The notes below the pieces were generated by a model that saw nothing but the letters and a program-made list of their open reading frames with translations, searched no databases and had not been told where the DNA came from. From contig CAVUVW010000020.1 in the NCBI GenBank assembly GCA_963745035.1, positions 32,001 to 96,000 of the forward strand: DNA of 64,000 nt. The letters run 5' to 3'. How positions within the stretch are numbered: the stretch's first letter is position 1; each line of letters opens with the position of its first letter. Source of the stretch: an uncultured delta proteobacterium. Lineage in GTDB: Bacteria > Desulfobacterota > Binatia > UBA9968. Positions 1 to 64,000 of this stretch are shown here, in pieces. A program made the position numbers and the translations under genes.

Positions 1-75
1 CACATCGTCCAGGCGCACAAGGGCGAGTTGAAAATCGAAAGCGCGCTCAACAAAGGCACCACCGTGCGCGTGCTT
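1..75 (+). CDS. C-terminal end of sensor histidine kinase (HATPase), probably PhoR-like; partial, apparently continues into ArsC domain
   Basis: Frame 1 reads HIVQAHKGELKIESALNKGTTVRVL, a typical HATPase C-terminus; lies next to the pit operon and Pho-box-like repeats. Confidence 0.75.
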
Positions 76-76
76 A

Positions 77-517
77 TTGCCGGCCGCTCCTCCTCCCCAC
101 CCCGACGGTATTTTGTTTCTATGCCGCGGCAACTCCTGCCGGAGCCAGATGGCCGAAGGCTTCGCCCGCCGGCTCGCCAACGGCACGCCCATCTACAGCG
201 CCGGCACCAAGCCCGAAGAAATTCATCCGCTGGCGGCGCGCGTCATGAAGGAAGCCGGCGTCGACATCGCCGCGCAACGATCCAAAGGACTGGAAGCGAT
301 TCCGCTGGAGCGCGTCGATATGCTGATCACCTTGTGCCATGACGACGGAGAATGCCCGGCGCTCGCCCATCCGGTCCGGCGCGCCCATTGGCCGCTCGCC
401 GACCCGGCGCTGGCGCGCGGCAGCGACGAAGAGATCCTCGCGGCCTTTCGCGCGGTTCGGGACGAAATCCGCGCCCGCGTGGAAGAGCTGTTTTCACGTC
501 CTCGCCCATCTTTGTAA
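77..517 (+). CDS. arsC: Arsenate reductase, LMW-PTP fold (thioredoxin-coupled type)
   Basis: ILFLCRGNSCRSQMAEG P-loop, LITLC...CP redox cysteines, HWPLADP. Confidence 0.85.
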   Translation: MPAAPPPHPDGILFLCRGNSCRSQMAEGFARRLANGTPIYSAGTKPEEIHPLAARVMKEAGVDIAAQRSKGLEAIPLERVDMLITLCHDDGECPALAHPVRRAHWPLADPALARGSDEEILAAFRAVRDEIRARVEELFSRPRPSL

Positions 518-551
518 CCTTGCCGTAATATTTCCGTAACCTTTCTTGACA
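512..551 (+). promoter_or_regulatory. Pho-box-like 11-bp-period direct repeats ending in a TTGACA -35 element
   Basis: GTAAC (514), GTAAT (525), GTAAC (536), then TTGACA (546-551), upstream of DUF47-pit. Confidence 0.65.
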
Positions 552-604
552 ACCGCTTTCCCCGCCTGCTAACTAAAAGCTTTTATCCGGGAAGAGGCGG
601 CTTC

Positions 605-1219
605 ATGTTTAACTTTGCTCCGCACAAAGAGAAATTCTTCGACTTGTTCAAGGAATCGGCGCAGAACGCGCTGGCCGGCGCCCGGGCGCTCAAGGACATG
701 TTCGATCGCTACGAACATCCGCAGGAGTCCTGGAAGGTGCTCAAAGATCTCGAGCACGAGGGCGACCGGATCACCCACCGCACCATCCGCAGCCTGAATC
801 AGACTTTCTTGACCCCCATCGACGCCGAAGATATCCACGCGCTGACCACCGCCCTCGATAACGTGATGGACGCCATTGAGGCCGCCGCCGCGCGCATGGT
901 GCTCTTTCGCATCGAAACTCCGACCCCGGAGGCGAGAGAGCTGTGCGACACCATCGTGACCTCGACCGAACAACTGGTCAAAGCCGTGTCGCATATGCCG
1001 CGCCTGGACGACATCGACGAATACTGCATCGAAATCAACCGCCTCGAAAACACCGCCGATGACATCTACCGCAAGGCCATCGGCAGCCTGTTCGAAAACG
1101 GCACCTCGCCGATGGACGTGATCAAGTGGCTCGATATCTACGAAATTCTCGAATCGGCCACCGACCGGTGCGAGGACGTCGCCAATACCCTCGAAACCAT
1201 CGGCTTGAAAAATTCCTGA
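605..1219 (+). CDS. DUF47 / PhoU-like phosphate transport regulator
   Basis: LEHEGDRITH, FLTPIDAEDI, DRCEDVAN motifs; adjacent to pit. Confidence 0.9.
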   Translation: MFNFAPHKEKFFDLFKESAQNALAGARALKDMFDRYEHPQESWKVLKDLEHEGDRITHRTIRSLNQTFLTPIDAEDIHALTTALDNVMDAIEAAAARMVLFRIETPTPEARELCDTIVTSTEQLVKAVSHMPRLDDIDEYCIEINRLENTADDIYRKAIGSLFENGTSPMDVIKWLDIYEILESATDRCEDVANTLETIGLKNS

Positions 1220-1238
1220 ACCCTTCCTTCCCTTCTCC

Positions 1239-2237
1239 ATGTTCGAAGCCAATCTTCTCCTCTACGGCGTTCTTGCGCTGATCCTCGCCGCCGAATTCGT
1301 CAACGGCTGGACCGACTCGCCGAACGCCATCGCCACCGTGGTCTCGACCCGTGTCCTGTCGCCTTACCAGGCCTTGATCATGGCAACCGTGCTCAACGCC
1401 GTCGGCGCCATGTCGGGCACCGCCGTCGCCGCCACCATCGGCAAAGACATCGTGCGGCCCGAGGTGATCAATCTTACGACCGTCGCGGCGGCGATGATCG
1501 GCATCATTTTTTGGAGCACCTTGGCCTGGTATTGGGGTTTGCCGACGAGCGAGAGCCACGCTTTGATCGCGGGTCTCACCGGCGCCGGCCTGGCGACCGC
1601 CGGGCCGGAGAGTCTGCTCTGGACCGGTTGGAGCAAGGTGCTGATCGGCCTGGCGTTTTCGACTTTCTTGGGCTTCTTCGGCGGCTTATTGTTGATGGCG
1701 CTGCTTTACCGGATGCTGGCCAACAGCCGCCCCGGCACGGTGCGCCGCATCTTCGGCCGGCTCCAGATCGTCTCCGCCGGCTTCATGGCGTTCAGCCACG
1801 GCTCCAACGACGGCCAGAAGTTTATCGGCGTATTCACTCTGTCGCTTCTGCTCGGCGGAATTTTACCGAGCTTCCAGGTGCCGCTCTGGGTGATCCTGTT
1901 GTGCGCCGTGACCATGGGCCTGGGCACCGCGGTCGGCGGTTGGCGCATCGTCAAGACCATGGGCCTGCGACTCACCAAGCTCGAGCCGGTGCACGGCTTC
2001 GCCGCGGAGACCGCCGCAGCGCTCACCATCGAGCTCGCCACCCGCCTGGGCATTCCCTTGAGCACCACGCATACGATCAATACCGCCATCGTCGGCGTCG
2101 GCACCACCAGAAGATTTTCCGCCGTACGCTGGGGCGTCACCTTCGAGATCGTCACCGCCTGGATCCTCACCTTCCCCGTGTGCGGGGTCATCGGTTGGGG
2201 AGCGACGAAAATTCTTTTGCTGCTGAGCGGCGGTTAA
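1239..2237 (+). CDS. pit: Inorganic phosphate transporter, PiT family
   Basis: NGWTDSPNAIAT, HGSNDGQK and PLSTTH signatures; multi-TM. Confidence 0.93.
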   Translation: MFEANLLLYGVLALILAAEFVNGWTDSPNAIATVVSTRVLSPYQALIMATVLNAVGAMSGTAVAATIGKDIVRPEVINLTTVAAAMIGIIFWSTLAWYWGLPTSESHALIAGLTGAGLATAGPESLLWTGWSKVLIGLAFSTFLGFFGGLLLMALLYRMLANSRPGTVRRIFGRLQIVSAGFMAFSHGSNDGQKFIGVFTLSLLLGGILPSFQVPLWVILLCAVTMGLGTAVGGWRIVKTMGLRLTKLEPVHGFAAETAAALTIELATRLGIPLSTTHTINTAIVGVGTTRRFSAVRWGVTFEIVTAWILTFPVCGVIGWGATKILLLLSGG

Positions 2238-2274
2238 AATAACGTAACGGCGGGAAAAGGCGGCGCGGCGAAGG

Positions 2275-2428
2275 TTAGCAGGGTGTTGAAAACCCTGATT
2301 TTCAGGCTGTTCAAAAAGGTCTAGCGGCGCGGCGCGAGAAATCGACGAGCGGAGGCGTATTTACTGATACGTTGGAGCGAAGCGATCGAGGCAACGAAGC
2401 AGGTGGGCCTTTTTCAACAGCCTGTTAG
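2275..2428. mobile_element. MITE-like element, copy 1
   Basis: Inverted ends TAGCAGGGTGTTGAAAA / TTTTCAACAGCCTGTTA; body repeated at 45479-45600. Confidence 0.7.
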
Positions 2429-3045
2429 ATCTCGCGCCGCCCCTCGAGCGCTTTCCCGAGAGTCACCGCGTCGGTGTATTCGAGATCGCCGCCCATCGGC
2501 AGGCCGCGCGCGATCCGGGTCACCGACACTCCCAAGGGTTTGATCACTTTCGAAAGATAGAGCGCGGTGGCTTCGCCTTCCATGGTCGGATTGGTCGCGA
2601 CGATCACTTCTTTGACCGCGCCGTCGCGCAGGCGCTCGAGCAGCTCGTTGATGCGCAGTGCGTCGGGGCCCACGCCGTCGAGCGGCGAAATCGTGCCGTG
2701 CAGCACGTGATACAAGCCGCGATACTCCCGCGACTTTTCCACCGCGATCAGATCGGCGGGTTCCTCGACCACGCAGATCTTGTCCCCCTCCCGCTCAACG
2801 CTGCGGCAGATGCCGCAGAGCATGCCGTCCTGATTTTCTACCGTGACTTCGCTGAAGCCGAAACAGCAGCGGCACAGCCCCATTTCCTGGCGCAATTTGC
2901 CGATGCTGTCGGCCAGCCGGAGCAGGTCGTCCTTGTCGCCCTTCAGCATGTGAAAGGCCAGACGCGCGGCGGACTTTTCTCCGATTCCCGGTAATCTTGA
3001 AAGTTCCTGGACCAGCCGGGCGAGGGGGGCGGGATAGAGGGTCAT
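2425..3045 (-). CDS. recR: Recombination mediator RecR
   Basis: LPGIGEKSAARLAFH HhH, C4 zinc finger, Toprim ATNPTMEGEATA. Confidence 0.97.
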   Translation of the reverse strand: MTLYPAPLARLVQELSRLPGIGEKSAARLAFHMLKGDKDDLLRLADSIGKLRQEMGLCRCCFGFSEVTVENQDGMLCGICRSVEREGDKICVVEEPADLIAVEKSREYRGLYHVLHGTISPLDGVGPDALRINELLERLRDGAVKEVIVATNPTMEGEATALYLSKVIKPLGVSVTRIARGLPMGGDLEYTDAVTLGKALEGRREI

Positions 3046-3365
3046 GGCATAAATCCGGGGATCTTCAATCCTCCGGTGAGCTTGCTCATCTCGCCCGACG
3101 CCAGCTCGCGCGCCTTGCGCACGCCGTCGTTCACTGCCGCCCGGACAAGATCTTCTAACATTTCCTTTTCCGTCGCGTTGATCACAGACGGCTCGATCTG
3201 CACGGCGGTGAGATTAAATTGACCGTTGATCGTGACCTGCACCATGCCGCCACCGGCGGAGCCTTGCACGGTTTTATTGGCCAGCTCCTCCTGAACCTTG
3301 GCCATCCGCGATTGCATCTCCTGCGCCTGCCTCAGCAGGTCGCCCATCGCGCCTATGCTCGCCAT
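3042..3365 (-). CDS. ybaB: Nucleoid-associated protein YbaB/EbfC
   Basis: GSAGGGMVQVTING, EMLEDLV; between dnaX and recR. Confidence 0.95.
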   Translation of the reverse strand: MASIGAMGDLLRQAQEMQSRMAKVQEELANKTVQGSAGGGMVQVTINGQFNLTAVQIEPSVINATEKEMLEDLVRAAVNDGVRKARELASGEMSKLTGGLKIPGFMP

Positions 3366-3407
3366 CGTAATTCCTCCTTTGAAACTGAAATCGCCCGCCC
3401 GTGGCTT

Positions 3408-5054
3408 TTAATCCCGCCGCACGTTGCGCACCGAGCCGCCGAAAATGCGCAGCGCTTCGTTGACCATGGGGCTTCGGTCCTCGGCGGGAGCCGGCGCGGC
3501 GGTGGGCTCGCGAGAGTCAGCGGCGTCGGCTGCCAGATTGACGATCTGCACGTTGACCTCCTGAGCGAAGAATTTTTTCGCCTCCTCTCTCAGCGAAGCA
3601 AGATTATCGCCGTCGAGCAAGAAGGCCAGGTGATGGCGCTCGCCGACGCCGATGCGCAGCCGCCCAGGAGGCAGCTCCAGGGGCTGCGCGCTGTCAAGAT
3701 GCAACGCAAGGAGTTTCTTTTCTCTTCCGAGCGCGGCGACAAATCCGTGCCACGCGTCGGCACCGTGCGCGGGCGGCGGCGCTTCGACCGCCGCCGCGGC
3801 GCGCGGCGTCGGCGCGGCTTTTTCTTTGACCGGCGCGCCTACCCCTTCGCCGCGCGATGGAGACGGATAACCCTCGAGGCGCTCCAGCCGCTCGATCAGT
3901 TGGCTCACCGGCAAGCTCTGCGGCAGCGCGGCCAAACGAACCAAGACGCTTTCAAGCGCGAAACGCGGCGTAGGCGAGCGGCTGATCTCCTCGTCGCCGG
4001 CGGCCATAAAATCGAAGTAATCGAGCATAGTCTCGATCGATACCGGCCGCGATTGCGCGGCAAGATCGGCGATCTCCTGGTCCGGCAAGTCCAACAGCCG
4101 TGCCGTCGAACCGCTGCTCGGTTCCGCGCCGCGCGCGCCATCGCCGCCCGCCAAGCGCGCGACCAATAAGTTTCTGAAGTGCTCGACGAGGTCGCGCGCG
4201 AGGCGATTCACGTCGCGACCGCCATGGACCACTTCGGCGACGAGCTCAAGGCAGCGATGGGCGTTGCCCGCCAGCACGGCGGCGGAGATCTCGTAGAGCA
4301 CGCGCCGCCCGGCAAGACCGAGAACCTCCTGCAGCAAGGCTTCATCGACTTTTCCCGCGCCCGGCGCGGCCATCGCCAGCACCTGCTCCAGCAACGACTG
4401 AGCGTCGCGCATGCTGCCGTCCGCCTCGCGCGCCAGCAAGATCAGCGCGCCTTCGGAAAGCTCGAGCCCTTCGCTTTTGGCGATCGCGCCCAGCCGCCGC
4501 ACGATCTCGCGGAGCTGGATGCGGCGAAAATCGTAGCGCTGGCAGCGCGAAAGAATGGTCGCCGGCAAACGATGCGGCTCGGTGGTCGCGAGAATGAACT
4601 TCACCGACGGCGGCGGCTCCTCCAGGGTTTTCAACAGTGCGTTGAAGGCGTCTTTGGTGACCTGATGGACTTCGTCGATGATGTAGATCTTGAACCGGCT
4701 GTTGGCCGGATGGTAGCGCACATTGTCGATGATCTGGCGAATCTCGTCGATACCGCGATTGGACGCGCCGTCGATTTCGAGCACGTCCACCGAGCTCCCT
4801 TGAGCGATTTCCCGGCAGTGGCTGCACTCATTGCAAGGAGACGCCGTGGGACCCCCGTCACAATTGAGCGCCTTGGCGAGAATCCGCGCGGCGGTGGTCT
4901 TGCCGACACCGCGCACTCCGGTAAACAGATAGGCGTGGGCGATCCGGCCGGCGCCGATGGCATTTTCCAAAGTAGCGGTAATGTGCTCTTGCCCGGCGAC
5001 GTCGGCAAATTTTTGCGGACGCCATTTCCGCGCGATGACCAGATAATCGGACAT
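3408..5054 (-). CDS. dnaX: DNA polymerase III subunit gamma/tau
   Basis: ARKWRPQKF, GVRGVGKTT, IIDEVH, NALLKTLEEPP, SRC; ATG at 5054 preferred. Confidence 0.97.
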   Translation of the reverse strand: MSDYLVIARKWRPQKFADVAGQEHITATLENAIGAGRIAHAYLFTGVRGVGKTTAARILAKALNCDGGPTASPCNECSHCREIAQGSSVDVLEIDGASNRGIDEIRQIIDNVRYHPANSRFKIYIIDEVHQVTKDAFNALLKTLEEPPPSVKFILATTEPHRLPATILSRCQRYDFRRIQLREIVRRLGAIAKSEGLELSEGALILLAREADGSMRDAQSLLEQVLAMAAPGAGKVDEALLQEVLGLAGRRVLYEISAAVLAGNAHRCLELVAEVVHGGRDVNRLARDLVEHFRNLLVARLAGGDGARGAEPSSGSTARLLDLPDQEIADLAAQSRPVSIETMLDYFDFMAAGDEEISRSPTPRFALESVLVRLAALPQSLPVSQLIERLERLEGYPSPSRGEGVGAPVKEKAAPTPRAAAAVEAPPPAHGADAWHGFVAALGREKKLLALHLDSAQPLELPPGRLRIGVGERHHLAFLLDGDNLASLREEAKKFFAQEVNVQIVNLAADAADSREPTAAPAPAEDRSPMVNEALRIFGGSVRNVRRD

Positions 5055-5138
5055 AAATTTATCGTAGGCTGGAAGAACCGCGGGATCGAGCAAAATATCG
5101 CTTTGCCGGCGCGCGCGGCTACTGTTCCGGGGTGTCCA

Positions 5139-5250
<112 letters not shown>

Positions 5251-5305
5251 TCGACATCCCATTCATAGAAGCCGGCGGCGCGAACTGTTTTCCGCCGCGC
5301 TCAAG

Positions 5306-5397
<92 letters not shown>

Positions 5398-5449
5398 CGC
5401 TAGAAAAATCAAGACACTTGCGGACTCTACCAATCCTTCACGGCGGGCA

Positions 5450-5651
5450 ATGTCTCCAAAATGTCTCCACGCGAGATTTTTGCGCCGTTTTAGCTGCCGA
5501 TTCGCGGACTTCAACAAGCTATCACAGGAAATTTTCAGGGGCAAAGACTAAACGGAAAATTGATCGAGCGATGCACGATTGAGAATCGTGCTGCCGTTTC
5601 CAAGTATGCCGAAGAACGAAAGTTTTTGCAGATGTCTCCACAATGTCTCCA
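5450..5651. repeat. ATGTCTCCA tandem pairs (putative integrase arm-type sites)
   Basis: Copies at 5450, 5461, 5632, 5643; matching pair at 11579 (ACGTCTCCA) and 11591. Confidence 0.7.
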
Positions 5652-5692
5652 CGTAGTGAGCGCACGTTGAACGGGCTTGGGATCGAGACAGC

Positions 5693-6168
5693 ATGAACGA
5701 GAACGGCAATTCCCGAGGGACAAAGCCACCGCCAGTGCCCGAACACGGCGAACGGCGAGCCTTGAAGCATGGGCTTACCACGATGAAGAAAGCGCTTTCC
5801 GTACTCGGTAACAGGGCGTTAGACGGTAGATTCAAGGTCAGCAAGGAATTGGCGAAATGGCGCCGTGATTTGATCGAAGACTTGGGCGGTGAGGAAAACA
5901 TCAGCGTGCAGCAACGGACGTTCGCCGACCTATGCGTCAAAAACAAGCTGCTGCTCGACTCGATTGACAGTTGGCTCTTAACGCAGAAATCGCTGGTAGT
6001 CGCTAGGAGAAAAACCCTGCTCCCGGCTGTCCTGCAAAGACAACACTAGCCGATGGACTCGCCAAGTATCTCAACATGCTCGGCCTTGAGCGCCGGCAGA
6101 AAGTAAAAACCATCACCGACCTGCTCAACGGCCAAGACGTGGAGCCGGAGGCCGAGACCCGCCAATGA
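5693..6168 (+). CDS. Phage-like protein, possible terminase small subunit (one frameshift near 6045)
   Basis: ALKHGL..., DLIEDLGGEENISVQQ; continues LADGLAKYLNMLGLERR in the shifted frame. Confidence 0.45.
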
Positions 6169-6640
6169 GCGCGTTAACGGAGAAAACGCATCCTGGGCAG
6201 ATTGGGACGGGAGCTGTATGGAACGGTTACATGTGGCAAAACGGAGAGCTTTTCCAAGTAGATAGTTCCGCTCCGGCACCTCACGTACACCGCCTGGCAG
6301 GTTGCACACACAAGCGCACTTTCAAGCGCTCTTTTCCGGAGAAATATGAGTGCTCCTTGGGTGTGGCTGGAAAGTCGAGAATATTCCGATCTTTCAAGCG
6401 GCCTTTGGATTCCGTCTTTACAATTGCTCGGGCATCTACTTTTCATATCGGCCTTCAGTTTTTGTACGCTCGTACTTTCTCCGCAATCGCGGGGGCAATC
6501 CTTTCTCATAAAGCCGGTGACGAATCAAGCCCACGTTGGAGCACACACGAATGGACAGCGTTAACGGCTAGCACGCTGAAACTGAGCATTGACCCATGCC
6601 GAGCCCGCAGAATGCGCCACGACTGCGTTAACGCAGTTAA

Positions 6641-6827
6641 ATGGACACTCTCAGCCGTGCGGTAATCCGTTCTGTTCAGTGCTCGTCAACATCAAGTCAC
6701 CGCGCGGCAAGCATGGGCGGTATTGCTCCGACCACTGCCGGATGACGGCTACGCTTTGAAGCGGGCCAAGGCGCTACTCAACCGCGTGGGCATCATCCGC
6801 TTTCACGAGCTGTTGGACAGGCTATGA
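6641..6827 (+). pseudogene. Small zinc-finger protein, frameshifted
   Basis: CGNPFC...RYCSDHCR...YALKRAKALL pieces across frames. Confidence 0.35.
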
Positions 6828-7031
6828 GACGCTTGAGTCACACTGACACAGGCCTTCGCGGTGCAGGCACAGGCATTCGAACCAAGGAACACCTGGCGCA
6901 TGGAGCTGTTTCTCCACTACTTCAAAACCCTTGCAAACTCCGCTGGCGCGAGAGTACAAGAAGCCACATCCCATGCCGGTTCAATGAACCCGTGAGTTAT
7001 CGTCAATTGACTTAGTCAAACGAGATTCCGC

Positions 7032-10000
7032 ATGAAGTGTCCTCGCTGCCAGCATGAAAACCCTGTCGGTATGAAGTTCTGCGGCGAGTGCGGGGCGCGT
7101 CTCGAGACGGCGTGCTCTGCTTGCGGAGCTGTGAATCCTCCCGGAAACAAATTCTGCGGCCGGTGCGGCGCCGCGCTTGTCCAAGCAATCGCGCCGACGA
7201 AATTCGCATCGCCTGACGCCTATACTCCCAAGCATCTCGCCGAAAAGATTCTCACTTCTAAAAGTGCGCTCGAAGGCGAGCGCAAGCAAGTTACAGTGCT
7301 GTTTGCCGACATGAAGGGCTCCATGGAGCTGCTCGCCGACCGCGACCCTGAAGAGGCGCGCAAATTTCTCGATCCGGTCATCGAGCACATGATGGAGGCG
7401 GTGCACCGATTCGAAGGTACGGTGAACAAGGTGATGGGTGACGGGATAATGGCTTTGTTCGGAGCGCCGTTGGCGCATGAGGATCATGCCGTGCGCGCCT
7501 GCTATGCGGCGCTAAGAATGCAGGAGTCGGTGCGGCGGCATGCGGCGGAAGTCAGACGAACCGAGGGCGTTTCGATTCATATTCGTATCGGTTTGAACTC
7601 CGGCGCGGTGGTGATGCGCTCGATTGGCAACGATCTCCAGATGGACTATTCCGCGATCGGCCAAACGGTTCATCTTGCTTCGCGGCTAGAACAGATGGCG
7701 ACACCGGGAACGACCATGCTAGCGGCGGACAGCCTGCGTTTGGCCGAAGGCTACGTTCAGGTAAAGCCGATCGGTCCGGTGCATGTGAAGGGAATGGCGG
7801 AACCCGTCGAAGCGTATGAGCTCGCCGGCGCGGGGGCGGCGCGGACACGCTTACAAGCGGCGGCCACGCGCGGCCTCACACGTTTTGTCGGGCGCGATGC
7901 CGAGATCGAAACCCTGCGTCAAGCTCTGGAACATTCTCGAGCCGGCCACGGCCAAGTGGTCGCCGTCGTCGGCGAGGCCGGCGTGGGAAAGTCTCGGCTG
8001 TTCTATGAGTTCACGCATTCGCATCGGGCCGTCGACTGGCTGATCGTTGAAAGCGGGTCAGTTTCATACGGCAAGGCCACTCCCTACCTGCCGCTGATCG
8101 ACCTACTCAAGGCGTACTTCAAAATCCAAGATCGCGACAATCAGCGCGAAATCCGCGAAAAAGTTACCGGCAAACTGCTCACGCTCGATGAGACGCTCAA
8201 GTCCACGTTGCCAGCGTTATTGAGCTTGCTCGACGTCGCGGTCGATGACGACGCTTGGCAAGGACTCGACCCCGCCGAGCGTCGCCGGCGCACGCTTGAA
8301 GCGATCAAACGCATTCTCCTTAGAGAAAGTCAGGTGCAGCCGTTGCTAATGGTCTTCGAAGACCTGCACTGGATCGACTCGGAGACCCAGGCGTTTCTCG
8401 ATAACTTGATTGAGAGCGTGCCGACCGCTCGGTTTCTTCTGTTAGTGAACTATCGGCCTGAGTACCAGCATGGTTGGGGTAGCAAGACTTACTACTCGCA
8501 AATTCGCATCGACCCGCTGCCGCCCGCGAGCGCCATGGAAGTGCTGGCCGCCCTGCTCGGCAGACGACCGCGCACTTTTGCCGCTTAAAGATACTTTTGA
8601 TTGCGCGCACCGAAGGAACTCCTTTCTTTCTGAAAGAGAGCGTGCGGACGCTGGTCGAGATGAACGTTCTTGGCGGCGAGCGGGGCAATTATCGGCTTGC
8701 CAAGCCCATCGAGAGCATCCAAGTTCCCGTCTCAGTGCAGGCCGTGCTCGCCGCCCGCATTGACCGGCTCACGCTCGAAGCGAAGCAGTTGCTTCAGTGC
8801 GCTTCGGTCATCGGCAAGGATTTTCCGTTTGCGTTGCTCCAGGCCGTCGCCGAACTTCCGGAGGAAGATCTCAGACGGGAGCTGGCGCACCTTCAAGCGG
8901 CGGAATTTATTTACGAGACGCGCCTGTTTCCCGACCTCGAATACACTTTCAAGCACGCGCTTACGCATGAGGTTGCTTATGGAAGGTTTCTCCAGGATCG
9001 CCGGCGGACACTGCATGCGCAGATCGTAGAGGCGATTGAGAAGCTGTATCCAGACCGCCTGATCGAACAGGTTGAGCGGCTTGCGCAGCACGCTGCCGTG
9101 GCCGGGCTTTGGGAAAAGGCCGCGGAACTATCTTCATCAGGCCGGCAAAAAAGCCGCAAGCCGTTCTGCGAGTCAGGAAGCTATAAGCGTACTTCGAGCA
9201 GGGGTTCGAGGTTCTCAAGAATTTCCTAAGGTCACGAGGCGATTGAGAAAGAGATCGACATCCGCGTCGATCTGGGTCCTATATTGATTGCCATTAAGGG
9301 GGTTTGTTGCGGCTGAGGTCGAAGAAAACTACTCACGCGCGCGCGATCTGTGTGAGCGGTTGGGAGGTGATCGCCTCAACTGTTTCCCGTGCTGTGGGGA
9401 TTGGCGAGGATGCACGATGTTCGCGGGGAGCTGAAGGTGGGAAGAGGATTTAGGTGAGCGGTTACTCGACGCTAGCAGAGCGAGCACAAGAACCCGCGTT
9501 ACTGCTTGGAGGCGCACCACAGAACTTTGGGCCAATTTGTTGGCGTTGGGTGAATTGACTTCTGCTTGAATTGCACATGGAGCAAGGATTTAGGCTTTAC
9601 GATTCACAGAAGTACAAACACCATGCTTTTCGTTACGGCGGCCATGACCCTGGAGTTTGCTCGGCATACCATGCGGCGGAAGTCTTGTGGCTTTTGGGCT
9701 ATCCGGATCACGCTCTTCGGCGAAGCCGGGAATCTTTGGCCCTGGCTCGCGGACTAGCTCACCCATCTACTTTAGCTATCGCTATGTTCTTTGCTGCTTC
9801 GTTCCATCAGCTCGTGGTGAGAAGGAAGACGGTTGGGCCCAGGCGGAAGAATGCATGACGATTGCGAACTGAACATGGATTTCCCCGTTGGCGGCGCGGC
9901 TGGTTAAATTTCTTCAGGGATGGTTTCTCGGTGAAACAGGGTCAAAGTGGCGCCGGTATAATCGCAGATGGCTGAAATGTTTTGGCATAAGAGGACGTTC

Positions 10001-10428
10001 TCCGTTAGGGAATGGCGATGGTTTACCGCGATTGCGCCGCCTCACTGGCAGATGCTCATAAAAAGATCGGGCAGACCGTCGAAGGGCTCAAGTGTGGTGA
10101 CCGAAGAATTGGTCACGGTAAAAAGCACTGAATGTCGTTGCTACGAAGCTGAACTGCATCGAATTAAAGGGGAATTGCTGTTGACACAGACTGCCACGGA
10201 CGAGAACCAGGCCGAAGCATGCTTCCGAGACGCGTTGGAAGTTGCGCGCGGCAAAGCGCCAAGTCGTTGGAACTGCGCGCAGCGATGAGCCTGGGCCGGC
10301 TATGGCAGAGACAGGAAAAAAAGGCCGAAGCGCAAGAATTACTCGCTGAGGTTTATGGCTGGTTCACCGAAGGGTTCGACACCGCCGATTTGCGAGAGGC
10401 AAAGGTGTTACTCGATGAGTTGGCATAA
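7032..10428 (+). CDS. Class III adenylate/guanylate cyclase with double zinc ribbon, AAA ATPase and TPR tail; multiple frameshifts
   Basis: CPRC/FCGECG ribbons, GERKQVTVLFAD, GDGIMALFGAP, GEAGVGKSRL, EDLHWID, FKHAL, C-terminal WFTEGFDTADL; split over ORFs starting 7032, 8597, 9571, 9968, 10219. Confidence 0.88.
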
Positions 10429-10481
10429 CCAATTGCGGGTGCGGCAAAACAACAACGTAAGACTTTTCAAAGGAGGTACTT

Positions 10482-11222
10482 ATGGCTTTATCTAAACGGC
10501 TGACAGCGGAGTTTCTTGGAACCTTGTGGTTAGTGCTCGGAGGGTGCGGAAGCGCGGTCTTAGCGGCTGCTTTCCCGAACCTTGGAATTGGCCTCCACGG
10601 AGTCTCAGTTGCCTTCGGTCTGACTGTCCTAACGATGGCATACGCCGTCGGCCACATCTCCGGTTGCCATCTCAACCCGGCCGTTTCCTTCGGCTTGTGG
10701 GCAGGTAAGCGCTTCTCCAGCGCCGACTTGATTCCATACATCATAGCGCAAGTCCTCGGCGCGATTGCCGGCGCGTTTGTAATCTATCTCATCGCCACGG
10801 GTAAACCCGGCTTCGATGTCGTTCAAAGCGGATTTGCTGCCAACGGCTATGAAGCCCATTCTCCGGGTGGGTATTCCCTCTTTGCCGCGCTCGTTTGCGA
10901 GATTGTAATGACGTATATGTTTTTGATTATTATCCTGGGTGCCACTCACGGGCGAGCGCCGGTGGGGTTTGCGGGGATTGCCATTGGTCTTGCGTTGACT
11001 CTCATCCATTTGATCAGCATTCCTGTCACCAACACCTCGGTTAATCCGGCCAGGAGTACGGGCCCGGCAATTTTCGTCGGTGGCTGGGCGCTATCTCAGC
11101 TTTGGCTCTTCTGGGTGGCACCGATTATCGGCGCTCTCCTCGCAGGGTGGACATACCTTTGGCTCAGTGAAGAGGAGCCATCAAAGAGAGTTCCAGTTGA
11201 AGGAGATCCACCACGGGGCTAA
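10482..11222 (+). CDS. aqpZ: Aquaporin Z
   Basis: [19 protein letters not shown] and [12 protein letters not shown] boxes; GGAGG RBS. Confidence 0.96.
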
Positions 11223-11415
11223 GAGACCTGCTAAATCGAGATGACGGATCACGTCGAAGAAAACTTGATGTGATCGTTTCAAATGTCTCAGGAAGTTCGG
11301 TAGTGTGAGTTCCGCCGTGACTGCAAATACGTGTGGTAATTGAACGCCGGCACAGCCGTTCCCTTGATTCGAGCCATCATAAAAGCAATGCCCACTCCGC
11401 CGAAAAAAATAGTCT

Positions 11416-11661
11416 CCCACACGGTTTGAGGCATCCTTTGCGAGTCTGTTACTGGCTGACGGCGTTCCGGTGGCGGAGGTCTCTGCTCTACTTGGCCACA
11501 AAGATGCGTACGTAACGTGGAAGGTGTACACGCATTTCGCGAAAAAAGAGAGCACCGCGAGTCAGGAGTTGGAGTTGAACGTCTCCAGCGATGTCTCCAT
11601 CGCGTCAGATTGTGTGAGCTTATGTGAGATGGGCGGAAGCGAAAAAGGCTTGATTTGTTAG
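11416..11661 (+). pseudogene. Tyrosine recombinase (integrase) C-terminal remnant
   Basis: HGLRH then, after a frameshift, FASLLLADGVPVAEVSALLGHKDAYVTWKVYTHF (box II H and catalytic Y). Confidence 0.85.
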
Positions 11662-11703
11662 CTTATTGAAACGAGACAAGCCTAAAAAAGACGTAGCCCC
11701 AGA

Positions 11704-11747
11704 ATTTCCAGTCGTGCACCTTCAACCGCTCGGTCACCTCTCCCGCT
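11704..11747 (-). repeat. att duplicate: displaced 5' half of tRNA-Ser(GGA)
   Basis: Identical to 5358-5401; identity stops one base past the anticodon loop. Confidence 0.92.
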
Positions 11748-12272
11748 CCGGCAATCTTTTGGACTATCGCCCGTGGTTTTGAACCTAACATGCGGCGAGT
11801 GATTTTCTACAAATTGAACCCGAAATCCGAAGCTGTCTGTGATTTGTCCGAGCGGAACGCGATCGCTGATGATCCACGAAAATCGTTGCCAGGTGGCGCC
11901 GGTTGCCGGCTGCGCGCGAACTTGTAGCCGCACACCGGGACTTCACGTTCACGACTCCTGGATCGTGCCCCACGTGTGCCGAGCCAAGCCGCGACCGTGA
12001 AATCCGTGTTGAAACGAAGAATCGCAATGCCGAAGAACTGTCCAAACCGAGGGAATTCTTCCCGCGCGTGTAATTGTTTTTTACGCTTTCGGATAAAAGC
12101 CCGCAGCCTTCACCCGATCTCAATAAAGCGCTGATTAATCGGCGCATTTCGTGGAGCAAACTGGAGCGCACTCTCCTTACCCGATTCTTTTGTCAATAAA
12201 CTTTACGGATGCGGAGCCGGGATGACCAGCATTTCCCTCGTAACTCCATAATTAAGCGGTGATTACATTTCG

Positions 12273-12287
12273 TGGCACTTTGATTGC
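12273..12287 (+). promoter_or_regulatory. sigma54 -24/-12 promoter
   Basis: TGGCAC-TTTGA-TTGC upstream of ORF 12369. Confidence 0.7.
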
Positions 12288-12368
12288 TGCGTTTGTCCAC
12301 CGAAGCTTTCTCGGTAAACTCTTTTGTAAACCGCAGATTGTTCAAACTACATCGCAAAGCGAGTTTAC

Positions 12369-12656
12369 TTGATGCGCTACATCGACCTCCATCGCGCCAA
12401 GGGCGTTAACGACAACTCCGAATCGCCCGCCCATACCGGCGATGCCCCGGCCAGAAATCTGAGCGCGACCGGAGCGCTGACTCGCAACGGCGAAACCATG
12501 ACGTTGATTCCATGGGAGGACATCTGGACGTCGCTGCGAGTGGCCCATATCCGCGGCCACGGCGAGATGATCGACGTCTTCTACGATACGCTTTTTAAAG
12601 AAGCCGTCTTCGACGACGACGGCGCCTGGTCGTCCGATCCAAAAGCCCGCTACTAG
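12369..12656 (+). CDS. Hypothetical protein
   Basis: 95-aa ORF preceded by a sigma54 motif. Confidence 0.5.
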   Translation: MMRYIDLHRAKGVNDNSESPAHTGDAPARNLSATGALTRNGETMTLIPWEDIWTSLRVAHIRGHGEMIDVFYDTLFKEAVFDDDGAWSSDPKARY

Positions 12657-13706
12657 TCTGCGCGTTTCTCACGCGTTTCGTTCATCGCAAAATTCTTCGC
12701 CGACGAATCTCCGCGAACCCGGCAGCAGCGCCGACCGCGGTCGTAAACTCGCCCGTTGCTTCCGAGGAGGCTCGCGACATGAAAACTTCATCGAATGAGA
12801 TATTGTCGAGATCCAGTTCCTTTGAAATGATTAGCCTCATCATAGGGATGGGATCAATGAACGTGCTGATTACGATGGCAATCGAACTCCAAGCGAGTCT
12901 CTTAGGGATTTGTGACGTCAAAGCAGGCAGTTTGATCTGTTGACAAACGGCCTTATGGAAGTGCCGGCCACGGCCGAAGAGTTGTGAGTGAAATGTCTCT
13001 GCGATTTGGCCGATGCAAAAGCATTCGTCAATTGGGCTTCGACGATTAACCGCCGACTAACGATGACCAACTTGCAATTACATTGCTTAGACGAGATGAG
13101 TTCTCGCAAAATCAAATCAAATTGAGAAGCCCTTGCAGCCTTCGCAGCCTACAATTCCCTGAGAGAGGCGCATGAATTTTTCCTGAATATTTCCGGGTCT
13201 CGTTTATCAGAACCCTTTAAAATGGTCTCGGGCTCGGAGTCGGCTACACAAATGCTTGACGAACAGGGTTAGCAGTGTCTCCGTGGATGCGATCACCGTG
13301 TTACGTACTAAGGAAGAAGCGCGTGAGATTTTGGATCTGGCGTGGCAGCTCGATGTGACGATTCACGACAGAATCAGTGTTTCCTCATCTCCCGACGATC
13401 CACCGTCATTTTTGCATTAGGACGGTTTCCTTTTATCCAGGCTTTCGGCACGTCACCGCTGTAAGTCAAAAAGCCATAGGTGGGCCGGATCCTCAAAAAT
13501 CTTGAGCTGCGCTCGACAACGCGGCGGTGTGACGGAAAATTCACATGAAAGCGGTTGATCTTTTACACCGCTAATGGTTTTAGATTGCTACCAGTGGAGC
13601 CGTTTCCGCCAGCAGTTGAGCTCGCATGCTGGCGCATTGAGAGGGCGAGCATGAAATTTCAAACGCGCTTGTTAAAAATTACAGTGTAAAAGCTTGGGTC
13701 TCATTT

Positions 13707-13737
13707 CTTTCCACAACTTATCCACAGGTGTTAATAA
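13707..13737. promoter_or_regulatory. DnaA-box cluster 1 followed by T-rich tract
   Basis: CTTTCCACA (13707), perfect TTATCCACA (13718), reverse TTATTAACA (13729), 2-bp spacers; AT-rich 13740-13855. Confidence 0.6.
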
Positions 13738-13900
13738 CCGTATTTTCAATGTTAGTTTTCGGTCGTTTGTTTGGGGTTTTTCTGTTTTTTAATGCTATAT
13801 GTTTTTAGTTTCATGTAAAAAGCATGTTTTTGACATTTAGGTTTTTGTTCAGAGATAACGCATCCCGCGTTTTCGCTCGAAGAACTGCGTGAGGTGAATT

Positions 13901-14116
13901 TTGGCAAAGGGTAAAGACCGGGAAATTACGATTATTGATCGGAACTCGCCGAGGGTCGCAATCCAGATTACAGAAATTGTGATTGATCCAAAGACGAAAA
14001 CTCGACGCCGCGAATCCGTAGCACACTTGACTGTCACCAATCTTTCAGGCCAAGAGGCGAAGCGCATCATCATTAAAGCGATCGGAAAGCAAGCGGGATT
14101 AAAAAAGTCCGACTGA
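13901..14116 (+). CDS. Small basic hypothetical protein
   Basis: 71 aa, GAGGTG RBS upstream of TTG start. Confidence 0.55.
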   Translation: MAKGKDREITIIDRNSPRVAIQITEIVIDPKTKTRRRESVAHLTVTNLSGQEAKRIIIKAIGKQAGLKKSD

Positions 14117-14470
14117 AACACGATGCAGCGGCTCGAATGCTGGCCTTTTTAATCGCGAGGGCAAGAACAAACACCGCATGCGAAACCTACAATGCTTTCG
14201 CAATCTAATAATTAGCTGCAGTCTTTATTCATTCGCCACGACTCCAAGGTCGTGCGCAGGTCTGGCCTCTGACATACGGAGAGGAGGTTGCTCTGTCTCT
14301 TGTAGAGGAGAACTGCGAGACTTCAGTCTCTGCTTTATGTTTAGTTAAATAATAAGATCCGCGTTCCTTGCGGTCGCGATCCCTGCGTGTCGCAAAATGT
14401 CGTGCTTCCCAGACTTCTTTTTTGTGCGGCTTTCGACCATAGAATTGTGCTCATCTGGGGTGCAATCGTC

Positions 14471-14504
14471 AAATCCACAATAGTTGTCGATAACCTGTTT
14501 ATAA
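14471..14504. promoter_or_regulatory. DnaA-box cluster 2 (degenerate)
   Basis: AAATCCACA (14471), reverse TTATCGACA (14485), reverse TTATAAACA (14496). Confidence 0.45.
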
Positions 14505-14955
14505 GCGAGGCTTTGCGCATCGTTTCCTAGAATGAAATCACCAAAATGCTTATTTTTTGAACGGGAAAAGCGATGCTTTATAGACGACTTCAGACCGGAG
14601 GTGCCTCCAGCGGTGTAGCGATCACAAGACGTAATGGTGGCGAAATCGGCACCTGAGCTGCCAGAATCTATTCGACAATACCTGGACAGCTACGCGCCAG
14701 AATGGCGTCAATCGATCCTGCGACACGGTTAGCTAAAGGCGTGAAGAGTTGTTCGTCCGTGTAGTCTTTGTAAAGATCGGCAAGCCGCTTGGATTCTTCA
14801 GTTGTGGCCATAGCCGCGCGTTATGGGCACTGACGAACAAATCAAGCCCGCGAATGCGTGTTGCTGCGCGTGCTTTTCACCTTCCGGATTTCGACTCGCC
14901 GGCTCCTCCTGTAAAAAAACTTTGGACCGGTCTTCAAGCGAGATAAAATTAAAAG

Positions 14956-15147
14956 ATGATCGTCGTTTACCGCAAGCGCAAAGACGGTTCCCGCTGGCAC
15001 TTCCATACTCTCCATACTCAATGCCCGAATTGGCCGGAGACTAATTATATTCAGGTCCAGTTTGGACAACTCGCCGAAGGTGGGCGCGTTTGTGAAGACT
15101 GCGCTAGGCTCGAATCCCAAATGTTCCCAGGGAAGTGGCGTTGCTAG
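14956..15147 (+). CDS. Small Cys/His-rich putative zinc-binding protein
   Basis: YRK..WHFH...CPNWP...VCEDC; paralogue at 21627. Confidence 0.6.
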   Translation: MIVVYRKRKDGSRWHFHTLHTQCPNWPETNYIQVQFGQLAEGGRVCEDCARLESQMFPGKWRC

Positions 15148-15278
15148 GATTCAAACTGAAGAGCGTTAGCACGACACTGGTGGTCTGCAAGTCGGGTGAC
15201 GTGAGGCACGCGTTTACGGTCGCCTTACGCGCGGCGCTTCAGGCTGCTACTCTATCAGCATAGAACAACGCAACTGTC

Positions 15279-16442
15279 TCAAAGCGGGAATGATATCCTA
15301 AATGTCGTTCCTTTGCCTACGTCGCTGACGTAGTCCACGGTCCCACGATGATCGCTAATAATCTGTTGTACAATTGGCAGTCCTAAGCCTGTACCTTCGG
15401 GCTTGCTACTTTTAAAAAGATGAAAAGCATCAAAATCTTCGGGTATGCCCTCCCCAGTGTCACTAACCTCAAGGACGAAGCGATCGTTTGTCCGATAACC
15501 TTTCAGAGTTAGAGCACCGCCGTTCGGCATAGCCTCAACCGCATTTTTGCAGAGATTTAAAATGACCTGTTTGATTTTTGCCGCATCGAGAGGCACAAGG
15601 GGCAGAATCTCATCAAAATGAATCCCAACGGCCACGCCGACGGCTTCATAACTTTTTAGATTGGGAGCGAGAACTTCTTCGATTATCTGCCGCAAATTGA
15701 TTTCTTCGATTTTAAGCGCCTGCGGTCGCGCGAGCGACCGATAGTCACCGAGCAGCATAGTCAATCGCTGGATTTCTTGGTGGGCTCCCTCGAGAGTCTC
15801 TCTGAGGAGCGGATTCTCATAGCTCGACTCGTTTACAAGATCGGTCATGATTTGTAGCGAGGTCGAGAGACCGTTTAGCGGATTAGCGATCTCATGAGCA
15901 AACACGGCGGCTGTGGTTCCCAGAGTCGCTAGACGTTCGGTCTCGTTCACCCGTTGCTCGGATGCTTTACGCTCCGTAATATCGCGCACCACCTTCGCGA
16001 AACCCGTCAGGTTTCCAGAAGGATCGTGAATAGCCGTGATCACCACATTGGCCCAAAAGACCGAGCCATCCTTGCGCAGGCGCAGGCTTTCGTCTTCATA
16101 TCTTCCCTTTGTCGCAGCAATTTCCAAATTTCGTTTCGGTATATTGTTCCGAAGATCATCGGGCGGGTAAAAGCGCGAGAAGTGCTTGCCGACAATTTCG
16201 TTCGCTTGATAGCCTTTGATGCGCTCGGCACCCGTGTTCCAGCTGACTACGTATCCATTGGGGTCCAGTATGTAGATCGCGTAATCTTGTATACTCTCAA
16301 CGAGTACGTGGAATCGCTCCTCGCTTTGACGAAGTTTCTCAGTTGTCGGATCATGATCCGGGTTATGCGCCTGCAATTTGTGAGTGACTTGTTTTGGCTG
16401 GGAAGAGAAAAGCCAACGCTTTACTGTTTGCAAGATGCCCAT
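15279..16442 (-). CDS. PAS-domain sensor histidine kinase
   Basis: PAS (DYAIYILDPNG, WNTGAERIKGY), H-box FAHEIANPL, N/G boxes NAVEA, GTGLGL. Confidence 0.93.
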   Translation of the reverse strand: MGILQTVKRWLFSSQPKQVTHKLQAHNPDHDPTTEKLRQSEERFHVLVESIQDYAIYILDPNGYVVSWNTGAERIKGYQANEIVGKHFSRFYPPDDLRNNIPKRNLEIAATKGRYEDESLRLRKDGSVFWANVVITAIHDPSGNLTGFAKVVRDITERKASEQRVNETERLATLGTTAAVFAHEIANPLNGLSTSLQIMTDLVNESSYENPLLRETLEGAHQEIQRLTMLLGDYRSLARPQALKIEEINLRQIIEEVLAPNLKSYEAVGVAVGIHFDEILPLVPLDAAKIKQVILNLCKNAVEAMPNGGALTLKGYRTNDRFVLEVSDTGEGIPEDFDAFHLFKSSKPEGTGLGLPIVQQIISDHRGTVDYVSDVGKGTTFRISFPL

Positions 16443-16445
16443 CGC

Positions 16446-16820
16446 CTATGGTGCATTGCGGGGCGTCACACTCGTTACTTTGCTCAGCAACTCAGCGAGG
16501 GAGATAGGCTTTTCGAGGTACATTACATTGAGGTCGTGAGCGCGTTTCTGGAGCTGATTCGAGCCAAATGCTGTCACAAGAATACAGAGCGTATCAGGAT
16601 CGATTTTTTGCTGATACGAGATCACATCCATTCCGTCAGCCACGCCCGCCATGCGGAGATCGGAAACGACAATGTCGTATCGGTCTATTTGAGTAATTAG
16701 CCGAATAGCTTCTTCGCCGTTGGCGGCTTCATCGACTTCGATCTGGGCGCGTCGAAGATATAAAGCCGTATTTCTTCGGGTGAGCGTGTCGTCTTCGACC
16801 AGGAGAACACGGGTTGGCAT
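16446..16820 (-). CDS. Single-domain response regulator
   Basis: VLLVEDD, VSDLRM, VTAFG, KP. Confidence 0.9.
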   Translation of the reverse strand: MPTRVLLVEDDTLTRRNTALYLRRAQIEVDEAANGEEAIRLITQIDRYDIVVSDLRMAGVADGMDVISYQQKIDPDTLCILVTAFGSNQLQKRAHDLNVMYLEKPISLAELLSKVTSVTPRNAP

Positions 16821-16879
16821 GGTGGGTGTGGCTCGAAGTCGAACAAATTTAACATTAATAACTTTGATGGCTCAAATCA

Positions 16880-17150
16880 AGAACGCATTTGACAGGAACG
16901 CGCCGACCGCCTTGGCAACCGGGCATGGACGGCTGGTCCCGCATGACACGAGGCGGTCGGCGGTGTGTAACTTCCGGCGGGCGGACCTAACCGAAAAGAA
17001 GGAATGAAGCGCAGCGGCCGGGAGACGGACTCGATTTATCGCCGGTACGACATCATCAGCGACGACGACCTAACCGAGTCAATGAATCGCGTTCAGGAGC
17101 ATTTGAAGAAAGAGGCGGAGAACCGGAAGGTTCTGCCGCTACAATGGCTT
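16880..17150 (+). pseudogene. Tyrosine recombinase C-terminal remnant beside the 3' end of tRNA-Ser(CGA)
   Basis: PHDTRRSAVCNFRRA then MKRSGRETDSIYRRYDII (degenerate HDLRR...SGH.T..Y). Confidence 0.75.
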
Positions 17151-17290
17151 AACGTGGGTCCAAAGAACTTCACAAAACATGCACAAAAGGGCACTTTTCG
17201 AGGGTTGGGATAACTTGATTTTTCCTGCACAGACGTTTACCTGGGCATCAAGAAACGGGGGTAACTCTTTGCTGATTCAGCAGAAAGAAT

Positions 17291-17382
17291 TGGCGGAGAG
17301 GGAGGGATTCGAACCCCCGTTACCCTTCCGGGTAAACTTGATTTCGAGTCAAGCGCCTTCAACCGGGCTCGGCCACCTCTCC
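17291..17382 (-). tRNA. tRNA-Ser(CGA)
   Basis: GGAGAGG acceptor, anticodon arm CTTGA-CTCGAAA-TCAAG, long variable arm, GGTTCGAATCC, CCA. Confidence 0.97.
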
Positions 17383-17449
17383 GTAAGTGTGTCACTATTG
17401 CTGAATTATCTTTTTCTTTCAAGGCGTTGCTCATGGCATAGCGCGCGAT

Positions 17450-17720
17450 TTCTTTGCGGAAGTCGTACGCAACGGATTTGTGCCGCGTGTCCGGCGCGAA
17501 GTCTATGCCGCGCTCACTCCGCTGCACACTGACAAGTGCCCCTTCGTCAACTTACCCGAGAAACGCCGGACGGCGTGGTCGCTCACGGCGAAAAAAATGA
17601 AAGACTGCCGCTGGGTCAACCCGAGCTGCGTTGCTCAAATCGAATTTACCGAGTGGACGCCCGACGGCCATCTAAGACATTCAAGCTTTGCAGGATTACG
17701 GGAAGATAAAGATGCTCAGT
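17450..17720 (+). pseudogene. ATP-dependent DNA ligase (LigD-type) C-terminal OB-domain fragment
   Basis: NGFVPRVRR...CPFVNLPE...WVNP..VAQIEFTEWTPDGHLRHSSFAGLREDK; no catalytic N-terminus. Confidence 0.8.
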
Positions 17721-18822
17721 ACAGCACGTTGAACGGGAATAGGGGTGGTCTGCTGCGTCGCGGCCCGAATGGATACTGGGCGCTGCGCATCACCGCCGCA
17801 TGATCTAAGCGAGTTCCTGCTGCCGGTTGCAGGTGGCGAGCGGGCCGAGCTACGGGTTTGCCTTCCGCCGGCCGGCCTGATATCTGACGCGGGCGTGCTC
17901 TACACCATCAAGCTTTACGCCTACTTCTTTCACGCCAACGTGCCTACCGTAGTCGTCGCCAACCGCTGGCTGACCGGCTTCGCGCTGCCGCTGCTGCTGA
18001 TCGCCCTCACGCTCGTGTACTCTTACGCCGTCATTCGCTTTGGTCGCTGGCTCTTCGGTCGAAAGAATTTGTGATCGGCGTACTGCTCCCGACCTTCTCG
18101 AGCACGCGGCGAAGCCAGTCGATCTTTGGTTTATTCTCGCGGTAGCTGGCCGCGAGCTCGTTCATCTCCCCGACGATCTTCTCAGCACAGGCCAGCGCGA
18201 TGCCGCGCGCCGTGACGCGGAGCTTCTCGCGCTTCCGTAGCTCCTCCCGGCCGTTTCGGGTGTCGCCCTGAAGCGTGCGGCGATAGCGGCGCACCAGCCA
18301 CGCCCTATCGTCGAGCGACTTTTCCAGATACTCCATCGCATCGTAGAGTTTCACCAGCCGGAGCTCGCCCACGTCGAGCGCCCCGTGGCGGAGCAGATCG
18401 ACCGCCCACGCCGGATTCATCGCAGTCAAGTAATAACCACCGTCGGCACCAGGTGATGCACCGCAATCTCCGCCAGTGCGAGCCCGAACCACGCTGCCAG
18501 CTCCTCGTCCTCGTAGGCCAATGAAGGGTCCGAGTAGTCGTCGACGCCATAGAGTGAGTTATCCGGCATGTCGAGGTAAACCCACCCGACCGCAAACCAC
18601 GTCCGAGTCGTTGTGTACCCTGAGCGCTCTGCCGCAGAGGCGAAAGCCTTTGTAGCGCTCAATGGATGTTTCGTGGCCGTACATCGAAAGATATTTCGAT
18701 ACGCGGGGAAAACCGCGGTGCAACAGATAAAAACCCGACCGACGGGGGACACCGGGAAGCCGCTTCAAATTATTTTTTTGCCCACCTTACTAGACCCGCT
18801 CATTTGTGTCTAAGCTAGTTCA

Positions 18823-19131
18823 GTGGAACTGCGTGATCACCCGCTGCTGCATTACTACGGCCTTCGTTGCTGGCCTCCGACCTGGAGTCCAATCAAAGAG
18901 CCTAAGAATAAATGCATCACGGGGGAAGTCGGCGTACTAAAACGGGGATCCTATTCGTCAATGGCGGGCTATGTCTGCCACTTGTACACCGAATATGAAG
19001 GCCGAAATTACATAGGCACACTTCTCATAGATGATGCCGCGTTTTGTCGGCAGCTCTTCTTTGCGCTGCATCACCATACGAACCTCTCAATGGAAGAGAT
19101 CGGCTCCTTAGATATGTCCTATACGCTCTAG
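18823..19131 (+). CDS. LRDHP/WPP family small protein, copy 1 (unknown function)
   Basis: LRDHP..WPP.W..GEVGVL..Y.G.L..C..IGSLD; four paralogues elsewhere in the window. Confidence 0.85.
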   Translation: MELRDHPLLHYYGLRCWPPTWSPIKEPKNKCITGEVGVLKRGSYSSMAGYVCHLYTEYEGRNYIGTLLIDDAAFCRQLFFALHHHTNLSMEEIGSLDMSYTL

Positions 19132-19146
19132 GCCACCTTACACACC

Positions 19147-19479
19147 ATGTCTATTCGGGTTGTGCAGCTCCGTGACCACCCGCTAATGACACGCAAAAGC
19201 GGTGTCCCGACGTGGCCGCCGAAATGGACGACGACCCGCACAGACGCCAACGATAGGCCCATTGGCGAAGTTGGAACGCTTCAGCAACCATTGATGAACG
19301 AGTTAATGGAAACCAAGATTTTCTTGTTTATAGACTATAACGGCTCTCGCTATATGGGTATGCTGGTTTTTGATGACCAAATATTCTGCTCAAAAATCTT
19401 CGCTCTATTAAAAGTAAAAGCCAATGTAGGCCGTTCGATCAAAGAAATCGGCGACTTGGATTTGTCGCATACGTTTTGA
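19147..19479 (+). CDS. LRDHP/WPP family small protein, copy 2
   Basis: Same motif order, tandem with copy 1. Confidence 0.85.
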   Translation: MSIRVVQLRDHPLMTRKSGVPTWPPKWTTTRTDANDRPIGEVGTLQQPLMNELMETKIFLFIDYNGSRYMGMLVFDDQIFCSKIFALLKVKANVGRSIKEIGDLDLSHTF

Positions 19480-19914
19480 TTTCCAGGACAACACGCCATT
19501 ACCCCACCACCCGGAGCTTGGGCAGCTAAAAGATCAACCCGCCCGACGCGCAGCAGATCAGCGACCTCAGCCGATTGTGCCGAGCGATCAAGATTGGCGA
19601 AGACTCATCGTTTGAAGATCGTTAATCACGCCGACAGCAAATCACTCGCAAGCTCCAGCTCGTACCCATCGGCGCCTTCCAAAACGGCCTGAAGTCTCGC
19701 CGCGCTGAGGGCGCCTTCACCTTGCTTGCCGTCGCTTTTGGGTAGTGTCCTAATTTGATTTGGCTATTTTTGTTTTGTCGGGTTTTGGCAAAAGGCAGGT
19801 TCAAGGGGTTTGCCCAACGCTCCCCCGCAGCGATCCAAGAAAGGTGAAGAGCACGCAGAGAACACGCATCCGAGACATAGCTGGTTTTGAAGATCAGCGG
19901 CACCAGCAGGCGGT

Positions 19915-20800
19915 TTACTTTTGGGCGACCACGAACACGCCGCCGCAGAGCAAGTCGTCAATGGCGTAGTTCTGGAAGCTCTGATGCGGGCGGATGTTGG
20001 GGTGCTTCCGGATGCGGTTCCGCTCGGCTTGGAGAATCCTGAATCCGGCCTCTTTTATGATCTTCAAGTGATCGCTCACGCGAAGCCGGTTTTGGTAGTG
20101 CAGGGGCGGGTTCATGAGTGCCCATGTTTGCGGCGAGTAGCGCAGAAAATTGCAATGGGAAATCGAGCGGTCGAAGCGCGAGTAGTGATCGGCGGGGTCG
20201 ATGGCAGCGCAGAACAAGCCGCCGGGACGGAGCAGTTCCCGGCAATGCTTGACCAGAGCGGGAAGCACGTTTGCCGAGATATGCTCCATGACCGACGTGC
20301 TGGAAATCAAGTCCAGGCCGGTGGGGCTCTCCATTTTCAGCAAATCGCCCACGCGATACTTAATACCCATCGCGCTCAAATCGGTGACGCCATTGATGCG
20401 GTTGGGCAGAGCAAAAACATTTGCGCCAGGTGCGCGCTCCGCGACCTTATCTGCTAGCCTGTGCGCTTGATCCAGCGTCTCGTTAATCAGGTCGTAATGA
20501 AGTTTCGCGTTGATGTCGATCAGCGTTTGATCGCGCATGCCAAGCGCGCAGAGCGCCACGGCGATGGCGCAATCCCAGCCCGCGCCAAACTCCAAGCAGC
20601 GTGCATCGCTTACCGTCGTGTCCGTGTACTGCTTGAGCGCCGCGACGTAGAGCCCGGCAAATTCGCAATGAGCCAAAAACGTTGCGTCGGAGTGCGGCAG
20701 GCCGTGCGTTACGTGGCGTTGGAGAAAGTAGTTAAGGCTGTTGCCGCCTGGCAGGCGGGAGAGGACTTGCTGGCCCAGGGCTTTGGCGATCCAGGCGCCT
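19915..20800 (-). CDS. Class I SAM-dependent methyltransferase
   Basis: LEFGAGWD motif I, STSVMEHI, LRPGG; frame stays open upstream to about 20800. Confidence 0.8.
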
Positions 20801-21120
20801 TACAGCATAGGGAACGATTTCTAAGCCGACGCCAAAGGATGTCAAGCCGAAAATTGTCCGATTTTGCCGGCGCCCGCTCCGGCGTAACCTCACCGCACCC
20901 GCCGGACATCGTAGCCATTGAATGCAGGCTGACCGCGCGAACTTACCCGTAAGGCTTTAAACGGCTCTCGCGGTGGCGGCGCGCCGGGGGTCGATCCTAT
21001 CGATACAGAGTTAAAACGCGTTTGCCACTTACTGCCAGACCGTGCGCTTGCTGCGCCGGTCCCGTTCAATAGCTTGCGAGATGAGGAAACGGAAGAAGGT
21101 AGTCGGTGCAGTTAGCGTTG

Positions 21121-21492
21121 CTAGTCCAAGCCGAAAACGAAATAAATAATTACTGCAATCCCGAACGCAGCTAAAAGCAGATTTGTATAGACGCCCATAT
21201 TGACCCAGTAGCTTTCTGGAATTTCTATCGGCCTTAGAGTTTTAAGGACGCCCCGGTATTGAACTACGGACAGCACGGAAACAATGGCCCCAAAGAGAAT
21301 GAACGATATTCCAACCCAAAATGATCCATTTCGTCGCGCATGATCGCCCTGGCTCATCAAGAACATATGAAGGAAAAGCCCGAAGCGCTCTATGGCGAAT
21401 CCGAACGCCATTAAGGCCACCGTCGTGCGCGTCCATGCCATTAGGGTGCGCTCTGCCGCAAAAAATACCCTTGGGTCATTCAGGTCTGACAT
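21121..21492 (-). CDS. DUF202 / YidH-like membrane protein
   Basis: FAAERTLMAWTRT..GFAIERF signature. Confidence 0.88.
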   Translation of the reverse strand: MSDLNDPRVFFAAERTLMAWTRTTVALMAFGFAIERFGLFLHMFLMSQGDHARRNGSFWVGISFILFGAIVSVLSVVQYRGVLKTLRPIEIPESYWVNMGVYTNLLLAAFGIAVIIYFVFGLD

Positions 21493-21626
21493 GGCGTGGT
21501 AGCGTATATCTTTTTACTGCGGGCGTGAATCTCAAGTAGTTTTTCCGAAATTGTTCAATCGTGCATACGGGTTTGCGCCACGGGCAGAGCTAGATTATTA
21601 TCCGGTCCGACAAAGGGTGTAGCCCC

Positions 21627-21822
21627 GTGGAATACCGTCGAGATTCAATGGAGAAGACTTGGCACTTCTGTCGGAATTGCTCCAAGTGGCCATACGAAAG
21701 TTTCAACATAATGCGACTGCAAGACTTCCCCGCCACAACTTGAACTCTGCGCGGAATGCGTCGAACTGAAGCGCGATGACCAGTGTCGCGTAACTAGCCT
21801 CTCTATTGAGTTTGAACCCTAG
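21627..21822 (+). CDS. Small zinc-binding protein, paralogue of 14956 (one frameshift)
   Basis: YRR..TWHFCRNCSKWP, shift, ELCAEC. Confidence 0.55.
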
Positions 21823-22364
21823 CAAGGGACGTACTCGACACGATAATCCGGCTGGAAGGATGGGAGTGGTCGAGCAGAGATGGCAGTCGATCCTCAATGA
21901 GTCGCGCGCGTTCGGCGCAGATCGACTAAAATCGGTAGACAACGGTGATCCGCCGCAATCCTCATGGCGACGACGGATGCCAGGTAGGAGATTGATGTGA
22001 AAACAGTTTAGCATGCTGGCCATTTGCGTTTGGCCACTCTTGGAACCGCCGTACAAGAACAATGCTCCAATTCTCGACGCGCCGTTCAAGCAATGGACTG
22101 TTGCCACATATAATCGGGATGGGATTAGCCTTCCATATTATTTTGATACGCGCAAAGAATGTGAGGACCGGCGAAGGGCCTACTGTACAGCGCTCATAAG
22201 GCATGTTTGGCCATGAACGTGCCGTCATGAAAGAGGCATGACCGACTCCGAAATACGATCAAAAAATTTTTAAATAAAGAAGGATGGGAGCCCTCGACAA
22301 TGCCCCCGACCACTTAAAAGAAATTTTAACCAATCCGAATTAATGAACCAATCTCCTCCAGTTT

Positions 22365-22577
22365 TTATCTCTCTGCATCAATCCATTTCTTTCCGCACCG
22401 AACTCCCCAGGCTTCGGCTTCGGCTACCGAATCGAAGATCTCTTCCGGTTTCAAAGGTTGAAAAGTTTCGCGGCCCTCCTCACCCCAGGAGACCATTACG
22501 CTTGCAATCCATTTTTGGCTGTCTGGCGTCTGATGGCCTACTGATTCAATTCTACGGCTAGCGTACAGGCGTCTCAT
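22365..22577 (-). CDS. Small hypothetical protein
   Basis: 70 aa with GGAGG RBS; ends EAEAWG...KKWID. Confidence 0.65.
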   Translation of the reverse strand: MRRLYASRRIESVGHQTPDSQKWIASVMVSWGEEGRETFQPLKPEEIFDSVAEAEAWGVRCGKKWIDAER

Positions 22578-22845
22578 GGTTTCCTCCCGGCTGGAGCGAT
22601 TAAAACATCCTTGGCTGGATATAAGTCCTGCCGTCCCAGCCGTTCTTCTTCCTAAATTCCTGAAGGTACTGCTCTACCAAAAACTGCGCTTCCTGCTCCG
22701 AAATAATCCCATGCGTCCGCGCAGACGCAATAGTTTTCCCCCAAATACGCCCTTCGACTTCCGTCCGATTCACATGGCCTCCGAGCTTGAAAATCCAGAA
22801 CGTCTACCATGTTCCATTCGCAAAGCCAACCGACAAACTTCCTCA

Positions 22846-23147
22846 TGCTATCAGCGTATTGCTAGGGTCATCCGGCAATTCAAGTTCGCCAACCTCACCT
22901 TTTTCGTTCGGTGCTTCCTGCGTGAGCGCCCAGGCCAGGGTCAAGGCCGCTTTGATCGCGTCGGCTTCCCCGACTTCTTAACACAGGAATATAGAATCGT
23001 ATCCCATGGCCGCCGGCCGTCTTGGTCGAAGTCGAAGGCAAGCCGCAGGATTTCCCGTTGGTGATCCATCAGGCTGAAGGTGTCGCCGCGCTCGTTCTTC
23101 TTGATCAGCTTGTCTATGAACGTGATGGTGGGAATCAGCTTTGCCAT
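22846..23147 (-). pseudogene. Phage terminase large subunit N-terminal remnant
   Basis: LMDHQREIL (Q-motif) and ILYSCVKKSGK (terminase-type Walker A), then frameshift and decay. Confidence 0.7.
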
Positions 23148-23333
23148 GGTGCTTGACTTAGTATCTCCCTTTTCAGTATAAGCGTACGCCTACTAGCGAG
23201 GTGCTTGCTATGCAACGGGAAATGATGATCGTGATCTCCATCGAGGCGTACACAGCAATATTGACGAAATGCGATGCCCGCCAGGAGTATGCTCTGTTAA
23301 TAAACGGTATCATCGCCTGCGATAGCGAAGCAA

Positions 23334-23693
23334 TTGGCTTTTGCGCTTGCTAATAGCGAGATGCCTTTTTCCTCTGCACGCGCCTTGATCTTGGCCATGA
23401 ACTGCGCCGGCAAGGCCAGCCAATGCCTCACAACTTGGCCGCCGATCGTCACCCTCGGGAAAGTCGATATAAGCGGGCGCGTCACGATCCCGCCAGTTGC
23501 ATGTCTCGACGACGTTGTCACGGACGCGCGATCGGTGAGCCCTAACACTATTACTCTTGATCTCCTTAACCGCGAACGCGAGGAGTACAAGATCAGCCTG
23601 CCCCTTGCCCCATCTCTCCAAGCCAAAGTGCTCGTCCAAATTGCTAAGCAGCGACGCATTAGCCTCCGAGAAGTCGGAGAATTGCGGATATGA
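23334..23693 (+). CDS. Hypothetical protein, possible distant LRDHP/WPP family member
   Basis: TWPP...Y...ISLREVGELRI. Confidence 0.4.
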   Translation: MAFALANSEMPFSSARALILAMNCAGKASQCLTTWPPIVTLGKVDISGRVTIPPVACLDDVVTDARSVSPNTITLDLLNREREEYKISLPLAPSLQAKVLVQIAKQRRISLREVGELRI

Positions 23694-24034
23694 CGTTCGG
23701 GTCTGTCATAATTCGTCCAGCAAGGCAATGAAACTGGAGGATGCCGACGCGATTGAGCAACGCCTTTGCCCGCCTGAGCGCGTAACCATTCCGGCAGCGA
23801 TCAGAGCAGTAGCGTTTGCCGCGCTGTGCCTTAACGGTGATAGGTGCCTTGCAGAAGGGATTAGCGCACCGCTCAGAATCCCTGCTAGTAGCCGTTAACG
23901 GCTCAACAGCGCTTTCTTGCGTTCTGTTGGGGTCCGTGCCTCTGTGTCACGGTTGCCGGCCGGCCTCCATTGATCGACCCACGCCTGGATGGGCATCCTT
24001 GACAAAGGCTCTCACTACAGAGGATATTGCCGAC

Positions 24035-24340
24035 ATGTCGCGAAAGTTTTGGGCCGTTCTTCTTATCTTCGGCTGGGTCAGTCTTTCAGGCTTTGATGTC
24101 CTCGACGATCTCGACGAAGTTCCCGGTCAAGCGGCTGTTTCTCGCAGCTCGCATGAAGGTTCCAGCTCGAAGCGGGCGATGGGAGCGCTCCCGAACAACA
24201 TTATCGAGTCGGCAAGTCCCATACCCGAGGTGCAGGGGCTGATCGTCAATCTCGTCCAGGGTATTTTGCCCGTTTATTCAACCCCCGATTTTCACCGTCA
24301 TTCCCAACTCCACAAGCTCTACCACGTCTTTCTGATTTGA
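24035..24340 (+). CDS. Hypothetical protein with N-terminal hydrophobic segment
   Basis: MSRKFWAVLLIFGWVSLSGFD...KLYHVFLI. Confidence 0.5.
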   Translation: MSRKFWAVLLIFGWVSLSGFDVLDDLDEVPGQAAVSRSSHEGSSSKRAMGALPNNIIESASPIPEVQGLIVNLVQGILPVYSTPDFHRHSQLHKLYHVFLI

Positions 24341-24818
24341 CCTCCCGGTTTCTTTTCCATTACTGAATTTGTTGCGTTGGGCGGGGCTGACACTGCCAAC
24401 GTAGATTGTATTGGATTCAGTTTGGCAGTCGCCACCCTGAAGGGGAAAGGAAACTAGTCGTGGAAGATTTTCCTATTTTGTTAAAGGTTATTGTTTGGCT
24501 GGTTGTCGGCGGCACCGTTGCTTATGCTATCGGCGCTGCGATCTATAGCGGGATGATGGGATAAAGCTCAGGTCCAGGCACGTCGGGCTCCAACGTGCGA
24601 AAAAACCTTCGGGATATTGTGCTGGTCGCCATCATGGTTGTCATTTTTTACTTGGCTCTTCAACTGCTGTTGGGAAGCTAGACGTCACCATCGCGCAACT
24701 TGGACATAAGCCGTATGGTGTTGCTCGTTTTTCTTGACCAGCTTGTCGATGAAGGTGATAGGGTGAATCAGTTTGGTCATGGTCCATGGATCCCGTGATT
24801 TAGTCGGCGGTCACTGCG

Positions 24819-25013
24819 TTGGATTCATGCCCGCATTGCGGCAGTCATAGCTTCGAGCGCTCTCATCGCAGCCGCTGGGAACGTTTGTTGAGCAGCCCCA
24901 TAAATGCACGCCTGTTTCGCTGCCGTGATTGCAACTCCCGCTATTGGGTAACTCCAAACGGCATTTGGGGACGTGGCTTTTTTCATCTTCTTTGGTTGCT
25001 GATTCGACGATAA
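24819..25013 (+). CDS. Zinc-ribbon small protein
   Basis: CPHCGS...FRCRDCNSRYW. Confidence 0.55.
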   Translation: MDSCPHCGSHSFERSHRSRWERLLSSPINARLFRCRDCNSRYWVTPNGIWGRGFFHLLWLLIRR

Positions 25014-25670
25014 ATTCGCTGTTTCATACTTCGTCGAGCAGAGTGTGAAATTGGACGATGCCGACTCGGTTGATGGCTGTGCGTCGGCAACTTCGTTGTT
25101 GAGCGCTTGCAACAGCAGAGTATCGAGCGCCCCGTCTAGCAACGAGCATGCGCTCTACGGTGGAAAGATCGCGGCCAAGATTGGCCTCAAGCTGGCGCGC
25201 CGTTTCGAGCACCATTTTCCCGATGATCGTCCGCTTATCCAGTCCGCCACCCGGCTCTTAACCGGCCTACCAGGGAATAATATGAGAGTGAGGGGTCCTC
25301 CACGAGCGTGTCGCCCCTTCCCTGCTCCGCCCCGCTGCCACAACCTTGCTCGACACTGGTTCGATTTCTATGCCTAACCCTACTCTAAACATTCAGATAA
25401 AATCAGACAGCGGCTAAAAACGCCTGTATCTCGAATATTTACAAAGCGCCGCTCGACTACCACTTCAGTGCGTCTCGGCAAATTTCCACACCCCGGCGTT
25501 CGCTGCGCATAGCTCAATAAGGGCACCGCAGGCGCATCAGGACTGCGCGAATGTTGTCGGAATCTTTTTAGCTGTCGGTGGTGGTCGATGCTTGTCGATT
25601 CCGCACAAGCACGAGGATTATTCTGTCTGTGGCTGACGGTGGTATAGCGGAGAGGTGGGTCGGTGCTGAC

Positions 25671-25713
25671 TTTCGAGTCAAGCGCCTTCAACCGGGCTCG
25701 GCCACCTCTCCGT
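25671..25713 (-). repeat. att duplicate: displaced 5' half of tRNA-Ser(CGA)
   Basis: Identical to 17342-17384; identity ends at the anticodon loop. Confidence 0.92.
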
Positions 25714-26182
25714 GTGTTTGGCGTTTTTGCTGCCGCAGACGCGCAAAAAAATCGGCGAGCAAAGCCGCCGACTGCTCGGCAAGCACGCCGCCGATGGCGG
25801 GCAATTGGTGATTCAGCCGTTGATCCTCACATAAACGATAAAGCGATTCAACCGCGCCGGCCTTGGGATCGAGACAGCCAAACACCAACCGGCGCATACG
25901 TGCCTGAAGGATCGCGCCGGCGCACATCAGACAAGGCTCCAAAGTAACGTACATGTCGCATTCTTCGAGACGCCAGGTGCGCAGGTGGCCCGCCGCGGCG
26001 GCGAGCGCGATCATCTCGGCGTGGGCCAGAGGACTCTGCCGCTCCTCGCGCCGGTTAAACCCGGCGCCCACGACCTCTGCGCCAAGAACGACCACCGCGC
26101 CCACCGGCACTTCTCCCTTGGCCGCCGCTTGGCGCGCCTCGGACAGCGCCAGATTCATGTAGCGGATGTCTTGGTTTTCCAT
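25688..26182 (-). CDS. tadA: tRNA-specific adenosine deaminase
   Basis: GEVPVGAVVV, HAE, TLEPCLMCAGA, DPKAGA. Confidence 0.96.
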   Translation of the reverse strand: MENQDIRYMNLALSEARQAAAKGEVPVGAVVVLGAEVVGAGFNRREERQSPLAHAEMIALAAAAGHLRTWRLEECDMYVTLEPCLMCAGAILQARMRRLVFGCLDPKAGAVESLYRLCEDQRLNHQLPAIGGVLAEQSAALLADFFARLRQQKRQTHGEVAEPG

Positions 26183-26367
26183 TTCGGGACGGAATTCCAA
26201 TGTACCACGCGCGGCGCGGTGACGGAACGCACGCGGGGCGACGTGGCGGTTGGTTTTCCTGGATTACCGGTTCACAGGCAGCAAAGCATTGTCTACCAGC
26301 GGAAGGATTACCCCCGCCGGGAAAATTGTTCTCGGCCGCGGATTTCGCGTTGAGCGAAAGCTTACGC

Positions 26368-27186
26368 TCACGGGTGCATGTATTCGATTGGCGGGGGCTC
26401 GATGTCGGTGACCACCTCGGTGACGCCCTTGACGGTCTGGGCGATGCGCACGATCTCCTTTTCCAACTCGGGGTCGGCCAGAATACCGGAAATGTTGACC
26501 CGCCCGCTGTCGCTTTTTACGTTCAGTACCACGTTGCGCGTTTTCGGCGAAGTGATGAGCGCGGCCTGAACCCGCGCGGTGGTCGCGAGATCCTGAAACG
26601 CCTTGATCGACTCGGCGGTCGGCTGAAACTCCGGCCGGCGTACGGTATCGGCGATCAGCGCCGCGCCGGAATCGGCGTTGAACCTGGAGCCGTTCAAAAC
26701 CAGATCCTGCCCCACCGGGTCCTGCCAATCCTCGTTGAACAGCGCGCGAAAGCGACGGCTGCGCACCCGGTCGAGCTCGCGCAGATATTGCCGCGCGTTG
26801 TCGACGGCCATGCCTTTCTGCGCGCGCACCTGCTCGATGCGATACTCGATGGGCGCGACGACGAGCACCTTCAGCACGTGGCCGATGGCCGGCAGCAGTT
26901 GCCTGCCTGCGCGGCCGTAGTACACCACCCGGTCTTCCTCCACCACTTCGCACATGGCGGCCTGCAAGGTGATTCGGTAGAGCCGGAGGCTCTCGCGCCA
27001 GCGTTCCCACCAGTGCCCTTCGGCCTCGAGCACCTCGGTGTACTTTGCCTCCGGGATACCGTAGCGCTTGCTCGCTTCGATCAACACTTCCCGATCGATG
27101 GAGCGGTAGTCCAGAGTCACCGCCACTTTTTCGGCTATCGCACTGCCGCCGCTGTAGGCCGCGTGCGCTATCGTTACGATCGACAT
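26368..27186 (-). CDS. Cytidylate-kinase-like protein with C-terminal BON domain
   Basis: IVTIAHAAYSGGSAIA degenerate P-loop; C-terminal GRVNISG...VKGVTEV. Confidence 0.75.
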   Translation of the reverse strand: MSIVTIAHAAYSGGSAIAEKVAVTLDYRSIDREVLIEASKRYGIPEAKYTEVLEAEGHWWERWRESLRLYRITLQAAMCEVVEEDRVVYYGRAGRQLLPAIGHVLKVLVVAPIEYRIEQVRAQKGMAVDNARQYLRELDRVRSRRFRALFNEDWQDPVGQDLVLNGSRFNADSGAALIADTVRRPEFQPTAESIKAFQDLATTARVQAALITSPKTRNVVLNVKSDSGRVNISGILADPELEKEIVRIAQTVKGVTEVVTDIEPPPIEYMHP

Positions 27187-27448
27187 GACCGGATCTCCTT
27201 TCCTGACCGAAGTCGCATCACCGTTAGAAACTGTCTTCGCCCCCCTACTACATCTTTCGCAAGGGCGCGACAAGCCCTGATTTAACAAAGAAGCTTCGGC
27301 GCGCGAGCGCAGGAGGGCAATCCATCATCGCATGGCGCTCGATCTCAAGAAACAGATGATCGAAGGTATGGCCGGAATAGTGCGGCGCCGATTCGGCGCG
27401 GCGCGAGAAATTGTTCGAGCAGGAGTCTTGGCGGCGGCGAGGGTTGAA

Positions 27449-27883
27449 TCAGGCTCTGGAGTGCGCCGTAGGCGTCGGCGGAGCAGTCGCGATTGCTGCC
27501 TCGCTGCGGCGCAGATAGCGCCGGATATGCGCCATGAGGTCGATCATCTTCACCGGCTTTTTGAGAAAATCTTCGCAGCCGCCGTAGAGAGCGGCGCTTC
27601 TCAGATAGGAAAAGATGCTCATGGCGACGATCGGAATCTTCTGCAGGCGCGGGTCTTCTTTCATGAGCGCCACGAACTCCAAGCCGTTCATGTCGGTAAG
27701 ATCGAGCTCGAGCAGGACCAAATCCGGATGAAACTCCAGTGCCTTTCGCAGCCCTCCCTCGCCGGTCACGGCAACCAGCGGCCGGAACCCGGCAAACATC
27801 ACCTGCTTGACGAGTAGCTGGGTATAATTAGGCTGCTTTTCGACGATGAGGATGATCTTGGAAGTTTCTACGGCGGTCTTCAT
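27449..27883 (-). CDS. Atypical single-domain response regulator
   Basis: IILIVEK, PDLVLLE (Glu at the phospho-Asp position), KKPV. Confidence 0.8.
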   Translation of the reverse strand: MKTAVETSKIILIVEKQPNYTQLLVKQVMFAGFRPLVAVTGEGGLRKALEFHPDLVLLELDLTDMNGLEFVALMKEDPRLQKIPIVAMSIFSYLRSAALYGGCEDFLKKPVKMIDLMAHIRRYLRRSEAAIATAPPTPTAHSRA

Positions 27884-27903
27884 ACTTGCGACCAACACTG
27901 CGA

Positions 27904-27918
27904 GCAACCCCCGTGCCC
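27904..27918 (-). promoter_or_regulatory. sigma54 promoter (variant)
   Basis: GGGCAC-GGGGG-TTGC upstream of 27883. Confidence 0.55.
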
Positions 27919-28086
27919 GCGGCCAGGTCGCCGGCTATCCTTGTGGCCCTGGCTTTGAGGGTGATGGCTTCCTTCAATGCGTCATGGATTCGCAAAAGCG
28001 GGCAAGCGGTGACCCGCGCGAAATTGTCCGCGGCGCCGATCTTGTACACCCGAGGCGCCTGTTAACGAGGATTGTTCAACACCGCG

Positions 28087-28350
28087 TCATTTGATGGTGC
28101 GGCCCCGGAGCACGATGCCGCGTGGATCAGTGCATTCGCATGGCTCGCCGGCGGGTCCCAAACCATACGGACAAGTAAACCGCACGACGTTGCATTCCCG
28201 CTCGGTGAGATTATCGGCGATGCGCTCGAAAAAGCCGCGCGGCGGCTCGGACCGGAGCTTGGCATCAGCGGGACTGCCCCCCGAGCATGCCCAGAGCGAG
28301 CTTGTGGCGGCCAAGGCGAAAAAGATCGCCGCGAAATCCTTGAGCGACAT
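28087..28350 (-). CDS. Small Cys-rich lipoprotein
   Basis: Signal peptide with lipobox LWAC; C...CP...CEC. Confidence 0.6.
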   Translation of the reverse strand: MSLKDFAAIFFALAATSSLWACSGGSPADAKLRSEPPRGFFERIADNLTERECNVVRFTCPYGLGPAGEPCECTDPRGIVLRGRTIK

Positions 28351-28530
28351 AACGTCCGGCTACGTTCTGCCGATTGTACGCCTCAAAAGCGGCCTTGAAA
28401 ACTGTAAGTTTTGGGCAGCCTGTCGCCGGGGTGGCGAGATGGGTAAGCGCCGCAGGGCATCGTGCGCTGCTCCGCTACCAATTGGCGCTCGCCGCCTCGA
28501 AAGAGCGGCGAGCCGAACCCGCTGCGGCGC

Positions 28531-30463
28531 TCACGAAGGGCTGTCGTTCCACGCCCGCGGCTTATCGCGAAATGGATTTCTGTCCTTGTCCTTGCTTCCG
28601 TCGATTCTCCGGATCTTGAGAGCCGCCAATAGCTCCGGGCGCTCGACCACTTCCTTTTCCAGCAGCAGCTTGGCCACTTCTTCGAGCGCCGGGCGATGGG
28701 CCGCCAGAATCTCGCGAACCTTCTTCTGCGCTTCGATCAGAAGATTTTTGATCTCTTCATCGACCATGCGCGCGGTCTCGTCGCTGTACACTCTATTCCC
28801 GGCGGCTCCGGGAATCGGCAAAAATGGCGTAGTCCGCGGCGCCTCCAAAGCGACGATGCCTAACTTTTCGCTCATGCCGAACTGGGTCACCATGGTGCGG
28901 GCAATCTCCGTCGCCCTCTGCAGGTCATTCTGTGCCCCGGTGGACACGTCGCCAAAAACGATCTCCTCGGCGACCCTTCCGCCCAGCAGAGTGTAGATGC
29001 GCGCCAGCAGCTCCGTGCGGGTCATCAAGTAGCGGTCCTCGGTGGGCAGTTGCTGCGTGTAGCCGAGCGCGGACAAGCCGCGCGGGATGATCGAGATCTT
29101 GTTCACCGGATCGGCGCCGGGAACCAGCTCCGCGACCAGCGCGTGGCCGGTTTCGTGATAGGCCACGGTTTTTTTTTCGCGCGGGTTCATGACCCGATTC
29201 TTTTTCTGCAATCCAGCGACGACTCTCTCGATGGCCTCGTCGAAATCGCCGGTTTCCACCGCTTGCTTACCCTGACGCGCTGCCAGCAGCGCCGCTTCGT
29301 TGACGATGTTGGCCAAGTCCGCGCCGACGAATCCCGGCGTCTTGGCCGCGATGTGGGCGAGGTCAACCGAGCGCGCGACTTTGATTTTTTTCGCGTGCAG
29401 CCTGAGGATGCGCTCGCGCCCTTTGATGTCCGGTCTGATCGACCAGCACCTGGCGGTCGAATCGTCCCGGTCGCAGCAGTGCGGCGTCGAGAATCTCCGG
29501 GCGGTTGGTGGCGGCCATGATGATCACGCCCTGGTTCGGATCGAAGCCGTCCATTTCCGCGAGCAGCTGGTTGAGAGTTTGCTCCCGTTCGTCATGGCTC
29601 GACATGACGTTGATGCCGCGCGACTTGCCGAGGGCGTCGAGCTCATCGATGAAGACAATGCTCGGCGCATGCTGCACCGCCTGAGCGAAGAGATCGCGCA
29701 CCCGCGCGGCTCCCACGCCGACGAACATCTCGACGAAATCGGAACCGGAAATGCTGAAAAACGGCACCCCGGCCTCTCCCGCCACGGCGCGGGCCAGCAG
29801 GGTTTTCCCCGTGCCGGGTGGGCCGACCAGCAACACGCCTTTGGGAATGCGGCCGCCAAGCCGCTGATACTTCTGGGGTGTGCGCAGAAACTCAACGACC
29901 TCGGCGAGCTCCTCCTCCGCCTCATCGATGCCTTCGACGTCGGCGAATGTGACGCCGGTTTTCTTCTCGATATAAACCTTAGCTTTGCTTTTTCCGAGCT
30001 GCATCAAGCCGCCGCCCGAGCTCACACGGCGAAATAGATAAGTCCATAGCAAAAAGAACAAGACCACCGGCACGACCCACGAGAGCAGCGTCGGCAGCCA
30101 CTGGCTCACCATCTCGCCGCGAAACGGAATACCGGCGGCCTCCAACTCCGCGACCAGATCGTCCTCGCTTACCCGTACGGTCATGAACGGCAGCGGCGCC
30201 TTCGCCGCCTCGGCATCGCCGCGCCGCGCCTTGGCCCGCTTGGGCGGCAGCACTTCGGCCACGCCCTCCGGCTTAATCTGCCCGCGGATCGTGTCGTCGG
30301 TCACCACCAGATCGGTGACCAGTTTTTTTCTGACGAGATTTTTAAATTCGCTGTAGGAAATCGTTTCCGGCTGCGGCGATGCAAAATAGTATTGCAACAC
30401 AAACAGCATGAACAAGGCCACCACAAAGTAGCCGATCGAAAGCCGCTGTTTTCTCTTGTCCAA
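28531..30463 (-). CDS. ftsH: ATP-dependent zinc metalloprotease FtsH (frameshift near 29436)
   Basis: 2 [38 protein letters not shown]; split into ORFs 29363-30463 and 28531-29316. Confidence 0.93.
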
Positions 30464-30815
30464 TTGGTCCTCGCTGTTCTACGCTTCGGCAGCTCATCGG
30501 CGCGCGCCGCGATGGCGGCGAGTCGAAGCGATTATCTGGAGCGGCAAAGCCGCACAAGCCGCATTGGTGGGCGACGACTCCTTCGCGGAACTGAACACGG
30601 CTACGCCTACTGCGCGGCCACATTCTTGTCGGTGATCTAGCTCAACGCGCTCATTTTCGAATGTGCGACATGGGGTTGATTTCAGCTTCGCGCCGATTTG
30701 ATGGGAAGCTGCTTGATGACAACGCACCTTCCGTGCCACAACGGCCTCGCGAAAAATCGCCGGAACGGCGCTATGTGACGGGAGTTTAACGACAAGTCCG
30801 ATCAGGCGAACGAGC

Positions 30816-31274
30816 TCATGGGCGCGCCCCGGCTGACGAGATCGAAACGCGCAGAACGGCCTTACCGGCACCGCCGCGGCGTCGCTGCTTGCTCAAGCTT
30901 TTCCGCTGCGCAGCCGGGAAGCGGAGAGCTTCGCTCTGCTTGATGTTGCGCTCGCGCCACATTTTCAGGCCGGCGCGAATGTAGGCGGGTTCGAGATTGA
31001 GAATCTCACATAGATTTATAAACGAGAAATCCCATTTATGATCATTTTCCAAAAACCATTGATCGAGCTCTTTAAAGAGACGTCTTTCACGCCTCGTCCG
31101 GCAGTCGGCAAATTTCTGGTATTCACGGATCGCCTGCCAGAGAACGGCTTCAACCAACACATACTCGCCCATCTGGTGGCGCCACTGCCCGCCTGGCTCT
31201 TGCGCCGACAATGGAACTCGCGAACCGCCGTTGCCATCAAAGCTCGATTCCGCCGCGTACCTGTAAGCTCTCAT
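30816..31274 (-). CDS. Hypothetical protein
   Basis: AVL..AI..YQK...W...FSF.NLCE.L.LEP.YIR.GL; sigma54 motif upstream. Confidence 0.7.
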   Translation of the reverse strand: MRAYRYAAESSFDGNGGSRVPLSAQEPGGQWRHQMGEYVLVEAVLWQAIREYQKFADCRTRRERRLFKELDQWFLENDHKWDFSFINLCEILNLEPAYIRAGLKMWRERNIKQSEALRFPAAQRKSLSKQRRRGGAGKAVLRVSISSAGARP

Positions 31275-31309
31275 GCTGATTCTCTCCGAGAAATTTGAGC
31301 TGCGCCTCC

Positions 31310-31324
31310 GCAACGATCATGCCA
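31310..31324 (-). promoter_or_regulatory. sigma54 promoter
   Basis: TGGCAT-GATCG-TTGC. Confidence 0.75.
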
Positions 31325-31607
31325 CGATCGCCTCGCGCGGATTTCTAGAACAACCGCTCTCTCGCAAGAAAACTTCATTCCAAATTCTTCGTACACAACG
31401 GCTAATCTAGCAGCGGGTACGCCAGTCCTCCTCCGCGAAACAGCACGCGCGGCAGCCTCAGGTGCCGTTTTTTAGCCCGATAAAAACCGTCTCGATTTCG
31501 GGAATAATACCTTTCCTCTGTCGCTAACGTGGGACAATCGACTATCTAACAGCAAGGTTTGGGCTGAAAACTACTGAATTATTTTTCAATGAGAAAAATT
31601 TCCTTCA

Positions 31608-31622
31608 TGGTACATATTTTGC
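31608..31622 (+). promoter_or_regulatory. sigma54 promoter
   Basis: TGGTAC-ATATT-TTGC upstream of 31675. Confidence 0.7.
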
Positions 31623-31674
31623 CAATACGACCGATCGCAATCTTACCCCCTGCGAAGCAGATCGGAACTCGCAA

Positions 31675-32685
31675 ATGGATCACTCACATACATGGGCAGT
31701 GGTGCTGGCCGGAGGAGAAGGGACCCGCGTGCGGAGTTTCCTCCAGCAGTTTTGTGGCGGCAGCGGACTGAAGCAGTTTTCGACGATCATCGGACAACGC
31801 TCGATGCTCCGTTGCACCCTGGATCGGGTGGTTCAGCTCATTCCGCCGGAACGCGTCTTGATCGTCGTCAGCGCGCACCATCGCGAGGAGGTAGAGGACC
31901 AACTCGCTCATTGGCCGCGCGAGAACATCATTTACCAGCCTGCCAATCGCGACACCGCTCCGGGAATCCTTTTGCCGCTGGCGCACATTACCAATCGGGA
32001 TCCGGCGGCAACCGTGGTGGTTTTTCCATCGGATCACTTCATCCTCGACGAGGAATGTTTTATGGGCGCCGTGCAAAAGGCGCTGCTCGAGCTGCAAAGC
32101 AATCCCAGCCGGATGATTCTGCTCGGCATGCCGCCGCAGCTGGGCGAAGAGACCGAATACGGCTATATCGTCGGCACGGGCAAAAGCGCGCACGCCGAAG
32201 CCATTCCGGTCGCCGGGTTTGTCGAAAAACCGCCGCTAACTCAGGCCAAAGAGCTGATCCAGCGCGGCGCATTGTGGAATACCATGGTTTTCGCCGTCGA
32301 AAACGTCACTCTTTGGGACATAGTGCAGCGCACCGCGCCGATCCTCTACCACGCCTTTCGCCTGATCCAAATGAACTTGCGCGCCGGCTCCCCATCCCAA
32401 GCCGTGGAGCACATTTATCAAGCTATTCCCGCAGTGAACTTTTCCTCATCGATATGCGAGCCGCTTGCGGCGCGACTCTGCGTGCTGCCGGTGCCCGACG
32501 TCGGCTGGAGCGACTGGGGCACGGTGGGAAGCATCCTGCGAACGCTCAAGAAGCTCGGCGAGTTCGACGCGTTTTGCGCCCGCGCGGGAAAACCTCAGGT
32601 GCAGCCGGCATGGCAGAGTCTCGAAACGTGCCGCAAGCCGGGCCGCGCCGAGCCGTACGGCGCTCAGCGCGCCAGCCTCCACTAA
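31675..32685 (+). CDS. Sugar-phosphate nucleotidyltransferase (mannose-1-phosphate guanylyltransferase-like)
   Basis: VVLAGGEGTR, KQF, FPSDH, EYGYI, FVEKP, WSDWG. Confidence 0.88.
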   Translation: MDHSHTWAVVLAGGEGTRVRSFLQQFCGGSGLKQFSTIIGQRSMLRCTLDRVVQLIPPERVLIVVSAHHREEVEDQLAHWPRENIIYQPANRDTAPGILLPLAHITNRDPAATVVVFPSDHFILDEECFMGAVQKALLELQSNPSRMILLGMPPQLGEETEYGYIVGTGKSAHAEAIPVAGFVEKPPLTQAKELIQRGALWNTMVFAVENVTLWDIVQRTAPILYHAFRLIQMNLRAGSPSQAVEHIYQAIPAVNFSSSICEPLAARLCVLPVPDVGWSDWGTVGSILRTLKKLGEFDAFCARAGKPQVQPAWQSLETCRKPGRAEPYGAQRASLH

Positions 32686-32892
32686 GCCCGACTTATTCAT
32701 CGAACACTCTGCCGGCCGAGGTCACTAGCACCCTGCTTTCATAGTCCCGCAAGTTGCTTCACGCGATGACGACCTTTCATCGCGGCATGGCGCGCCTTGC
32801 CCCTACTGCTGGTGTTAGCGGTACAGGCCTATTGCCTTTGTTCGCAAGGGCTGCACTTCGCTCGTGTTTTCAGAGCGAATAATTCAGCACAG

Positions 32893-33222
32893 CTACTTGG
32901 TCCTCTGCGCCGCGCCGTCGGCCACGACGAGATAGATCTCCCGGTTCGGCGACTGGCGCAGGAGCGGCGAGACTTTCTTCGTCCATTGCTGAAACGCCGC
33001 ATCCTCGGTGACTCGATGGATCTGCTTTTCCAGAGTTTCCAGATCGGGCGCGTCCTGGACGAACACCACGTTCGGCGCCTCCGGCGAAGCGAAATGGGTG
33101 TGCAGAATTCGCGCGTTTTGACCGCCGACGTTTTGCACCAGATGGAGCAGCGATTGCAGCTCGTTTTCCAGCTCCCCGGTTTTCCCGGGCAAGGTATGAA
33201 ACATCAGACTTGATGCGTACAT
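32893..33222 (-). CDS. Hypothetical protein, likely dimeric alpha-beta barrel
   Basis: 109 aa, AGGAG RBS, sigma54 motif upstream. Confidence 0.7.
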   Translation of the reverse strand: MYASSLMFHTLPGKTGELENELQSLLHLVQNVGGQNARILHTHFASPEAPNVVFVQDAPDLETLEKQIHRVTEDAAFQQWTKKVSPLLRQSPNREIYLVVADGAAQRTK

Positions 33223-33429
33223 CTTGGCACTCCTTTCTTTCGCGATCGTTGCTTGGCGCGCGGGTTGATTACGCGCTACCGCCGCGATTCCAAGCTCTCG
33301 ATTTTTTAACTATTCAAAGCGCCGGCGCTTTCACTCGCTGCGCCGGCCCGCGCGCCCGCCGTTTCATCGCTGTTCTACCGCGCAAACTCGTCGCACCCGC
33401 GGCTTGAATGTCACCCGGCAGAAGTTTGG

Positions 33430-33444
33430 GCAACAAACATGCCA
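33430..33444 (-). promoter_or_regulatory. sigma54 promoter
   Basis: TGGCAT-GTTTG-TTGC. Confidence 0.75.
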
Positions 33445-33614
33445 GCACACGATCTGCGCAATAGCTTCGAGCCCGCGCGAATGTCGGCATTCCGCTCTCG
33501 TATTCTGGTTCTGCCCGCCTCGGGTTGTCTCCAGCGTGGAACAGCCCGATGACAACCCGTCTTGGGTTTAAGACAGCCCCGAGCGGCGGTCAGCGCCGCC
33601 ACAGCGATCGTTTG

Positions 33615-33629
33615 CGGCATAGGCCTTGC
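33615..33629 (+). promoter_or_regulatory. sigma54 promoter of sucA
   Basis: CGGCAT-AGGCC-TTGC. Confidence 0.7.
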
Positions 33630-33687
33630 TCAAAATAATCCCAAAGCAGCGCGCAGTTCGCAGCTCGCTGCCCTCCCCTGCACCGCC

Positions 33688-36453
<2,766 letters not shown>

Positions 36454-36607
36454 GGATCTCGGCGCGGCGCGTCAAGCGCGGCACAGCCATAAAGTGGAAA
36501 GCAGAAAACCCACCACGAAGGACACGAAAAGCAGAAGCTGCGTGCTCAAAATATGTGGGTCCGTAGATGATTCATGGAGTCAACAACCGGAAATAAGCGC
36601 AGCATTC

Positions 36608-36685
36608 CGTCATACCCGCGAAAGCGGGTATCCAGGCGAATTGGGGCGGAGAACAACCTGGATTCCCGCGTGCGCGGGAATGACG
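36608..36685. repeat. REP-like palindromic repeat
   Basis: GTCATACCCGCGAAAGCGGGTATCCAG...CTGGATTCCCGCGTGCGCGGGAATGAC; relative at 62447-62545. Confidence 0.8.
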
Positions 36686-36798
36686 AATCGCGGGGAAAAC
36701 GTGCCGACCGAAACCCTCTATTTTCATTCTCTGTGAGCGTGTGCAAGCTCATGGCACACTCCTCCGAAATTCGGCTGTATGAACGCATTGCCGCCTGG

Positions 36799-36898
36799 TG
36801 TCATTCTGAGGCCCTTCGTCAGTCTCAGGATAAACTCCGCCGAAGAATCTGCTTTCGCTCCCGAGGAAAACAGATGCTTCGCTGCGCTCAGATGACGT
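36799..36898. repeat. REP-like palindromic repeat, second type
   Basis: GTCATTCTGAG...CGAAGAATCT ... AGATGCTTCG..CTCAGATGAC. Confidence 0.7.
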
Positions 36899-37008
36899 AT
36901 CGGAGCCGCGTGGTGATCATGTTTTCATGATCTGGGGCGTGCATAAGATCATGAATCACTTCGTGGTCACACCCATTAGAAACTTTCAAGAATATTCAGG
37001 AGCGCGCC

Positions 37009-38274
37009 ATGCGGGTAGACATTAAAATTCCAAGCGTCGGCGAATCGATCACCGAAGTGGAGATCGGCGAATGGCTCAAGCAGGCCGGCGACGCGGTCAG
37101 CAAGAACGAAAATCTATTGCTGCTCGAAACCGATAAGGCGACCGTGGAGATCCGCGCGCCGCAAGCGGGCACGCTGGCCGAAGTGCTGAAGCAAAACGGC
37201 GAGAGCGCGGCGGTCGGCGAGGTGATCGGCCGCCTGGAGACCAACGGCGCCGGCGCCCAGGCCGCCCAATCCGAAGGCACGCGCGCCGAGAATCCGCCGC
37301 TGCAAAGCCCGACCCCGCCGGACCCGCCGTCGCCGTCGCCCGACCCGGCGCCGAGCGGCGCAGCGGAGACCGGCGACGGCGCCGCCGAGCAGCGGCTGGC
37401 GCCCGAAGAAGGGCCGAGCGACGGCGAGATGGAGATCATCGGCGCCAAAGAGGAAGCGGCGCAACAGGCCCAGGCTGCCGAGCCGGCGGCAGATCAGCAG
37501 CCGAGCATTGAAGGTCGCGGCGAAGAGGCGCACGAGTTCAGAGAAGCCCCCGCCGCACCACCGCCGCGCTCGGAAGGGCGCGACGAGGTCGTGCCGATGT
37601 CGGTGCTGCGCCGGCGCATCGCCGAGCGGCTCGTGGCGGCGCAACGCAACGCCGCGCTGCTGACGACCTTCAATGAGATCGACATGAGCGCGGTCATCGC
37701 GCTACGTCGCTCGCAAGGCGAAGCATTTCAAAGCCAGCACGGGATCAAGCTCGGCTTCATGTCGTTTTTCGTCAAAGCCGCGGTGGCGGCGCTCCGCGCC
37801 GTCCGGGAGATCAACGCCGAGATCGACGGCGACAAGATCGTCTATCACAACTATTACGACATCGGCGTCGCCGTCGGCGGCGGCAAAGGCCTGGTGGTGC
37901 CCGTGCTGCGCCGTGCCGAAGAGATGAGCTTTGCCGAGATCGAGCGCGCTATCGCCGATTTCGTTGCCCGCGCGCGCGACAACCGCCTGCGGCCCGACGA
38001 GCTGCAAGGCGGCACCTTCACCATCACCAACGGCGGCGTCTACGGCTCGCTGCTCTCCACGCCGATCATCAATCCGCCGCAGAGCGCGATTCTCGGTCTG
38101 CACGCGATCCAGGAGCGCCCGGTGGCGCGCGACGGCGCGGTGGTCGTGCGGCCGATGATGTACGCGGCGCTCACGTACGATCACCGCATCGTCGACGGCC
38201 GCGAGGCCGTGCTCTTTCTCAAGCGCATCAAGACGCTGATCGAAGAGCCGGCGCTCCTGCTGCTCGAGTCGTAG
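37009..38274 (+). CDS. sucB: Dihydrolipoyllysine-residue succinyltransferase E2
   Basis: Lipoyl ETDKAT, TTFNEIDM, YDHRIVDG. Confidence 0.96.
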   Translation: MRVDIKIPSVGESITEVEIGEWLKQAGDAVSKNENLLLLETDKATVEIRAPQAGTLAEVLKQNGESAAVGEVIGRLETNGAGAQAAQSEGTRAENPPLQSPTPPDPPSPSPDPAPSGAAETGDGAAEQRLAPEEGPSDGEMEIIGAKEEAAQQAQAAEPAADQQPSIEGRGEEAHEFREAPAAPPPRSEGRDEVVPMSVLRRRIAERLVAAQRNAALLTTFNEIDMSAVIALRRSQGEAFQSQHGIKLGFMSFFVKAAVAALRAVREINAEIDGDKIVYHNYYDIGVAVGGGKGLVVPVLRRAEEMSFAEIERAIADFVARARDNRLRPDELQGGTFTITNGGVYGSLLSTPIINPPQSAILGLHAIQERPVARDGAVVVRPMMYAALTYDHRIVDGREAVLFLKRIKTLIEEPALLLLES

Positions 38275-39436
38275 GGCCGCGCTCTCGGCTGCGCTTGCGC
38301 AGCGACGCGCGCAGCCGCTCGCGCAAGCTTCCGCTGGCCTGCCGGAGATTTCGTCGGAGCAGCGCCGCGACCGCGGTCTCATCGGGCGTCAGGCCGGACA
38401 GCTTGGAAGTCGCGCGACGACTTTGTCCGGCTTTGAAAACCTCGCCAAGCGCGCCGCTGTGATAAGCTGCGAACACCGCCGGATGGACGTAGCACTTCCG
38501 GCACACCGCGATGGTGTTCCCCAGTTGTTTGGCGACGCCTTCGAGCGCGCGGGTGATATTTCTCTTGGTTTTTTTCGCACCGGCCCGCTCGAGCTCGAGC
38601 AGCGTTTTCGCGGCCAGCACGGTGCCCGCCCAGGTGCGAAAATCTTTGCTGCTGAAATCGTCGCCCGCCACCGCGCGCAGATAATCGTTCACGTCGGCCG
38701 AGCCGATGGCGCAGCGCTCGCCGTCCTCATCGACGTATTGAAACAGCTCGTGTCCGGGAAGCTCCTGGCAGCGCCGGATAATTGTAGCGAGCCGCCGATC
38801 GCTCAGATCGAAGGCGTGCCGGACGCGGCTCTTGCCGCGAAATTCAAAGCGGATCTTCGGTCCCGACACGTTTACGTGGCGCGTGCGCAGGGTCGCCAGT
38901 CCGAAGGAGCCGTTGTGACGCGCGTACTCTTCGTTGCCGACGCGGATCATCCCGCTTTCGAGCAGGCGGACCACGGTGGCGAGCACTTTTCGCCGCGGCA
39001 GGCCGGCCAGCGCGAGATCCTTTTCCACTTGTCGACGGATCGCCGGCAGTTGCTTGGCGAACGCCGGCAGCTTTTCATACTTGGTTTGATCTCTGACCTC
39101 GCGCCAGCGCGGATGGTAGCGGTGCTGCTTCCTGCCTTTGGCGTCGCGCCCGGTCGCCTGCAGATGGCCGTTGGGCAGGGGGCAAATCCACACGTCGCTC
39201 CAGGCCGGCGGAATCGCCAGGGACTTAATACGGCGGATCTCCGCGGCATCGCGAATGAGCTTGCCGTCCGCCGTCGTGTAGACAAAGCCGCTTCCGGCGC
39301 GCCGGCGAGCGATGCCGCGCGCCTCGTCACTCACGTAGCGTAGGCCCGCTGCCCTGGCGGATTCCGCCGCATCGCCCGGCGACGGCGCGTCGTCGGAGCC
39401 GTCTCGCGCTTCGGCAAGCGCAGCGCCGGTCTTCAT
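38228..39436 (-). CDS. Bacterial DNA topoisomerase IB
   Basis: IPPAWSDVWI, GRDAKGRKQ, RVGNEEY, FRGKS, KDFRTW, LGNT..VCRKCY. Confidence 0.92.
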   Translation of the reverse strand: MKTGAALAEARDGSDDAPSPGDAAESARAAGLRYVSDEARGIARRRAGSGFVYTTADGKLIRDAAEIRRIKSLAIPPAWSDVWICPLPNGHLQATGRDAKGRKQHRYHPRWREVRDQTKYEKLPAFAKQLPAIRRQVEKDLALAGLPRRKVLATVVRLLESGMIRVGNEEYARHNGSFGLATLRTRHVNVSGPKIRFEFRGKSRVRHAFDLSDRRLATIIRRCQELPGHELFQYVDEDGERCAIGSADVNDYLRAVAGDDFSSKDFRTWAGTVLAAKTLLELERAGAKKTKRNITRALEGVAKQLGNTIAVCRKCYVHPAVFAAYHSGALGEVFKAGQSRRATSKLSGLTPDETAVAALLRRNLRQASGSLRERLRASLRKRSRERGPTTRAAGAPALRSAS

Positions 39437-39665
39437 CGCGAAACCTGCGGTGACGACTCGGCTCCGCGCCCGTGGGGCGCAATCCTGGAGTCGTGAAGAC
39501 ACTCACGCCTGCCGCAAAGTCTTTTGCGTTCGGCGAGCCGTCGCTCCGCGGGCAATAATTCGTGAAACACCGGCGATCGCGATCGGTTCAGAAGCGGCAA
39601 AGCATTGTCTCTACGGCGGCAGCAGGATTGCGCGCGGTGAGGCGGATCGCTCTCAGGCTCTGGGT

Positions 39666-39956
39666 TCAGCTTGTGTAGCCCCGGTTGGCGGCGTGCCGGC
39701 GCGCTTCGAGCTTGGCGACTTTGCGGTACGCGCCGAACAGGAGCCAAGCCGGCGCCCATTGGGCGATAAAGCAGCCCCAGCGGCTGCGGCCGGCGACATG
39801 GCACGCTAGAGCCAACGCCACAGCGCCCAAAGCCGCGCCGAGATAAGCCGACGAAGGCACCAAAGCGGCGCACTCTTCGACGACTTCCGCGAGATTTTCG
39901 TTGGGCTGGCGCGGCGCGCCGGTTGCCAAGGCGTTTTCGTAATTGTCCATAAGCAT
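39666..39956 (-). CDS. Small membrane protein, paralogue of 58559
   Basis: PSSAYL...WG.FIAQW.P.WL..G.Y.K..KLE. Confidence 0.75.
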   Translation of the reverse strand: MLMDNYENALATGAPRQPNENLAEVVEECAALVPSSAYLGAALGAVALALACHVAGRSRWGCFIAQWAPAWLLFGAYRKVAKLEARRHAANRGYTS

Positions 39957-40020
39957 CTTCCATGATTTATTTTCTTCGAATCTCCTCCGCTCGCGCGCAC
40001 GCCCGCCGTGGAATTTTTCA

Positions 40021-40035
40021 GCAATGCATATGCCA
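40021..40035 (-). promoter_or_regulatory. sigma54 promoter
   Basis: TGGCAT-ATGCA-TTGC. Confidence 0.75.
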
Positions 40036-40331
40036 CGTTTCTGCGACAGTCGCGTCGCCGGCGACCTTCGCGCGAATGAGCCAGGCGCGGACGCTTGGCC
40101 GGCTGATTTTCCGGTGAGTTATGGCGGGTGACAACGAGCCGACGGTGGAACAATTGCCAGCGCGAAAGAATCTATTTCTTATTTCTAGATCGCCGTGAGT
40201 CCAAAGCTGTATTGGAGCTGAGACAGCCCCGGCCCTCGGCACCTGCCGGACAAACAGACGTTTTCCGAGTTTTCCGCGTGGGATCATCGACATCGATCGT
40301 TGCCCACTCCACACAAGACGCCTCCGGCGAT

Positions 40332-40346
40332 TGGCTCCGCTTTTGC
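40332..40346 (+). promoter_or_regulatory. sigma54 promoter (variant)
   Basis: TGGCTC-CGCTT-TTGC upstream of 40485. Confidence 0.5.
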
Positions 40347-40484
40347 TTTGCATCATGACCGTCTGCATCATGAACGGTTGAATGATTCGATTGTTCACCG
40401 AAAGGAGTTTGCCGGCGCGGTCTCGGCGAGCTAAGGGTTTCGTTCGCCTCGAGCTCGGATTGCGCCAGCGATAAAAAGTACCCA

Positions 40485-41585
40485 ATGCGAATCGCGCAAA
40501 TCGCGCCGCTCTACGAGCGAGTTCCGCCGCTGTTTTACGGCGGTACCGAGCGCGTCGTCTCCTATCTCACCGAGGAGTTGGTGCGCCAGGGACACGATGT
40601 CACCCTTTTTGCCAGCGGCGATTCGGTCACGCGAGCGCGCCTGGTGGCTTGCTCCGAGCGCTCGCTCCGCCTCGATAAACGCGTCGTTGATCCGGTGGCG
40701 CATCATTTCGTCGAGCTCGAAGCGGTCTTCGCGCGCGCCGCGGAGTTCGACGTGCTTCATTTTCATATCGACTATCTGCACTATCCATTTTCCCAGCGGC
40801 AGAATGTCCGCCACGTGACCACGCTCCACGGCCTGCTCGAGCTGCGCGACTTACAGCCGCTCTACAAGATTTTCTCCGACGTGCCCGTGGTATCGATTTC
40901 AGACGCGCAGCGCCGCCCGCTGCCGGGCGCCAACTGGCAGGGCACGGTGCACCACGGCTTGCCCGTCGATCTTTACAGGCCGCGCCGCGAAGCGGGCGAT
41001 TACCTGGTTTTTCTCGGGCGCATCGCGGTCGAAAAACGCGTGGACCGCGCCATCGAGATCGCCAAGCGCTGCCGCATGCCGCTCAAGATCGCGGCCAAGG
41101 TGGACAACTTCGACCGCAAATACTTCGAGCGCTCGATCAAGCCGCTGCTCGATGATCCGCTGGTGGAATGGGTCGGCGAGGTCGGCGAAGATGGCAAACA
41201 GGATCTACTCGCGCACGCCTATGCGCTGCTGTTTCCGATCGATTGGCCCGAGCCCTTCGGCTTGGTACTGGTGGAAGCCATGGCCTGCGGCACGCCGTCG
41301 ATCGCGTATCGCTGCGGCGCGGTGCCCGAGCTGGTGGAGGACGGCGTAACTGGTTATATCGTCAACGACGTGAGCGCGGCCGTTGAAGCGGTCGCCAAGG
41401 TGGGGCGTCTGGATCGCAGTTTGTGCCGGCGCCGTTTCGAAGAGCGCTTCAGCGCCAAGCGCATGGCGCAAAGCTACCTCGAAATTTACCAGCGGCTCAT
41501 GCCGGCAAAACAAAACCATAAGAAACCGCTTCGGCCCGCGCCCGCGTCGGTGAATGCGCAGCCCGGCAACCCGCTGGTGTCTTAG
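40485..41585 (+). CDS. Glycosyltransferase family 4
   Basis: VPPLFYGGTER, LGRI..EK, EPFGLVLVEAMACGTP. Confidence 0.93.
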   Translation: MRIAQIAPLYERVPPLFYGGTERVVSYLTEELVRQGHDVTLFASGDSVTRARLVACSERSLRLDKRVVDPVAHHFVELEAVFARAAEFDVLHFHIDYLHYPFSQRQNVRHVTTLHGLLELRDLQPLYKIFSDVPVVSISDAQRRPLPGANWQGTVHHGLPVDLYRPRREAGDYLVFLGRIAVEKRVDRAIEIAKRCRMPLKIAAKVDNFDRKYFERSIKPLLDDPLVEWVGEVGEDGKQDLLAHAYALLFPIDWPEPFGLVLVEAMACGTPSIAYRCGAVPELVEDGVTGYIVNDVSAAVEAVAKVGRLDRSLCRRRFEERFSAKRMAQSYLEIYQRLMPAKQNHKKPLRPAPASVNAQPGNPLVS

Positions 41586-41590
41586 TCAAT

Positions 41591-43742
41591 TTAATAGATG
41601 ACGATGTCGGCGTCGCCTTCGCGCCGCTCAACGCCGATGCCGCGAAACGAGCGGTCGACCACCAGATCGAGCCGCGCGTTGCCCACCGTCAGATTTTTGA
41701 TGCGAATTTCGTCGAGGAATGCCGGCAGAGTCGGGGCGCCGAAGCGCACTTGCGCAGCCGCTCCGTCGATCGACAACCCCAGACACGCTTGCAACATCAT
41801 GAACACGGACGCGGCGGCCCACGCCTGGGGCGCGCACGCCACCGGATAGAGCGTCGGCCCTTCCCCTTCGCGCCGGCGAAAACCGCAAAAGAGCTCGGGC
41901 AAGCGGCGCAGCTCGAAGAACGTGCTGGCGTCGAACAGGCCGGTGATCACCTGGTTCACCGCATCCTTCAGTCCGTAGTTGGCCAGCCCGGCGGCGAAGA
42001 TCGCGTTGTCGTGCGGCCAGACCGAGCCGTTATGATACGACATCGGATTGTAGCGCACCTCCGCGGTCGCCAAGGTGCGCACGCCCCAGCCGGAAAAACA
42101 ATCTTCGCGCAGCAGCCGCTCGGCGATTTGCCTGGCGTAGTCTTCGCTCGCGATGCCGCTGAACAGGCAATGGCCGGCGTTGGAAGCGACGACTCCGCAA
42201 GGGCGCTTGTCGCCGTCAAGGGCCACCGCGAAGCTCGCCAGATCTTCGGACCAATATGCTTCGTTAAAACGATTGCGCAGAGTCTGCGCCTGTTCGAGCA
42301 GCTCGTAAGCATAGCCGCTTTCCCCGACCGCGTCGGCCAGCCGCGCGCCCGCGCTTTTCGCCGCATAGGCGTAGGCTTGCACTTCGGAGAGCGCGATCGG
42401 CCCGGCGGGCAGCGCGCCGTCGGCGTGGGAAATCGAATCCCACGAATCCTTCCAGCCCTGCTGCGCCAAGCCGCGCGAAGATAAGCGCGCGGATTCGACG
42501 AACCCGTCGCCGTCGATATCGCCGTAGCGATCGAGCCAGTCGAGAGCTGCGCGAACGTTGGGCCAGATCGCCTCGAGAAAAGCCCGGTCGCCGGTGCGCT
42601 CGTAATATGCGCCGGCGAGCATGACGAACAGCGGCGTGGAATCCGTGCTGCCATAGTAAAGGCCGAACGGCACTTCGTCGAGCGCCGCCATCTCGCCGCA
42701 ACGCATCTCGTGCAAGTATCTTTCCCGGCGTCGCGTCGCGCTCGGCGATCCGCTCCTTCGCCTGATACGCCGCGAGATAGCGCAACACGCCGCGCGCGAT
42801 TTGCGGGTTGAGCCAGAGAGTCGCCAGCGCCGTAATGATCCCGTCGCGCCCGAACGCGGTGCTGAACCACGGCACACCCGCGTAGGGATAAAGACCGTGC
42901 TCGGTTTCCGTCAACATCATCTGCAGATCCGACGACGAGCGCTCGAGCCAACGATTAAACTCGTGATTGGACGTACGCACCACGCACTGATCCGCTTTGC
43001 TGCGGCGCTCGCGCTCGGCGGCGTCGAGCGCAGGGACAGCCGACATCCGGCGCCGCGGGCGGTCGTCGATATCGAAATGATAACTCAGCGCGAACTGCTC
43101 CCGCTTTCCGGGCGGCAGCATGCGATGGAAATAGGCGCGCGATGCCGACAACTGCTCGGGGCCTGGCGCAAACTCGATGGTCGTTCTGCGCGTGACGTGA
43201 TCCAAACCCCGATAGCCCAACACCACCCGATCGGCGGTAATCTCATCCGGCAGCCGCCGTCCGCGCGCGCCGCGCTTCATTCCGCGCACTTCGAAGATGT
43301 CGGCGAAATCAGCATCGTATTGCAGGGTAAAAGACAGCTCGATTGGGATCAGGCTGTAGTTGGTGAGCTCGAAAGCTTCAAAGCAGGTCGCCTGCCACAA
43401 AAACTTGGTGCGAAAGATATGCAGATCGCCGCGGCGCAGCGCAACTCCCCCGTTTACGTAAAGATCAGGATTGGTCAGGTTGACCGCAAATAAGAGATTG
43501 TCATTCTTGATCGTCGAGCTCAGCAGAAACGGCTGCAGATTGCCCAAGCGAAATGCGAGCAGCGAGAGAAACCGGGTTCCTTCATGATAGATCCCCTGCT
43601 CGCCCAAGCCGGCGTGCTGAATGTCGCCGTTATGATCGAAAACACCGAAACTATCATCGTGCTTGAGCACGCGAACGTCCGCGCTGCTCGATGCCGTCGT
43701 GACAATATAGTAGTCGTCGGTGACGCGAAGAATATCGTTCAT
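41591..43742 (-). CDS. Amylo-alpha-1,6-glucosidase / glycogen debranching family (frameshift near 42716)
   Basis: DFADIFEVRG, AGVPWFSTAFGRD, PGKI/LHE, QGWKDS, YHNGSVWPHD, RLPELFCG. Confidence 0.9.
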
Positions 43743-44130
43743 GGCTGATTCACTCGCTTCTTTGTACGTAAGGTATCGCGCCGGGCGCATTGAGCGTTCA
43801 TTCTAGTGCAACGCTTCTTGCCTGTCATCCCTGCCAGCATAGCAAATTGCTTCGCGCCGGCCAGCGTTCCCGCTGGGTTGCGCGCAGAACGTTTCACTGA
43901 TGGGAATCGGCCCGCGCAAGACATGCGCGTTCAAAGCGGAGAGATACAGTCGATCATGCGTGCGATCGCGCGCATTTCTCCGCGCTGCGACATGCACCCG
44001 TTGCGCTGTTCTCGCTTGGGACAAACTTTGCGCGGCTATCGATCAGCGAAGTTCCGATCGACGCGCCGGCTTAGCGTAATTACATTGCTGTTCGCGCGCA
44101 CATCGCACACGAGCGGCACAGAATCACTCG

Positions 44131-44145
44131 TGGCATATATGTTGC
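44131..44145 (+). promoter_or_regulatory. sigma54 promoter with no downstream CDS
   Basis: TGGCAT-ATATG-TTGC. Confidence 0.65.
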
Positions 44146-44256
44146 CGAAAGTGCGAAGCAGCGGTTACCCGAACCGGAAACTTCGGAGTCCTTAACGTGC
44201 GCCTCGAGTTCGCGCGGAAAGGGGTCTGGAGGCTGGCAAGAATCAGCTAGAGCTGC

Positions 44257-45144
44257 TTAGGGGAGAAGCGCGGATGGACAAGCGACGGATGGAGGGCGGC
44301 TGCGCGCCGCCCTCCATGCGGTGGTTTTAACTGAACGGGTACTTATTCTCTGCCGGTCGGCTTGGTCGCCGGGCCTGTGGTCTGGCCGCTTCTCGGGCGG
44401 GCTGCCGGCTTGAGTGCCGCGCTTGCTGACGCCTTTCGAGGTCTCCGGCTGCTGCGTCGTGCCTGAGCTCGAGGACTGACCCGGGCTCGTGGAGCTCGAG
44501 CCGGAGCCGCTGCCGCTCCCTATGCCGCTCGAATCCTTCGAAGAGCCGCGGCTACCGCTCGAAGAGCCGCTGCCCGACGAGCTCCCGGTTCCAGAAGAGC
44601 TACCCATACCGGAAGAACCGGAAGAGGAGCTTCCCATGCCCGATGAGCCGCTTCTGCTCGACGAACCCATACCCGAGGATGAGCTGGCTACGTCAACGCC
44701 GAGCGCGCTGGCGGTCTTTTCATCGATGCGCCCGCTGGCGGTCAGGTTGTTGGATTTTTGAAATTCCCGCAGGGCGCTTTGTGTTTTCGGACCCATCACG
44801 CCGTCCTCAGGACCCGGATCCATGCCTTTGCTCTTCAAGGCGGCTTGGACTTCTTTCACCTTTTCCTTGGACATGCTCCCGGCGCTTGCTCTGCGAGCGC
44901 TTCCCTCACTGCCACGATCGCTTTGCACGCTGCTGCCGCCTCGATCCGTTTGCATGCTGCCCGACGATGACCCGCGTTGGCTGCTGCTGCCAGTCGCGGA
45001 CGGATCGCTCGACTTCTGAGATTCACTGCCGCTCTTCGAGGATCCCGCGCCGCTCGAACCTCCGGTCTGCGTCCATGCGTGCGGTGCCATCACTAATACC
45101 GCGCCGCTCAGCACCAGACTCGATAAAACTTGCGTTTTCTTCAT
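44257..45144 (-). CDS. Secreted peptidoglycan-binding-domain protein with Ser/Gly low-complexity arms
   Basis: Signal peptide; VQAALKSKGMDPGPEDGVMGPKTQSALREFQK (PG_binding_1); the 3' end is uncertain. Confidence 0.82.
   Translation of the reverse strand: MKKTQVLSSLVLSGAVLVMAPHAWTQTGGSSGAGSSKSGSESQKSSDPSATGSSSQRGSSSGSMQTDRGGSSVQSDRGSEGSARRASAGSMSKEKVKEVQAALKSKGMDPGPEDGVMGPKTQSALREFQKSNNLTASGRIDEKTASALGVDVASSSSGMGSSSRSGSSGMGSSSSGSSGMGSSSGTGSSSGSGSSSGSRGSSKDSSGIGSGSGSGSSSTSPGQSSSSGTTQQPETSKGVSKRGTQAGSPPEKRPDHRPGDQADRQRISTRSVKTTAWRAARSRPPSVACPSALLP
44289..44317. terminator. GC-rich hairpin
   Basis: ATGGAGGGCGGC-TGCGC-GCCGCCCTCCAT. Confidence 0.55.
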
Positions 45145-45191
45145 GTTCTCTCCCTTTCCTTTTAAGTTATTTCCGTCCACCCGTTATAGCA

Positions 45192-45206
45192 GCAACCCCT
45201 ATGCCA
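45192..45206 (-). promoter_or_regulatory. sigma54 promoter
   Basis: TGGCAT-AGGGG-TTGC. Confidence 0.75.
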
Positions 45207-45478
45207 TTACGGCGATGAGCCGGAGGAATAAAAAATTCCTGCCTTCTTCGTTCGTCCGACGGCAGACCGTCCTAAAACCGGTAACTGTCCCGCCTTTGCA
45301 CAGAGCAAAAACGAGACGCAAGTCGTAACCCGGCGGAATGAACGCATTTCCATTCACCGTCATAAATCGGTCTTCACAGTAAACTCGCCGGCATTCCTGC
45401 TCTTCCACGCCCGCGATATCGCACCAGGCGCGCTGATGCGCATGAGCGCGGGCTCCGGCATGCAGATAAATCGTGATC

Positions 45479-45600
45479 CAGGCTGTTCAAAAGGCCAATG
45501 CGAGTCGCGCGAGAAATCGACGAGCGGAGGCGTATTTACTGAGACGTTGGAGCGAGGCGATCGGGCGCAACGAAGCAGGTGGGCCTTCTTCCGGGTTGCT
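45479..45600. mobile_element. MITE-like element, copy 2 (decayed right end)
   Basis: Matches 2303-2424 (GAGAAATCGACGAGCGGAGGCGTATTTACTGA...GCAACGAAGCAGGTGGGCCTT). Confidence 0.7.
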
Positions 45601-46180
45601 TGCGATTATGGTCGCTATCCGAGCAATTCAAACACACGTAAAAAACAGGAGGTCTATGGCGAGTGCAGCCAAATGATCCGACGGGACCATAGGTCGAGGT
45701 CTGTTCGGAAATTCGGCAGCATCTCGAAATCCGATTCCTAGAAAAAGATCTGGATGGTATCGAGCAGCTCGGAAGATTCTCAAGCTGGAAAAAAATCTTG
45801 TCTTCCGCGTCGGCGGTTTTGAGCTCGGCGATGATGATCTTGGCTCGACGTGTCCAAGCAGGAACCTCAGTCGAGCCAAAAATTCCTCGCCGAGAGCTCA
45901 GAACCGCCGACGCGGATAGAGAAATTTCGAGGACAAGTTTTCCAGCTGGTGTGAGCCTCAAGCACCGTCGAGAAGATGAAGGCGAGATCGCTGCAAAGCC
46001 GAGGAGAGCGAGATGGCCTGGAAGGTTACGCGAGGAGATGGCTCGACGCTAAAAAAGAATTGGTCCGTCAAGCGACCAAAAAGCAGGGCGCTCAACAAGT
46101 CGGGCCGGCGAAAGCCGAAGTCCTGCAGCGTGCGGCGGCGTTCGGGACGGGCTGGCGGCCGGATCGAATTGCTAATACCG

Positions 46181-46594
46181 CTAGCTGTAAAATTTTTTGC
46201 CCGGCGCCGGCCCGGCGCGCGGCGCGGCGCGTTTTACCTGGATTTTATCGTTGACGATCACTCCTGCATGGGCGCTCTTGGCAAGCTCCACCGCGCGCTC
46301 GCGCAGCGCCTCGGAAGCCACCGTTCCGGCGAGCGTGACATGATTGCGCGTGACATCAGCGCTCACCGTTAGCTTTGCCGCCTTGATCTCCGCATCTTCG
46401 TCAAGCTTCGCTTTGACCGCTTGTTCGAGCTTCGCGTTCGCCTTGCCGGCATCGCCGGCACCCAGCGGCTTTTTCGTATCCGCCATAGCCGTTTTCTCAT
46501 GGGACGCGCCGTGCGTGGGAAGCGCCGGCGCGAAGGCGAGAACCAATGCGGCCATCAATACCGCGGCAGCGAAAAGATTTTTTTCGCGTTTCAT
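46181..46594 (-). CDS. Secreted BON-domain protein
   Basis: Signal peptide; VKAKL...VTLAGTVASE...AV.LA...VNDKI. Confidence 0.85.
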   Translation of the reverse strand: MKREKNLFAAAVLMAALVLAFAPALPTHGASHEKTAMADTKKPLGAGDAGKANAKLEQAVKAKLDEDAEIKAAKLTVSADVTRNHVTLAGTVASEALRERAVELAKSAHAGVIVNDKIQVKRAAPRAGPAPGKKFYS

Positions 46595-46615
46595 CGCAAT
46601 TCATGCTTGCGAACG

Positions 46616-46630
46616 GCAAGAAATATGCCA
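46616..46630 (-). promoter_or_regulatory. sigma54 promoter
   Basis: TGGCAT-ATTTC-TTGC. Confidence 0.75.
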
Positions 46631-46906
46631 CGTCGCAATCTTCAACGGTGCACGCGCGTCATAGCGCTTGTGCAACAGCGATCTGCTTCTCCCCTGCTTT
46701 TCGTCCCAGCGTCGAAACGAGCACCTCTCCATCGTTTGCAAACTTGGGACGAGTGCAACGAGCTGCTCGCAGTGATACGCAAGCGCGCACGTGCCATGCG
46801 GGTTGAATCGGAATCGAAATCGAGTCTTACTTCCGGCAATTGCGGTGGCTGAGGCGCGAGGCTCATGAAATTCCACGATCTTCCTACCCCGCGTTCCTCA
46901 TCCAAG

Positions 46907-46921
46907 TGGCATTTTCTTTGC
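46907..46921 (+). promoter_or_regulatory. sigma54 promoter
   Basis: TGGCAT-TTTCT-TTGC. Confidence 0.7.
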
Positions 46922-47252
46922 TCCCCTTAGTGCTCGTGTCGAAGTCGCGCGGCGGATGCATCCATGCTGAAGAGCGCCAATGATATCGTCGATTTTCCCA
47001 TCGGCGATACGCGCAACTGGTGGCCCGGGCAAGAAGGTGCTGCTATCACCGCTTTGGACCGAACAGTTGACTGGCGCGAACGAAATGTCGTCGAGCTGGC
47101 GCGGCGCGAAGATCAAGGATAGCCCGGAGTACGACAACTCGGCGCCAGCGATCGCGAATACGAAGAGCGCTTTTACGGATATTACGGTGAAAACGGCTAT
47201 TGGCCGCCGGAGCCAAACGAACAAACTGATTTATTTTTTGGAGGAAAAAAAT

Positions 47253-47909
47253 ATGGCACTGGATCGCGGTGAACGAGGACATCGAGGCGACCATTTTTCC
47301 CGGGGCGGCCCGGAGCGCGACCGGAGAGAATTCGACGAAGACGATCGCGACTATGCGCGCGCCGACTATGACGACGATTATCCGCGCCACGGACGACCGA
47401 TCGAGGGCCGCCACTGGCGTGGCCGCCGCTACGGCGCCGAAGAGCCGCTGGATCGCGGGCGCGACTACGACGACTATGACGCCGAACGAAGGCGCACGCT
47501 TAATACCGAGCATCGCGATCCTTTCCTGCGCCACGGCGAGAGCGAAGGCCGCTTCCGCGGCGAGGGCGGATCGTGGCGGCGCGAGGCGCGCCGCGATGAA
47601 AGCTTTGACGATCAGGATCGCTGGTCCGGCCCGTACGCCGGCCGCGGCCCCAAAGGTTACCGCCGCTCGGACGAGAGAATCCACGAGGACGTCTGCGAGC
47701 GGCTCATGGAGCACCCGAGCATCGACGCCAGCGACGTCGAAGTATCGGTCAACGAAGGCGACGTCACCCTGACCGGCCTAGTCGAGAGCCGGGCGATCAA
47801 ACATTTGACCGAGACCATGACCGAAACCGTCCCGGGAGTGAAAGAAGTTCACAATCATCTGCGCGTGGCGCCGCAAGTCGGCGGCGCCGGATCGCGCCTG
47901 GTGAGATAG
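47253..47909 (+). CDS. BON-domain protein with R/D/G-rich disordered N-terminus
   Basis: GRGPKGYRRSDERIHEDVCERL...VTLTGLV...GVKEVHNHL; GGAGG RBS. Confidence 0.88.
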   Translation: MALDRGERGHRGDHFSRGGPERDRREFDEDDRDYARADYDDDYPRHGRPIEGRHWRGRRYGAEEPLDRGRDYDDYDAERRRTLNTEHRDPFLRHGESEGRFRGEGGSWRREARRDESFDDQDRWSGPYAGRGPKGYRRSDERIHEDVCERLMEHPSIDASDVEVSVNEGDVTLTGLVESRAIKHLTETMTETVPGVKEVHNHLRVAPQVGGAGSRLVR

Positions 47910-48109
47910 CAACGTCCACGAACCGTCCGCCGCGCGACCGGGATTAGAAAGCCCGGCCGCGGGCGGAGCGCAGCCACTCCGCCCGGCCGATGGGTATCGA
48001 CGCGCCCGCGGTCCTTCGGTTCAGCATAGTGCGTAAGCGCATCTTAAGCGGGAAATTGAAGTTGAACGCGGGCGCGTTCGTTTCATAAAGAATAAGAAAG
48101 GTCACGAGT

Positions 48110-48592
48110 ATGGCCGTCCGACTGAATCACACGATCGTTGCTGCGCACGACAAAGACACTTCGGCAATGTTCTTGACTCGGATCCTGGGACTGCCGGCGC
48201 CCGCGGAAGTCGGCCCGTTTGCGGTGGTGCAAGTGAGCGATGACACCTCGCTCGACTATGTTGACACCGACGGCGAGGTCACGTCGCAGCACTATGCATT
48301 TCTGGTGGAAGAGAACGAATTCGACGAAATCTTCGGACGGATTCGTGAACGGCGCCTCCCGTACTGGGCCGACCCCTACCGCCGCGAACGCGACCAGATC
48401 AACACCTGGGACGGCGGGCGCGGTGTTTACTTCGACGACCCGAACGGCCATCTGCTGGAGATCATCACCCGCCCGTACGGTAGCGGGGGTACGACAACGT
48501 CCAGACCCCACCCGTTGTTCGCACGGACTGTGAATCCCGAAGATCACCAGGACAACTCCAATCGCCAAGGAGATGAACATGTTGAGCGATAA
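48110..48592 (+). CDS. VOC/glyoxalase family protein
   Basis: LNHTIV, HYAF, GRGVYFDDPNGHLLEI. Confidence 0.9.
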   Translation: MAVRLNHTIVAAHDKDTSAMFLTRILGLPAPAEVGPFAVVQVSDDTSLDYVDTDGEVTSQHYAFLVEENEFDEIFGRIRERRLPYWADPYRRERDQINTWDGGRGVYFDDPNGHLLEIITRPYGSGGTTTSRPHPLFARTVNPEDHQDNSNRQGDEHVER

Positions 48593-48955
48593 AGATGCGG
48601 CCGCAAATATAGCGGTCAAAGATTTGCAGGTTGCGAAGAAATTTTACGAAGACACACTCGGTCTCAAGCAGGCCGGGGCCGAGGGCGATGAGCTGGTTGT
48701 CTATAAGAGCGGCAACACCATGCTCAACGTCTACCGATCGCAGTACGCCGGAACCAACAAGGCCACAGCCGTAACCTGGCGGTCGGCGACGATGTCGAAG
48801 GCATTGTGCGCGCGCTCAGGGCCAAGGGCGTCGTCTTCGAGCATTACGACATGCCTGACATGAAACGCGAAGGTGACCTCCATGTCGCTGGCGATATGAA
48901 GATCGCTTGGTTCAAGGACCCCGACGGCAACATTCTCAACATCATCAACTCATAA
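48573..48955 (+). CDS. VOC/glyoxalase family protein (frameshift near 48780)
   Basis: AKKFYEDTLGL, then AWFKDPDGNILNI in the shifted frame. Confidence 0.85.
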
Positions 48956-49097
48956 CGTTACCGTTCGGCGCGGGCAGATCGCGACGGCGGACTTGAACGT
49001 AAGCGAAAATATCGCTGCCAGCGCCGCGTTTCCAAGTCCTTGGCGCCGAATAGAAATTTTAACTGATTTTGCTAAGGAGAATTTTATGGCCCGGATT

Positions 49098-49400
49098 CTA
49101 TAAAAAGTGGGACACGTCGAGGCCGCCGATCTCCCCGATCGGCCGGCCGATATGGGCGCGCAGGAGATTACAAATCGCGGTGCACAGGGCAAGGTCGCTG
49201 AAGAGCAGGCAGCCGACGTAGGCGTGCCCTTCGTGCTCGATCACCAAATAACATTTGTCCGATATCCGACTGCTCCCATAGACGTATTTGAGAACACCCA
49301 TCTCGCCGCGCAGGCTTCGGCCGTCGTCGCGGCTGGTCCACGTTGGCGGCCAACTGGGAATCCCGCGGTAAGACACCGCCGGATGGTGTCTCAGCTCCAT
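49098..49400 (-). CDS. LRDHP/WPP family small protein, copy 3
   Basis: LRHHP..WPPTW..GEMGVL..CYL..YVGCLLF..IGGLD. Confidence 0.85.
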   Translation of the reverse strand: MELRHHPAVSYRGIPSWPPTWTSRDDGRSLRGEMGVLKYVYGSSRISDKCYLVIEHEGHAYVGCLLFSDLALCTAICNLLRAHIGRPIGEIGGLDVSHFL

Positions 49401-49518
49401 GAACGCCAAAATAATCATTTTGGATATCGTGTCAATCCTGACACGATATTTTCATCTGCCCCGATTTTAGGACAGTAGACGGCCTGAAGTCGGCCTCGCG
49501 ACCAGGTTATAAAATCAG

Positions 49519-49845
49519 CTATAAGGTGTGGGAGACATCCAGATTGCCGATCTCCTCGATCGGCCGCCCGATGTGTTGTCGGAGGAGGCTGGAGATTTGC
49601 GCACAGACTGAGCGATCGCTAAAAATCAGACAACCCGTGTATCTTTCCTGTTGGTGATCGATGATCAGATAGCATTTGTTCGATGCGTTGGGATTCGCGT
49701 ATATGTATGTGAGAACTCCGATCTCCCCTTTGAGCGACTTCCTTTCGCCGCTCTCCCTTACGACGCCACGCGTCCATACCGGCGGCCAGTTGGGAATATT
49801 TCGATAACACATGGCGGGATGATCTCGCAGTTTCATGGTCATCAT
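49519..49845 (-). CDS. LRDHP/WPP family small protein, copy 4
   Basis: LRDHP..WPPVW..GEIGVL..CYL..YTGCLIF..IGNLD. Confidence 0.85.
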   Translation of the reverse strand: MMTMKLRDHPAMCYRNIPNWPPVWTRGVVRESGERKSLKGEIGVLTYIYANPNASNKCYLIIDHQQERYTGCLIFSDRSVCAQISSLLRQHIGRPIEEIGNLDVSHTL

Positions 49846-49920
49846 CTTTCAAAGCAACTATGCGGGCAGCGCGGACGGAGCATTGCAACAAAAGAGTTCT
49901 CAATGCAACCGCAACAAGGG

Positions 49921-50984
49921 TTATGGCTCCTGTGCTTCTCCCGGTGCTTCGTCCGGTATTTCTTCTTGCGCTTCCTCCTTGATTTGCGCACTTAACAAGA
50001 GATTGCGAATCAGCGTTGCTTGCTCCTCCGCCACTCGCGACTTCGTTGCGAATTTCTCCGCCACCGGCTCTTGCTTGTTGGCGCGCGCCCGTGCCGCCAA
50101 GCGGCGCGCCAAGGCGGCGTTTTCCTGGAGGGTGCGAAACGCGCTCCAGAGCGCCGATTCGAGACTTTCCCCCTGCGTGCGCAGCAAACCTGCGGCGCTG
50201 TAGGCATGGCCGACGCGGCAGCGAAAACGCAGCCATTCTTCATCGTGCAGCTCCCAAAGAGTGCCGCCACAGTCGGGACAGCCGTAGGTCGAGGGGGTGC
50301 CCGGCCGTTCGCCGTCATCGATATCGACCCCGTTGAGCGCCTCCAGATCGGTTTCCTTTTCCAGCTCATTTTTTTCATGCGCCACGATCGCACCTCGATC
50401 GGTTGGAGTTGTGCGCTCGGTCAACTCGACAATAGTTTGCGGTATCGCGTGTTTGGGGAGGCAATAATCACCGGCACGGCGGCCAGGGCGTTGCGCGGCA
50501 TGTCCGGAGACATAACATCGTCGGGATCCTGCACGATGGCGATTCCGCCGCGACCTTTGATAGCGAAAAGGCCGGCGGTGCCGTCGTCGAGCGATCCGGA
50601 AAGCACGATGCCGATGACTCTCGGGCCGAACACCCGGGCCGCCGTGCGAAACAGCGGATCGATTGCCGGCCGGTGATTGTTCTCCCTCGGGCCGCGCACG
50701 ACGCGCACGTGATCCTTGCGCAGCAACAAATGGAAATCCGGCGGCGCCACGTAGATGCGCCCCGGTTCGATCTTCTCCTGGTCCTTGGCATGGGTCGCGG
50801 GCAATGGACCCGAGCGGCGCAGAATCTCCGGCAGGTAGCTGCGGCTTTGGGAATGCACGTGGCTGACGATAAAGACTGCGGCGGGCAGACCGGGCGGCAG
50901 CCGCCGCACGATTTCCAAGAGGGCTTCCAAGCCGCCGCTGGATGCTCCGATCGCTACGATGTCCCGTTGTGCGGATTGCGCCAT
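49921..50984 (-). CDS. cheB: CheB-type methylesterase with C-terminal zinc ribbon (frameshift near 50469)
   Basis: GASSGG, SH, RPAIDPLF, LSGSLDDG; C-terminal CPDCGG...FRCRVGH; no receiver domain. Confidence 0.85.
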
Positions 50985-51041
50985 GGCGACTCATTCTTCC
51001 CGCGGAAAAGAACAGATATGCGCGGTCTCTGCCGCGCGCCC

Positions 51042-52913
51042 TCACATCCCCATCTCCTCCATCATGATCACCGCCCCTTGGGACGCGCCTTTGGGCCCGT
51101 GGAACGGCGTCATCGAAACCCGGCACTTGATGGCGCGGCCGCGCCGGTTGACCGCGTCCAAAATGAGCTCCTGCGGCTGATTGCCGTCGCCGATCACTTC
51201 TCGCACCGGCTCCCGCAATTGCCTGACCGGCAGACCGATATCGATGCTGAGCAGCGAGCGGCCTTTCACTTCATCGAATCTGACGCCCCAGAGATCTTCG
51301 GCGAGATGGTTCCAGATAAGAATCTTGAGATCGCCGTCGACCACGGCCACACCGCCGCGCAGGCTCGACAAGATCGAGTTCAAGAAGGCATTGGCGTCGT
51401 GGAGCTCGTCGGTGCGCTCGCGCAGCTCGCCGTTGATCGTCTGCAATTCCTCGTTGGTCGACTGCAGCTCTTCGTTCATGGTTTCGAGCTCTTCGTTGGT
51501 CGACTGCAGTTCTTCATTGGTGGTTTCGAGCTCTTCATTGGTCGACTGCAATTCTTCATTGGTGGTTTCGAGCTCTTCGTTGGTCGACTGCAATTCTTCG
51601 TTGGACGCCTGGAGCTCTTCGTGGACGGTTTCCGCCTCCTGGCGCGCCTTTTGAACGTCGTACTCAAGCTCATGGTAGCTCGTCACATCGTCGAATGTAA
51701 CATACGCGCCCATCAACCTGTCGTTTTCCAGCAGCGGCATCACGCGCACTTCGAGATATCGCAGCTCGCCGGTTTTCACGCGGCGTTCGACCTCGGTAAG
51801 GATAATGGTCTTTCGCTCCTTATAGGCCTGCTCGAGCACCGAGCGCAGCTCCGCGGGGCGGTACGACAGCTCGAGGTCCTGGAACGGCCGCCCGAGATCT
51901 TTCGGATCGATGCTGAAAAGCTCGCGCGCCTGCCGGTTGGCAAGCAGCAAGCTGCCGTCGGCGTCGATGATTACCTGCGGCGTGTCGCCGAGCTCGAAGG
52001 TTGCGTCGCGCAGGCGCACATGGCGATCATGATTCTGGATATCGATGCCGCCGGTCGGCTGTCCGAACACCAACAGGCGGTCGCGCAGGCTCACCTGGCT
52101 TTGCTTGCAGAAGATCCGGTGCTTGAGCTCGACCGGCGCAAACAGATAGGAATGCACCACCAGCATCTCGGCCTTGCCGAGGAACAGACAGCCGTTGTCG
52201 TTGAGCGCATAGTTGAAGCGGCCGAGAATCCGCGTCTGGGTTTCCGCGTTGAAATACATCAACACGTTGCGGCAGACCAAAAGATCCAGGTGCGACATGG
52301 GCGCGTCCTGCACCAGATCGTGGCGCCCGAAGATCACCGAGCGGCGCAGTTCGGCGTTAAAGATATAGCGGCCGCTCGCCGATTCGAAATACTTTTTCAG
52401 CAGGTTTTCCGGGACGGCGTGAACGTCTTTTGCCGTGTACGCCGCCAGGCGCGCGATCGTAAGCGCGTCCTCGTCGGCGTCGGTGGCGTAGATTTTCACG
52501 CGCCGCTTGAATTCCTCCCGCCCGAGCGCTTCGCACAGTAAAATCGCGATGGAGTAAGCCTCCTCCCCGGAGGCGCAGCCGGCGCTCCACACGCGAATAA
52601 GTTCTCCCGCGCCTTTGCCCTCGGCCAAGCGCGGAACGATCGTTTCTTTCAAGCACTCCCAGGCGGCCGGGTCGCGGAAAAAAGACGTGACGTTGATCAG
52701 AATCGCATTGAACAGCGCGTTGAACTCTTCGGGATGCACTTCGAGGTAGTCCACGTAATCGGGGAAGCTCGCGACATTGATGGTCTGCATCCGACGCTCG
52801 ATGCGGCGCATCAAGCTGGGCCGCTTGTAACCGGTGAAATCGAAGCCCCGGCTCTGGCGCAGATACTCCAGCAGATGCTCGAATTTTGCGTCCGATTTTT
52901 CAGCGCGACTCAT
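51042..52913 (-). CDS. cheR: CheR methyltransferase-PAS-coiled coil-PAS protein
   Basis: INVTSFFRD, WSAGCASGEEAYS, CRNVLMYF, PAS, NEELQST/NEELETT heptads, PAS; no kinase domain. Confidence 0.92.
   Translation of the reverse strand: MSRAEKSDAKFEHLLEYLRQSRGFDFTGYKRPSLMRRIERRMQTINVASFPDYVDYLEVHPEEFNALFNAILINVTSFFRDPAAWECLKETIVPRLAEGKGAGELIRVWSAGCASGEEAYSIAILLCEALGREEFKRRVKIYATDADEDALTIARLAAYTAKDVHAVPENLLKKYFESASGRYIFNAELRRSVIFGRHDLVQDAPMSHLDLLVCRNVLMYFNAETQTRILGRFNYALNDNGCLFLGKAEMLVVHSYLFAPVELKHRIFCKQSQVSLRDRLLVFGQPTGGIDIQNHDRHVRLRDATFELGDTPQVIIDADGSLLLANRQARELFSIDPKDLGRPFQDLELSYRPAELRSVLEQAYKERKTIILTEVERRVKTGELRYLEVRVMPLLENDRLMGAYVTFDDVTSYHELEYDVQKARQEAETVHEELQASNEELQSTNEELETTNEELQSTNEELETTNEELQSTNEELETMNEELQSTNEELQTINGELRERTDELHDANAFLNSILSSLRGGVAVVDGDLKILIWNHLAEDLWGVRFDEVKGRSLLSIDIGLPVRQLREPVREVIGDGNQPQELILDAVNRRGRAIKCRVSMTPFHGPKGASQGAVIMMEEMGM
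51430..51625 (-). repeat. 21-bp tandem repeat encoding EEL heptads
   Basis: HEELQAS-NEELQST-NEELETT-NEELQST-NEELETT-NEELQST-NEELETM-NEELQST-NEELQTI. Confidence 0.9.
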
Positions 52914-53520
52914 GCTGCGTTTCCTTGACCAGGCTGACCAGGGTCGATGGAATTTTTTCGAGCGGCAGCACGAAATCGACGCCTCCGGTGGCGATCGCCG
53001 CGCCGGGCATGCCGAAGAATTCCGCGGATTGCTCGCTTTGCGCGATGACGATGCCGCCCATCTTCTTTATGGCCTTGACCCCCATCGAGCCGTCGCTTCC
53101 GGACCCGGAGAGAACCACGGCGATGGCCCGCTCTCTGAAGCTCGCCGCCACCGATTCGAATAATAAATCCGCTGAAGGACGCACAAAGTGGACTAGCTCG
53201 GACTGCGACAGCGAAAGGGTGCCGTCCGGATTGACCAGCAGATGGCGGTTCGGCGGCGCGATGTACGTCGTGCCCGGTTGCAATCGATCTCCTTCTTCGG
53301 CCTGCTTCACGTGCAGCCCGGTGCGCCGCCCCAGGATATCGGCCATCATGCTGCGGTGTCGCGGGTCGAGGTGCTGCACCACAACGAGCGTGGCGGGAAA
53401 GCCGCGCGGCAGCATCGTCAGCACTTCCCCTAGGGCGTGCAAACCGCCTGCGGACGCCGCTAGAGCGATGATGTTAAACAGGTGGCCGACGGGTCGCGCC
53501 GGATCGTCCTCGTTTGTAAT
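52900..53520 (-). CDS. cheB: Stand-alone CheB methylesterase
   Basis: AASAGG (upstream of the listed ORF start), VQH, RPSADLLF, LSGSGSDG, GMP; GGAGG then ATT at 53520. Confidence 0.88.
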   Translation of the reverse strand: MTNEDDPARPVGHLFNIIALAASAGGLHALGEVLTMLPRGFPATLVVVQHLDPRHRSMMADILGRRTGLHVKQAEEGDRLQPGTTYIAPPNRHLLVNPDGTLSLSQSELVHFVRPSADLLFESVAASFRERAIAVVLSGSGSDGSMGVKAIKKMGGIVIAQSEQSAEFFGMPGAAIATGGVDFVLPLEKIPSTLVSLVKETQHESR

Positions 53521-53589
53521 ACGTCCTCCATTCGATTAACGCCCGCGAGCGAACCGTTCTGTCATTGCTGCTCCGAACTCGCCGAAGCG

Positions 53590-53904
53590 TTATTCCAGGT
53601 AGCTCAGATCCAGGCTGCCGATGTGAGAAATGGGAGAGCCGCAATGTTTGGCGAGGAGCTCGCATATCTGCCTGCATGTTTCTGCCTCGTTGAACAGCAG
53701 GCAGCCCATGTATTCCCCGCCTTGATATTCCATGATCAGGTAGACGCGCGAGCGCGGCTCGACGCGCGACAGAAATACGTCGCGGAGAATTCCGACTTCG
53801 CCCCGCGGTCCCTCGTCATCGCCCGCGCCGCCGCGCCACGTCCAGATCGGCGGCCAATTTCTGAGACCACGATAATTCATCAATGGATGATCTCGGAGTA
53901 TCAC
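53590..53904 (-). CDS. LRDHP/WPP family small protein, copy 5
   Basis: LRDHP..WPPIW..GEVGIL..YMGCLLF..IGSLD. Confidence 0.85.
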   Translation of the reverse strand: MILRDHPLMNYRGLRNWPPIWTWRGGAGDDEGPRGEVGILRDVFLSRVEPRSRVYLIMEYQGGEYMGCLLFNEAETCRQICELLAKHCGSPISHIGSLDLSYLE

Positions 53905-53991
53905 TGTCGAACGCCCGCTTGTCCCGGAGAGATGGCGTCACTCTATGCCCGGCGCCGAATATGTCAAGCGAACCGGTCGGCGAGTAGTGAG

Positions 53992-54156
53992 CTAGCGAAT
54001 TTTGGATCTTCCAGTTTCGATCTGCTTCCGTATTCGTTCCGAACGGGCAAGCGCCTCTTTGGCGTCGGCGAGAGAAATTTTGGCGGTCTCGCGTAACGCC
54101 ATGGATTCCTTACAGAGCTGTCTGCTTGCTTCTCTGATCGACTCGTCTTTGGGCAT
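53992..54156 (-). CDS. 54-aa helical small protein
   Basis: MPKDESIREASRQLCKESMALRETAK...; GGAG RBS; below the ORF-track cutoff. Confidence 0.5.
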   Translation of the reverse strand: MPKDESIREASRQLCKESMALRETAKISLADAKEALARSERIRKQIETGRSKIR

Positions 54157-54407
54157 CGGCAGGACTCCTTTCCCCGTGGTTAGGGTTCGGGCTCCCGGTC
54201 CTGCGGCCCCGGTGGGATAAGCTCAAACTGTTATTCGATAAACAAGACTAGGCTCAATCAGGCGCGAGGTCAACGAGATCGCTCAATCAGCCGGCTGCAT
54301 CGCGCGCATTCGATCCGGCAGCGCTGCGCGCCGTGGCCGGCACACTTCCGCGCCGCCCTTTCTTTTATCTGCGACACACGGCCTCGGCTCCCGCCGTCGA
54401 ACTTTGC

Positions 54408-54422
54408 TGGCATCGCGCTTGC
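54408..54422 (+). promoter_or_regulatory. sigma54 promoter
   Basis: TGGCAT-CGCGC-TTGC. Confidence 0.78.
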
Positions 54423-54473
54423 TCCTCTCAATCGTCATCCTCCCATCGTTCCGTACCATGAAAGGAGATTCCC

Positions 54474-55673
54474 GTGAGCTTGGACCTGATGAAAGAAAAA
54501 GGCGTCGCGCTGGACCAACAGAAGTTCGACTGGCGCGACATCGTGCGCGCGCCGACGAGCAAGTTGAACGATGACGCATTCACCCGAGTGCGCATCATTT
54601 TGATGAACGGCATCGAATCGGAGGCGCTGCGATTCCAGCACGCCTGCGCGCGCATGAACAAAGACCTGCAGCTCGCGCTGGCTCGTGTGCGGCGCGTAGA
54701 ACAGCATCAACAAACGCTCGTCAATTGGCTACTGCCCGCCGACCTATCCCCGCTGGAAACCACCATCGGCTTCGAGCAGGTCGCCATCGAGGTCACCGCC
54801 AGCGTCGCGCAGCACGAGCCCGACCCGTATCTCGCCCAGGTGTACCGCTTCGGACTGCTCGAGGATTTCGATCACCTGTACCGCTACGCGGCGCTCATGG
54901 ACCGCATGATGGGCTGCGATGCCAACAACATCTTGCAGAGCTACACCGACATTCTTCCGGGACGGCCAACGGCGGTCGAGCACCGCGCGCCCGAGGATGA
55001 TTTGCGCAAGCCTTACGACCGCCGCAAAGCGGCGCCGATCACCAAGCTAAACGCGGTCACGATTATGGGCGGCGAGCATCAGACTCATGATTATTACATG
55101 ACGATCGGCCCCATGTTCGCCGACCCGATTGCGCGACAATTGTACGCCGAGATTGCCTCAATTGAGGAACAGCACGTGACGCAGTACGAGTCGATCATCG
55201 ACCCGGAGGAGACTTGGCTGGAAAAGTGGCTGCTGCACGAGGCCGTCGAAATTTACAACTATTATAGCTGTCTCACCTACGAGACGAACCCGCGCATCAA
55301 GACCATCTGGCAGCGCTTCGTGGACTACGAACTCGGCCATCTGCATTTTGTCTTGGAGCAGTTCCAGAAATTCGACAAGCGCGATCCGGCTGAAATCCTT
55401 CCGGAGTCCCTGCCGGAGCCCATCGAATACAAAAGCCATCGGGAATTTGTCCGCAAGGTGCTGAGCGAGGAAGTCGATCTGCGCGCCCGCGGCGCGGAGT
55501 TCATCGACAAGGAGAAGGAGGAGGCCGACGCGCCATCGCAGATCTACCGGGCGCAAATGAATGCTAACGGCTCGCCTTCGGAAACGGTGGCGGCGGGCTA
55601 CCAATGGAAGCCTGGCACCGAGTTGGCGGAAGAGACCGCGGATATTCGCAAGCTGCAAAAAAAAGTCGCGTAG
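54474..55673 (+). CDS. Ferritin-like superfamily protein (probably tandem four-helix bundles)
   Basis: Repeated E..H motifs (EQH, EDFDH, EHQTH, EEQH, ELGH); AGGAG RBS. Confidence 0.7.
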   Translation: MSLDLMKEKGVALDQQKFDWRDIVRAPTSKLNDDAFTRVRIILMNGIESEALRFQHACARMNKDLQLALARVRRVEQHQQTLVNWLLPADLSPLETTIGFEQVAIEVTASVAQHEPDPYLAQVYRFGLLEDFDHLYRYAALMDRMMGCDANNILQSYTDILPGRPTAVEHRAPEDDLRKPYDRRKAAPITKLNAVTIMGGEHQTHDYYMTIGPMFADPIARQLYAEIASIEEQHVTQYESIIDPEETWLEKWLLHEAVEIYNYYSCLTYETNPRIKTIWQRFVDYELGHLHFVLEQFQKFDKRDPAEILPESLPEPIEYKSHREFVRKVLSEEVDLRARGAEFIDKEKEEADAPSQIYRAQMNANGSPSETVAAGYQWKPGTELAEETADIRKLQKKVA

Positions 55674-55688
55674 CGACGGGAGGAATAT

Positions 55689-56588
55689 ATGGCAATGGGA
55701 ACCGAAGAAGCTAAGTCACAAGACAAGGATATCATCGATCTGCCCGAGGAGTTTTTCGTCAACCGGACCGGCATCATGCTCAATCCCACTCTTGGGGCGG
55801 AGCTGCTCCAGGGCGCCAAGGAAAAGGAAACAATACCGAGCTCGGAAGGCGACGGCGACGAGCTGCGGCTGGAACGGGCGGAGTATGTCGAGGAAGCGCT
55901 GCCGCTCGGCTCTTACCCGTCGGTAGTCGGTGGGATGATGGACGCGGGTCAGGACGAGGAGCCGTCGCCAGACGATAACCGCATGGCGGTCCTGCTCGAC
56001 AAGCTCGGCGAGCGCCTGGCCTTCGAACGGCAAGGGACCAGGCTGTATGAAGCCTTTATCCAAAAAGTCGAAACGCTGGCCAGCGCGGATGGGAACGGCC
56101 CGGATATCGACAATCTCCGCCACATCTGCGCGGAGGAGCTAGAACATTTCAAGCTGCTGCAAGAGACGATCGTGGAGCTCGGCGGCGATGCCACCGTGCA
56201 ATCCCCTTCCGCCGACGTCGCCGGCGTGCTTTCCCACGGCGCGCTGCAGATCGTGAGCGACCCGCGCACGACCGTGGCGCAGGGGCTGCAGGCTCTTCTT
56301 ACCGCTGAGTTGGTGGACAACGACGGCTGGGAGATGCTGCAAAACCTCGCCGAGCAACTGGGCCATGCCGATCTCGCGGCGGAGTGCGGCTCGGCTCTCG
56401 AGGAGGAGCGCGAACATTTGGAATCGGTGCGCACCTGGGCATCGAACCTGACGTTGAGCGAAGCCGTCGGCGCTGATGGCCTGATCGACGCCGAGGAACA
56501 GGAAGAGGAAGGAGAAACCGAGACGACAAGCCGCAGCTCCGGCAGGAAGAAGTCTTCCGGAAGCAAGAGCAAGCGCAAGAAAAAGTGA
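55689..56588 (+). CDS. Ferritin-like domain protein
   Basis: ERLAFERQGTRLY, EELEHF, AELVDNDGW, EEREHL. Confidence 0.82.
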   Translation: MAMGTEEAKSQDKDIIDLPEEFFVNRTGIMLNPTLGAELLQGAKEKETIPSSEGDGDELRLERAEYVEEALPLGSYPSVVGGMMDAGQDEEPSPDDNRMAVLLDKLGERLAFERQGTRLYEAFIQKVETLASADGNGPDIDNLRHICAEELEHFKLLQETIVELGGDATVQSPSADVAGVLSHGALQIVSDPRTTVAQGLQALLTAELVDNDGWEMLQNLAEQLGHADLAAECGSALEEEREHLESVRTWASNLTLSEAVGADGLIDAEEQEEEGETETTSRSSGRKKSSGSKSKRKKK

Positions 56589-56683
56589 CTTCTTAATATC
56601 TGCCTTCTTGACCCGGCGGGCGGGCATTCCCCGCCCGCTGCACCCTTTCACGCCAACGTCTCGCCCTCCTCCGTTACGAATGC

Positions 56684-56815
56684 GGGTCGTGGTTCAGTTC
56701 GGAAAGATCTCTCACTTCGTTCGAGATGACAGAACCGTTACGTTTGTCATTTCGAGTGGATGCGAGAAATCTTTCCCCGATGTTATGCCCTGGGAGTCAA
56801 ACTGCACCACTACTC
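56684..56815. repeat. Palindromic REP/MITE-like element
   Basis: Imperfect terminal IR GGGTCGTGGTTCAGTT / AACTGCACCACTACTC; internal AGATCTCTCACTTCGTTCGAGATGACA, similar to 62629-62656. Confidence 0.6.
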
Positions 56816-56839
56816 GATTGCTAGATCCTAACGAGCGAG

Positions 56840-56854
56840 CGGCACGGCAGTTGC
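56840..56854 (+). promoter_or_regulatory. sigma54 promoter
   Basis: CGGCAC-GGCAG-TTGC. Confidence 0.72.
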
Positions 56855-56870
56855 TCCGTAACGAAACATC

Positions 56871-57776
56871 ATGTGGCAGTTTCTCAAGAAGACCGTTTAC
56901 AACTGGATCGACGATGAGCCGTTTGTCCTCGCTGCCGCGCTTTCGTACTACACGCTTTTTTCCCTGGCGCCGCTATTGACCATCGCGATCGCAATGGCCG
57001 GGCTGTTTTTCGGCCAGGAGGCCGCGCAAAACCAGGTCGTCGAAACCACGCGGGGACTGGTCGGCAAGGAAAGCGCGCAGGCGATCCAGGAGATGATTGA
57101 AAGCGCCGGCGAGAAGCCTGCGGCTGGGATCATATCGACTCTGTTCGGCGTCATCGCGCTGCTCTTCGGCGCCGGCGGCGTGGTCGGACAACTGCAAGCT
57201 TCTTTGAATAAAGTGTGGGGTGTGGCACCGAAACCTGGTCAGGGAGTATGGGGCTTCATCCGGCAGCGCTTTGTTTCCTACGCCATGGTGCTTTCGATCG
57301 GCTTTCTGCTGCTCGTGTCGCTGATCGTCAGCGCCGTACTGTCCGGCATGTCCCGGCTCCTCGGCAATATGTTCGGCGGCGCCGAGGCGCTGGTCCATGG
57401 ACTCGATCTACTCGTGTCCTTCGCCTTCATCACCTTGCTCTTCGCGATGATCTACAAGTTTCTTCCAGACGCGCGCATTCGCTGGAAGGACGTGTGGATC
57501 GGCGCCGTGTTCACGTCGCTGCTGTTCACGATCGGCAAATCGCTGATCGGGCTCTACCTCGGCAACAGCGGCGTGACCTCGGTTTACGGCGCCGCGGGGT
57601 CGCTGATCACGGTGCTTCTGTGGGTTTATTATTCCGCGCTGATCTTCTTCTTCGGCGCCGAGCTCACGCGGGTGTACGCTACCGAATACGGCTCCGGCGT
57701 GGCGCCCGCGGATAACGCGCGGCTGGTCGACGCCGAGAAGACTACGGAGACGGAGCGGAAATCCGCGCGCGCTTGA
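56871..57776 (+). CDS. YihY/BrkB family membrane protein
   Basis: AAALSYYTLFSLAP, YKFLPD, YGAAGSL..LLWVYYSA.IFFFGAE. Confidence 0.92.
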   Translation: MWQFLKKTVYNWIDDEPFVLAAALSYYTLFSLAPLLTIAIAMAGLFFGQEAAQNQVVETTRGLVGKESAQAIQEMIESAGEKPAAGIISTLFGVIALLFGAGGVVGQLQASLNKVWGVAPKPGQGVWGFIRQRFVSYAMVLSIGFLLLVSLIVSAVLSGMSRLLGNMFGGAEALVHGLDLLVSFAFITLLFAMIYKFLPDARIRWKDVWIGAVFTSLLFTIGKSLIGLYLGNSGVTSVYGAAGSLITVLLWVYYSALIFFFGAELTRVYATEYGSGVAPADNARLVDAEKTTETERKSARA

Positions 57777-57838
57777 TGAGTCCGGCGGGGCGAATTGGCT
57801 CGCCCCCGGCCCGGACGAGAGACACTTCCGTTCCGAAA

Positions 57839-58285
57839 CTAACTCGCTTTGCGAAGCCGCCGGTGCTTGGCCGTCTCGAGCTCCTCGCCGAGCTCTTGCA
57901 GCTCGCTCGCGTTCATCAGCTTGCGGACTTTGGGGAACATCATTTGTTCCTCTTCTTCTTCCGCATGATGCTCGATGTTGTCCGCCAACACTTTGAGCTT
58001 GGCTTTGAACTTTTCACTGGTCGAACCGAGCCGGGACATTTCGCGCAGCAGGGTCTTTACCTGCTTGTGCTCCTCGACCGATTCCAGGGTCATCTCCTTT
58101 AACTCTTCGTGCTCGGCCACCGCCGGATAAAAAATCGTCTCCTCGATGCGCGCGTGGATCTCGAGCTCGGCCTTGATCTCCTTGAAGAGCTGCCGCTGCT
58201 TTTTTTTGTCTTCCGTTTCCTTGGCCTGGGTCAGCAGTTGTTTCACCTTGTGGTGGTCCTGCTTCAATAACTCCAATGCGTCCAT
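57839..58285 (-). CDS. Hemerythrin-domain protein
   Basis: LKQDH, HARIEE..FYP, EEH, HHAEEEE..MFP. Confidence 0.9.
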   Translation of the reverse strand: MDALELLKQDHHKVKQLLTQAKETEDKKKQRQLFKEIKAELEIHARIEETIFYPAVAEHEELKEMTLESVEEHKQVKTLLREMSRLGSTSEKFKAKLKVLADNIEHHAEEEEEQMMFPKVRKLMNASELQELGEELETAKHRRLRKAS

Positions 58286-58331
58286 ACGATCCTCCTGGCT
58301 TGCGATAGTGTGTCGTCACCGCGAGCCTGGA

Positions 58332-58346
58332 GCAAGGCACATGCCA
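58332..58346 (-). promoter_or_regulatory. sigma54 promoter
   Basis: TGGCAT-GTGCC-TTGC. Confidence 0.78.
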
Positions 58347-58497
58347 TGCCTGGCGATTTCCCGGAGCCCTCTCTACGCGGCGCGCGCGATTCCGGAGCAC
58401 CCTCTTCAGTGGCACATATTCAAGCGATCTTTTCTCCTTCTTGAGACAGACGACGCGCCGCGCGCGAATGTTTGCGCGCCGTGACGCGCGCTGCTCG

Positions 58498-58512
58498 TGG
58501 CATTTCGATTGC
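58498..58512 (+). promoter_or_regulatory. sigma54 promoter
   Basis: TGGCAT-TTCGA-TTGC. Confidence 0.78.
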
Positions 58513-58558
58513 TCCTCCTCAGAATTGCTGAGAATAGATTGCACGTAAAGGAGATCTT

Positions 58559-58822
58559 ATGGAGACCCAACCTTACACCGTCAACGATCATCGGACCGAA
58601 GATCAATTCACCAAGAGCGTCGAAGAATACACCGCCGCCCTGCCGTCCTCCGCTTATCTGGCGATCGCCATTGCGGCGATGGCGGCATCGCTCGCGCTGC
58701 AAGTCAGCGGCCGGGAAAAGTGGGGCAACTTCATCGCCCAGTGGGTGCCCACGTGGCTCGTTATCGGTCTCTACAACAAGCTCGTCAAGCTCGAAGGACA
58801 CGACCGGCTCGACCGGTCTTGA
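58559..58822 (+). CDS. Small membrane protein, paralogue of 39666
   Basis: LPSSAYL...WGNFIAQWVPTWLVIGLYNKLVKLEG; AAGGAG RBS. Confidence 0.85.
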   Translation: METQPYTVNDHRTEDQFTKSVEEYTAALPSSAYLAIAIAAMAASLALQVSGREKWGNFIAQWVPTWLVIGLYNKLVKLEGHDRLDRS

Positions 58823-59072
58823 TACCCGGCATTCGCCGATCTTGGTGAGGAGGTGAGCTTTGTTTATTTAATGGAGCAAGAAGAGAATATTTCGAGTGCA
58901 GCTATTGCAGGTAGAGATTCAACTTCAAAAAAGAAGCGGCGAAACACGAAAGGAACTGTTCGAAACGAGACGGTTAAAACAGTTCGCGCGGCAAGGTTTG
59001 GCTACAAACCGGCTTAATGATGTCCAAGGCGAGTTTCTGTTTATCGTCTCCCAAAAGGTCGAAAGGTGAGCT

Positions 59073-59555
59073 ATGGAAAGCAGAGCCAAGTTTCTCGGCC
59101 ATCCCGCGCATCAGATGCTGATCGTTTTTCCGCTGGGACTGCTGGCGACCGCGGTGATATTCGACGTGATCTATCTTGTGGGCGGCGGGGAGAACATGGC
59201 GCTCGTCGCATACTGGATGATCGCCGCCGGTATCATCGGCGGCTTTCTCGCCGCGCCGTTTGGCTGGATCGATTGGTTCGCGATTCCGGCGGGGACGCGC
59301 GCCAAGTCCGTCGGGTTATGGCATGGCTCCGGCAATACGATCGTCCTGTTGCTTTTCATCGGTAGCTGGCTCCTGCGCCGCGATGTGCCGGACCGCCCGG
59401 AAGCGCTGGCGTTCGCGCTCTCGTTCGCGGGCGCAGGTTTGGCGTTGTTTACCGGCTGGCTGGGCGGCGAGCTGGTCGATCGCCTGAGCGTCGGCGTCGA
59501 CGACGGCGCTCACCCGAACGCGCCGAGCTCATTGTCGCGCCGCCCCGCCCATTGA
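59073..59555 (+). CDS. DUF2231 membrane protein
   Basis: GHPAHQMLIVFPLG, G.IDW, WHG..N, GWLGGELV. Confidence 0.85.
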   Translation: MESRAKFLGHPAHQMLIVFPLGLLATAVIFDVIYLVGGGENMALVAYWMIAAGIIGGFLAAPFGWIDWFAIPAGTRAKSVGLWHGSGNTIVLLLFIGSWLLRRDVPDRPEALAFALSFAGAGLALFTGWLGGELVDRLSVGVDDGAHPNAPSSLSRRPAH

Positions 59556-59590
59556 GACGGTTGGTTGCAGGGCGCTCACAGAGCCGCTCG

Positions 59591-59605
59591 TGGCATGTTG
59601 CTTGC
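59591..59605 (+). promoter_or_regulatory. sigma54 promoter
   Basis: TGGCAT-GTTGC-TTGC. Confidence 0.78.
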
Positions 59606-59662
59606 TCAAAATTTTGGCAAACTAGAGAAGTCGACGGAATTTAACTCACCAGAGGAGGATTT

Positions 59663-59914
59663 ATGGGGATTATCGGATGGATATTGTTCGGCTTGGTTGT
59701 GGGAATTGTCGGAAAGTTCCTGATGCCGGGGCGCGATCCCGGAGGATTTATCCTGACAATCCTGCTCGGTATTGCCGGCGCGCTGCTCGGCGGATTCCTC
59801 GGCCAATCCCTTGGGTTTTACCGCGAAGGCGAGCCGGCGGGATTCCTCATGGCCGTCCTGGGATCGATCGTACTCTTGCTGCTTTATCGTTTGTTTCTCG
59901 GCAGGCGCGCCTAG
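59663..59914 (+). CDS. GlsB/YeaQ/YmgE family stress membrane protein
   Basis: IIGWILFGLVVG...MPGRDPGG...LGIAGALLGG. Confidence 0.9.
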   Translation: MGIIGWILFGLVVGIVGKFLMPGRDPGGFILTILLGIAGALLGGFLGQSLGFYREGEPAGFLMAVLGSIVLLLLYRLFLGRRA

Positions 59915-60409
59915 GAGAAGCTTTTGAAAACCGGCGCGGCGGGGATCCCCCGCCGCGCCCTTGCGCCCGCCCCGAGCTATTCCAAGTCGCGCCGAAAATA
60001 GAAGTCCACGCTAAACGAAGCCAACAGCATTCCATAGAGATACCCGACCGATTCGAGCAGACCGGGTAAGGTCTGAATCACGTGCCAGAAAATTCCCAAC
60101 ATCAACAAGCTGGTGATCATGGCGAGCTAGAGTAGCAGATCGCGCGCGCATCGCCAAGAAATCCTGTCTTTTATCGATTAGCTGGATTTTTCAGCCGGGG
60201 CGATTGCGCGAAATTCGACAACCACCCACGGCTCTGCCGCTTCGCCCCTCGGTACTACGTCGATTGCTAGTTTCTCGGAATGATCGAAATCTCGCCCGTG
60301 CGCTCGATGATGCACCAGCCGACGCGCTGGGCGGTCCAGACGCGGCTCTGGAAATTCACATCGGCGTGGACTTCTATCGAGCTTGGCCGCGCGCGAGGCG
60401 CGAAAGCAG

Positions 60410-60853
60410 CTACTGGAACCGCCGATCCGGTGCGGTTTCCACCGGATCGTGGCCGTCGCCGCGGTCGCGGTGTTTGAAGAGCTTGGAAGCATAATCGCGC
60501 GCGAGCGCCACCGCCGTCGCGGTCACCACCCCACTCAGCATGCCGACCAGGCTCTGCGTGATCCCAGCGCGCTGCTGCTGGGCCGCCGCGCGCGCCGGCC
60601 AATCGTCAGGCAGCTCCAGTCGCGCCCTCGGCGTGGGGCGGCCGAGCACCAAGCCGCTCAGGAAATAGCCGGTGGCGACGGACAAGCCGATCATGAGCCA
60701 CGGGCGCCGCTCGGTCTGATAGTTGAGATCGAAAGAGCGCTTCACTTCCCGGATGGTTCCGTCCACGCGCTCTTCCAGGGTGGCGATCTTCTCCGCCATG
60801 CCGGCGCGGGTGGCTTCTATCTCGTGTCGTATTTCACGCTGCGTGTTATCCAT
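60410..60853 (-). CDS. DUF3618-like protein
   Basis: IRHEIEATRAGMAEKIATLEER...RPW plus TM. Confidence 0.7.
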   Translation of the reverse strand: MDNTQREIRHEIEATRAGMAEKIATLEERVDGTIREVKRSFDLNYQTERRPWLMIGLSVATGYFLSGLVLGRPTPRARLELPDDWPARAAAQQQRAGITQSLVGMLSGVVTATAVALARDYASKLFKHRDRGDGHDPVETAPDRRFQ

Positions 60854-61239
60854 CGTGCATCCTCTTTGGCGTTTTCAATGGTGGTCGTCGGCACCAGGTT
60901 GGTGTTAGCGGCGCGCCGCTTGCCGGCGAGCAGGACGGCGAGGCCTACCACCGACAGCGCCGCTCCGACGATGCCGTAGCATGCCCAGAGAGTGAGCTCG
61001 GTGTATTCCTCCAGCACATACACCACCGTAAACGACAGCAGAATTCCGCCCAACAACAAGCTTGCCGCGCCCACGCCGATCAACACCACGGTCGATTTGG
61101 CGTTCGCCATTTCCTCGCGCATCTCCAGGCGCGCGGCCGTGATCTCCTTTGAAATCAGATCACTGGCGTCGCGGAAAATGCCGCTGACGAGCGACGAGAT
61201 GCTCGGCTTTTTCGGTTCCTCCAGCCGGTAGTCTTGCAT
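60817..61239 (-). CDS. Phage-holin-family (YqjE-like) membrane protein
   Basis: SLV...DASDLISKEI..ARLE, 2 TM, P..TIE..KED.RW. Confidence 0.78.
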   Translation of the reverse strand: MQDYRLEEPKKPSISSLVSGIFRDASDLISKEITAARLEMREEMANAKSTVVLIGVGAASLLLGGILLSFTVVYVLEEYTELTLWACYGIVGAALSVVGLAVLLAGKRRAANTNLVPTTTIENAKEDARWITRSVKYDTR

Positions 61240-61258
61240 AAGAACCTCGCTTGCCGGC

Positions 61259-61615
61259 TCAGTGCCGGCGGCGCAGCGCCAGCAGCACACCGGCGGCGAC
61301 GCCGACCAGCATCGACGTGCCTGGGTGCTGGCGAATATATTGGCTGATCCGGCGGGTGATGTCTTCGTAGCGTCTGTCGGTGAAGTAGCTCGCGCCACGA
61401 TCCAACGTGTCGGCCAAGCGCGTTGCCGTGTCGTGGATCTTCGACTCCACGCGCGGCCCGCTCTCGCGGATCCGGCCGGCGAAATTTTTCATCTGACTAC
61501 CGACCTTGTCGGCGGTTCGGTGCGCCGCCGCGGCGGCGCGCTCGCGCGCTCTTTCGGAGTTTCTCGCCTCTTCGGAACGAGCCTCATTCAGATTTTCAAA
61601 CTCATCATGTTCCAT
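61259..61615 (-). CDS. ElaB/YqjD (DUF883)-like tail-anchored protein
   Basis: YIRQHPGTSMLVGVAAGVLLALRRR C-terminal anchor. Confidence 0.78.
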   Translation of the reverse strand: MEHDEFENLNEARSEEARNSERARERAAAAAHRTADKVGSQMKNFAGRIRESGPRVESKIHDTATRLADTLDRGASYFTDRRYEDITRRISQYIRQHPGTSMLVGVAAGVLLALRRRH

Positions 61616-61665
61616 AAACACACCTCGGTTTTTGTCCCACGCTAGCGCGGGCACTCTCAAAGACA

Positions 61666-61680
61666 GCAATAAAGATACCA
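61666..61680 (-). promoter_or_regulatory. sigma54 promoter
   Basis: TGGTAT-CTTTA-TTGC. Confidence 0.7.
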
Positions 61681-62018
61681 AAAGCCGACAAATCGCGTCG
61701 CCGTTTCATCTGCCAAGGCGAGCGCCCGCGGAACGAGTGCAGATGAGGCCGAGACATCGGCGAGGCGACTTGCGGCGTCTTCTCGGTGCCGCATATTTAC
61801 GTGATTAATTTCCGGCGTCGCGAGCGGGCAACGCCGCAAAAATTTTATGTCGCCCCACGTGCGGGACAGGTGTCCCGCGCGGAAATCAATCTCGATCTCA
61901 GTAGCTTGGCGCGCAAGCTGGATATTTTGTATCGTTTCGCGGACAGAGAAGTCTTTCCGCTTAGCAGCTATGGGACACAACCTGGTCATTTAACCGCGGA
62001 TTGTCCGCGTTTATGCCG

Positions 62019-62033
62019 TGGTACGTCCGTTGC
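62019..62033 (+). promoter_or_regulatory. sigma54 promoter of csbD
   Basis: TGGTAC-GTCCG-TTGC. Confidence 0.75.
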
Positions 62034-62073
62034 AAAATGATGAGCTATCAGAATTTGAAGGAGGCAAAAAACC

Positions 62074-62268
62074 ATGAACTGGGATCAGGCAGCAGGAAAC
62101 TGGAAGCAGTTTAAGGGCAAAGTCAAAGAGCAGTGGGGCAAGCTCACCGACGACGAACTCGATGAAGTCGCCGGCAAGCGCGATCAACTCGTCGGAAAGA
62201 TTCAAAAACAGTACGGAATCAGCAAGGAAGAAGCCGAGCGCCAAGTAAAGACCTGGGAAACTCAATAG
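62074..62268 (+). CDS. csbD: CsbD/YjbJ family stress protein
   Basis: MNWDQ..GNWKQFKGKVKEQWGKLTDD...GKIQKQYG. Confidence 0.93.
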   Translation: MNWDQAAGNWKQFKGKVKEQWGKLTDDELDEVAGKRDQLVGKIQKQYGISKEEAERQVKTWETQ

Positions 62269-62295
62269 TCTTCAGTTCACCCTTTCCCGCCACCG

Positions 62296-62332
62296 TCGGA
62301 CCGGCAGCGAAAACCCTTCGCTGCCGGTCCGA
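62296..62332 (+). terminator. Hairpin after csbD
   Basis: TCGGACCGGCAGCGAA-AACCC-TTCGCTGCCGGTCCGA; weak U-tract. Confidence 0.55.
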
Positions 62333-62446
62333 TCCTTCCAGATTAGCACGGACAACGCCGGGCTCTTCTTCCGTGGTTCACGTCTTAGAATGCTAAGCAG
62401 GAATCCATTCTGGAGTGAATTCTGGAGTGACAAAACGTTAGCGTTC

Positions 62447-62567
62447 CGTCATACCCGCGCTTCGACGTTGCTCAGGATAAACTCCGGCGGGTATCCAGCT
62501 AATTGCGGCGGAGAACAAACCTGGATTCGTTGCGCGGGAACGACGAATCGTGAGGAAAACGTGCCGA
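62447..62567. repeat. REP-like element related to 36608-36706
   Basis: Same arms and flank GACGAATCG..GGAAAACGTGCCGA, with an extra loop insert. Confidence 0.75.
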
Positions 62568-62668
62568 GGAAAATCTGCATTCATCTTCCAAAGCTTATGA
62601 ATCACTCCTTTGAAAAATGCCGCTAGCGAAGATTTCTCACTTCGTTCGAAATAACAAGTGAATCACCG

Positions 62669-62683
62669 TGGCATATGCCTTGC
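62669..62683 (+). promoter_or_regulatory. sigma54 promoter
   Basis: TGGCAT-ATGCC-TTGC. Confidence 0.75.
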
Positions 62684-62696
62684 TCAAACTGGGCTG

Positions 62697-63479
62697 GTGA
62701 TTGAGCGCACGATTCGCATCGCGGCGGTAGGCGATCTTCACTACCGGGCCGGCAGCGAGGGAAAATTCAAATCGGCCTTCGCCGAGATCTCCGATCTCGC
62801 CGACATTCTTCTCCTGTGCGGCGACATCATCGATTACGGCCTGCCTGAAGAAGCGCGCATGCTGATGAAAGACATCAGCGAAACCGCCAAACGCATCACC
62901 ATCATCGGCGTGCTCGGCAACCACGAATTCGAATCCGGCAAAGTCGACGAGGTGGTGCAGATCTTCAAGGGCGGCGGCATCACGATTCTCGACGGCGAGG
63001 CCTGTGAAGTGCAAGGCGTCGGCTTCGCCGGAGTCAAAGGTTTTCTCGGTGGATTTGGCGGCCGCGTGCTCGCGCCCTGGGGCGAGCCGAGCATCAAGCA
63101 CTTCGTCCACGAGGCGGTCGAGGAGGCGCTCAAGCTCGAATCGGCCTTGGCGCGGCTGCGCACCCCGTCGCGCATCGCGCTGCTGCACTATGCGCCGATT
63201 CGCGCCACGGTCGAGGGCGAGCCGCCGGAAATTTTTCCGTTCCTTGGCTGCAGCCGCTTGGAAGAACCTTTGAACCGCTACCCGGTCGCGGCGGCGTTCC
63301 ATGGTCACGCGCATAACGGCGCGCCCGAAGGCAGGACCAGCGGCGGCATCCCGGTCTACAACGTCGCCATGAAGCTGTTGGAGAAAACTTTTCCCGGCCG
63401 CATGCCCTGCCGGATCATCGAAGTGCGGGCCGGCGCCGAGCAGCGCGGCGACGCCGCTCACGCGCCGCCGCCGGTATAA
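62697..63479 (+). CDS. Calcineurin-like metallophosphoesterase
   Basis: GDLH, GDIID, GNHE, LLH, HGHAH; GTG at 62697 preferred because it lies downstream of the promoter. Confidence 0.92.
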   Translation: MIERTIRIAAVGDLHYRAGSEGKFKSAFAEISDLADILLLCGDIIDYGLPEEARMLMKDISETAKRITIIGVLGNHEFESGKVDEVVQIFKGGGITILDGEACEVQGVGFAGVKGFLGGFGGRVLAPWGEPSIKHFVHEAVEEALKLESALARLRTPSRIALLHYAPIRATVEGEPPEIFPFLGCSRLEEPLNRYPVAAAFHGHAHNGAPEGRTSGGIPVYNVAMKLLEKTFPGRMPCRIIEVRAGAEQRGDAAHAPPPV

Positions 63480-63483
63480 TCCC

Positions 63484-64000
63484 ATGATCGATGGACACAA
63501 CCGGATTCATGATTTCTATCGAGACGTCCTCGATATTTTGCACGAGGGCAAAATTCCCATCCTGATCGGCGGCGCCTTCGCACAGGAGTACTTCACCGGC
63601 ATCACGCGCGACACCAAGGATCTCGATGTCTTCTTGCGCGAAGTCGACCTTGGCCGCGCCCTCGACGCTCTCGGCGCCGCCGGCTACCGCACCGAGATCA
63701 AGTTTTCCCATTGGCTTGGCAAGGTCCACGACAACCAGAGCGAGCAATTCGTCGACATTATTTTCAACTCCGGCAACGGGCTCTGCAAAGTGGACGACAT
63801 CTGGTTCGACAATGCTCCCTGCGGCACGGCGTTCGGCCGGCCGGTGAAATTTTGCCCGGTAGAGGAGACCATCTGGCAAAAGGCGTTTATCATGGAGCGC
63901 GAGCGCTACGACGGCGCCGATATCGCCCATCTGCTGCGCGCGCAGAGCGAGAAATTGGATTGGCATCGCCTGCTCCAGCGTTTCGACCGGCACTGGCGCG
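63484..64000 (+). CDS. Nucleotidyltransferase family protein (partial, runs off the window)
   Basis: MIDGHNRIHDFYRD...IGGAFA...RDTKDLDVFL...VDIIF...ERERYDGAD (pol-beta GG/DxD); absent from the ORF track because it has no stop. Confidence 0.85.
   Translation, partial: MIDGHNRIHDFYRDVLDILHEGKIPILIGGAFAQEYFTGITRDTKDLDVFLREVDLGRALDALGAAGYRTEIKFSHWLGKVHDNQSEQFVDIIFNSGNGLCKVDDIWFDNAPCGTAFGRPVKFCPVEETIWQKAFIMERERYDGADIAHLLRAQSEKLDWHRLLQRFDRHWR

Follow-up and report, generated by a model that had tools for sequence, protein, structure and literature searches.

Island B, the 8286-bp interval that separates an intact tRNA-Ser(CGA) gene from a tadA-like gene in the 64-kb stretch analysed here (the window), is very probably the relic of a phage-like integrative element, decayed and no longer mobile, that was put into the anticodon loop of tRNA-Ser(CGA) by the site-specific recombination of a tyrosine integrase. 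This reading is drawn from a repeat of the tRNA 5' half that ends at the loop, an empty site in relatives, a foreign base composition, a mosaic of mobile gene content, and a layout that recurs at other tRNA genes. Island B is an ordinary, decayed case of a rare and already described mode, the mirror image of the usual island insertion.

Results

The repeat at tRNA-Ser(CGA) and the empty site

The junctions of island B are made up of the following features.

17291..17382, minus strand: intact tRNA-Ser(CGA) gene (ARAGORN and Rfam)
17342..17384, minus strand: repeat copy 1, tRNA positions -2 to +41, within the working tRNA; attR-like junction
17385..25670, strand not given: body of island B, 8286 bp, between the repeat copies
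17394..17422, minus strand: sigma-70-like promoter match (TTGAAA, 17 nt, AATAGT) within the island; consensus match only
25647..25659, minus strand: 13-nt stretch complementary to the 5' acceptor strand of this tRNA, lying 11 nt beyond the orphan half
25671..25713, minus strand: repeat copy 2, the orphaned host tRNA-Ser(CGA) 5' half, still joined to tadA; attL-like junction
25688..26200, minus strand: tadA-like tRNA adenosine deaminase gene, whose stop codon falls within the tRNA 5' half

The tRNA-Ser(CGA) gene is the sole gene with a CGA anticodon found in the assembly. A repeat search returned a direct repeat (17342-17403 and 25671-25732), the first 43 bp of which are perfect (17342-17384 and 25671-25713). 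On the tRNA strand, the identical block begins 2 nt before +1 and breaks off after nt 41, the final base of the anticodon loop CTCGAAA, a symmetric sublocation. Both the repeat search and the tRNA-strand alignment therefore confirm the 43-bp repeat of the tRNA 5' half, ending at the anticodon loop, that a preliminary description of this DNA had reported. By chance, about 3e-17 perfect 43-mer repeats would be expected in 64 kb.

An uninterrupted site was found in 4 of the 11 relative loci (L003/G005, L010/G021, L011/G015, and L013/G009; G005 is an unpublished genome). As tadA lies immediately next to an uninterrupted tRNA-Ser(CGA) gene in these four relatives, the 8286 bp that part the two repeat copies were gained by insertion, and the earlier proposal that removal of the interval restores the junction of tadA and tRNA agrees with the empty-site comparison. 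Island B as a unit was not found in 89 other genomes of the family. Four public runs from three studies (40-75% of sampled words, short contigs) listed no contig bridging 17385 or 25670 and no joint skipping exactly 8329 bp; where joints in these runs connect the tRNA with the tadA region across unknown letters, they probably come from relatives with an empty site. Neither an excised form of island B nor an independent assembly bridging either of its junctions was seen. An exact 20-mer search of metagenome contigs for other copies of the attL junction gave three matches, all in one unrelated gene and without a tRNA. The assembly of the source genome comprises 28 contigs, and its estimated contamination is 5.8%.

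Contents of island B

The G+C content of island B is 54.4% vs 62.2-62.4% in its flanks. The island is a mosaic of gene fragments common to other tRNA islands of the same genome, and individual segments match parts of those islands at 70-96% identity. The following contents were recognized.

17480..17803, plus strand: ATP-dependent (LigD-type) DNA ligase fragment, C-terminal part only
18823-19131 and 19147-19479, plus strand: two adjacent paralogous genes of ~100 aa each
19915..20676, minus strand: SAM-methyltransferase-like ORF, 253 aa
21121..21492, minus strand: DUF202 membrane protein ORF
22365..22577, minus strand: small ORF with a CV_2116 domain
22902-23149, 23349-23409, 23692-23905, and 24723-25006 (span 22902..25006), strand not given: rearranged pieces of a ~765-bp unit

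The family of the two ~100-aa paralogues, which is without a Pfam family, has 38-39 tblastn matches in this genome. The SAM-methyltransferase-like ORF has a copy, with 74% identity, in the tRNA-Met island of contig C21, and the CV_2116 ORF sits in a 520-bp segment that is 93% identical to C11:139733-140245. At least six further islands of the genome also contain the ~765-bp unit, a phage-like piece with two small zinc-finger ORFs and the beginning of a terminase-large-subunit-like gene. In island B, the terminase-like gene ends after ~20 codons (about 24650..24590, minus strand), and where packaging, replication, or structural genes of a prophage or phage satellite would be looked for, the island has only these codons and the two small zinc-finger ORFs. 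Fuller relatives of island B on contigs C13, C26, and C6 carry TerL-like, Bbp16, Prim-Pol, and integrase genes.

No integrase was detected in island B by Pfam searches of its 27 ORFs or by a six-frame PF00589 search of the genome, and tblastn with 20 integrases of this genome gave no credible integrase remnant. Likewise, a profile HMM of the related integrase clade described below (alignment A1) had no match in the window (best E = 3). As such, the enzyme of island B is inferred and not seen. Two candidate traces were rejected. A weak collinear tblastn pair at 24505-24757 (E 0.16) proved to be another frame of the conserved terminase-like gene start, and the peptide behind this match recurs in the same frame in all other copies of that start. 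An apparent motif directly upstream of the tRNA (17385-17500) scored 0.4 bits against the clade HMM.

Signals at the junctions

The sigma-70-like match ends 11 nt before tRNA +1, and such matches are as frequent in the region as expected (5 found vs 5.4 expected). At the other junction, the orphan half and the 13-nt complement form a 72-nt stretch that is predicted to fold into a tRNA-like junction without a T arm (-31.9 kcal/mol, z -3.75; matched by 0 of 200 shuffles). The arm motif next to the loop was not enriched in the window (22 matches vs 21.2 expected).

Recurrence of the 5'-half layout

Four of the 47 tRNA genes of this genome (Ser-GGA, Ser-CGA, Ser-UGA, and Leu-CAA) have an upstream copy of their 5' half on the same contig. 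The neighbouring case lies in the window.

5306-5397, minus strand: tRNA-Ser(GGA), neighbouring 5'-half case

Here a perfect 44-bp repeat (5358-5401 and 11704-11747) is found. Since the tRNAs and the repeats differ, the events at tRNA-Ser(GGA) and tRNA-Ser(CGA) are independent, and the earlier argument that two such events in neighbouring serine tRNAs exceed chance is borne out. The data support the view that both islands are genuine reverse-polarity (5'-half) insertions at the anticodon loop. Further 5'-half duplicates, for which a survey had been suggested, do exist in this genome (Ser-GGA, Ser-UGA, and Leu-CAA) and in relatives.

In the relatives G008 and G031, tRNA 5' fragments adjoin tadA, and in both, tadA, the orphan half, and foreign DNA lie on one contig (of 169 kb in G008). 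More specifically, G008 carries the orphan half of the same tRNA next to tadA, together with an integrase C-terminal fragment that ends 10 nt before the intact tRNA; the best BLASTP matches of this 97-aa fragment are members of the clade (43-47% identity). Its orphan half is followed, ~55 nt on, by sequence resembling a T arm and acceptor 3' strand. In G031, the orphan half is followed by the conserved terminator of the integrase family. Classical 3' fragments of tRNA-Ser(CGA), starting at query position 35-37, were found in seven relatives. Between the two tRNAs of the window, no distal 3' fragment of a classical remnant was found (local alignment score 21 vs a shuffled mean of 19.7).

A related integrase clade

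The clade of alignment A1, which belongs to a related integrase family of this class, targets Ser-UGA, Sec, Leu, and Arg tRNA genes, and its integrase gene mostly reads into the tRNA 5' end. The integrase gene is followed by a co-oriented tRNA within 12-160 bp at 11 of 12 public genome loci, 3 of the 12 having a 5'-half repeat within the 10-kb flank. Twenty further regions comprise 13 co-oriented cases, 5 opposite cases, and 2 without a tRNA. In the closest clade loci, the integrase frame is unsplit and ends 12-65 nt before the tRNA. A conserved intrinsic terminator lies 30-45 nt behind the orphaned 5' half at 7 of 10 reverse-polarity junctions compared, and compensatory changes are seen in 4 of the 10 pairs of its hairpin. 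No such terminator is present behind the orphan half of island B, which thereby has neither hallmark of the clade, as no integrase gene abuts its tRNA. Being without a detectable integrase of its own, island B is not assignable to the clade. In viral contigs, the best match to the clade integrases is only 29% identical, so these contigs offer neither close relatives of the clade nor a free attP to inspect.

Discussion

We propose that a tyrosine integrase would have inserted the element into the anticodon loop of tRNA-Ser(CGA), with a crossover that may have fallen within the 7-nt loop. The host 5' half would have been left on the tadA side as an orphan (25671-25713), and the working gene (17291-17382) would be a hybrid, with an element-borne 5' half and a 3' half from the host. 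The hybrid gene would depend on transcription signals inside the island, including an island-supplied promoter, and probably runs on such signals now. The integrase gene would have been lost from the island later.

Several other histories could lead to a similar arrangement. It is possible, although unlikely, that the element bore a complete tRNA-Ser(CGA) gene and that loop-to-loop recombination produced two full hybrid genes; the 5'-half appearance would then be secondary, as a deletion would have removed the variable and T arms of the tadA-proximal copy. The acceptor complement behind the orphan half, with its tRNA-like fold, and the sequence resembling a T arm and acceptor 3' strand in G008 are what such a deletion might leave. 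However, identity in island B ends exactly at the loop end without fading, and at 7 of 10 junctions it ends at or just after the loop and is followed by the terminator, with no trace of a 3' half. A very unlikely history is that of an assembly artefact, in which an empty chromosomal site was wrongly joined to an episome with the 43-bp segment by way of the repeat common to both. The number of contigs and the estimated contamination of the assembly would suit such an error, as would the lack of any listed public-run contig crossing a junction, but usual read lengths exceed the 43 bp of the repeat, and the missing integrase and many gene fragments are more in keeping with DNA long resident in the chromosome than with an active episome. 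Moreover, tadA, the orphan half, and foreign DNA are joined on single contigs in other assemblies (G008 and G031).

The lack of a recombinase in the interval would also suit a segmental duplication or recombination event that copied the front half of the tRNA by chance. This history was already disfavoured and has the slightest probability of those considered, as the anticodon-loop boundary recurs at four tRNAs of this genome and, in relatives, beside integrase genes, while the interval itself is compositionally foreign and absent from relatives. Site-specific integration into the anticodon loop, followed by decay, remains the reading that we prefer.

Reversed polarity, in which a 5' fragment is displaced, is a minority mode that is already in print, and Zhao and Williams reportedly catalogued it in 2002. 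Like bacterial tRNA-gene islands of reverse target-gene orientation, in which the 5' fragment is the displaced one, island B lies between an intact tRNA and an upstream direct repeat of its 5' part, and the front of the gene is supplied by the element and not by the host; unlike them, it has lost its integrase and most genes. The suggestion that 5'-half elements would be missed by existing tools was overstated, as the configuration filter of Islander keeps 5' fragments lying upstream of the tDNA. The Islander filters also require an integrase gene inside the island, and none was found in island B.

Three further systems can be compared. The pTN3-like integrases of the Thermococcales, which are archaeal and of SSV type, use a tRNA-gene 5' half as attB (for pTN3, the shared stretch is 41 bp; Cossu et al. 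2017, PMC5495485; review PMC8371274), and integration of this kind rebuilds a full tRNA that is parted from its original promoter (PMC5495485, PMC8371274), as in island B. However, attP of pTN3 is situated within the integrase ORF, and integration splits the gene (PMC5495485, PMC8371274), whereas the frame in the bacterial clade ends before the tRNA and is unsplit. The arg2 islands of Klebsiella also lie upstream of the target tDNA, unlike all others surveyed there, and this placement follows the integrase clade (bioRxiv 10.1101/2020.11.02.365908); their sublocation is the D-loop, in contrast to the anticodon loop at which identity ends in island B. Classical anticodon-loop islands, which are among the sublocation classes of Williams 2002 (as given in bioRxiv 10.1101/2020.11.02.365908 and PMC8371274), share with island B the presumed crossover site, a 7-nt loop flanked by a symmetric stem, but the element carries the opposite half of the gene.

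The preliminary description also proposed a family of elements with reversed polarity. The four duplications in this genome, the fragments in G008 and G031, and the co-oriented clade loci (11 of 12) speak for such a family; the membership of island B does not follow, as it lacks an integrase. With four 5'-half duplications in the genome and a related integrase family reading into the tRNA 5' end, reversed polarity is real and recurrent. Going further, we suggest only tentatively that soil Binatia and their relatives may host a family of small phage-like elements, in which the integrase reads into an element-supplied tRNA front half, a conserved terminator stands behind the orphaned host half, and at least three switches of polarity (5' or 3') have occurred inside a single integrase clade, with even close relatives differing at the same tRNA-Arg.

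For annotation, the ~20 kb between tadA and dnaX are a stack of three island remnants, placed around two serine tRNA genes; two of the remnants have reversed polarity and one is classical. Both polarities occur in this lineage at one and the same anticodon loop, and it carries an integrase clade with the reversed layout as the norm, which makes the lineage convenient for studying an integration mode that is rare, catalogued, and little analysed. If the tentative Binatia family is real, it would offer a natural series in which to learn how the direction of tRNA-site integration is determined and how an element comes to control the expression of an essential host gene.

The target tRNA genes and the uninterrupted site

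Across the whole window ARAGORN predicts two tRNA genes. Both are encoded on the minus strand, and Rfam agrees with both calls.

RNA genes
5144-5242, signal-recognition-particle (SRP) RNA (Rfam)
5306-5397, minus strand, tRNA-Ser(GGA) (ARAGORN, Rfam)
17291-17382, minus strand, tRNA-Ser(CGA) (ARAGORN, Rfam)

A repeat search of the window gave the direct repeat 17342-17403 / 25671-25732, of which the initial 43 bp are perfect. On the tRNA strand the identity begins 2 nt 5' of +1 and extends as far as nt 41, which is the final base of the loop CTCGAAA, so that the perfect 43-bp repeat ends at the anticodon loop as the preliminary description had it; the chance expectation for a perfect 43-mer repeat in 64 kb is about 3e-17. 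The second 5'-half event that it proposed, at the neighbouring tRNA-Ser(GGA), is borne out by a repeat that is just as exact (5358-5401 = 11704-11747, 44 bp). The minus-strand order is tadA (26200..25688), the orphan (displaced host 5' half) of tRNA-Ser(CGA), island B, tRNA-Ser(CGA), 5.5 kb of low-G+C DNA, the tRNA-Ser(GGA) orphan, island A, tRNA-Ser(GGA), SRP RNA and dnaX.

Removal of the interval was said to restore a tadA-tRNA junction, and this uninterrupted site exists in relatives. When tRNA-Ser(CGA) was searched against 40 relatives and 11 loci were fetched, a tadA homologue ran directly into an intact tRNA-Ser(CGA) in four (genomes G005, G021, G015, and G009). The two Ser tRNAs of G005, an unpublished genome, are 125 bp apart, and therefore every insertion is absent there. 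Their spacing is 0.86 kb in G021 and 1.25 kb in G015, and the inter-tRNA DNA of both matches window 12498-12646, so that part of 11748-12700 is native. The tadA frame ends 22-34 nt inside tRNA-Ser(CGA) in the window (25688-25713) and in G005, G021, and G015 (loci L003, L010, and L011), and it stops 10 nt short of the tRNA in G009. Because of these frame ends, the native tRNA is probably co-transcribed with tadA, judging from sequence. A terminator-like hairpin lies within the tadA 3' end at 25750-25773.

Content of island B

The 8286 bp of island B have 54.4% G+C, versus 62.2-62.4% in the flanks. Pfam matched just three of its 27 ORFs (to a partial, C-terminal ligase, a methyltransferase, and DUF202); NCBIfam typed the ligase fragment as LigD and added a CV_2116 domain, and PHROGs contributed no match other than the ligase. 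The island as a whole was looked for in 89 other genomes of the family and not found. At 70-96% identity, its pieces recur in other tRNA islands of the source genome (contigs C13, C21, C26, C14, C15, C19, C6, C12, and C7). One unit of about 765 bp, contiguous in other islands, is rearranged into pieces in island B; within it are two short zinc-finger ORFs and the first part of a gene resembling a terminase large subunit, here broken off after about 20 codons. Fuller relatives carry TerL-like, Bbp16, Prim-Pol, NinG-like, and integrase genes. Given these shared, rearranged pieces and phage-like fuller relatives, island B is best read as a mosaic scar left by a family of phage-like elements.

An integrase was found in island B neither by the Pfam scan of the 27 ORFs, nor by tblastn with 20 integrases of the source genome, nor by an HMM of the 5' clade, the integrase family whose gene points into the 5' end of the tRNA. 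When the whole genome was searched in six frames with PF00589, island B likewise gave no match, the sole match on the contig being in island A (11416-11547). Island B is thus an integrase-less scar, and for that reason it is not assignable to a particular integrase family.

A family of roughly 100-aa proteins occurs at 18823-19479 in island B and at 49101-49836 and 53599-53904. It gave 38-39 tblastn matches across the genome, frequently as tandem pairs and frequently in islands; no Pfam family matched, and the Atlas offered only weak reductase-C-terminal-like leads (score 0.93, 145-162 shared features). Elsewhere in the source genome, C11:129797-140245 contains an attP-like site made up of the tRNA-Ser(CGA) anticodon loop together with 16 nt from the 3' side of that gene. 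In front of the site is a near-palindrome closely resembling the island B arm adjoining the loop; a Xer-like integrase comes 400 bp after the site, and a segment with 93% identity to window 22378-22900 is 10 kb away from it.

Neighbouring remnants

The cargo of island A (5402-11703) is broken, with a single long zinc-ribbon / adenylate-cyclase / STAND-NTPase gene in four frames; its integrase remnant differs from the type on contig C24 in both family and layout. Between the two Ser tRNAs, 12700-17290 is the remnant of a third island, classical in polarity and with 49.5% G+C; a distal 3' fragment for it was looked for and not found.

Features of island A and the third remnant
7032-8588, 8597-9229, 9571-9858, 9968-10288, frames of the split gene, island A
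10482-11222, intact MIP channel gene, island A
about 11383-11670, plus strand, integrase C-terminal remnant reading toward the orphan half, island A
15279-16442, minus strand, PAS histidine kinase, third remnant
16446-16820, minus strand, response regulator, third remnant
16915-17114, plus strand, frameshifted integrase C-terminal remnant reading toward the tRNA-Ser(CGA) 3' end, third remnant

A repeat scan also showed nine 21-bp tandem units in a row at 51401-51610 and a segment of about 100 nt present twice, 43 kb apart (2314-2415 and 45489-45591, 87-96% identity).

Reversed polarity in the source genome and its relatives

When all 47 tRNA genes were compared with the assembly by BLAST, upstream same-contig 5'-half copies were found for four, Ser-GGA, Ser-CGA, Ser-UGA (C24), and Leu-CAA (C15); ordinary 3' fragments were many. 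An integrase gene pointing into the tRNA 5' end survives in the C24 island in broken form, its catalytic tyrosine motif being in a different frame. Its relatives are proteins of 388-402 aa (107 matches at E <= 1e-10). With an alignment of 27 C24-type integrases as query, 12 loci were obtained from genome_contigs, mostly from Binatia MAGs; a co-oriented tRNA follows the integrase gene by 12-160 bp in 11 of them (Ser-UGA six, Sec five), and three of the 12 have a 5'-half repeat inside the 10-kb flank. Across the class, 39 of 401 genomes had a match at E <= 1e-30. Among 20 regions from this set, six apparently the same contigs as in the 12-locus set because their lengths are identical, the tRNA is co-oriented with the integrase gene in 13, opposite in five, and absent in two.

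A survey of the lineage along the lines that the preliminary description had advised produced further cases. The integrases were placed on a rapidly built maximum-likelihood tree with 27 rows, from which the short fragments L022, L024, and L025 were left out, as was the second piece of any split gene. On this tree 17 rows are labelled 5' (the element carries the 5' half) and six 3', at least three changes of label are required, and among the 5' rows sit a Leu-GAG group and a single Arg-ACG row that are labelled 3'. Visual comparison of the Arg-ACG pair showed homologous integrase 3' ends with a tRNA that points in opposite directions in the two members. The proposed family with reversed polarity stands as far as four of 47 tRNA genes here and an integrase clade in relatives go; the assignment of island B to that clade does not, as no integrase was found in it.

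At about 12007-14800 of locus L041 (genome G164), tRNA-Arg(ACG) has an integrase gene on each side: a decayed integrase gene faces the tRNA 3' end, and another with an open frame runs into the 5' end. tRNA-Ser(CGA) of the window shows this double occupancy too. At L020:3804-3954, a tRNA-Sec lying immediately 3' of a clade integrase has, 3 nt beyond its end, a perfect duplicate of its positions 43-95.

Relatives also have insertions at tRNA-Ser(CGA) itself. A slightly decayed orphan adjoins tadA in G008, followed by 11.9 kb of unrelated DNA; on a different contig, an intact tRNA-Ser(CGA) lies 10 nt beyond the end of a C-terminal integrase fragment of 97 aa, whose best BLASTP matches are 5' clade members (43-47% identity). 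In G031 the orphan is followed by the terminator of 5'-clade elements; in G013 the contig ends at the loop, and this case was counted as ambiguous. Seven relatives have 3' fragments of tRNA-Ser(CGA) starting at query position 35-37, so this loop is used in both polarities.

Signals at the junctions

A strong intrinsic terminator stands 30-45 nt behind the orphan in seven of 10 reverse-polarity junctions; four of its 10 stem pairs are changed on both sides (compensatory), and the loop is conserved. Examples lie at L015:2600-2650, L017:7905-7950, L019:6690-6735, L044:3495-3540, L001:14365-14415, and L004:2270-2320, and the targets of elements with the terminator are Ser-UGA, Sec, Leu-CAA, and Ser-CGA.

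In the junction comparison this terminator is absent behind the island B orphan. In its place is a 13-nt complement to the acceptor 5' strand, and a 72-nt stretch of the junction folds tRNA-like without a T arm (z -3.75). On a less likely rival reading, this could be left over from a more complete copy of the tRNA that the element carried. A promoter-like site in island B ends 11 nt before tRNA-Ser(CGA); such sites occur in the region at chance level (5 versus 5.4 expected).

Relation to known islands

There is good support for reading island B as an insertion of reversed polarity, and islands of this kind are rare but known. According to the Islander paper, candidates are rejected if their 5' fragment lies downstream or their 3' fragment upstream; an upstream 5' fragment is therefore accepted, and the concern that tools looking only for 3' fragments would miss 5'-half islands is overstated, since Islander keeps them. 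In the pTN3 paper (PMC5495485), a legend gives 41 bp as the shared length and has the tRNA restored but cut off from its promoter, and in Klebsiella a preprint describes islands inserted on the upstream side of arg2 (bioRxiv 10.1101/2020.11.02.365908). The wider pattern of reversed polarity in the lineage is a more interesting by-product than island B itself.

Follow-up and report, generated by a model that had tools for sequence, protein, structure and literature searches.

Which regulatory system controls the dense run of stress-type genes in the second half of this Binatia locus? The window, the whole 64-kb stretch of DNA analysed here, was characterised in a preliminary description as carrying a general-stress gene cluster apparently wired to sigma-54, with 17 sites of the form YGGYAY-N5-TTGC in the cluster and one more at 12273. 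An exact-match scan reproduced this list, yielding 18 matches, 17 at 31310-62683 and one at 12273. One hundred dinucleotide-preserving shuffles gave a mean of 1.21 matches and a maximum of 5, close to the chance expectation of about one site proposed earlier, and none attained 18. The surplus was confined to the 5-nt spacer, with spacers of 2, 3, 4, 6, 7, 8, and 9 nt giving 1, 0, 1, 3, 3, 3, and 0 matches, respectively, and eight patterns with scrambled half-sites giving 0-2 matches apiece. The consensus derived from the sites, tcgTGGCATaT-N3-TTGCt, is that of a canonical sigma-54 -24/-12 promoter. Conservation outside the search pattern (T at -3, C at -2, G at -1, T at +7, and T after TTGC) also agrees with the sigma-54 consensus, and the invariant GG and GC dinucleotides are both present, ten bases apart. 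In 14 of 18 sites the -24 box has T rather than C as its sixth base. The extended promoter sequence is near-identical among the 17 cluster sites, while the flanks of the sites are mutually unrelated in sequence.

The placement of the sites is that of promoters. All 17 exact cluster sites are intergenic, though 75% of the 27.9-62.7 kb region is coding in our gene model, and a start codon on the same strand follows 16 of them at a distance of 13-207 nt, which bears out the statement in the preliminary description that all but one point into the next gene; the exception is the site at 44131(+). Equal density before housekeeping genes, which had been named as evidence against the proposal, was not seen within the window. 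The first 27.9 kb holds a single exact site, although recR, ybaB, dnaX, pho4, and phoU are encoded there, and none of these genes is preceded by one. This lone site, TGGCACTTTGATTGC (12273..12287, +; PWM score 25.5), lies outside the cluster, 81 nt before a hypothetical 95-aa ORF (12369-12656) that matched no family. Five pairs of promoters are arranged back to back, 151-338 bp apart, so that one activator-bound region could serve both directions.

At the left edge of the cluster a receiver-only response regulator (27449-27883, -), a single-domain protein conserved in Binatia, has the near-match GGGCACGGGGGTTGC (27904..27918, -) 20 nt upstream of its ATG at 27883; downstream of it on that strand lies a cytidylate-kinase-like/BON fusion (26368-27288, -). 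The site at 31310..31324(-) precedes a hypothetical 152-aa ORF (30816-31274, -) and, after it, a split FtsH (29363-30463 and 28531-29316, -); the divergent site at 31608..31622(+) precedes a sugar nucleotidyltransferase (31692-32685, +). The site at 33430..33444(-; PWM 25.9) is about 207 nt before a hypothetical 109-aa ORF (32893-33222, -), and that at 33615..33629(+; PWM 27.0) is 58 nt before the ATG of SucA (33688, gene end 36453), with SucB (37009-38274) downstream. A small 96-aa ORF (39666-39956, -) and then topoisomerase IB (38228-39502, -) follow the site at 40021..40035(-; PWM 27.8). The GT4 glycosyltransferase (40485-41585, +), earlier listed as a target, is linked to the motif only through TGGCTCCGCTTTTGC (40332..40346, +), 138 nt upstream, a near-match that is weak because it lacks the A present in 18 of 18 exact sites and that is not among the PWM matches above 8.

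The second part of the cluster contains a site at 45192..45206(-), 47 nt before a secreted Ser/Gly-rich PG_binding_1 protein (44257-45144, -), and a divergent pair at 46616..46630(-) and 46907..46921(+), the former before one BON-domain protein (46181-46594, -) and the latter 58 nt before another (46980-47909, +). The ferritin-like pair (54474-55673, 55689-56588) begins 51 nt after the site at 54408..54422(+). Another divergent pair joins 58332..58346(-), 46 nt before hemerythrin (57839-58285, -), and 58498..58512(+), whose unit holds two small ORFs (58559-58822, 58896-59069) and a DUF2231 membrane protein (59073-59555). The top-scoring site (59591..59605, +; PWM 32.5) is 57 nt before a Transgly_assoc gene of GlsB/YeaQ type (59663-59914). 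A tail-anchored 118-aa protein of ElaB shape (61259-61615, -) starts 50 nt after the site at 61666..61680(-); a holin-X-like protein (60817-61398) comes next, then a weak DUF3618 match (60410-60853). Divergent from the 61666 site, the site at 62019..62033(+) is 40 nt before CsbD (62074-62268), after which comes a 78-aa ORF (62390-62626). The last site (62669..62683, +; PWM 28.4) is 13 nt before the GTG start of a metallophosphoesterase (62697, end 63479), and NTP_transf_5 (63484-63999) follows. Several details count against a sigma-54 reading. The YihY/BrkB site, CGGCACGGCAGTTGC (56840..56854, +), 16 nt before the ATG (gene 56871-57776), scores only 11.1. Predicted leaders are only 2-10 nt at the REC, BON1, YihY, and phosphoesterase units, implying that start codons are misplaced or that the transcripts are nearly leaderless. 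Some island units, namely glyoxalase, CheB/CheR-PAS, GDE, and three small ORFs, have no site.

The strong site without a downstream ORF (44131..44145, +; PWM 29.2) may drive a sigma-54-dependent small RNA, for which 44157..44330(+) is the candidate. The predicted transcript is structured (fold z-score -2.93), ends in a 3' GC hairpin and U tract with a terminator-like site at 44305-44323, and overlaps the 3' end of the PG_binding gene in antisense orientation. It matched no Rfam family.

Genes of the CsbD/YjbJ, BON/OsmY, GlsB/YeaQ, ElaB/YqjD-type, ferritin-like, and PRC-barrel kinds are members of the RpoS, SigB, or EcfG general-stress regulons in model bacteria. Most of the target names given in the preliminary description stood. 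Pfam matches confirmed CsbD, Transgly_assoc (GlsB type), BrkB/YihY, the two BON proteins, hemerythrin, SucA, and Metallophos. Within the ferritin-like pair the second gene matched Ferritin_2; the first gave weak matches to di-iron families and a weak, non-significant fold-search resemblance to ferritin-like bundles. The operon called elaB-like does have its site and a product with a charged helical N-terminus and a C-terminal membrane anchor, and the label refers to this architecture alone, as the protein had no DUF883 match in Pfam.

In other genomes of Binatia, and in some MAGs assigned to Myxococcota and Methylomirabilota, the motif again stands upstream of the gene families of the island, and it still heads operons where gene order is shuffled between genomes. 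With the ferritin-like gene as anchor, a PWM score of at least 12 within 300 nt upstream (background 95th percentile 8.4, 99th percentile 13.0) was found at 14 of 79 scorable loci. Ten of these (L001, L003, L004, L005, L006, L008, L009, L011, L012, and L017) fall among the 14 loci with at least 80% protein identity; the other four are L029, L032, L035, and L073. L020 has an exact site that scores only 8.7. No site exists at L007 and L013 (64% GC), which also belong to the 14 closest loci, and the motif is absent from the Sorangium and Nitrospira orthologues, so even the anchor gene does not have this promoter everywhere. Motif density was 10.9 per 64 kb in the 14 closest loci (23 sites in 135.6 kb) and 1.7 per 64 kb in the others, L020 left aside (27 sites in 1,005 kb). 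Exact motifs also precede BON genes (L005, L009, L017, L056), hemerythrin (L010, L031), the GlsB gene (L002), and MlaC (L001, L004). In a five-genome alignment upstream of the BON gene with the 46616 site (A3; mean identity 57%), invariance over more than one column in a row is confined to GTGGCA and TTGC, with six isolated columns likewise invariant. TGGCAT and TGGCAC alternate among orthologous promoters.

No point was found in favour of a composition artefact, a dispersed repeat, or chance as the source of the motif surplus. The shuffles, the clean spacer and scramble controls, the unrelated flanks, and the conservation of the motif across genomes whose flanks diverge, as in the BON alignment, refute such an origin, and we give it negligible probability. 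Sigma-54 requires an enhancer-binding ATPase, and the statement that the window encodes none held, as PF00158 was absent from the 162 window ORFs scanned and a six-frame translation contained no GAFTGA signature. Neither rpoN nor such an ATPase is encoded in the window or in seven annotated loci of relatives; this, together with the preference for T in the -24 box, would suit an element of another DNA-binding protein or sigma factor that resembles sigma-54 promoters by coincidence. We regard that as very unlikely, since the GG and GC dinucleotides match at exact spacing, the motif is asymmetric and always faces the gene, no other spacer is tolerated, the distances to start codons are promoter-like, and the TGGCAT/TGGCAC alternation is expected for sigma-54. 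An EcfG-type promoter motif was absent from the window, and sigma-70-like consensus sites in 44-64 kb numbered 4 against 5.5 expected.

A somewhat more credible alternative, though still an improbable one, accepts genuine sigma-54 promoters but not one regulon, with several enhancer-binding proteins answering their own signals (oxygen limitation, envelope damage, osmotic stress, carbon status) at adjacent subsets of genes. The upstream search for a shared activator site that had been proposed gave no convincing one: exact dyads were not above controls, and the best EM motif, CGCGCGAATGTC, was marginally above them (log-likelihood 47.7 vs a control maximum of 42.6). The targets also differ in function, with SucAB and topoisomerase IB beside envelope proteins, and related lineages are described as employing many specialised activators, with 37 in D. 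vulgaris (PMC4641369) and one, NmpR, serving seven promoters in M. xanthus (PMC11841059). Against this, 17 such similar promoters in 35 kb would be unusual for unrelated regulons, BON, hemerythrin, ferritin-like, GlsB, and YihY genes travel with the motif in other genomes, and TTCGCGCG occurs 29-33 nt upstream of the -24 box at four promoters, a post hoc observation.

The sites resemble known sigma-54 (RpoN) promoters, TGGCA(C/T)-N5-TTGC(T/A), in being directional and at promoter distance before genes, and the targets, like those of sigma-54 regulons, are rich in envelope functions; sigma-54 has been viewed as controlling the exterior of the cell (PMC3162934). Unlike in the usual sigma-54/activator systems, an activator gene adjoins none of the about 19 island promoters, and CsbD, BON, GlsB, ElaB-shaped, and ferritin-like genes are not classical sigma-54 themes. 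The main text of a 2025 survey covering the sigma-54 regulons of 1,628 organisms contains no 'general stress', CsbD, OsmY, desiccation, or Binatia (PMC12316311). The kinds of protein instead match the RpoS (Enterobacteria), SigB (Firmicutes, Actinobacteria), and EcfG (Alphaproteobacteria) regulons, as do trehalose synthesis and Ku/LigD among the neighbours in relatives' loci, but there transcription depends on factors of the sigma-70 family and on -35/-10 promoters, whereas the island has the enhancer-dependent -24/-12 class.

Small sigma-54 stress regulons are already known in Desulfovibrio and Myxococcus. As its authors describe it, the DVU3305 three-component system of D. vulgaris places operons for membrane and hypothetical proteins under a sigma-54-dependent response regulator, and these operons go up at high pH, under heat shock, and in stationary phase; the regulator is considered a modulator of general stress responses (PMC3333781, PMC4641369). 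The operons of that system are described as few, lying beside genes for their activator, a kinase, and a Lon-type regulator and including UspA-domain targets. The island, by contrast, has about 19 promoters and other target families, and neither an activator nor a kinase pair nor a Lon domain lies next to them. The NmpRSTU system of M. xanthus is reported to control, through the sigma-54 activator NmpR, a stress-adaptation regulon for oxygen limitation that includes hemerythrin, a CBS protein, a universal stress protein, and a P-type ATPase (PMC11841059). Hemerythrin is shared with the island, and CBS and P-type ATPase genes occur in relatives' loci. The NmpR regulon as reported centres on cbb3 oxidase and heme synthesis, both absent from the island, and the NmpR site GCGCA-N5-TGCGC showed no enrichment in the window (9 matches with at most one mismatch vs 13 expected).

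The best explanation, to which we assign a probability of roughly 0.7, is a chromosomal island at 31-63 kb in which about 19 general-stress-type units, each with TGGCAT-N5-TTGCt, would be co-induced through sigma-54. From established sigma-54 properties, the polymerase would wait at these promoters as a closed complex, and transcription would stay off until the complex is remodelled, on a stress signal, by one or several AAA+ enhancer-binding ATPases whose genes lie elsewhere in the genome, giving tight-off, strongly-on co-induction. The products include envelope and periplasmic proteins (two BON, PG-binding, YihY/BrkB, GlsB-type, and ElaB-shaped with its holin-X-like partner), CsbD, hemerythrin, two ferritin-like di-iron proteins, and SucAB, together with a possible FtsH paralogue, topoisomerase IB, and sugar-nucleotide and phosphoesterase enzymes. 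The alternative general stress response built on sigma-54 that was originally proposed is a reasonable hypothesis, consistent with the promoter type, the stress-type genes, and their recurrence; a shared enhancer site did not emerge above controls. A dormancy role is hinted at solely by OtsAB, Ku, LigD, and GlgE/TreS in relatives' loci. Judged from sequence, the window suggests a stress-gene island of an uncultured soil Binatia, in which about 19-20 units within 35 kb lie behind textbook sigma-54 promoters and may be jointly controlled through an enhancer-dependent ATPase instead of the customary stress sigma factors, as a lineage-specific sigma-54-wired regulon of general-stress type.

The motif YGGYAY-N5-TTGC occurs as 18 exact matches in the 64-kb window, compared with a mean of 1.21 and a maximum of 5 in 100 dinucleotide-preserving shuffles. 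The excess is specific to the spacing of the half-sites, as spacers of 2-4 and 6-9 nt gave only 0-3 matches in the window, and eight scrambled half-site patterns gave 0-2 matches each. Seventeen of the sites lie at 31310-62683 and a single one lies at 12273. The preliminary description had claimed both the excess and this distribution from the sequence alone, and both are borne out by the counts. The count matrix from the 18 sites is conserved outside the search pattern, with the consensus tcgTGGCATaT-N3-TTGCt(c/g)(a/c), and its -24/-12 layout is classical, with the GG and GC ten bases apart; the textbook sigma-54 consensus is TGGCAC-N5-TTGCW. We put the probability that these sites are sigma-54 promoters at roughly 0.85-0.9.

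The placement of the sites was evaluated on a gene map built from third-position GC, in which start codons were corrected from the sequence. Although 75% of the 27.9-62.7 kb region is coding, all 17 exact cluster sites are intergenic, and for 16 of them a start codon on the same strand follows at 13-207 nt, in agreement with the earlier claim that the sites are intergenic and that all but one point into the next gene. Ten sites form five back-to-back pairs (31310/31608, 33430/33615, 46616/46907, 58332/58498, and 61666/62019). Two near-matches also precede genes. One, GGGCACGGGGGTTGC at 27904-27918 (-), is 20 nt upstream of the start of a receiver-only response regulator, while the weak TGGCTCCGCTTTTGC at 40332-40346 (+) is 138 nt upstream of a GT4 gene.

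The targets include proteins with Pfam matches to CsbD, to Transgly_assoc (a GlsB/YeaQ-type protein), and to BON (two proteins), along with a secreted PG_binding_1 protein, YihY/BrkB, hemerythrin, a pair of ferritin-like proteins, a sugar nucleotidyltransferase, and SucA and SucB, the SucA start being 58 nt from its site. The remaining targets are multigene units, in which small membrane proteins precede a DUF2231 protein, a small ORF precedes topoisomerase IB, a 152-aa ORF lies ahead of a split FtsH, a metallophosphoesterase lies ahead of an NTP_transf_5 protein, and a 118-aa ElaB/YqjD-shaped protein comes before a holin-X-like protein and a weak DUF3618 match. The N-terminus of the 118-aa protein is charged and helical, its C-terminus carries a membrane anchor, and Pfam gives no match, so that its assignment is by architecture alone. 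With that same qualification for the ElaB type, the gene set typical of general stress regulons is present, namely CsbD, BON/OsmY, GlsB, ElaB-type, and ferritin-like proteins. In model bacteria this set is under the control of RpoS, SigB, or EcfG. Units in the island that lack a site are the glyoxalase, the CheB/CheR-PAS genes, a GDE-like gene, and a few small ORFs.

NCBIfam provided no name for any of the small target ORFs. For two of them, at 39666-39956 (-) (96 aa) and 58559-58822 (+) (87 aa), the tblastn matches coincide in three relatives' loci (L008, L010, and L012), at 43-47% identity for the 96-aa ORF and 67-78% for the 87-aa ORF; because they match the same regions of the relatives, the two ORFs are paralogues of one uncharacterised small-protein family. 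Three genes of this part of the window are each present as two ORFs: FtsH (28531-30463 (-)), with separate AAA and M41 halves, the GDE-like glycosidase (41591-43790 (-)), in overlapping frames, and the glyoxalase (48110-48863 (+)), whose ORFs overlap. Frameshifts, pseudogenes, or assembly errors are possible causes. Two sets of signaling genes were also observed. Behind the near-match GGGCACGGGGGTTGC, at 26368-27883 (-), the conserved single-domain response regulator is followed by a cytidylate-kinase-like/BON fusion. Homologues of the regulator, searched among lengths near that of the query, are 70-95% identical, the named ones being from Binatia, and the pair may be an input to the regulon or an output of it. 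Within the island, at 50421-53442 (-), a CheR-PAS-PAS protein has a CheB methylesterase domain on either side, and none of these genes has a sigma-54 site. These genes may form a methylation-dependent sensor, and no kinase domain was found adjoining them.

The strong site at 44131 (+) is the only cluster site without an ORF downstream. It is followed instead, to position 44330 on the plus strand, by a structured region of ~170 nt with a fold z-score of -2.93, which closes with a hairpin and U tract at 44305-44323 and overlaps, in antisense, the final ~70 nt of the PG_binding gene. We propose 44131-44330 (+) as a candidate sigma-54-dependent small RNA on the basis of these predicted features; no Rfam family matches it.

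The first 27.9 kb of the window, with one exact site, encodes recR, ybaB, dnaX, a PHO4 transporter, the SRP RNA, and two tRNA-Ser genes. A further near-match, TGGGATGTCGATTGC at 5247-5261 (-), scores 19.1 against the weight matrix built from the exact sites (PWM) and ends 5 nt short of where the SRP RNA gene (5144-5242) begins. This match is probably due to chance, since it is too near the SRP RNA to set a sigma-54 start for that RNA. The outlying exact site at 12273 falls within a stretch of lower GC (0.50-0.54) at 9000-25000 that contains many ORFs without a family, together with an aquaporin (10461-11219), an integrase fragment (11413-11658), a tRNA-Ser (17291-17382), and a DNA-ligase C-terminal fragment (17480-17803), and that looks like a decayed integrated element or island.

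The lineage of the window is uncultured, and its nearest named relatives are 'Candidatus Binatia bacterium' MAGs, with 75% identity for DnaX and 83-84% for the ferritin-like protein. For comparison with relatives, species-representative genomes were scanned once, the query being the 399-aa ferritin-like protein encoded at 54474-55673 (+), and this yielded 80 loci (L001-L080). Among Binatia, Myxococcota, Nitrospirota, and Methylomirabilota the identity of this protein is 66-86%, and about 180 residues are invariant among 16 sequences. Neither Pfam nor NCBIfam has a family for it, and a sequence search of solved structures with both ferritin-like proteins gave nothing below E = 0.04. The best AlphaFold (AF2) model, with eight long helices, reached a pLDDT of 83, the other four being at 39-57. 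Foldseek of this model against the PDB gave no match at E ≤ 0.001; the high-probability matches are ferritin-like four-helix bundles covering half the protein, and the ESM Atlas gave only unnamed 'ferritin-like' and 'DUF455-like' clusters. Conserved over four phyla without a curated family or solved relative, the protein is worth study in its own right.

The 14 loci with at least 80% protein identity contain 23 exact motifs in 135.6 kb. The others, leaving out L020 (75% identity), contain 27 in about 1,005 kb, and L020 by itself has 7 sites in 21 kb. A PWM score of at least 12 within 300 nt upstream of the ferritin-like orthologue was obtained in 14 of 79 scorable loci, against a background 99th percentile of 13.0. 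Ten of these belong to the 14 closest loci (L001, L003, L004, L005, L006, L008, L009, L011, L012, and L017); the other four are L035, labelled Methylomirabilota, L073, labelled Myxococcota, and L029 and L032, which are labelled otherwise. The high-GC Binatia loci L007 and L013 have no upstream site, and none was found at the orthologue in Sorangium, Archangium, or Nitrospira. Eleven Sorangium loci do score about 13, and these scores were discounted because the match overlaps the start codon and conserved coding sequence.

The exact motif also precedes other target genes in the relatives, lying upstream of BON genes in L005, L009, L017, and L056, of hemerythrin in L010 and L031, of GlsB in L002, and of MlaC in L001 and L004. 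Its targets in L020 are an alcohol dehydrogenase, a TPP enzyme, a PRC-barrel protein, and a DUF2391 protein. The motif heads each unit although the gene order varies among genomes; in L008 a single unit contains two ferritin-like genes, hemerythrin, and a small ORF, while in L010 hemerythrin is followed by YihY. Recurrence of the motif could in principle reflect chance, a dispersed repeat, or mere inheritance of the whole region. When five BON upstream regions from different genomes were aligned, their mean identity was 57% and the only invariant runs longer than one column were GTGGCA and TTGC. Judged from this alignment, the conservation is what selection on a promoter would be expected to leave, and it argues against all three of these explanations. 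The seven annotated relatives' loci carry OtsA-OtsB, Ku, LigD, PolX, and GlgE/TreS/MalQ, as well as a c-di-AMP cyclase, HtrA, and CBS proteins, giving the neighbourhood a desiccation or dormancy flavour.

We also searched for the factors that would act at these promoters. Sigma54_activat and sigma-54 domains are absent among the 162 ORFs scanned in the window, and no GAFTGA-type loop turned up when the window was translated in all six frames, upholding the earlier statement that no enhancer-binding ATPase is encoded there; as this search covered 64 kb, its result is compatible with an activator elsewhere in the genome. The RpoN-box peptide was found neither in the window nor in the 80 loci, and no activator is present in the seven annotated relatives' loci. 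Pfam and signature-peptide searches of the window and loci identified a single activator, in the Nitrospiraceae locus L024, where a GAFTGA enhancer-binding protein (L024:1270-1320 (+)) lies ~2 kb upstream of the ferritin-like gene; with the strict pattern, L024 has no sigma-54 motif. For the other sigma factors, the EcfG consensus is GGAAC-N16-17-CGTT, and this motif has 0 matches in the window. Sigma-70-like consensus sites are not above chance at 44-64 kb.

The preliminary description had called for a search upstream of the promoters for a shared activator site, and none emerged. No shared site was found by k-mer counts, exact inverted dyads (4-6 nt half-sites, spacers 0-16) were not above Markov controls, and an OOPS EM search returned CGCGCGAATGTC with a log-likelihood only slightly above controls, a marginal result. 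Neither ATTCGCGCG nor TTCGCGCG shows enrichment as a word in the window. Post hoc, we observed TTCGCGCG in either orientation 29-33 nt upstream of the -24 box at the strong promoters 33430, 40021, 44131, and 58498 (copies at 33474-33481, 40069-40076, 44091-44098, and 58461-58468), and in L001, L003-L006, L009, and L017 the related CGCGAATGT/AATGTYGCAA is placed 45-55 nt upstream of the promoter of the ferritin-like gene. This element is possibly a site for an activator or an architectural protein, its statistical support being post hoc. Since the search for a shared enhancer site failed, the possibilities are a single activator with a degenerate site, several activators, or an activator acting without DNA binding. 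Activators that work without binding DNA exist in other bacteria.

Stress responses driven by sigma-54 are already known. In D. vulgaris, the activator DVU3305 governs a small number of operons, responsive to several stresses, for membrane and UspA-type proteins (PMC3333781, PMC4641369), and its discoverers describe it as modulating general stress responses (PMC3333781). In that type of system the activator, a histidine kinase, and a Lon-domain regulator are encoded beside the targets, whereas the window has no Sigma54_activat or Lon domain and its sole kinase/receiver pair (15279-16820) is outside the cluster. In M. xanthus, NmpR controls seven promoters for oxygen limitation, one including hemerythrin (PMC11841059), from tandem GCGCA-N5-TGCGC sites upstream of the sigma-54 promoter. 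This site is not enriched in the window (9 matches with at most one mismatch, 13.05 expected); two matches occur near sigma-54 sites, at 33445, abutting the 33430 site, and at 43914, about 215 nt upstream of 44131. The link between sigma-54 and the cell exterior discussed by Francke et al. (PMC3162934) fits the many envelope proteins among the targets. What sets this island apart from the known sigma-54 stress systems is its scale, with about 19 promoters in 35 kb, its content of CsbD, BON, GlsB, ElaB-shaped, and ferritin-like proteins, and the missing adjacent activator. By term search, the main text of a 2025 survey of sigma-54 regulons in 1,628 organisms mentions none of CsbD, OsmY, 'general stress', desiccation, or Binatia (PMC12316311), and the same kind of search finds no mention of sigma factors in the reference genomic study of Binatota (PMC8262859). 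Our literature searches found no paper tying Binatota to sigma-54 or tying sigma-54 to a csbD/osmY/elaB-type regulon.

Collectively, it is very probable that the sites mark out a wiring of general-stress-type genes specific to this lineage. A broader proposal, which is possible and on balance doubtful, is that Binatia and some Myxococcota and Methylomirabilota run general stress or dormancy through sigma-54 and a master enhancer-binding ATPase that replaces a sigma-70-family stress sigma. If true, this would be a fourth general stress response architecture, after RpoS, SigB, and EcfG, with an all-or-none, ATP-gated switch and with a sigma-54-dependent small RNA among its parts. The factor in charge of the general stress response is among the regulatory traits that define major bacterial groups. 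A dense, conserved sigma-54 general-stress regulon would show that the enhancer-dependent promoter class can assume this role, and the PWM would serve as a sequence handle for predicting the stress regulon of Binatia and their neighbours from metagenomes. Such a regulon would also point to an activator as the master survival switch of an abundant soil lineage.
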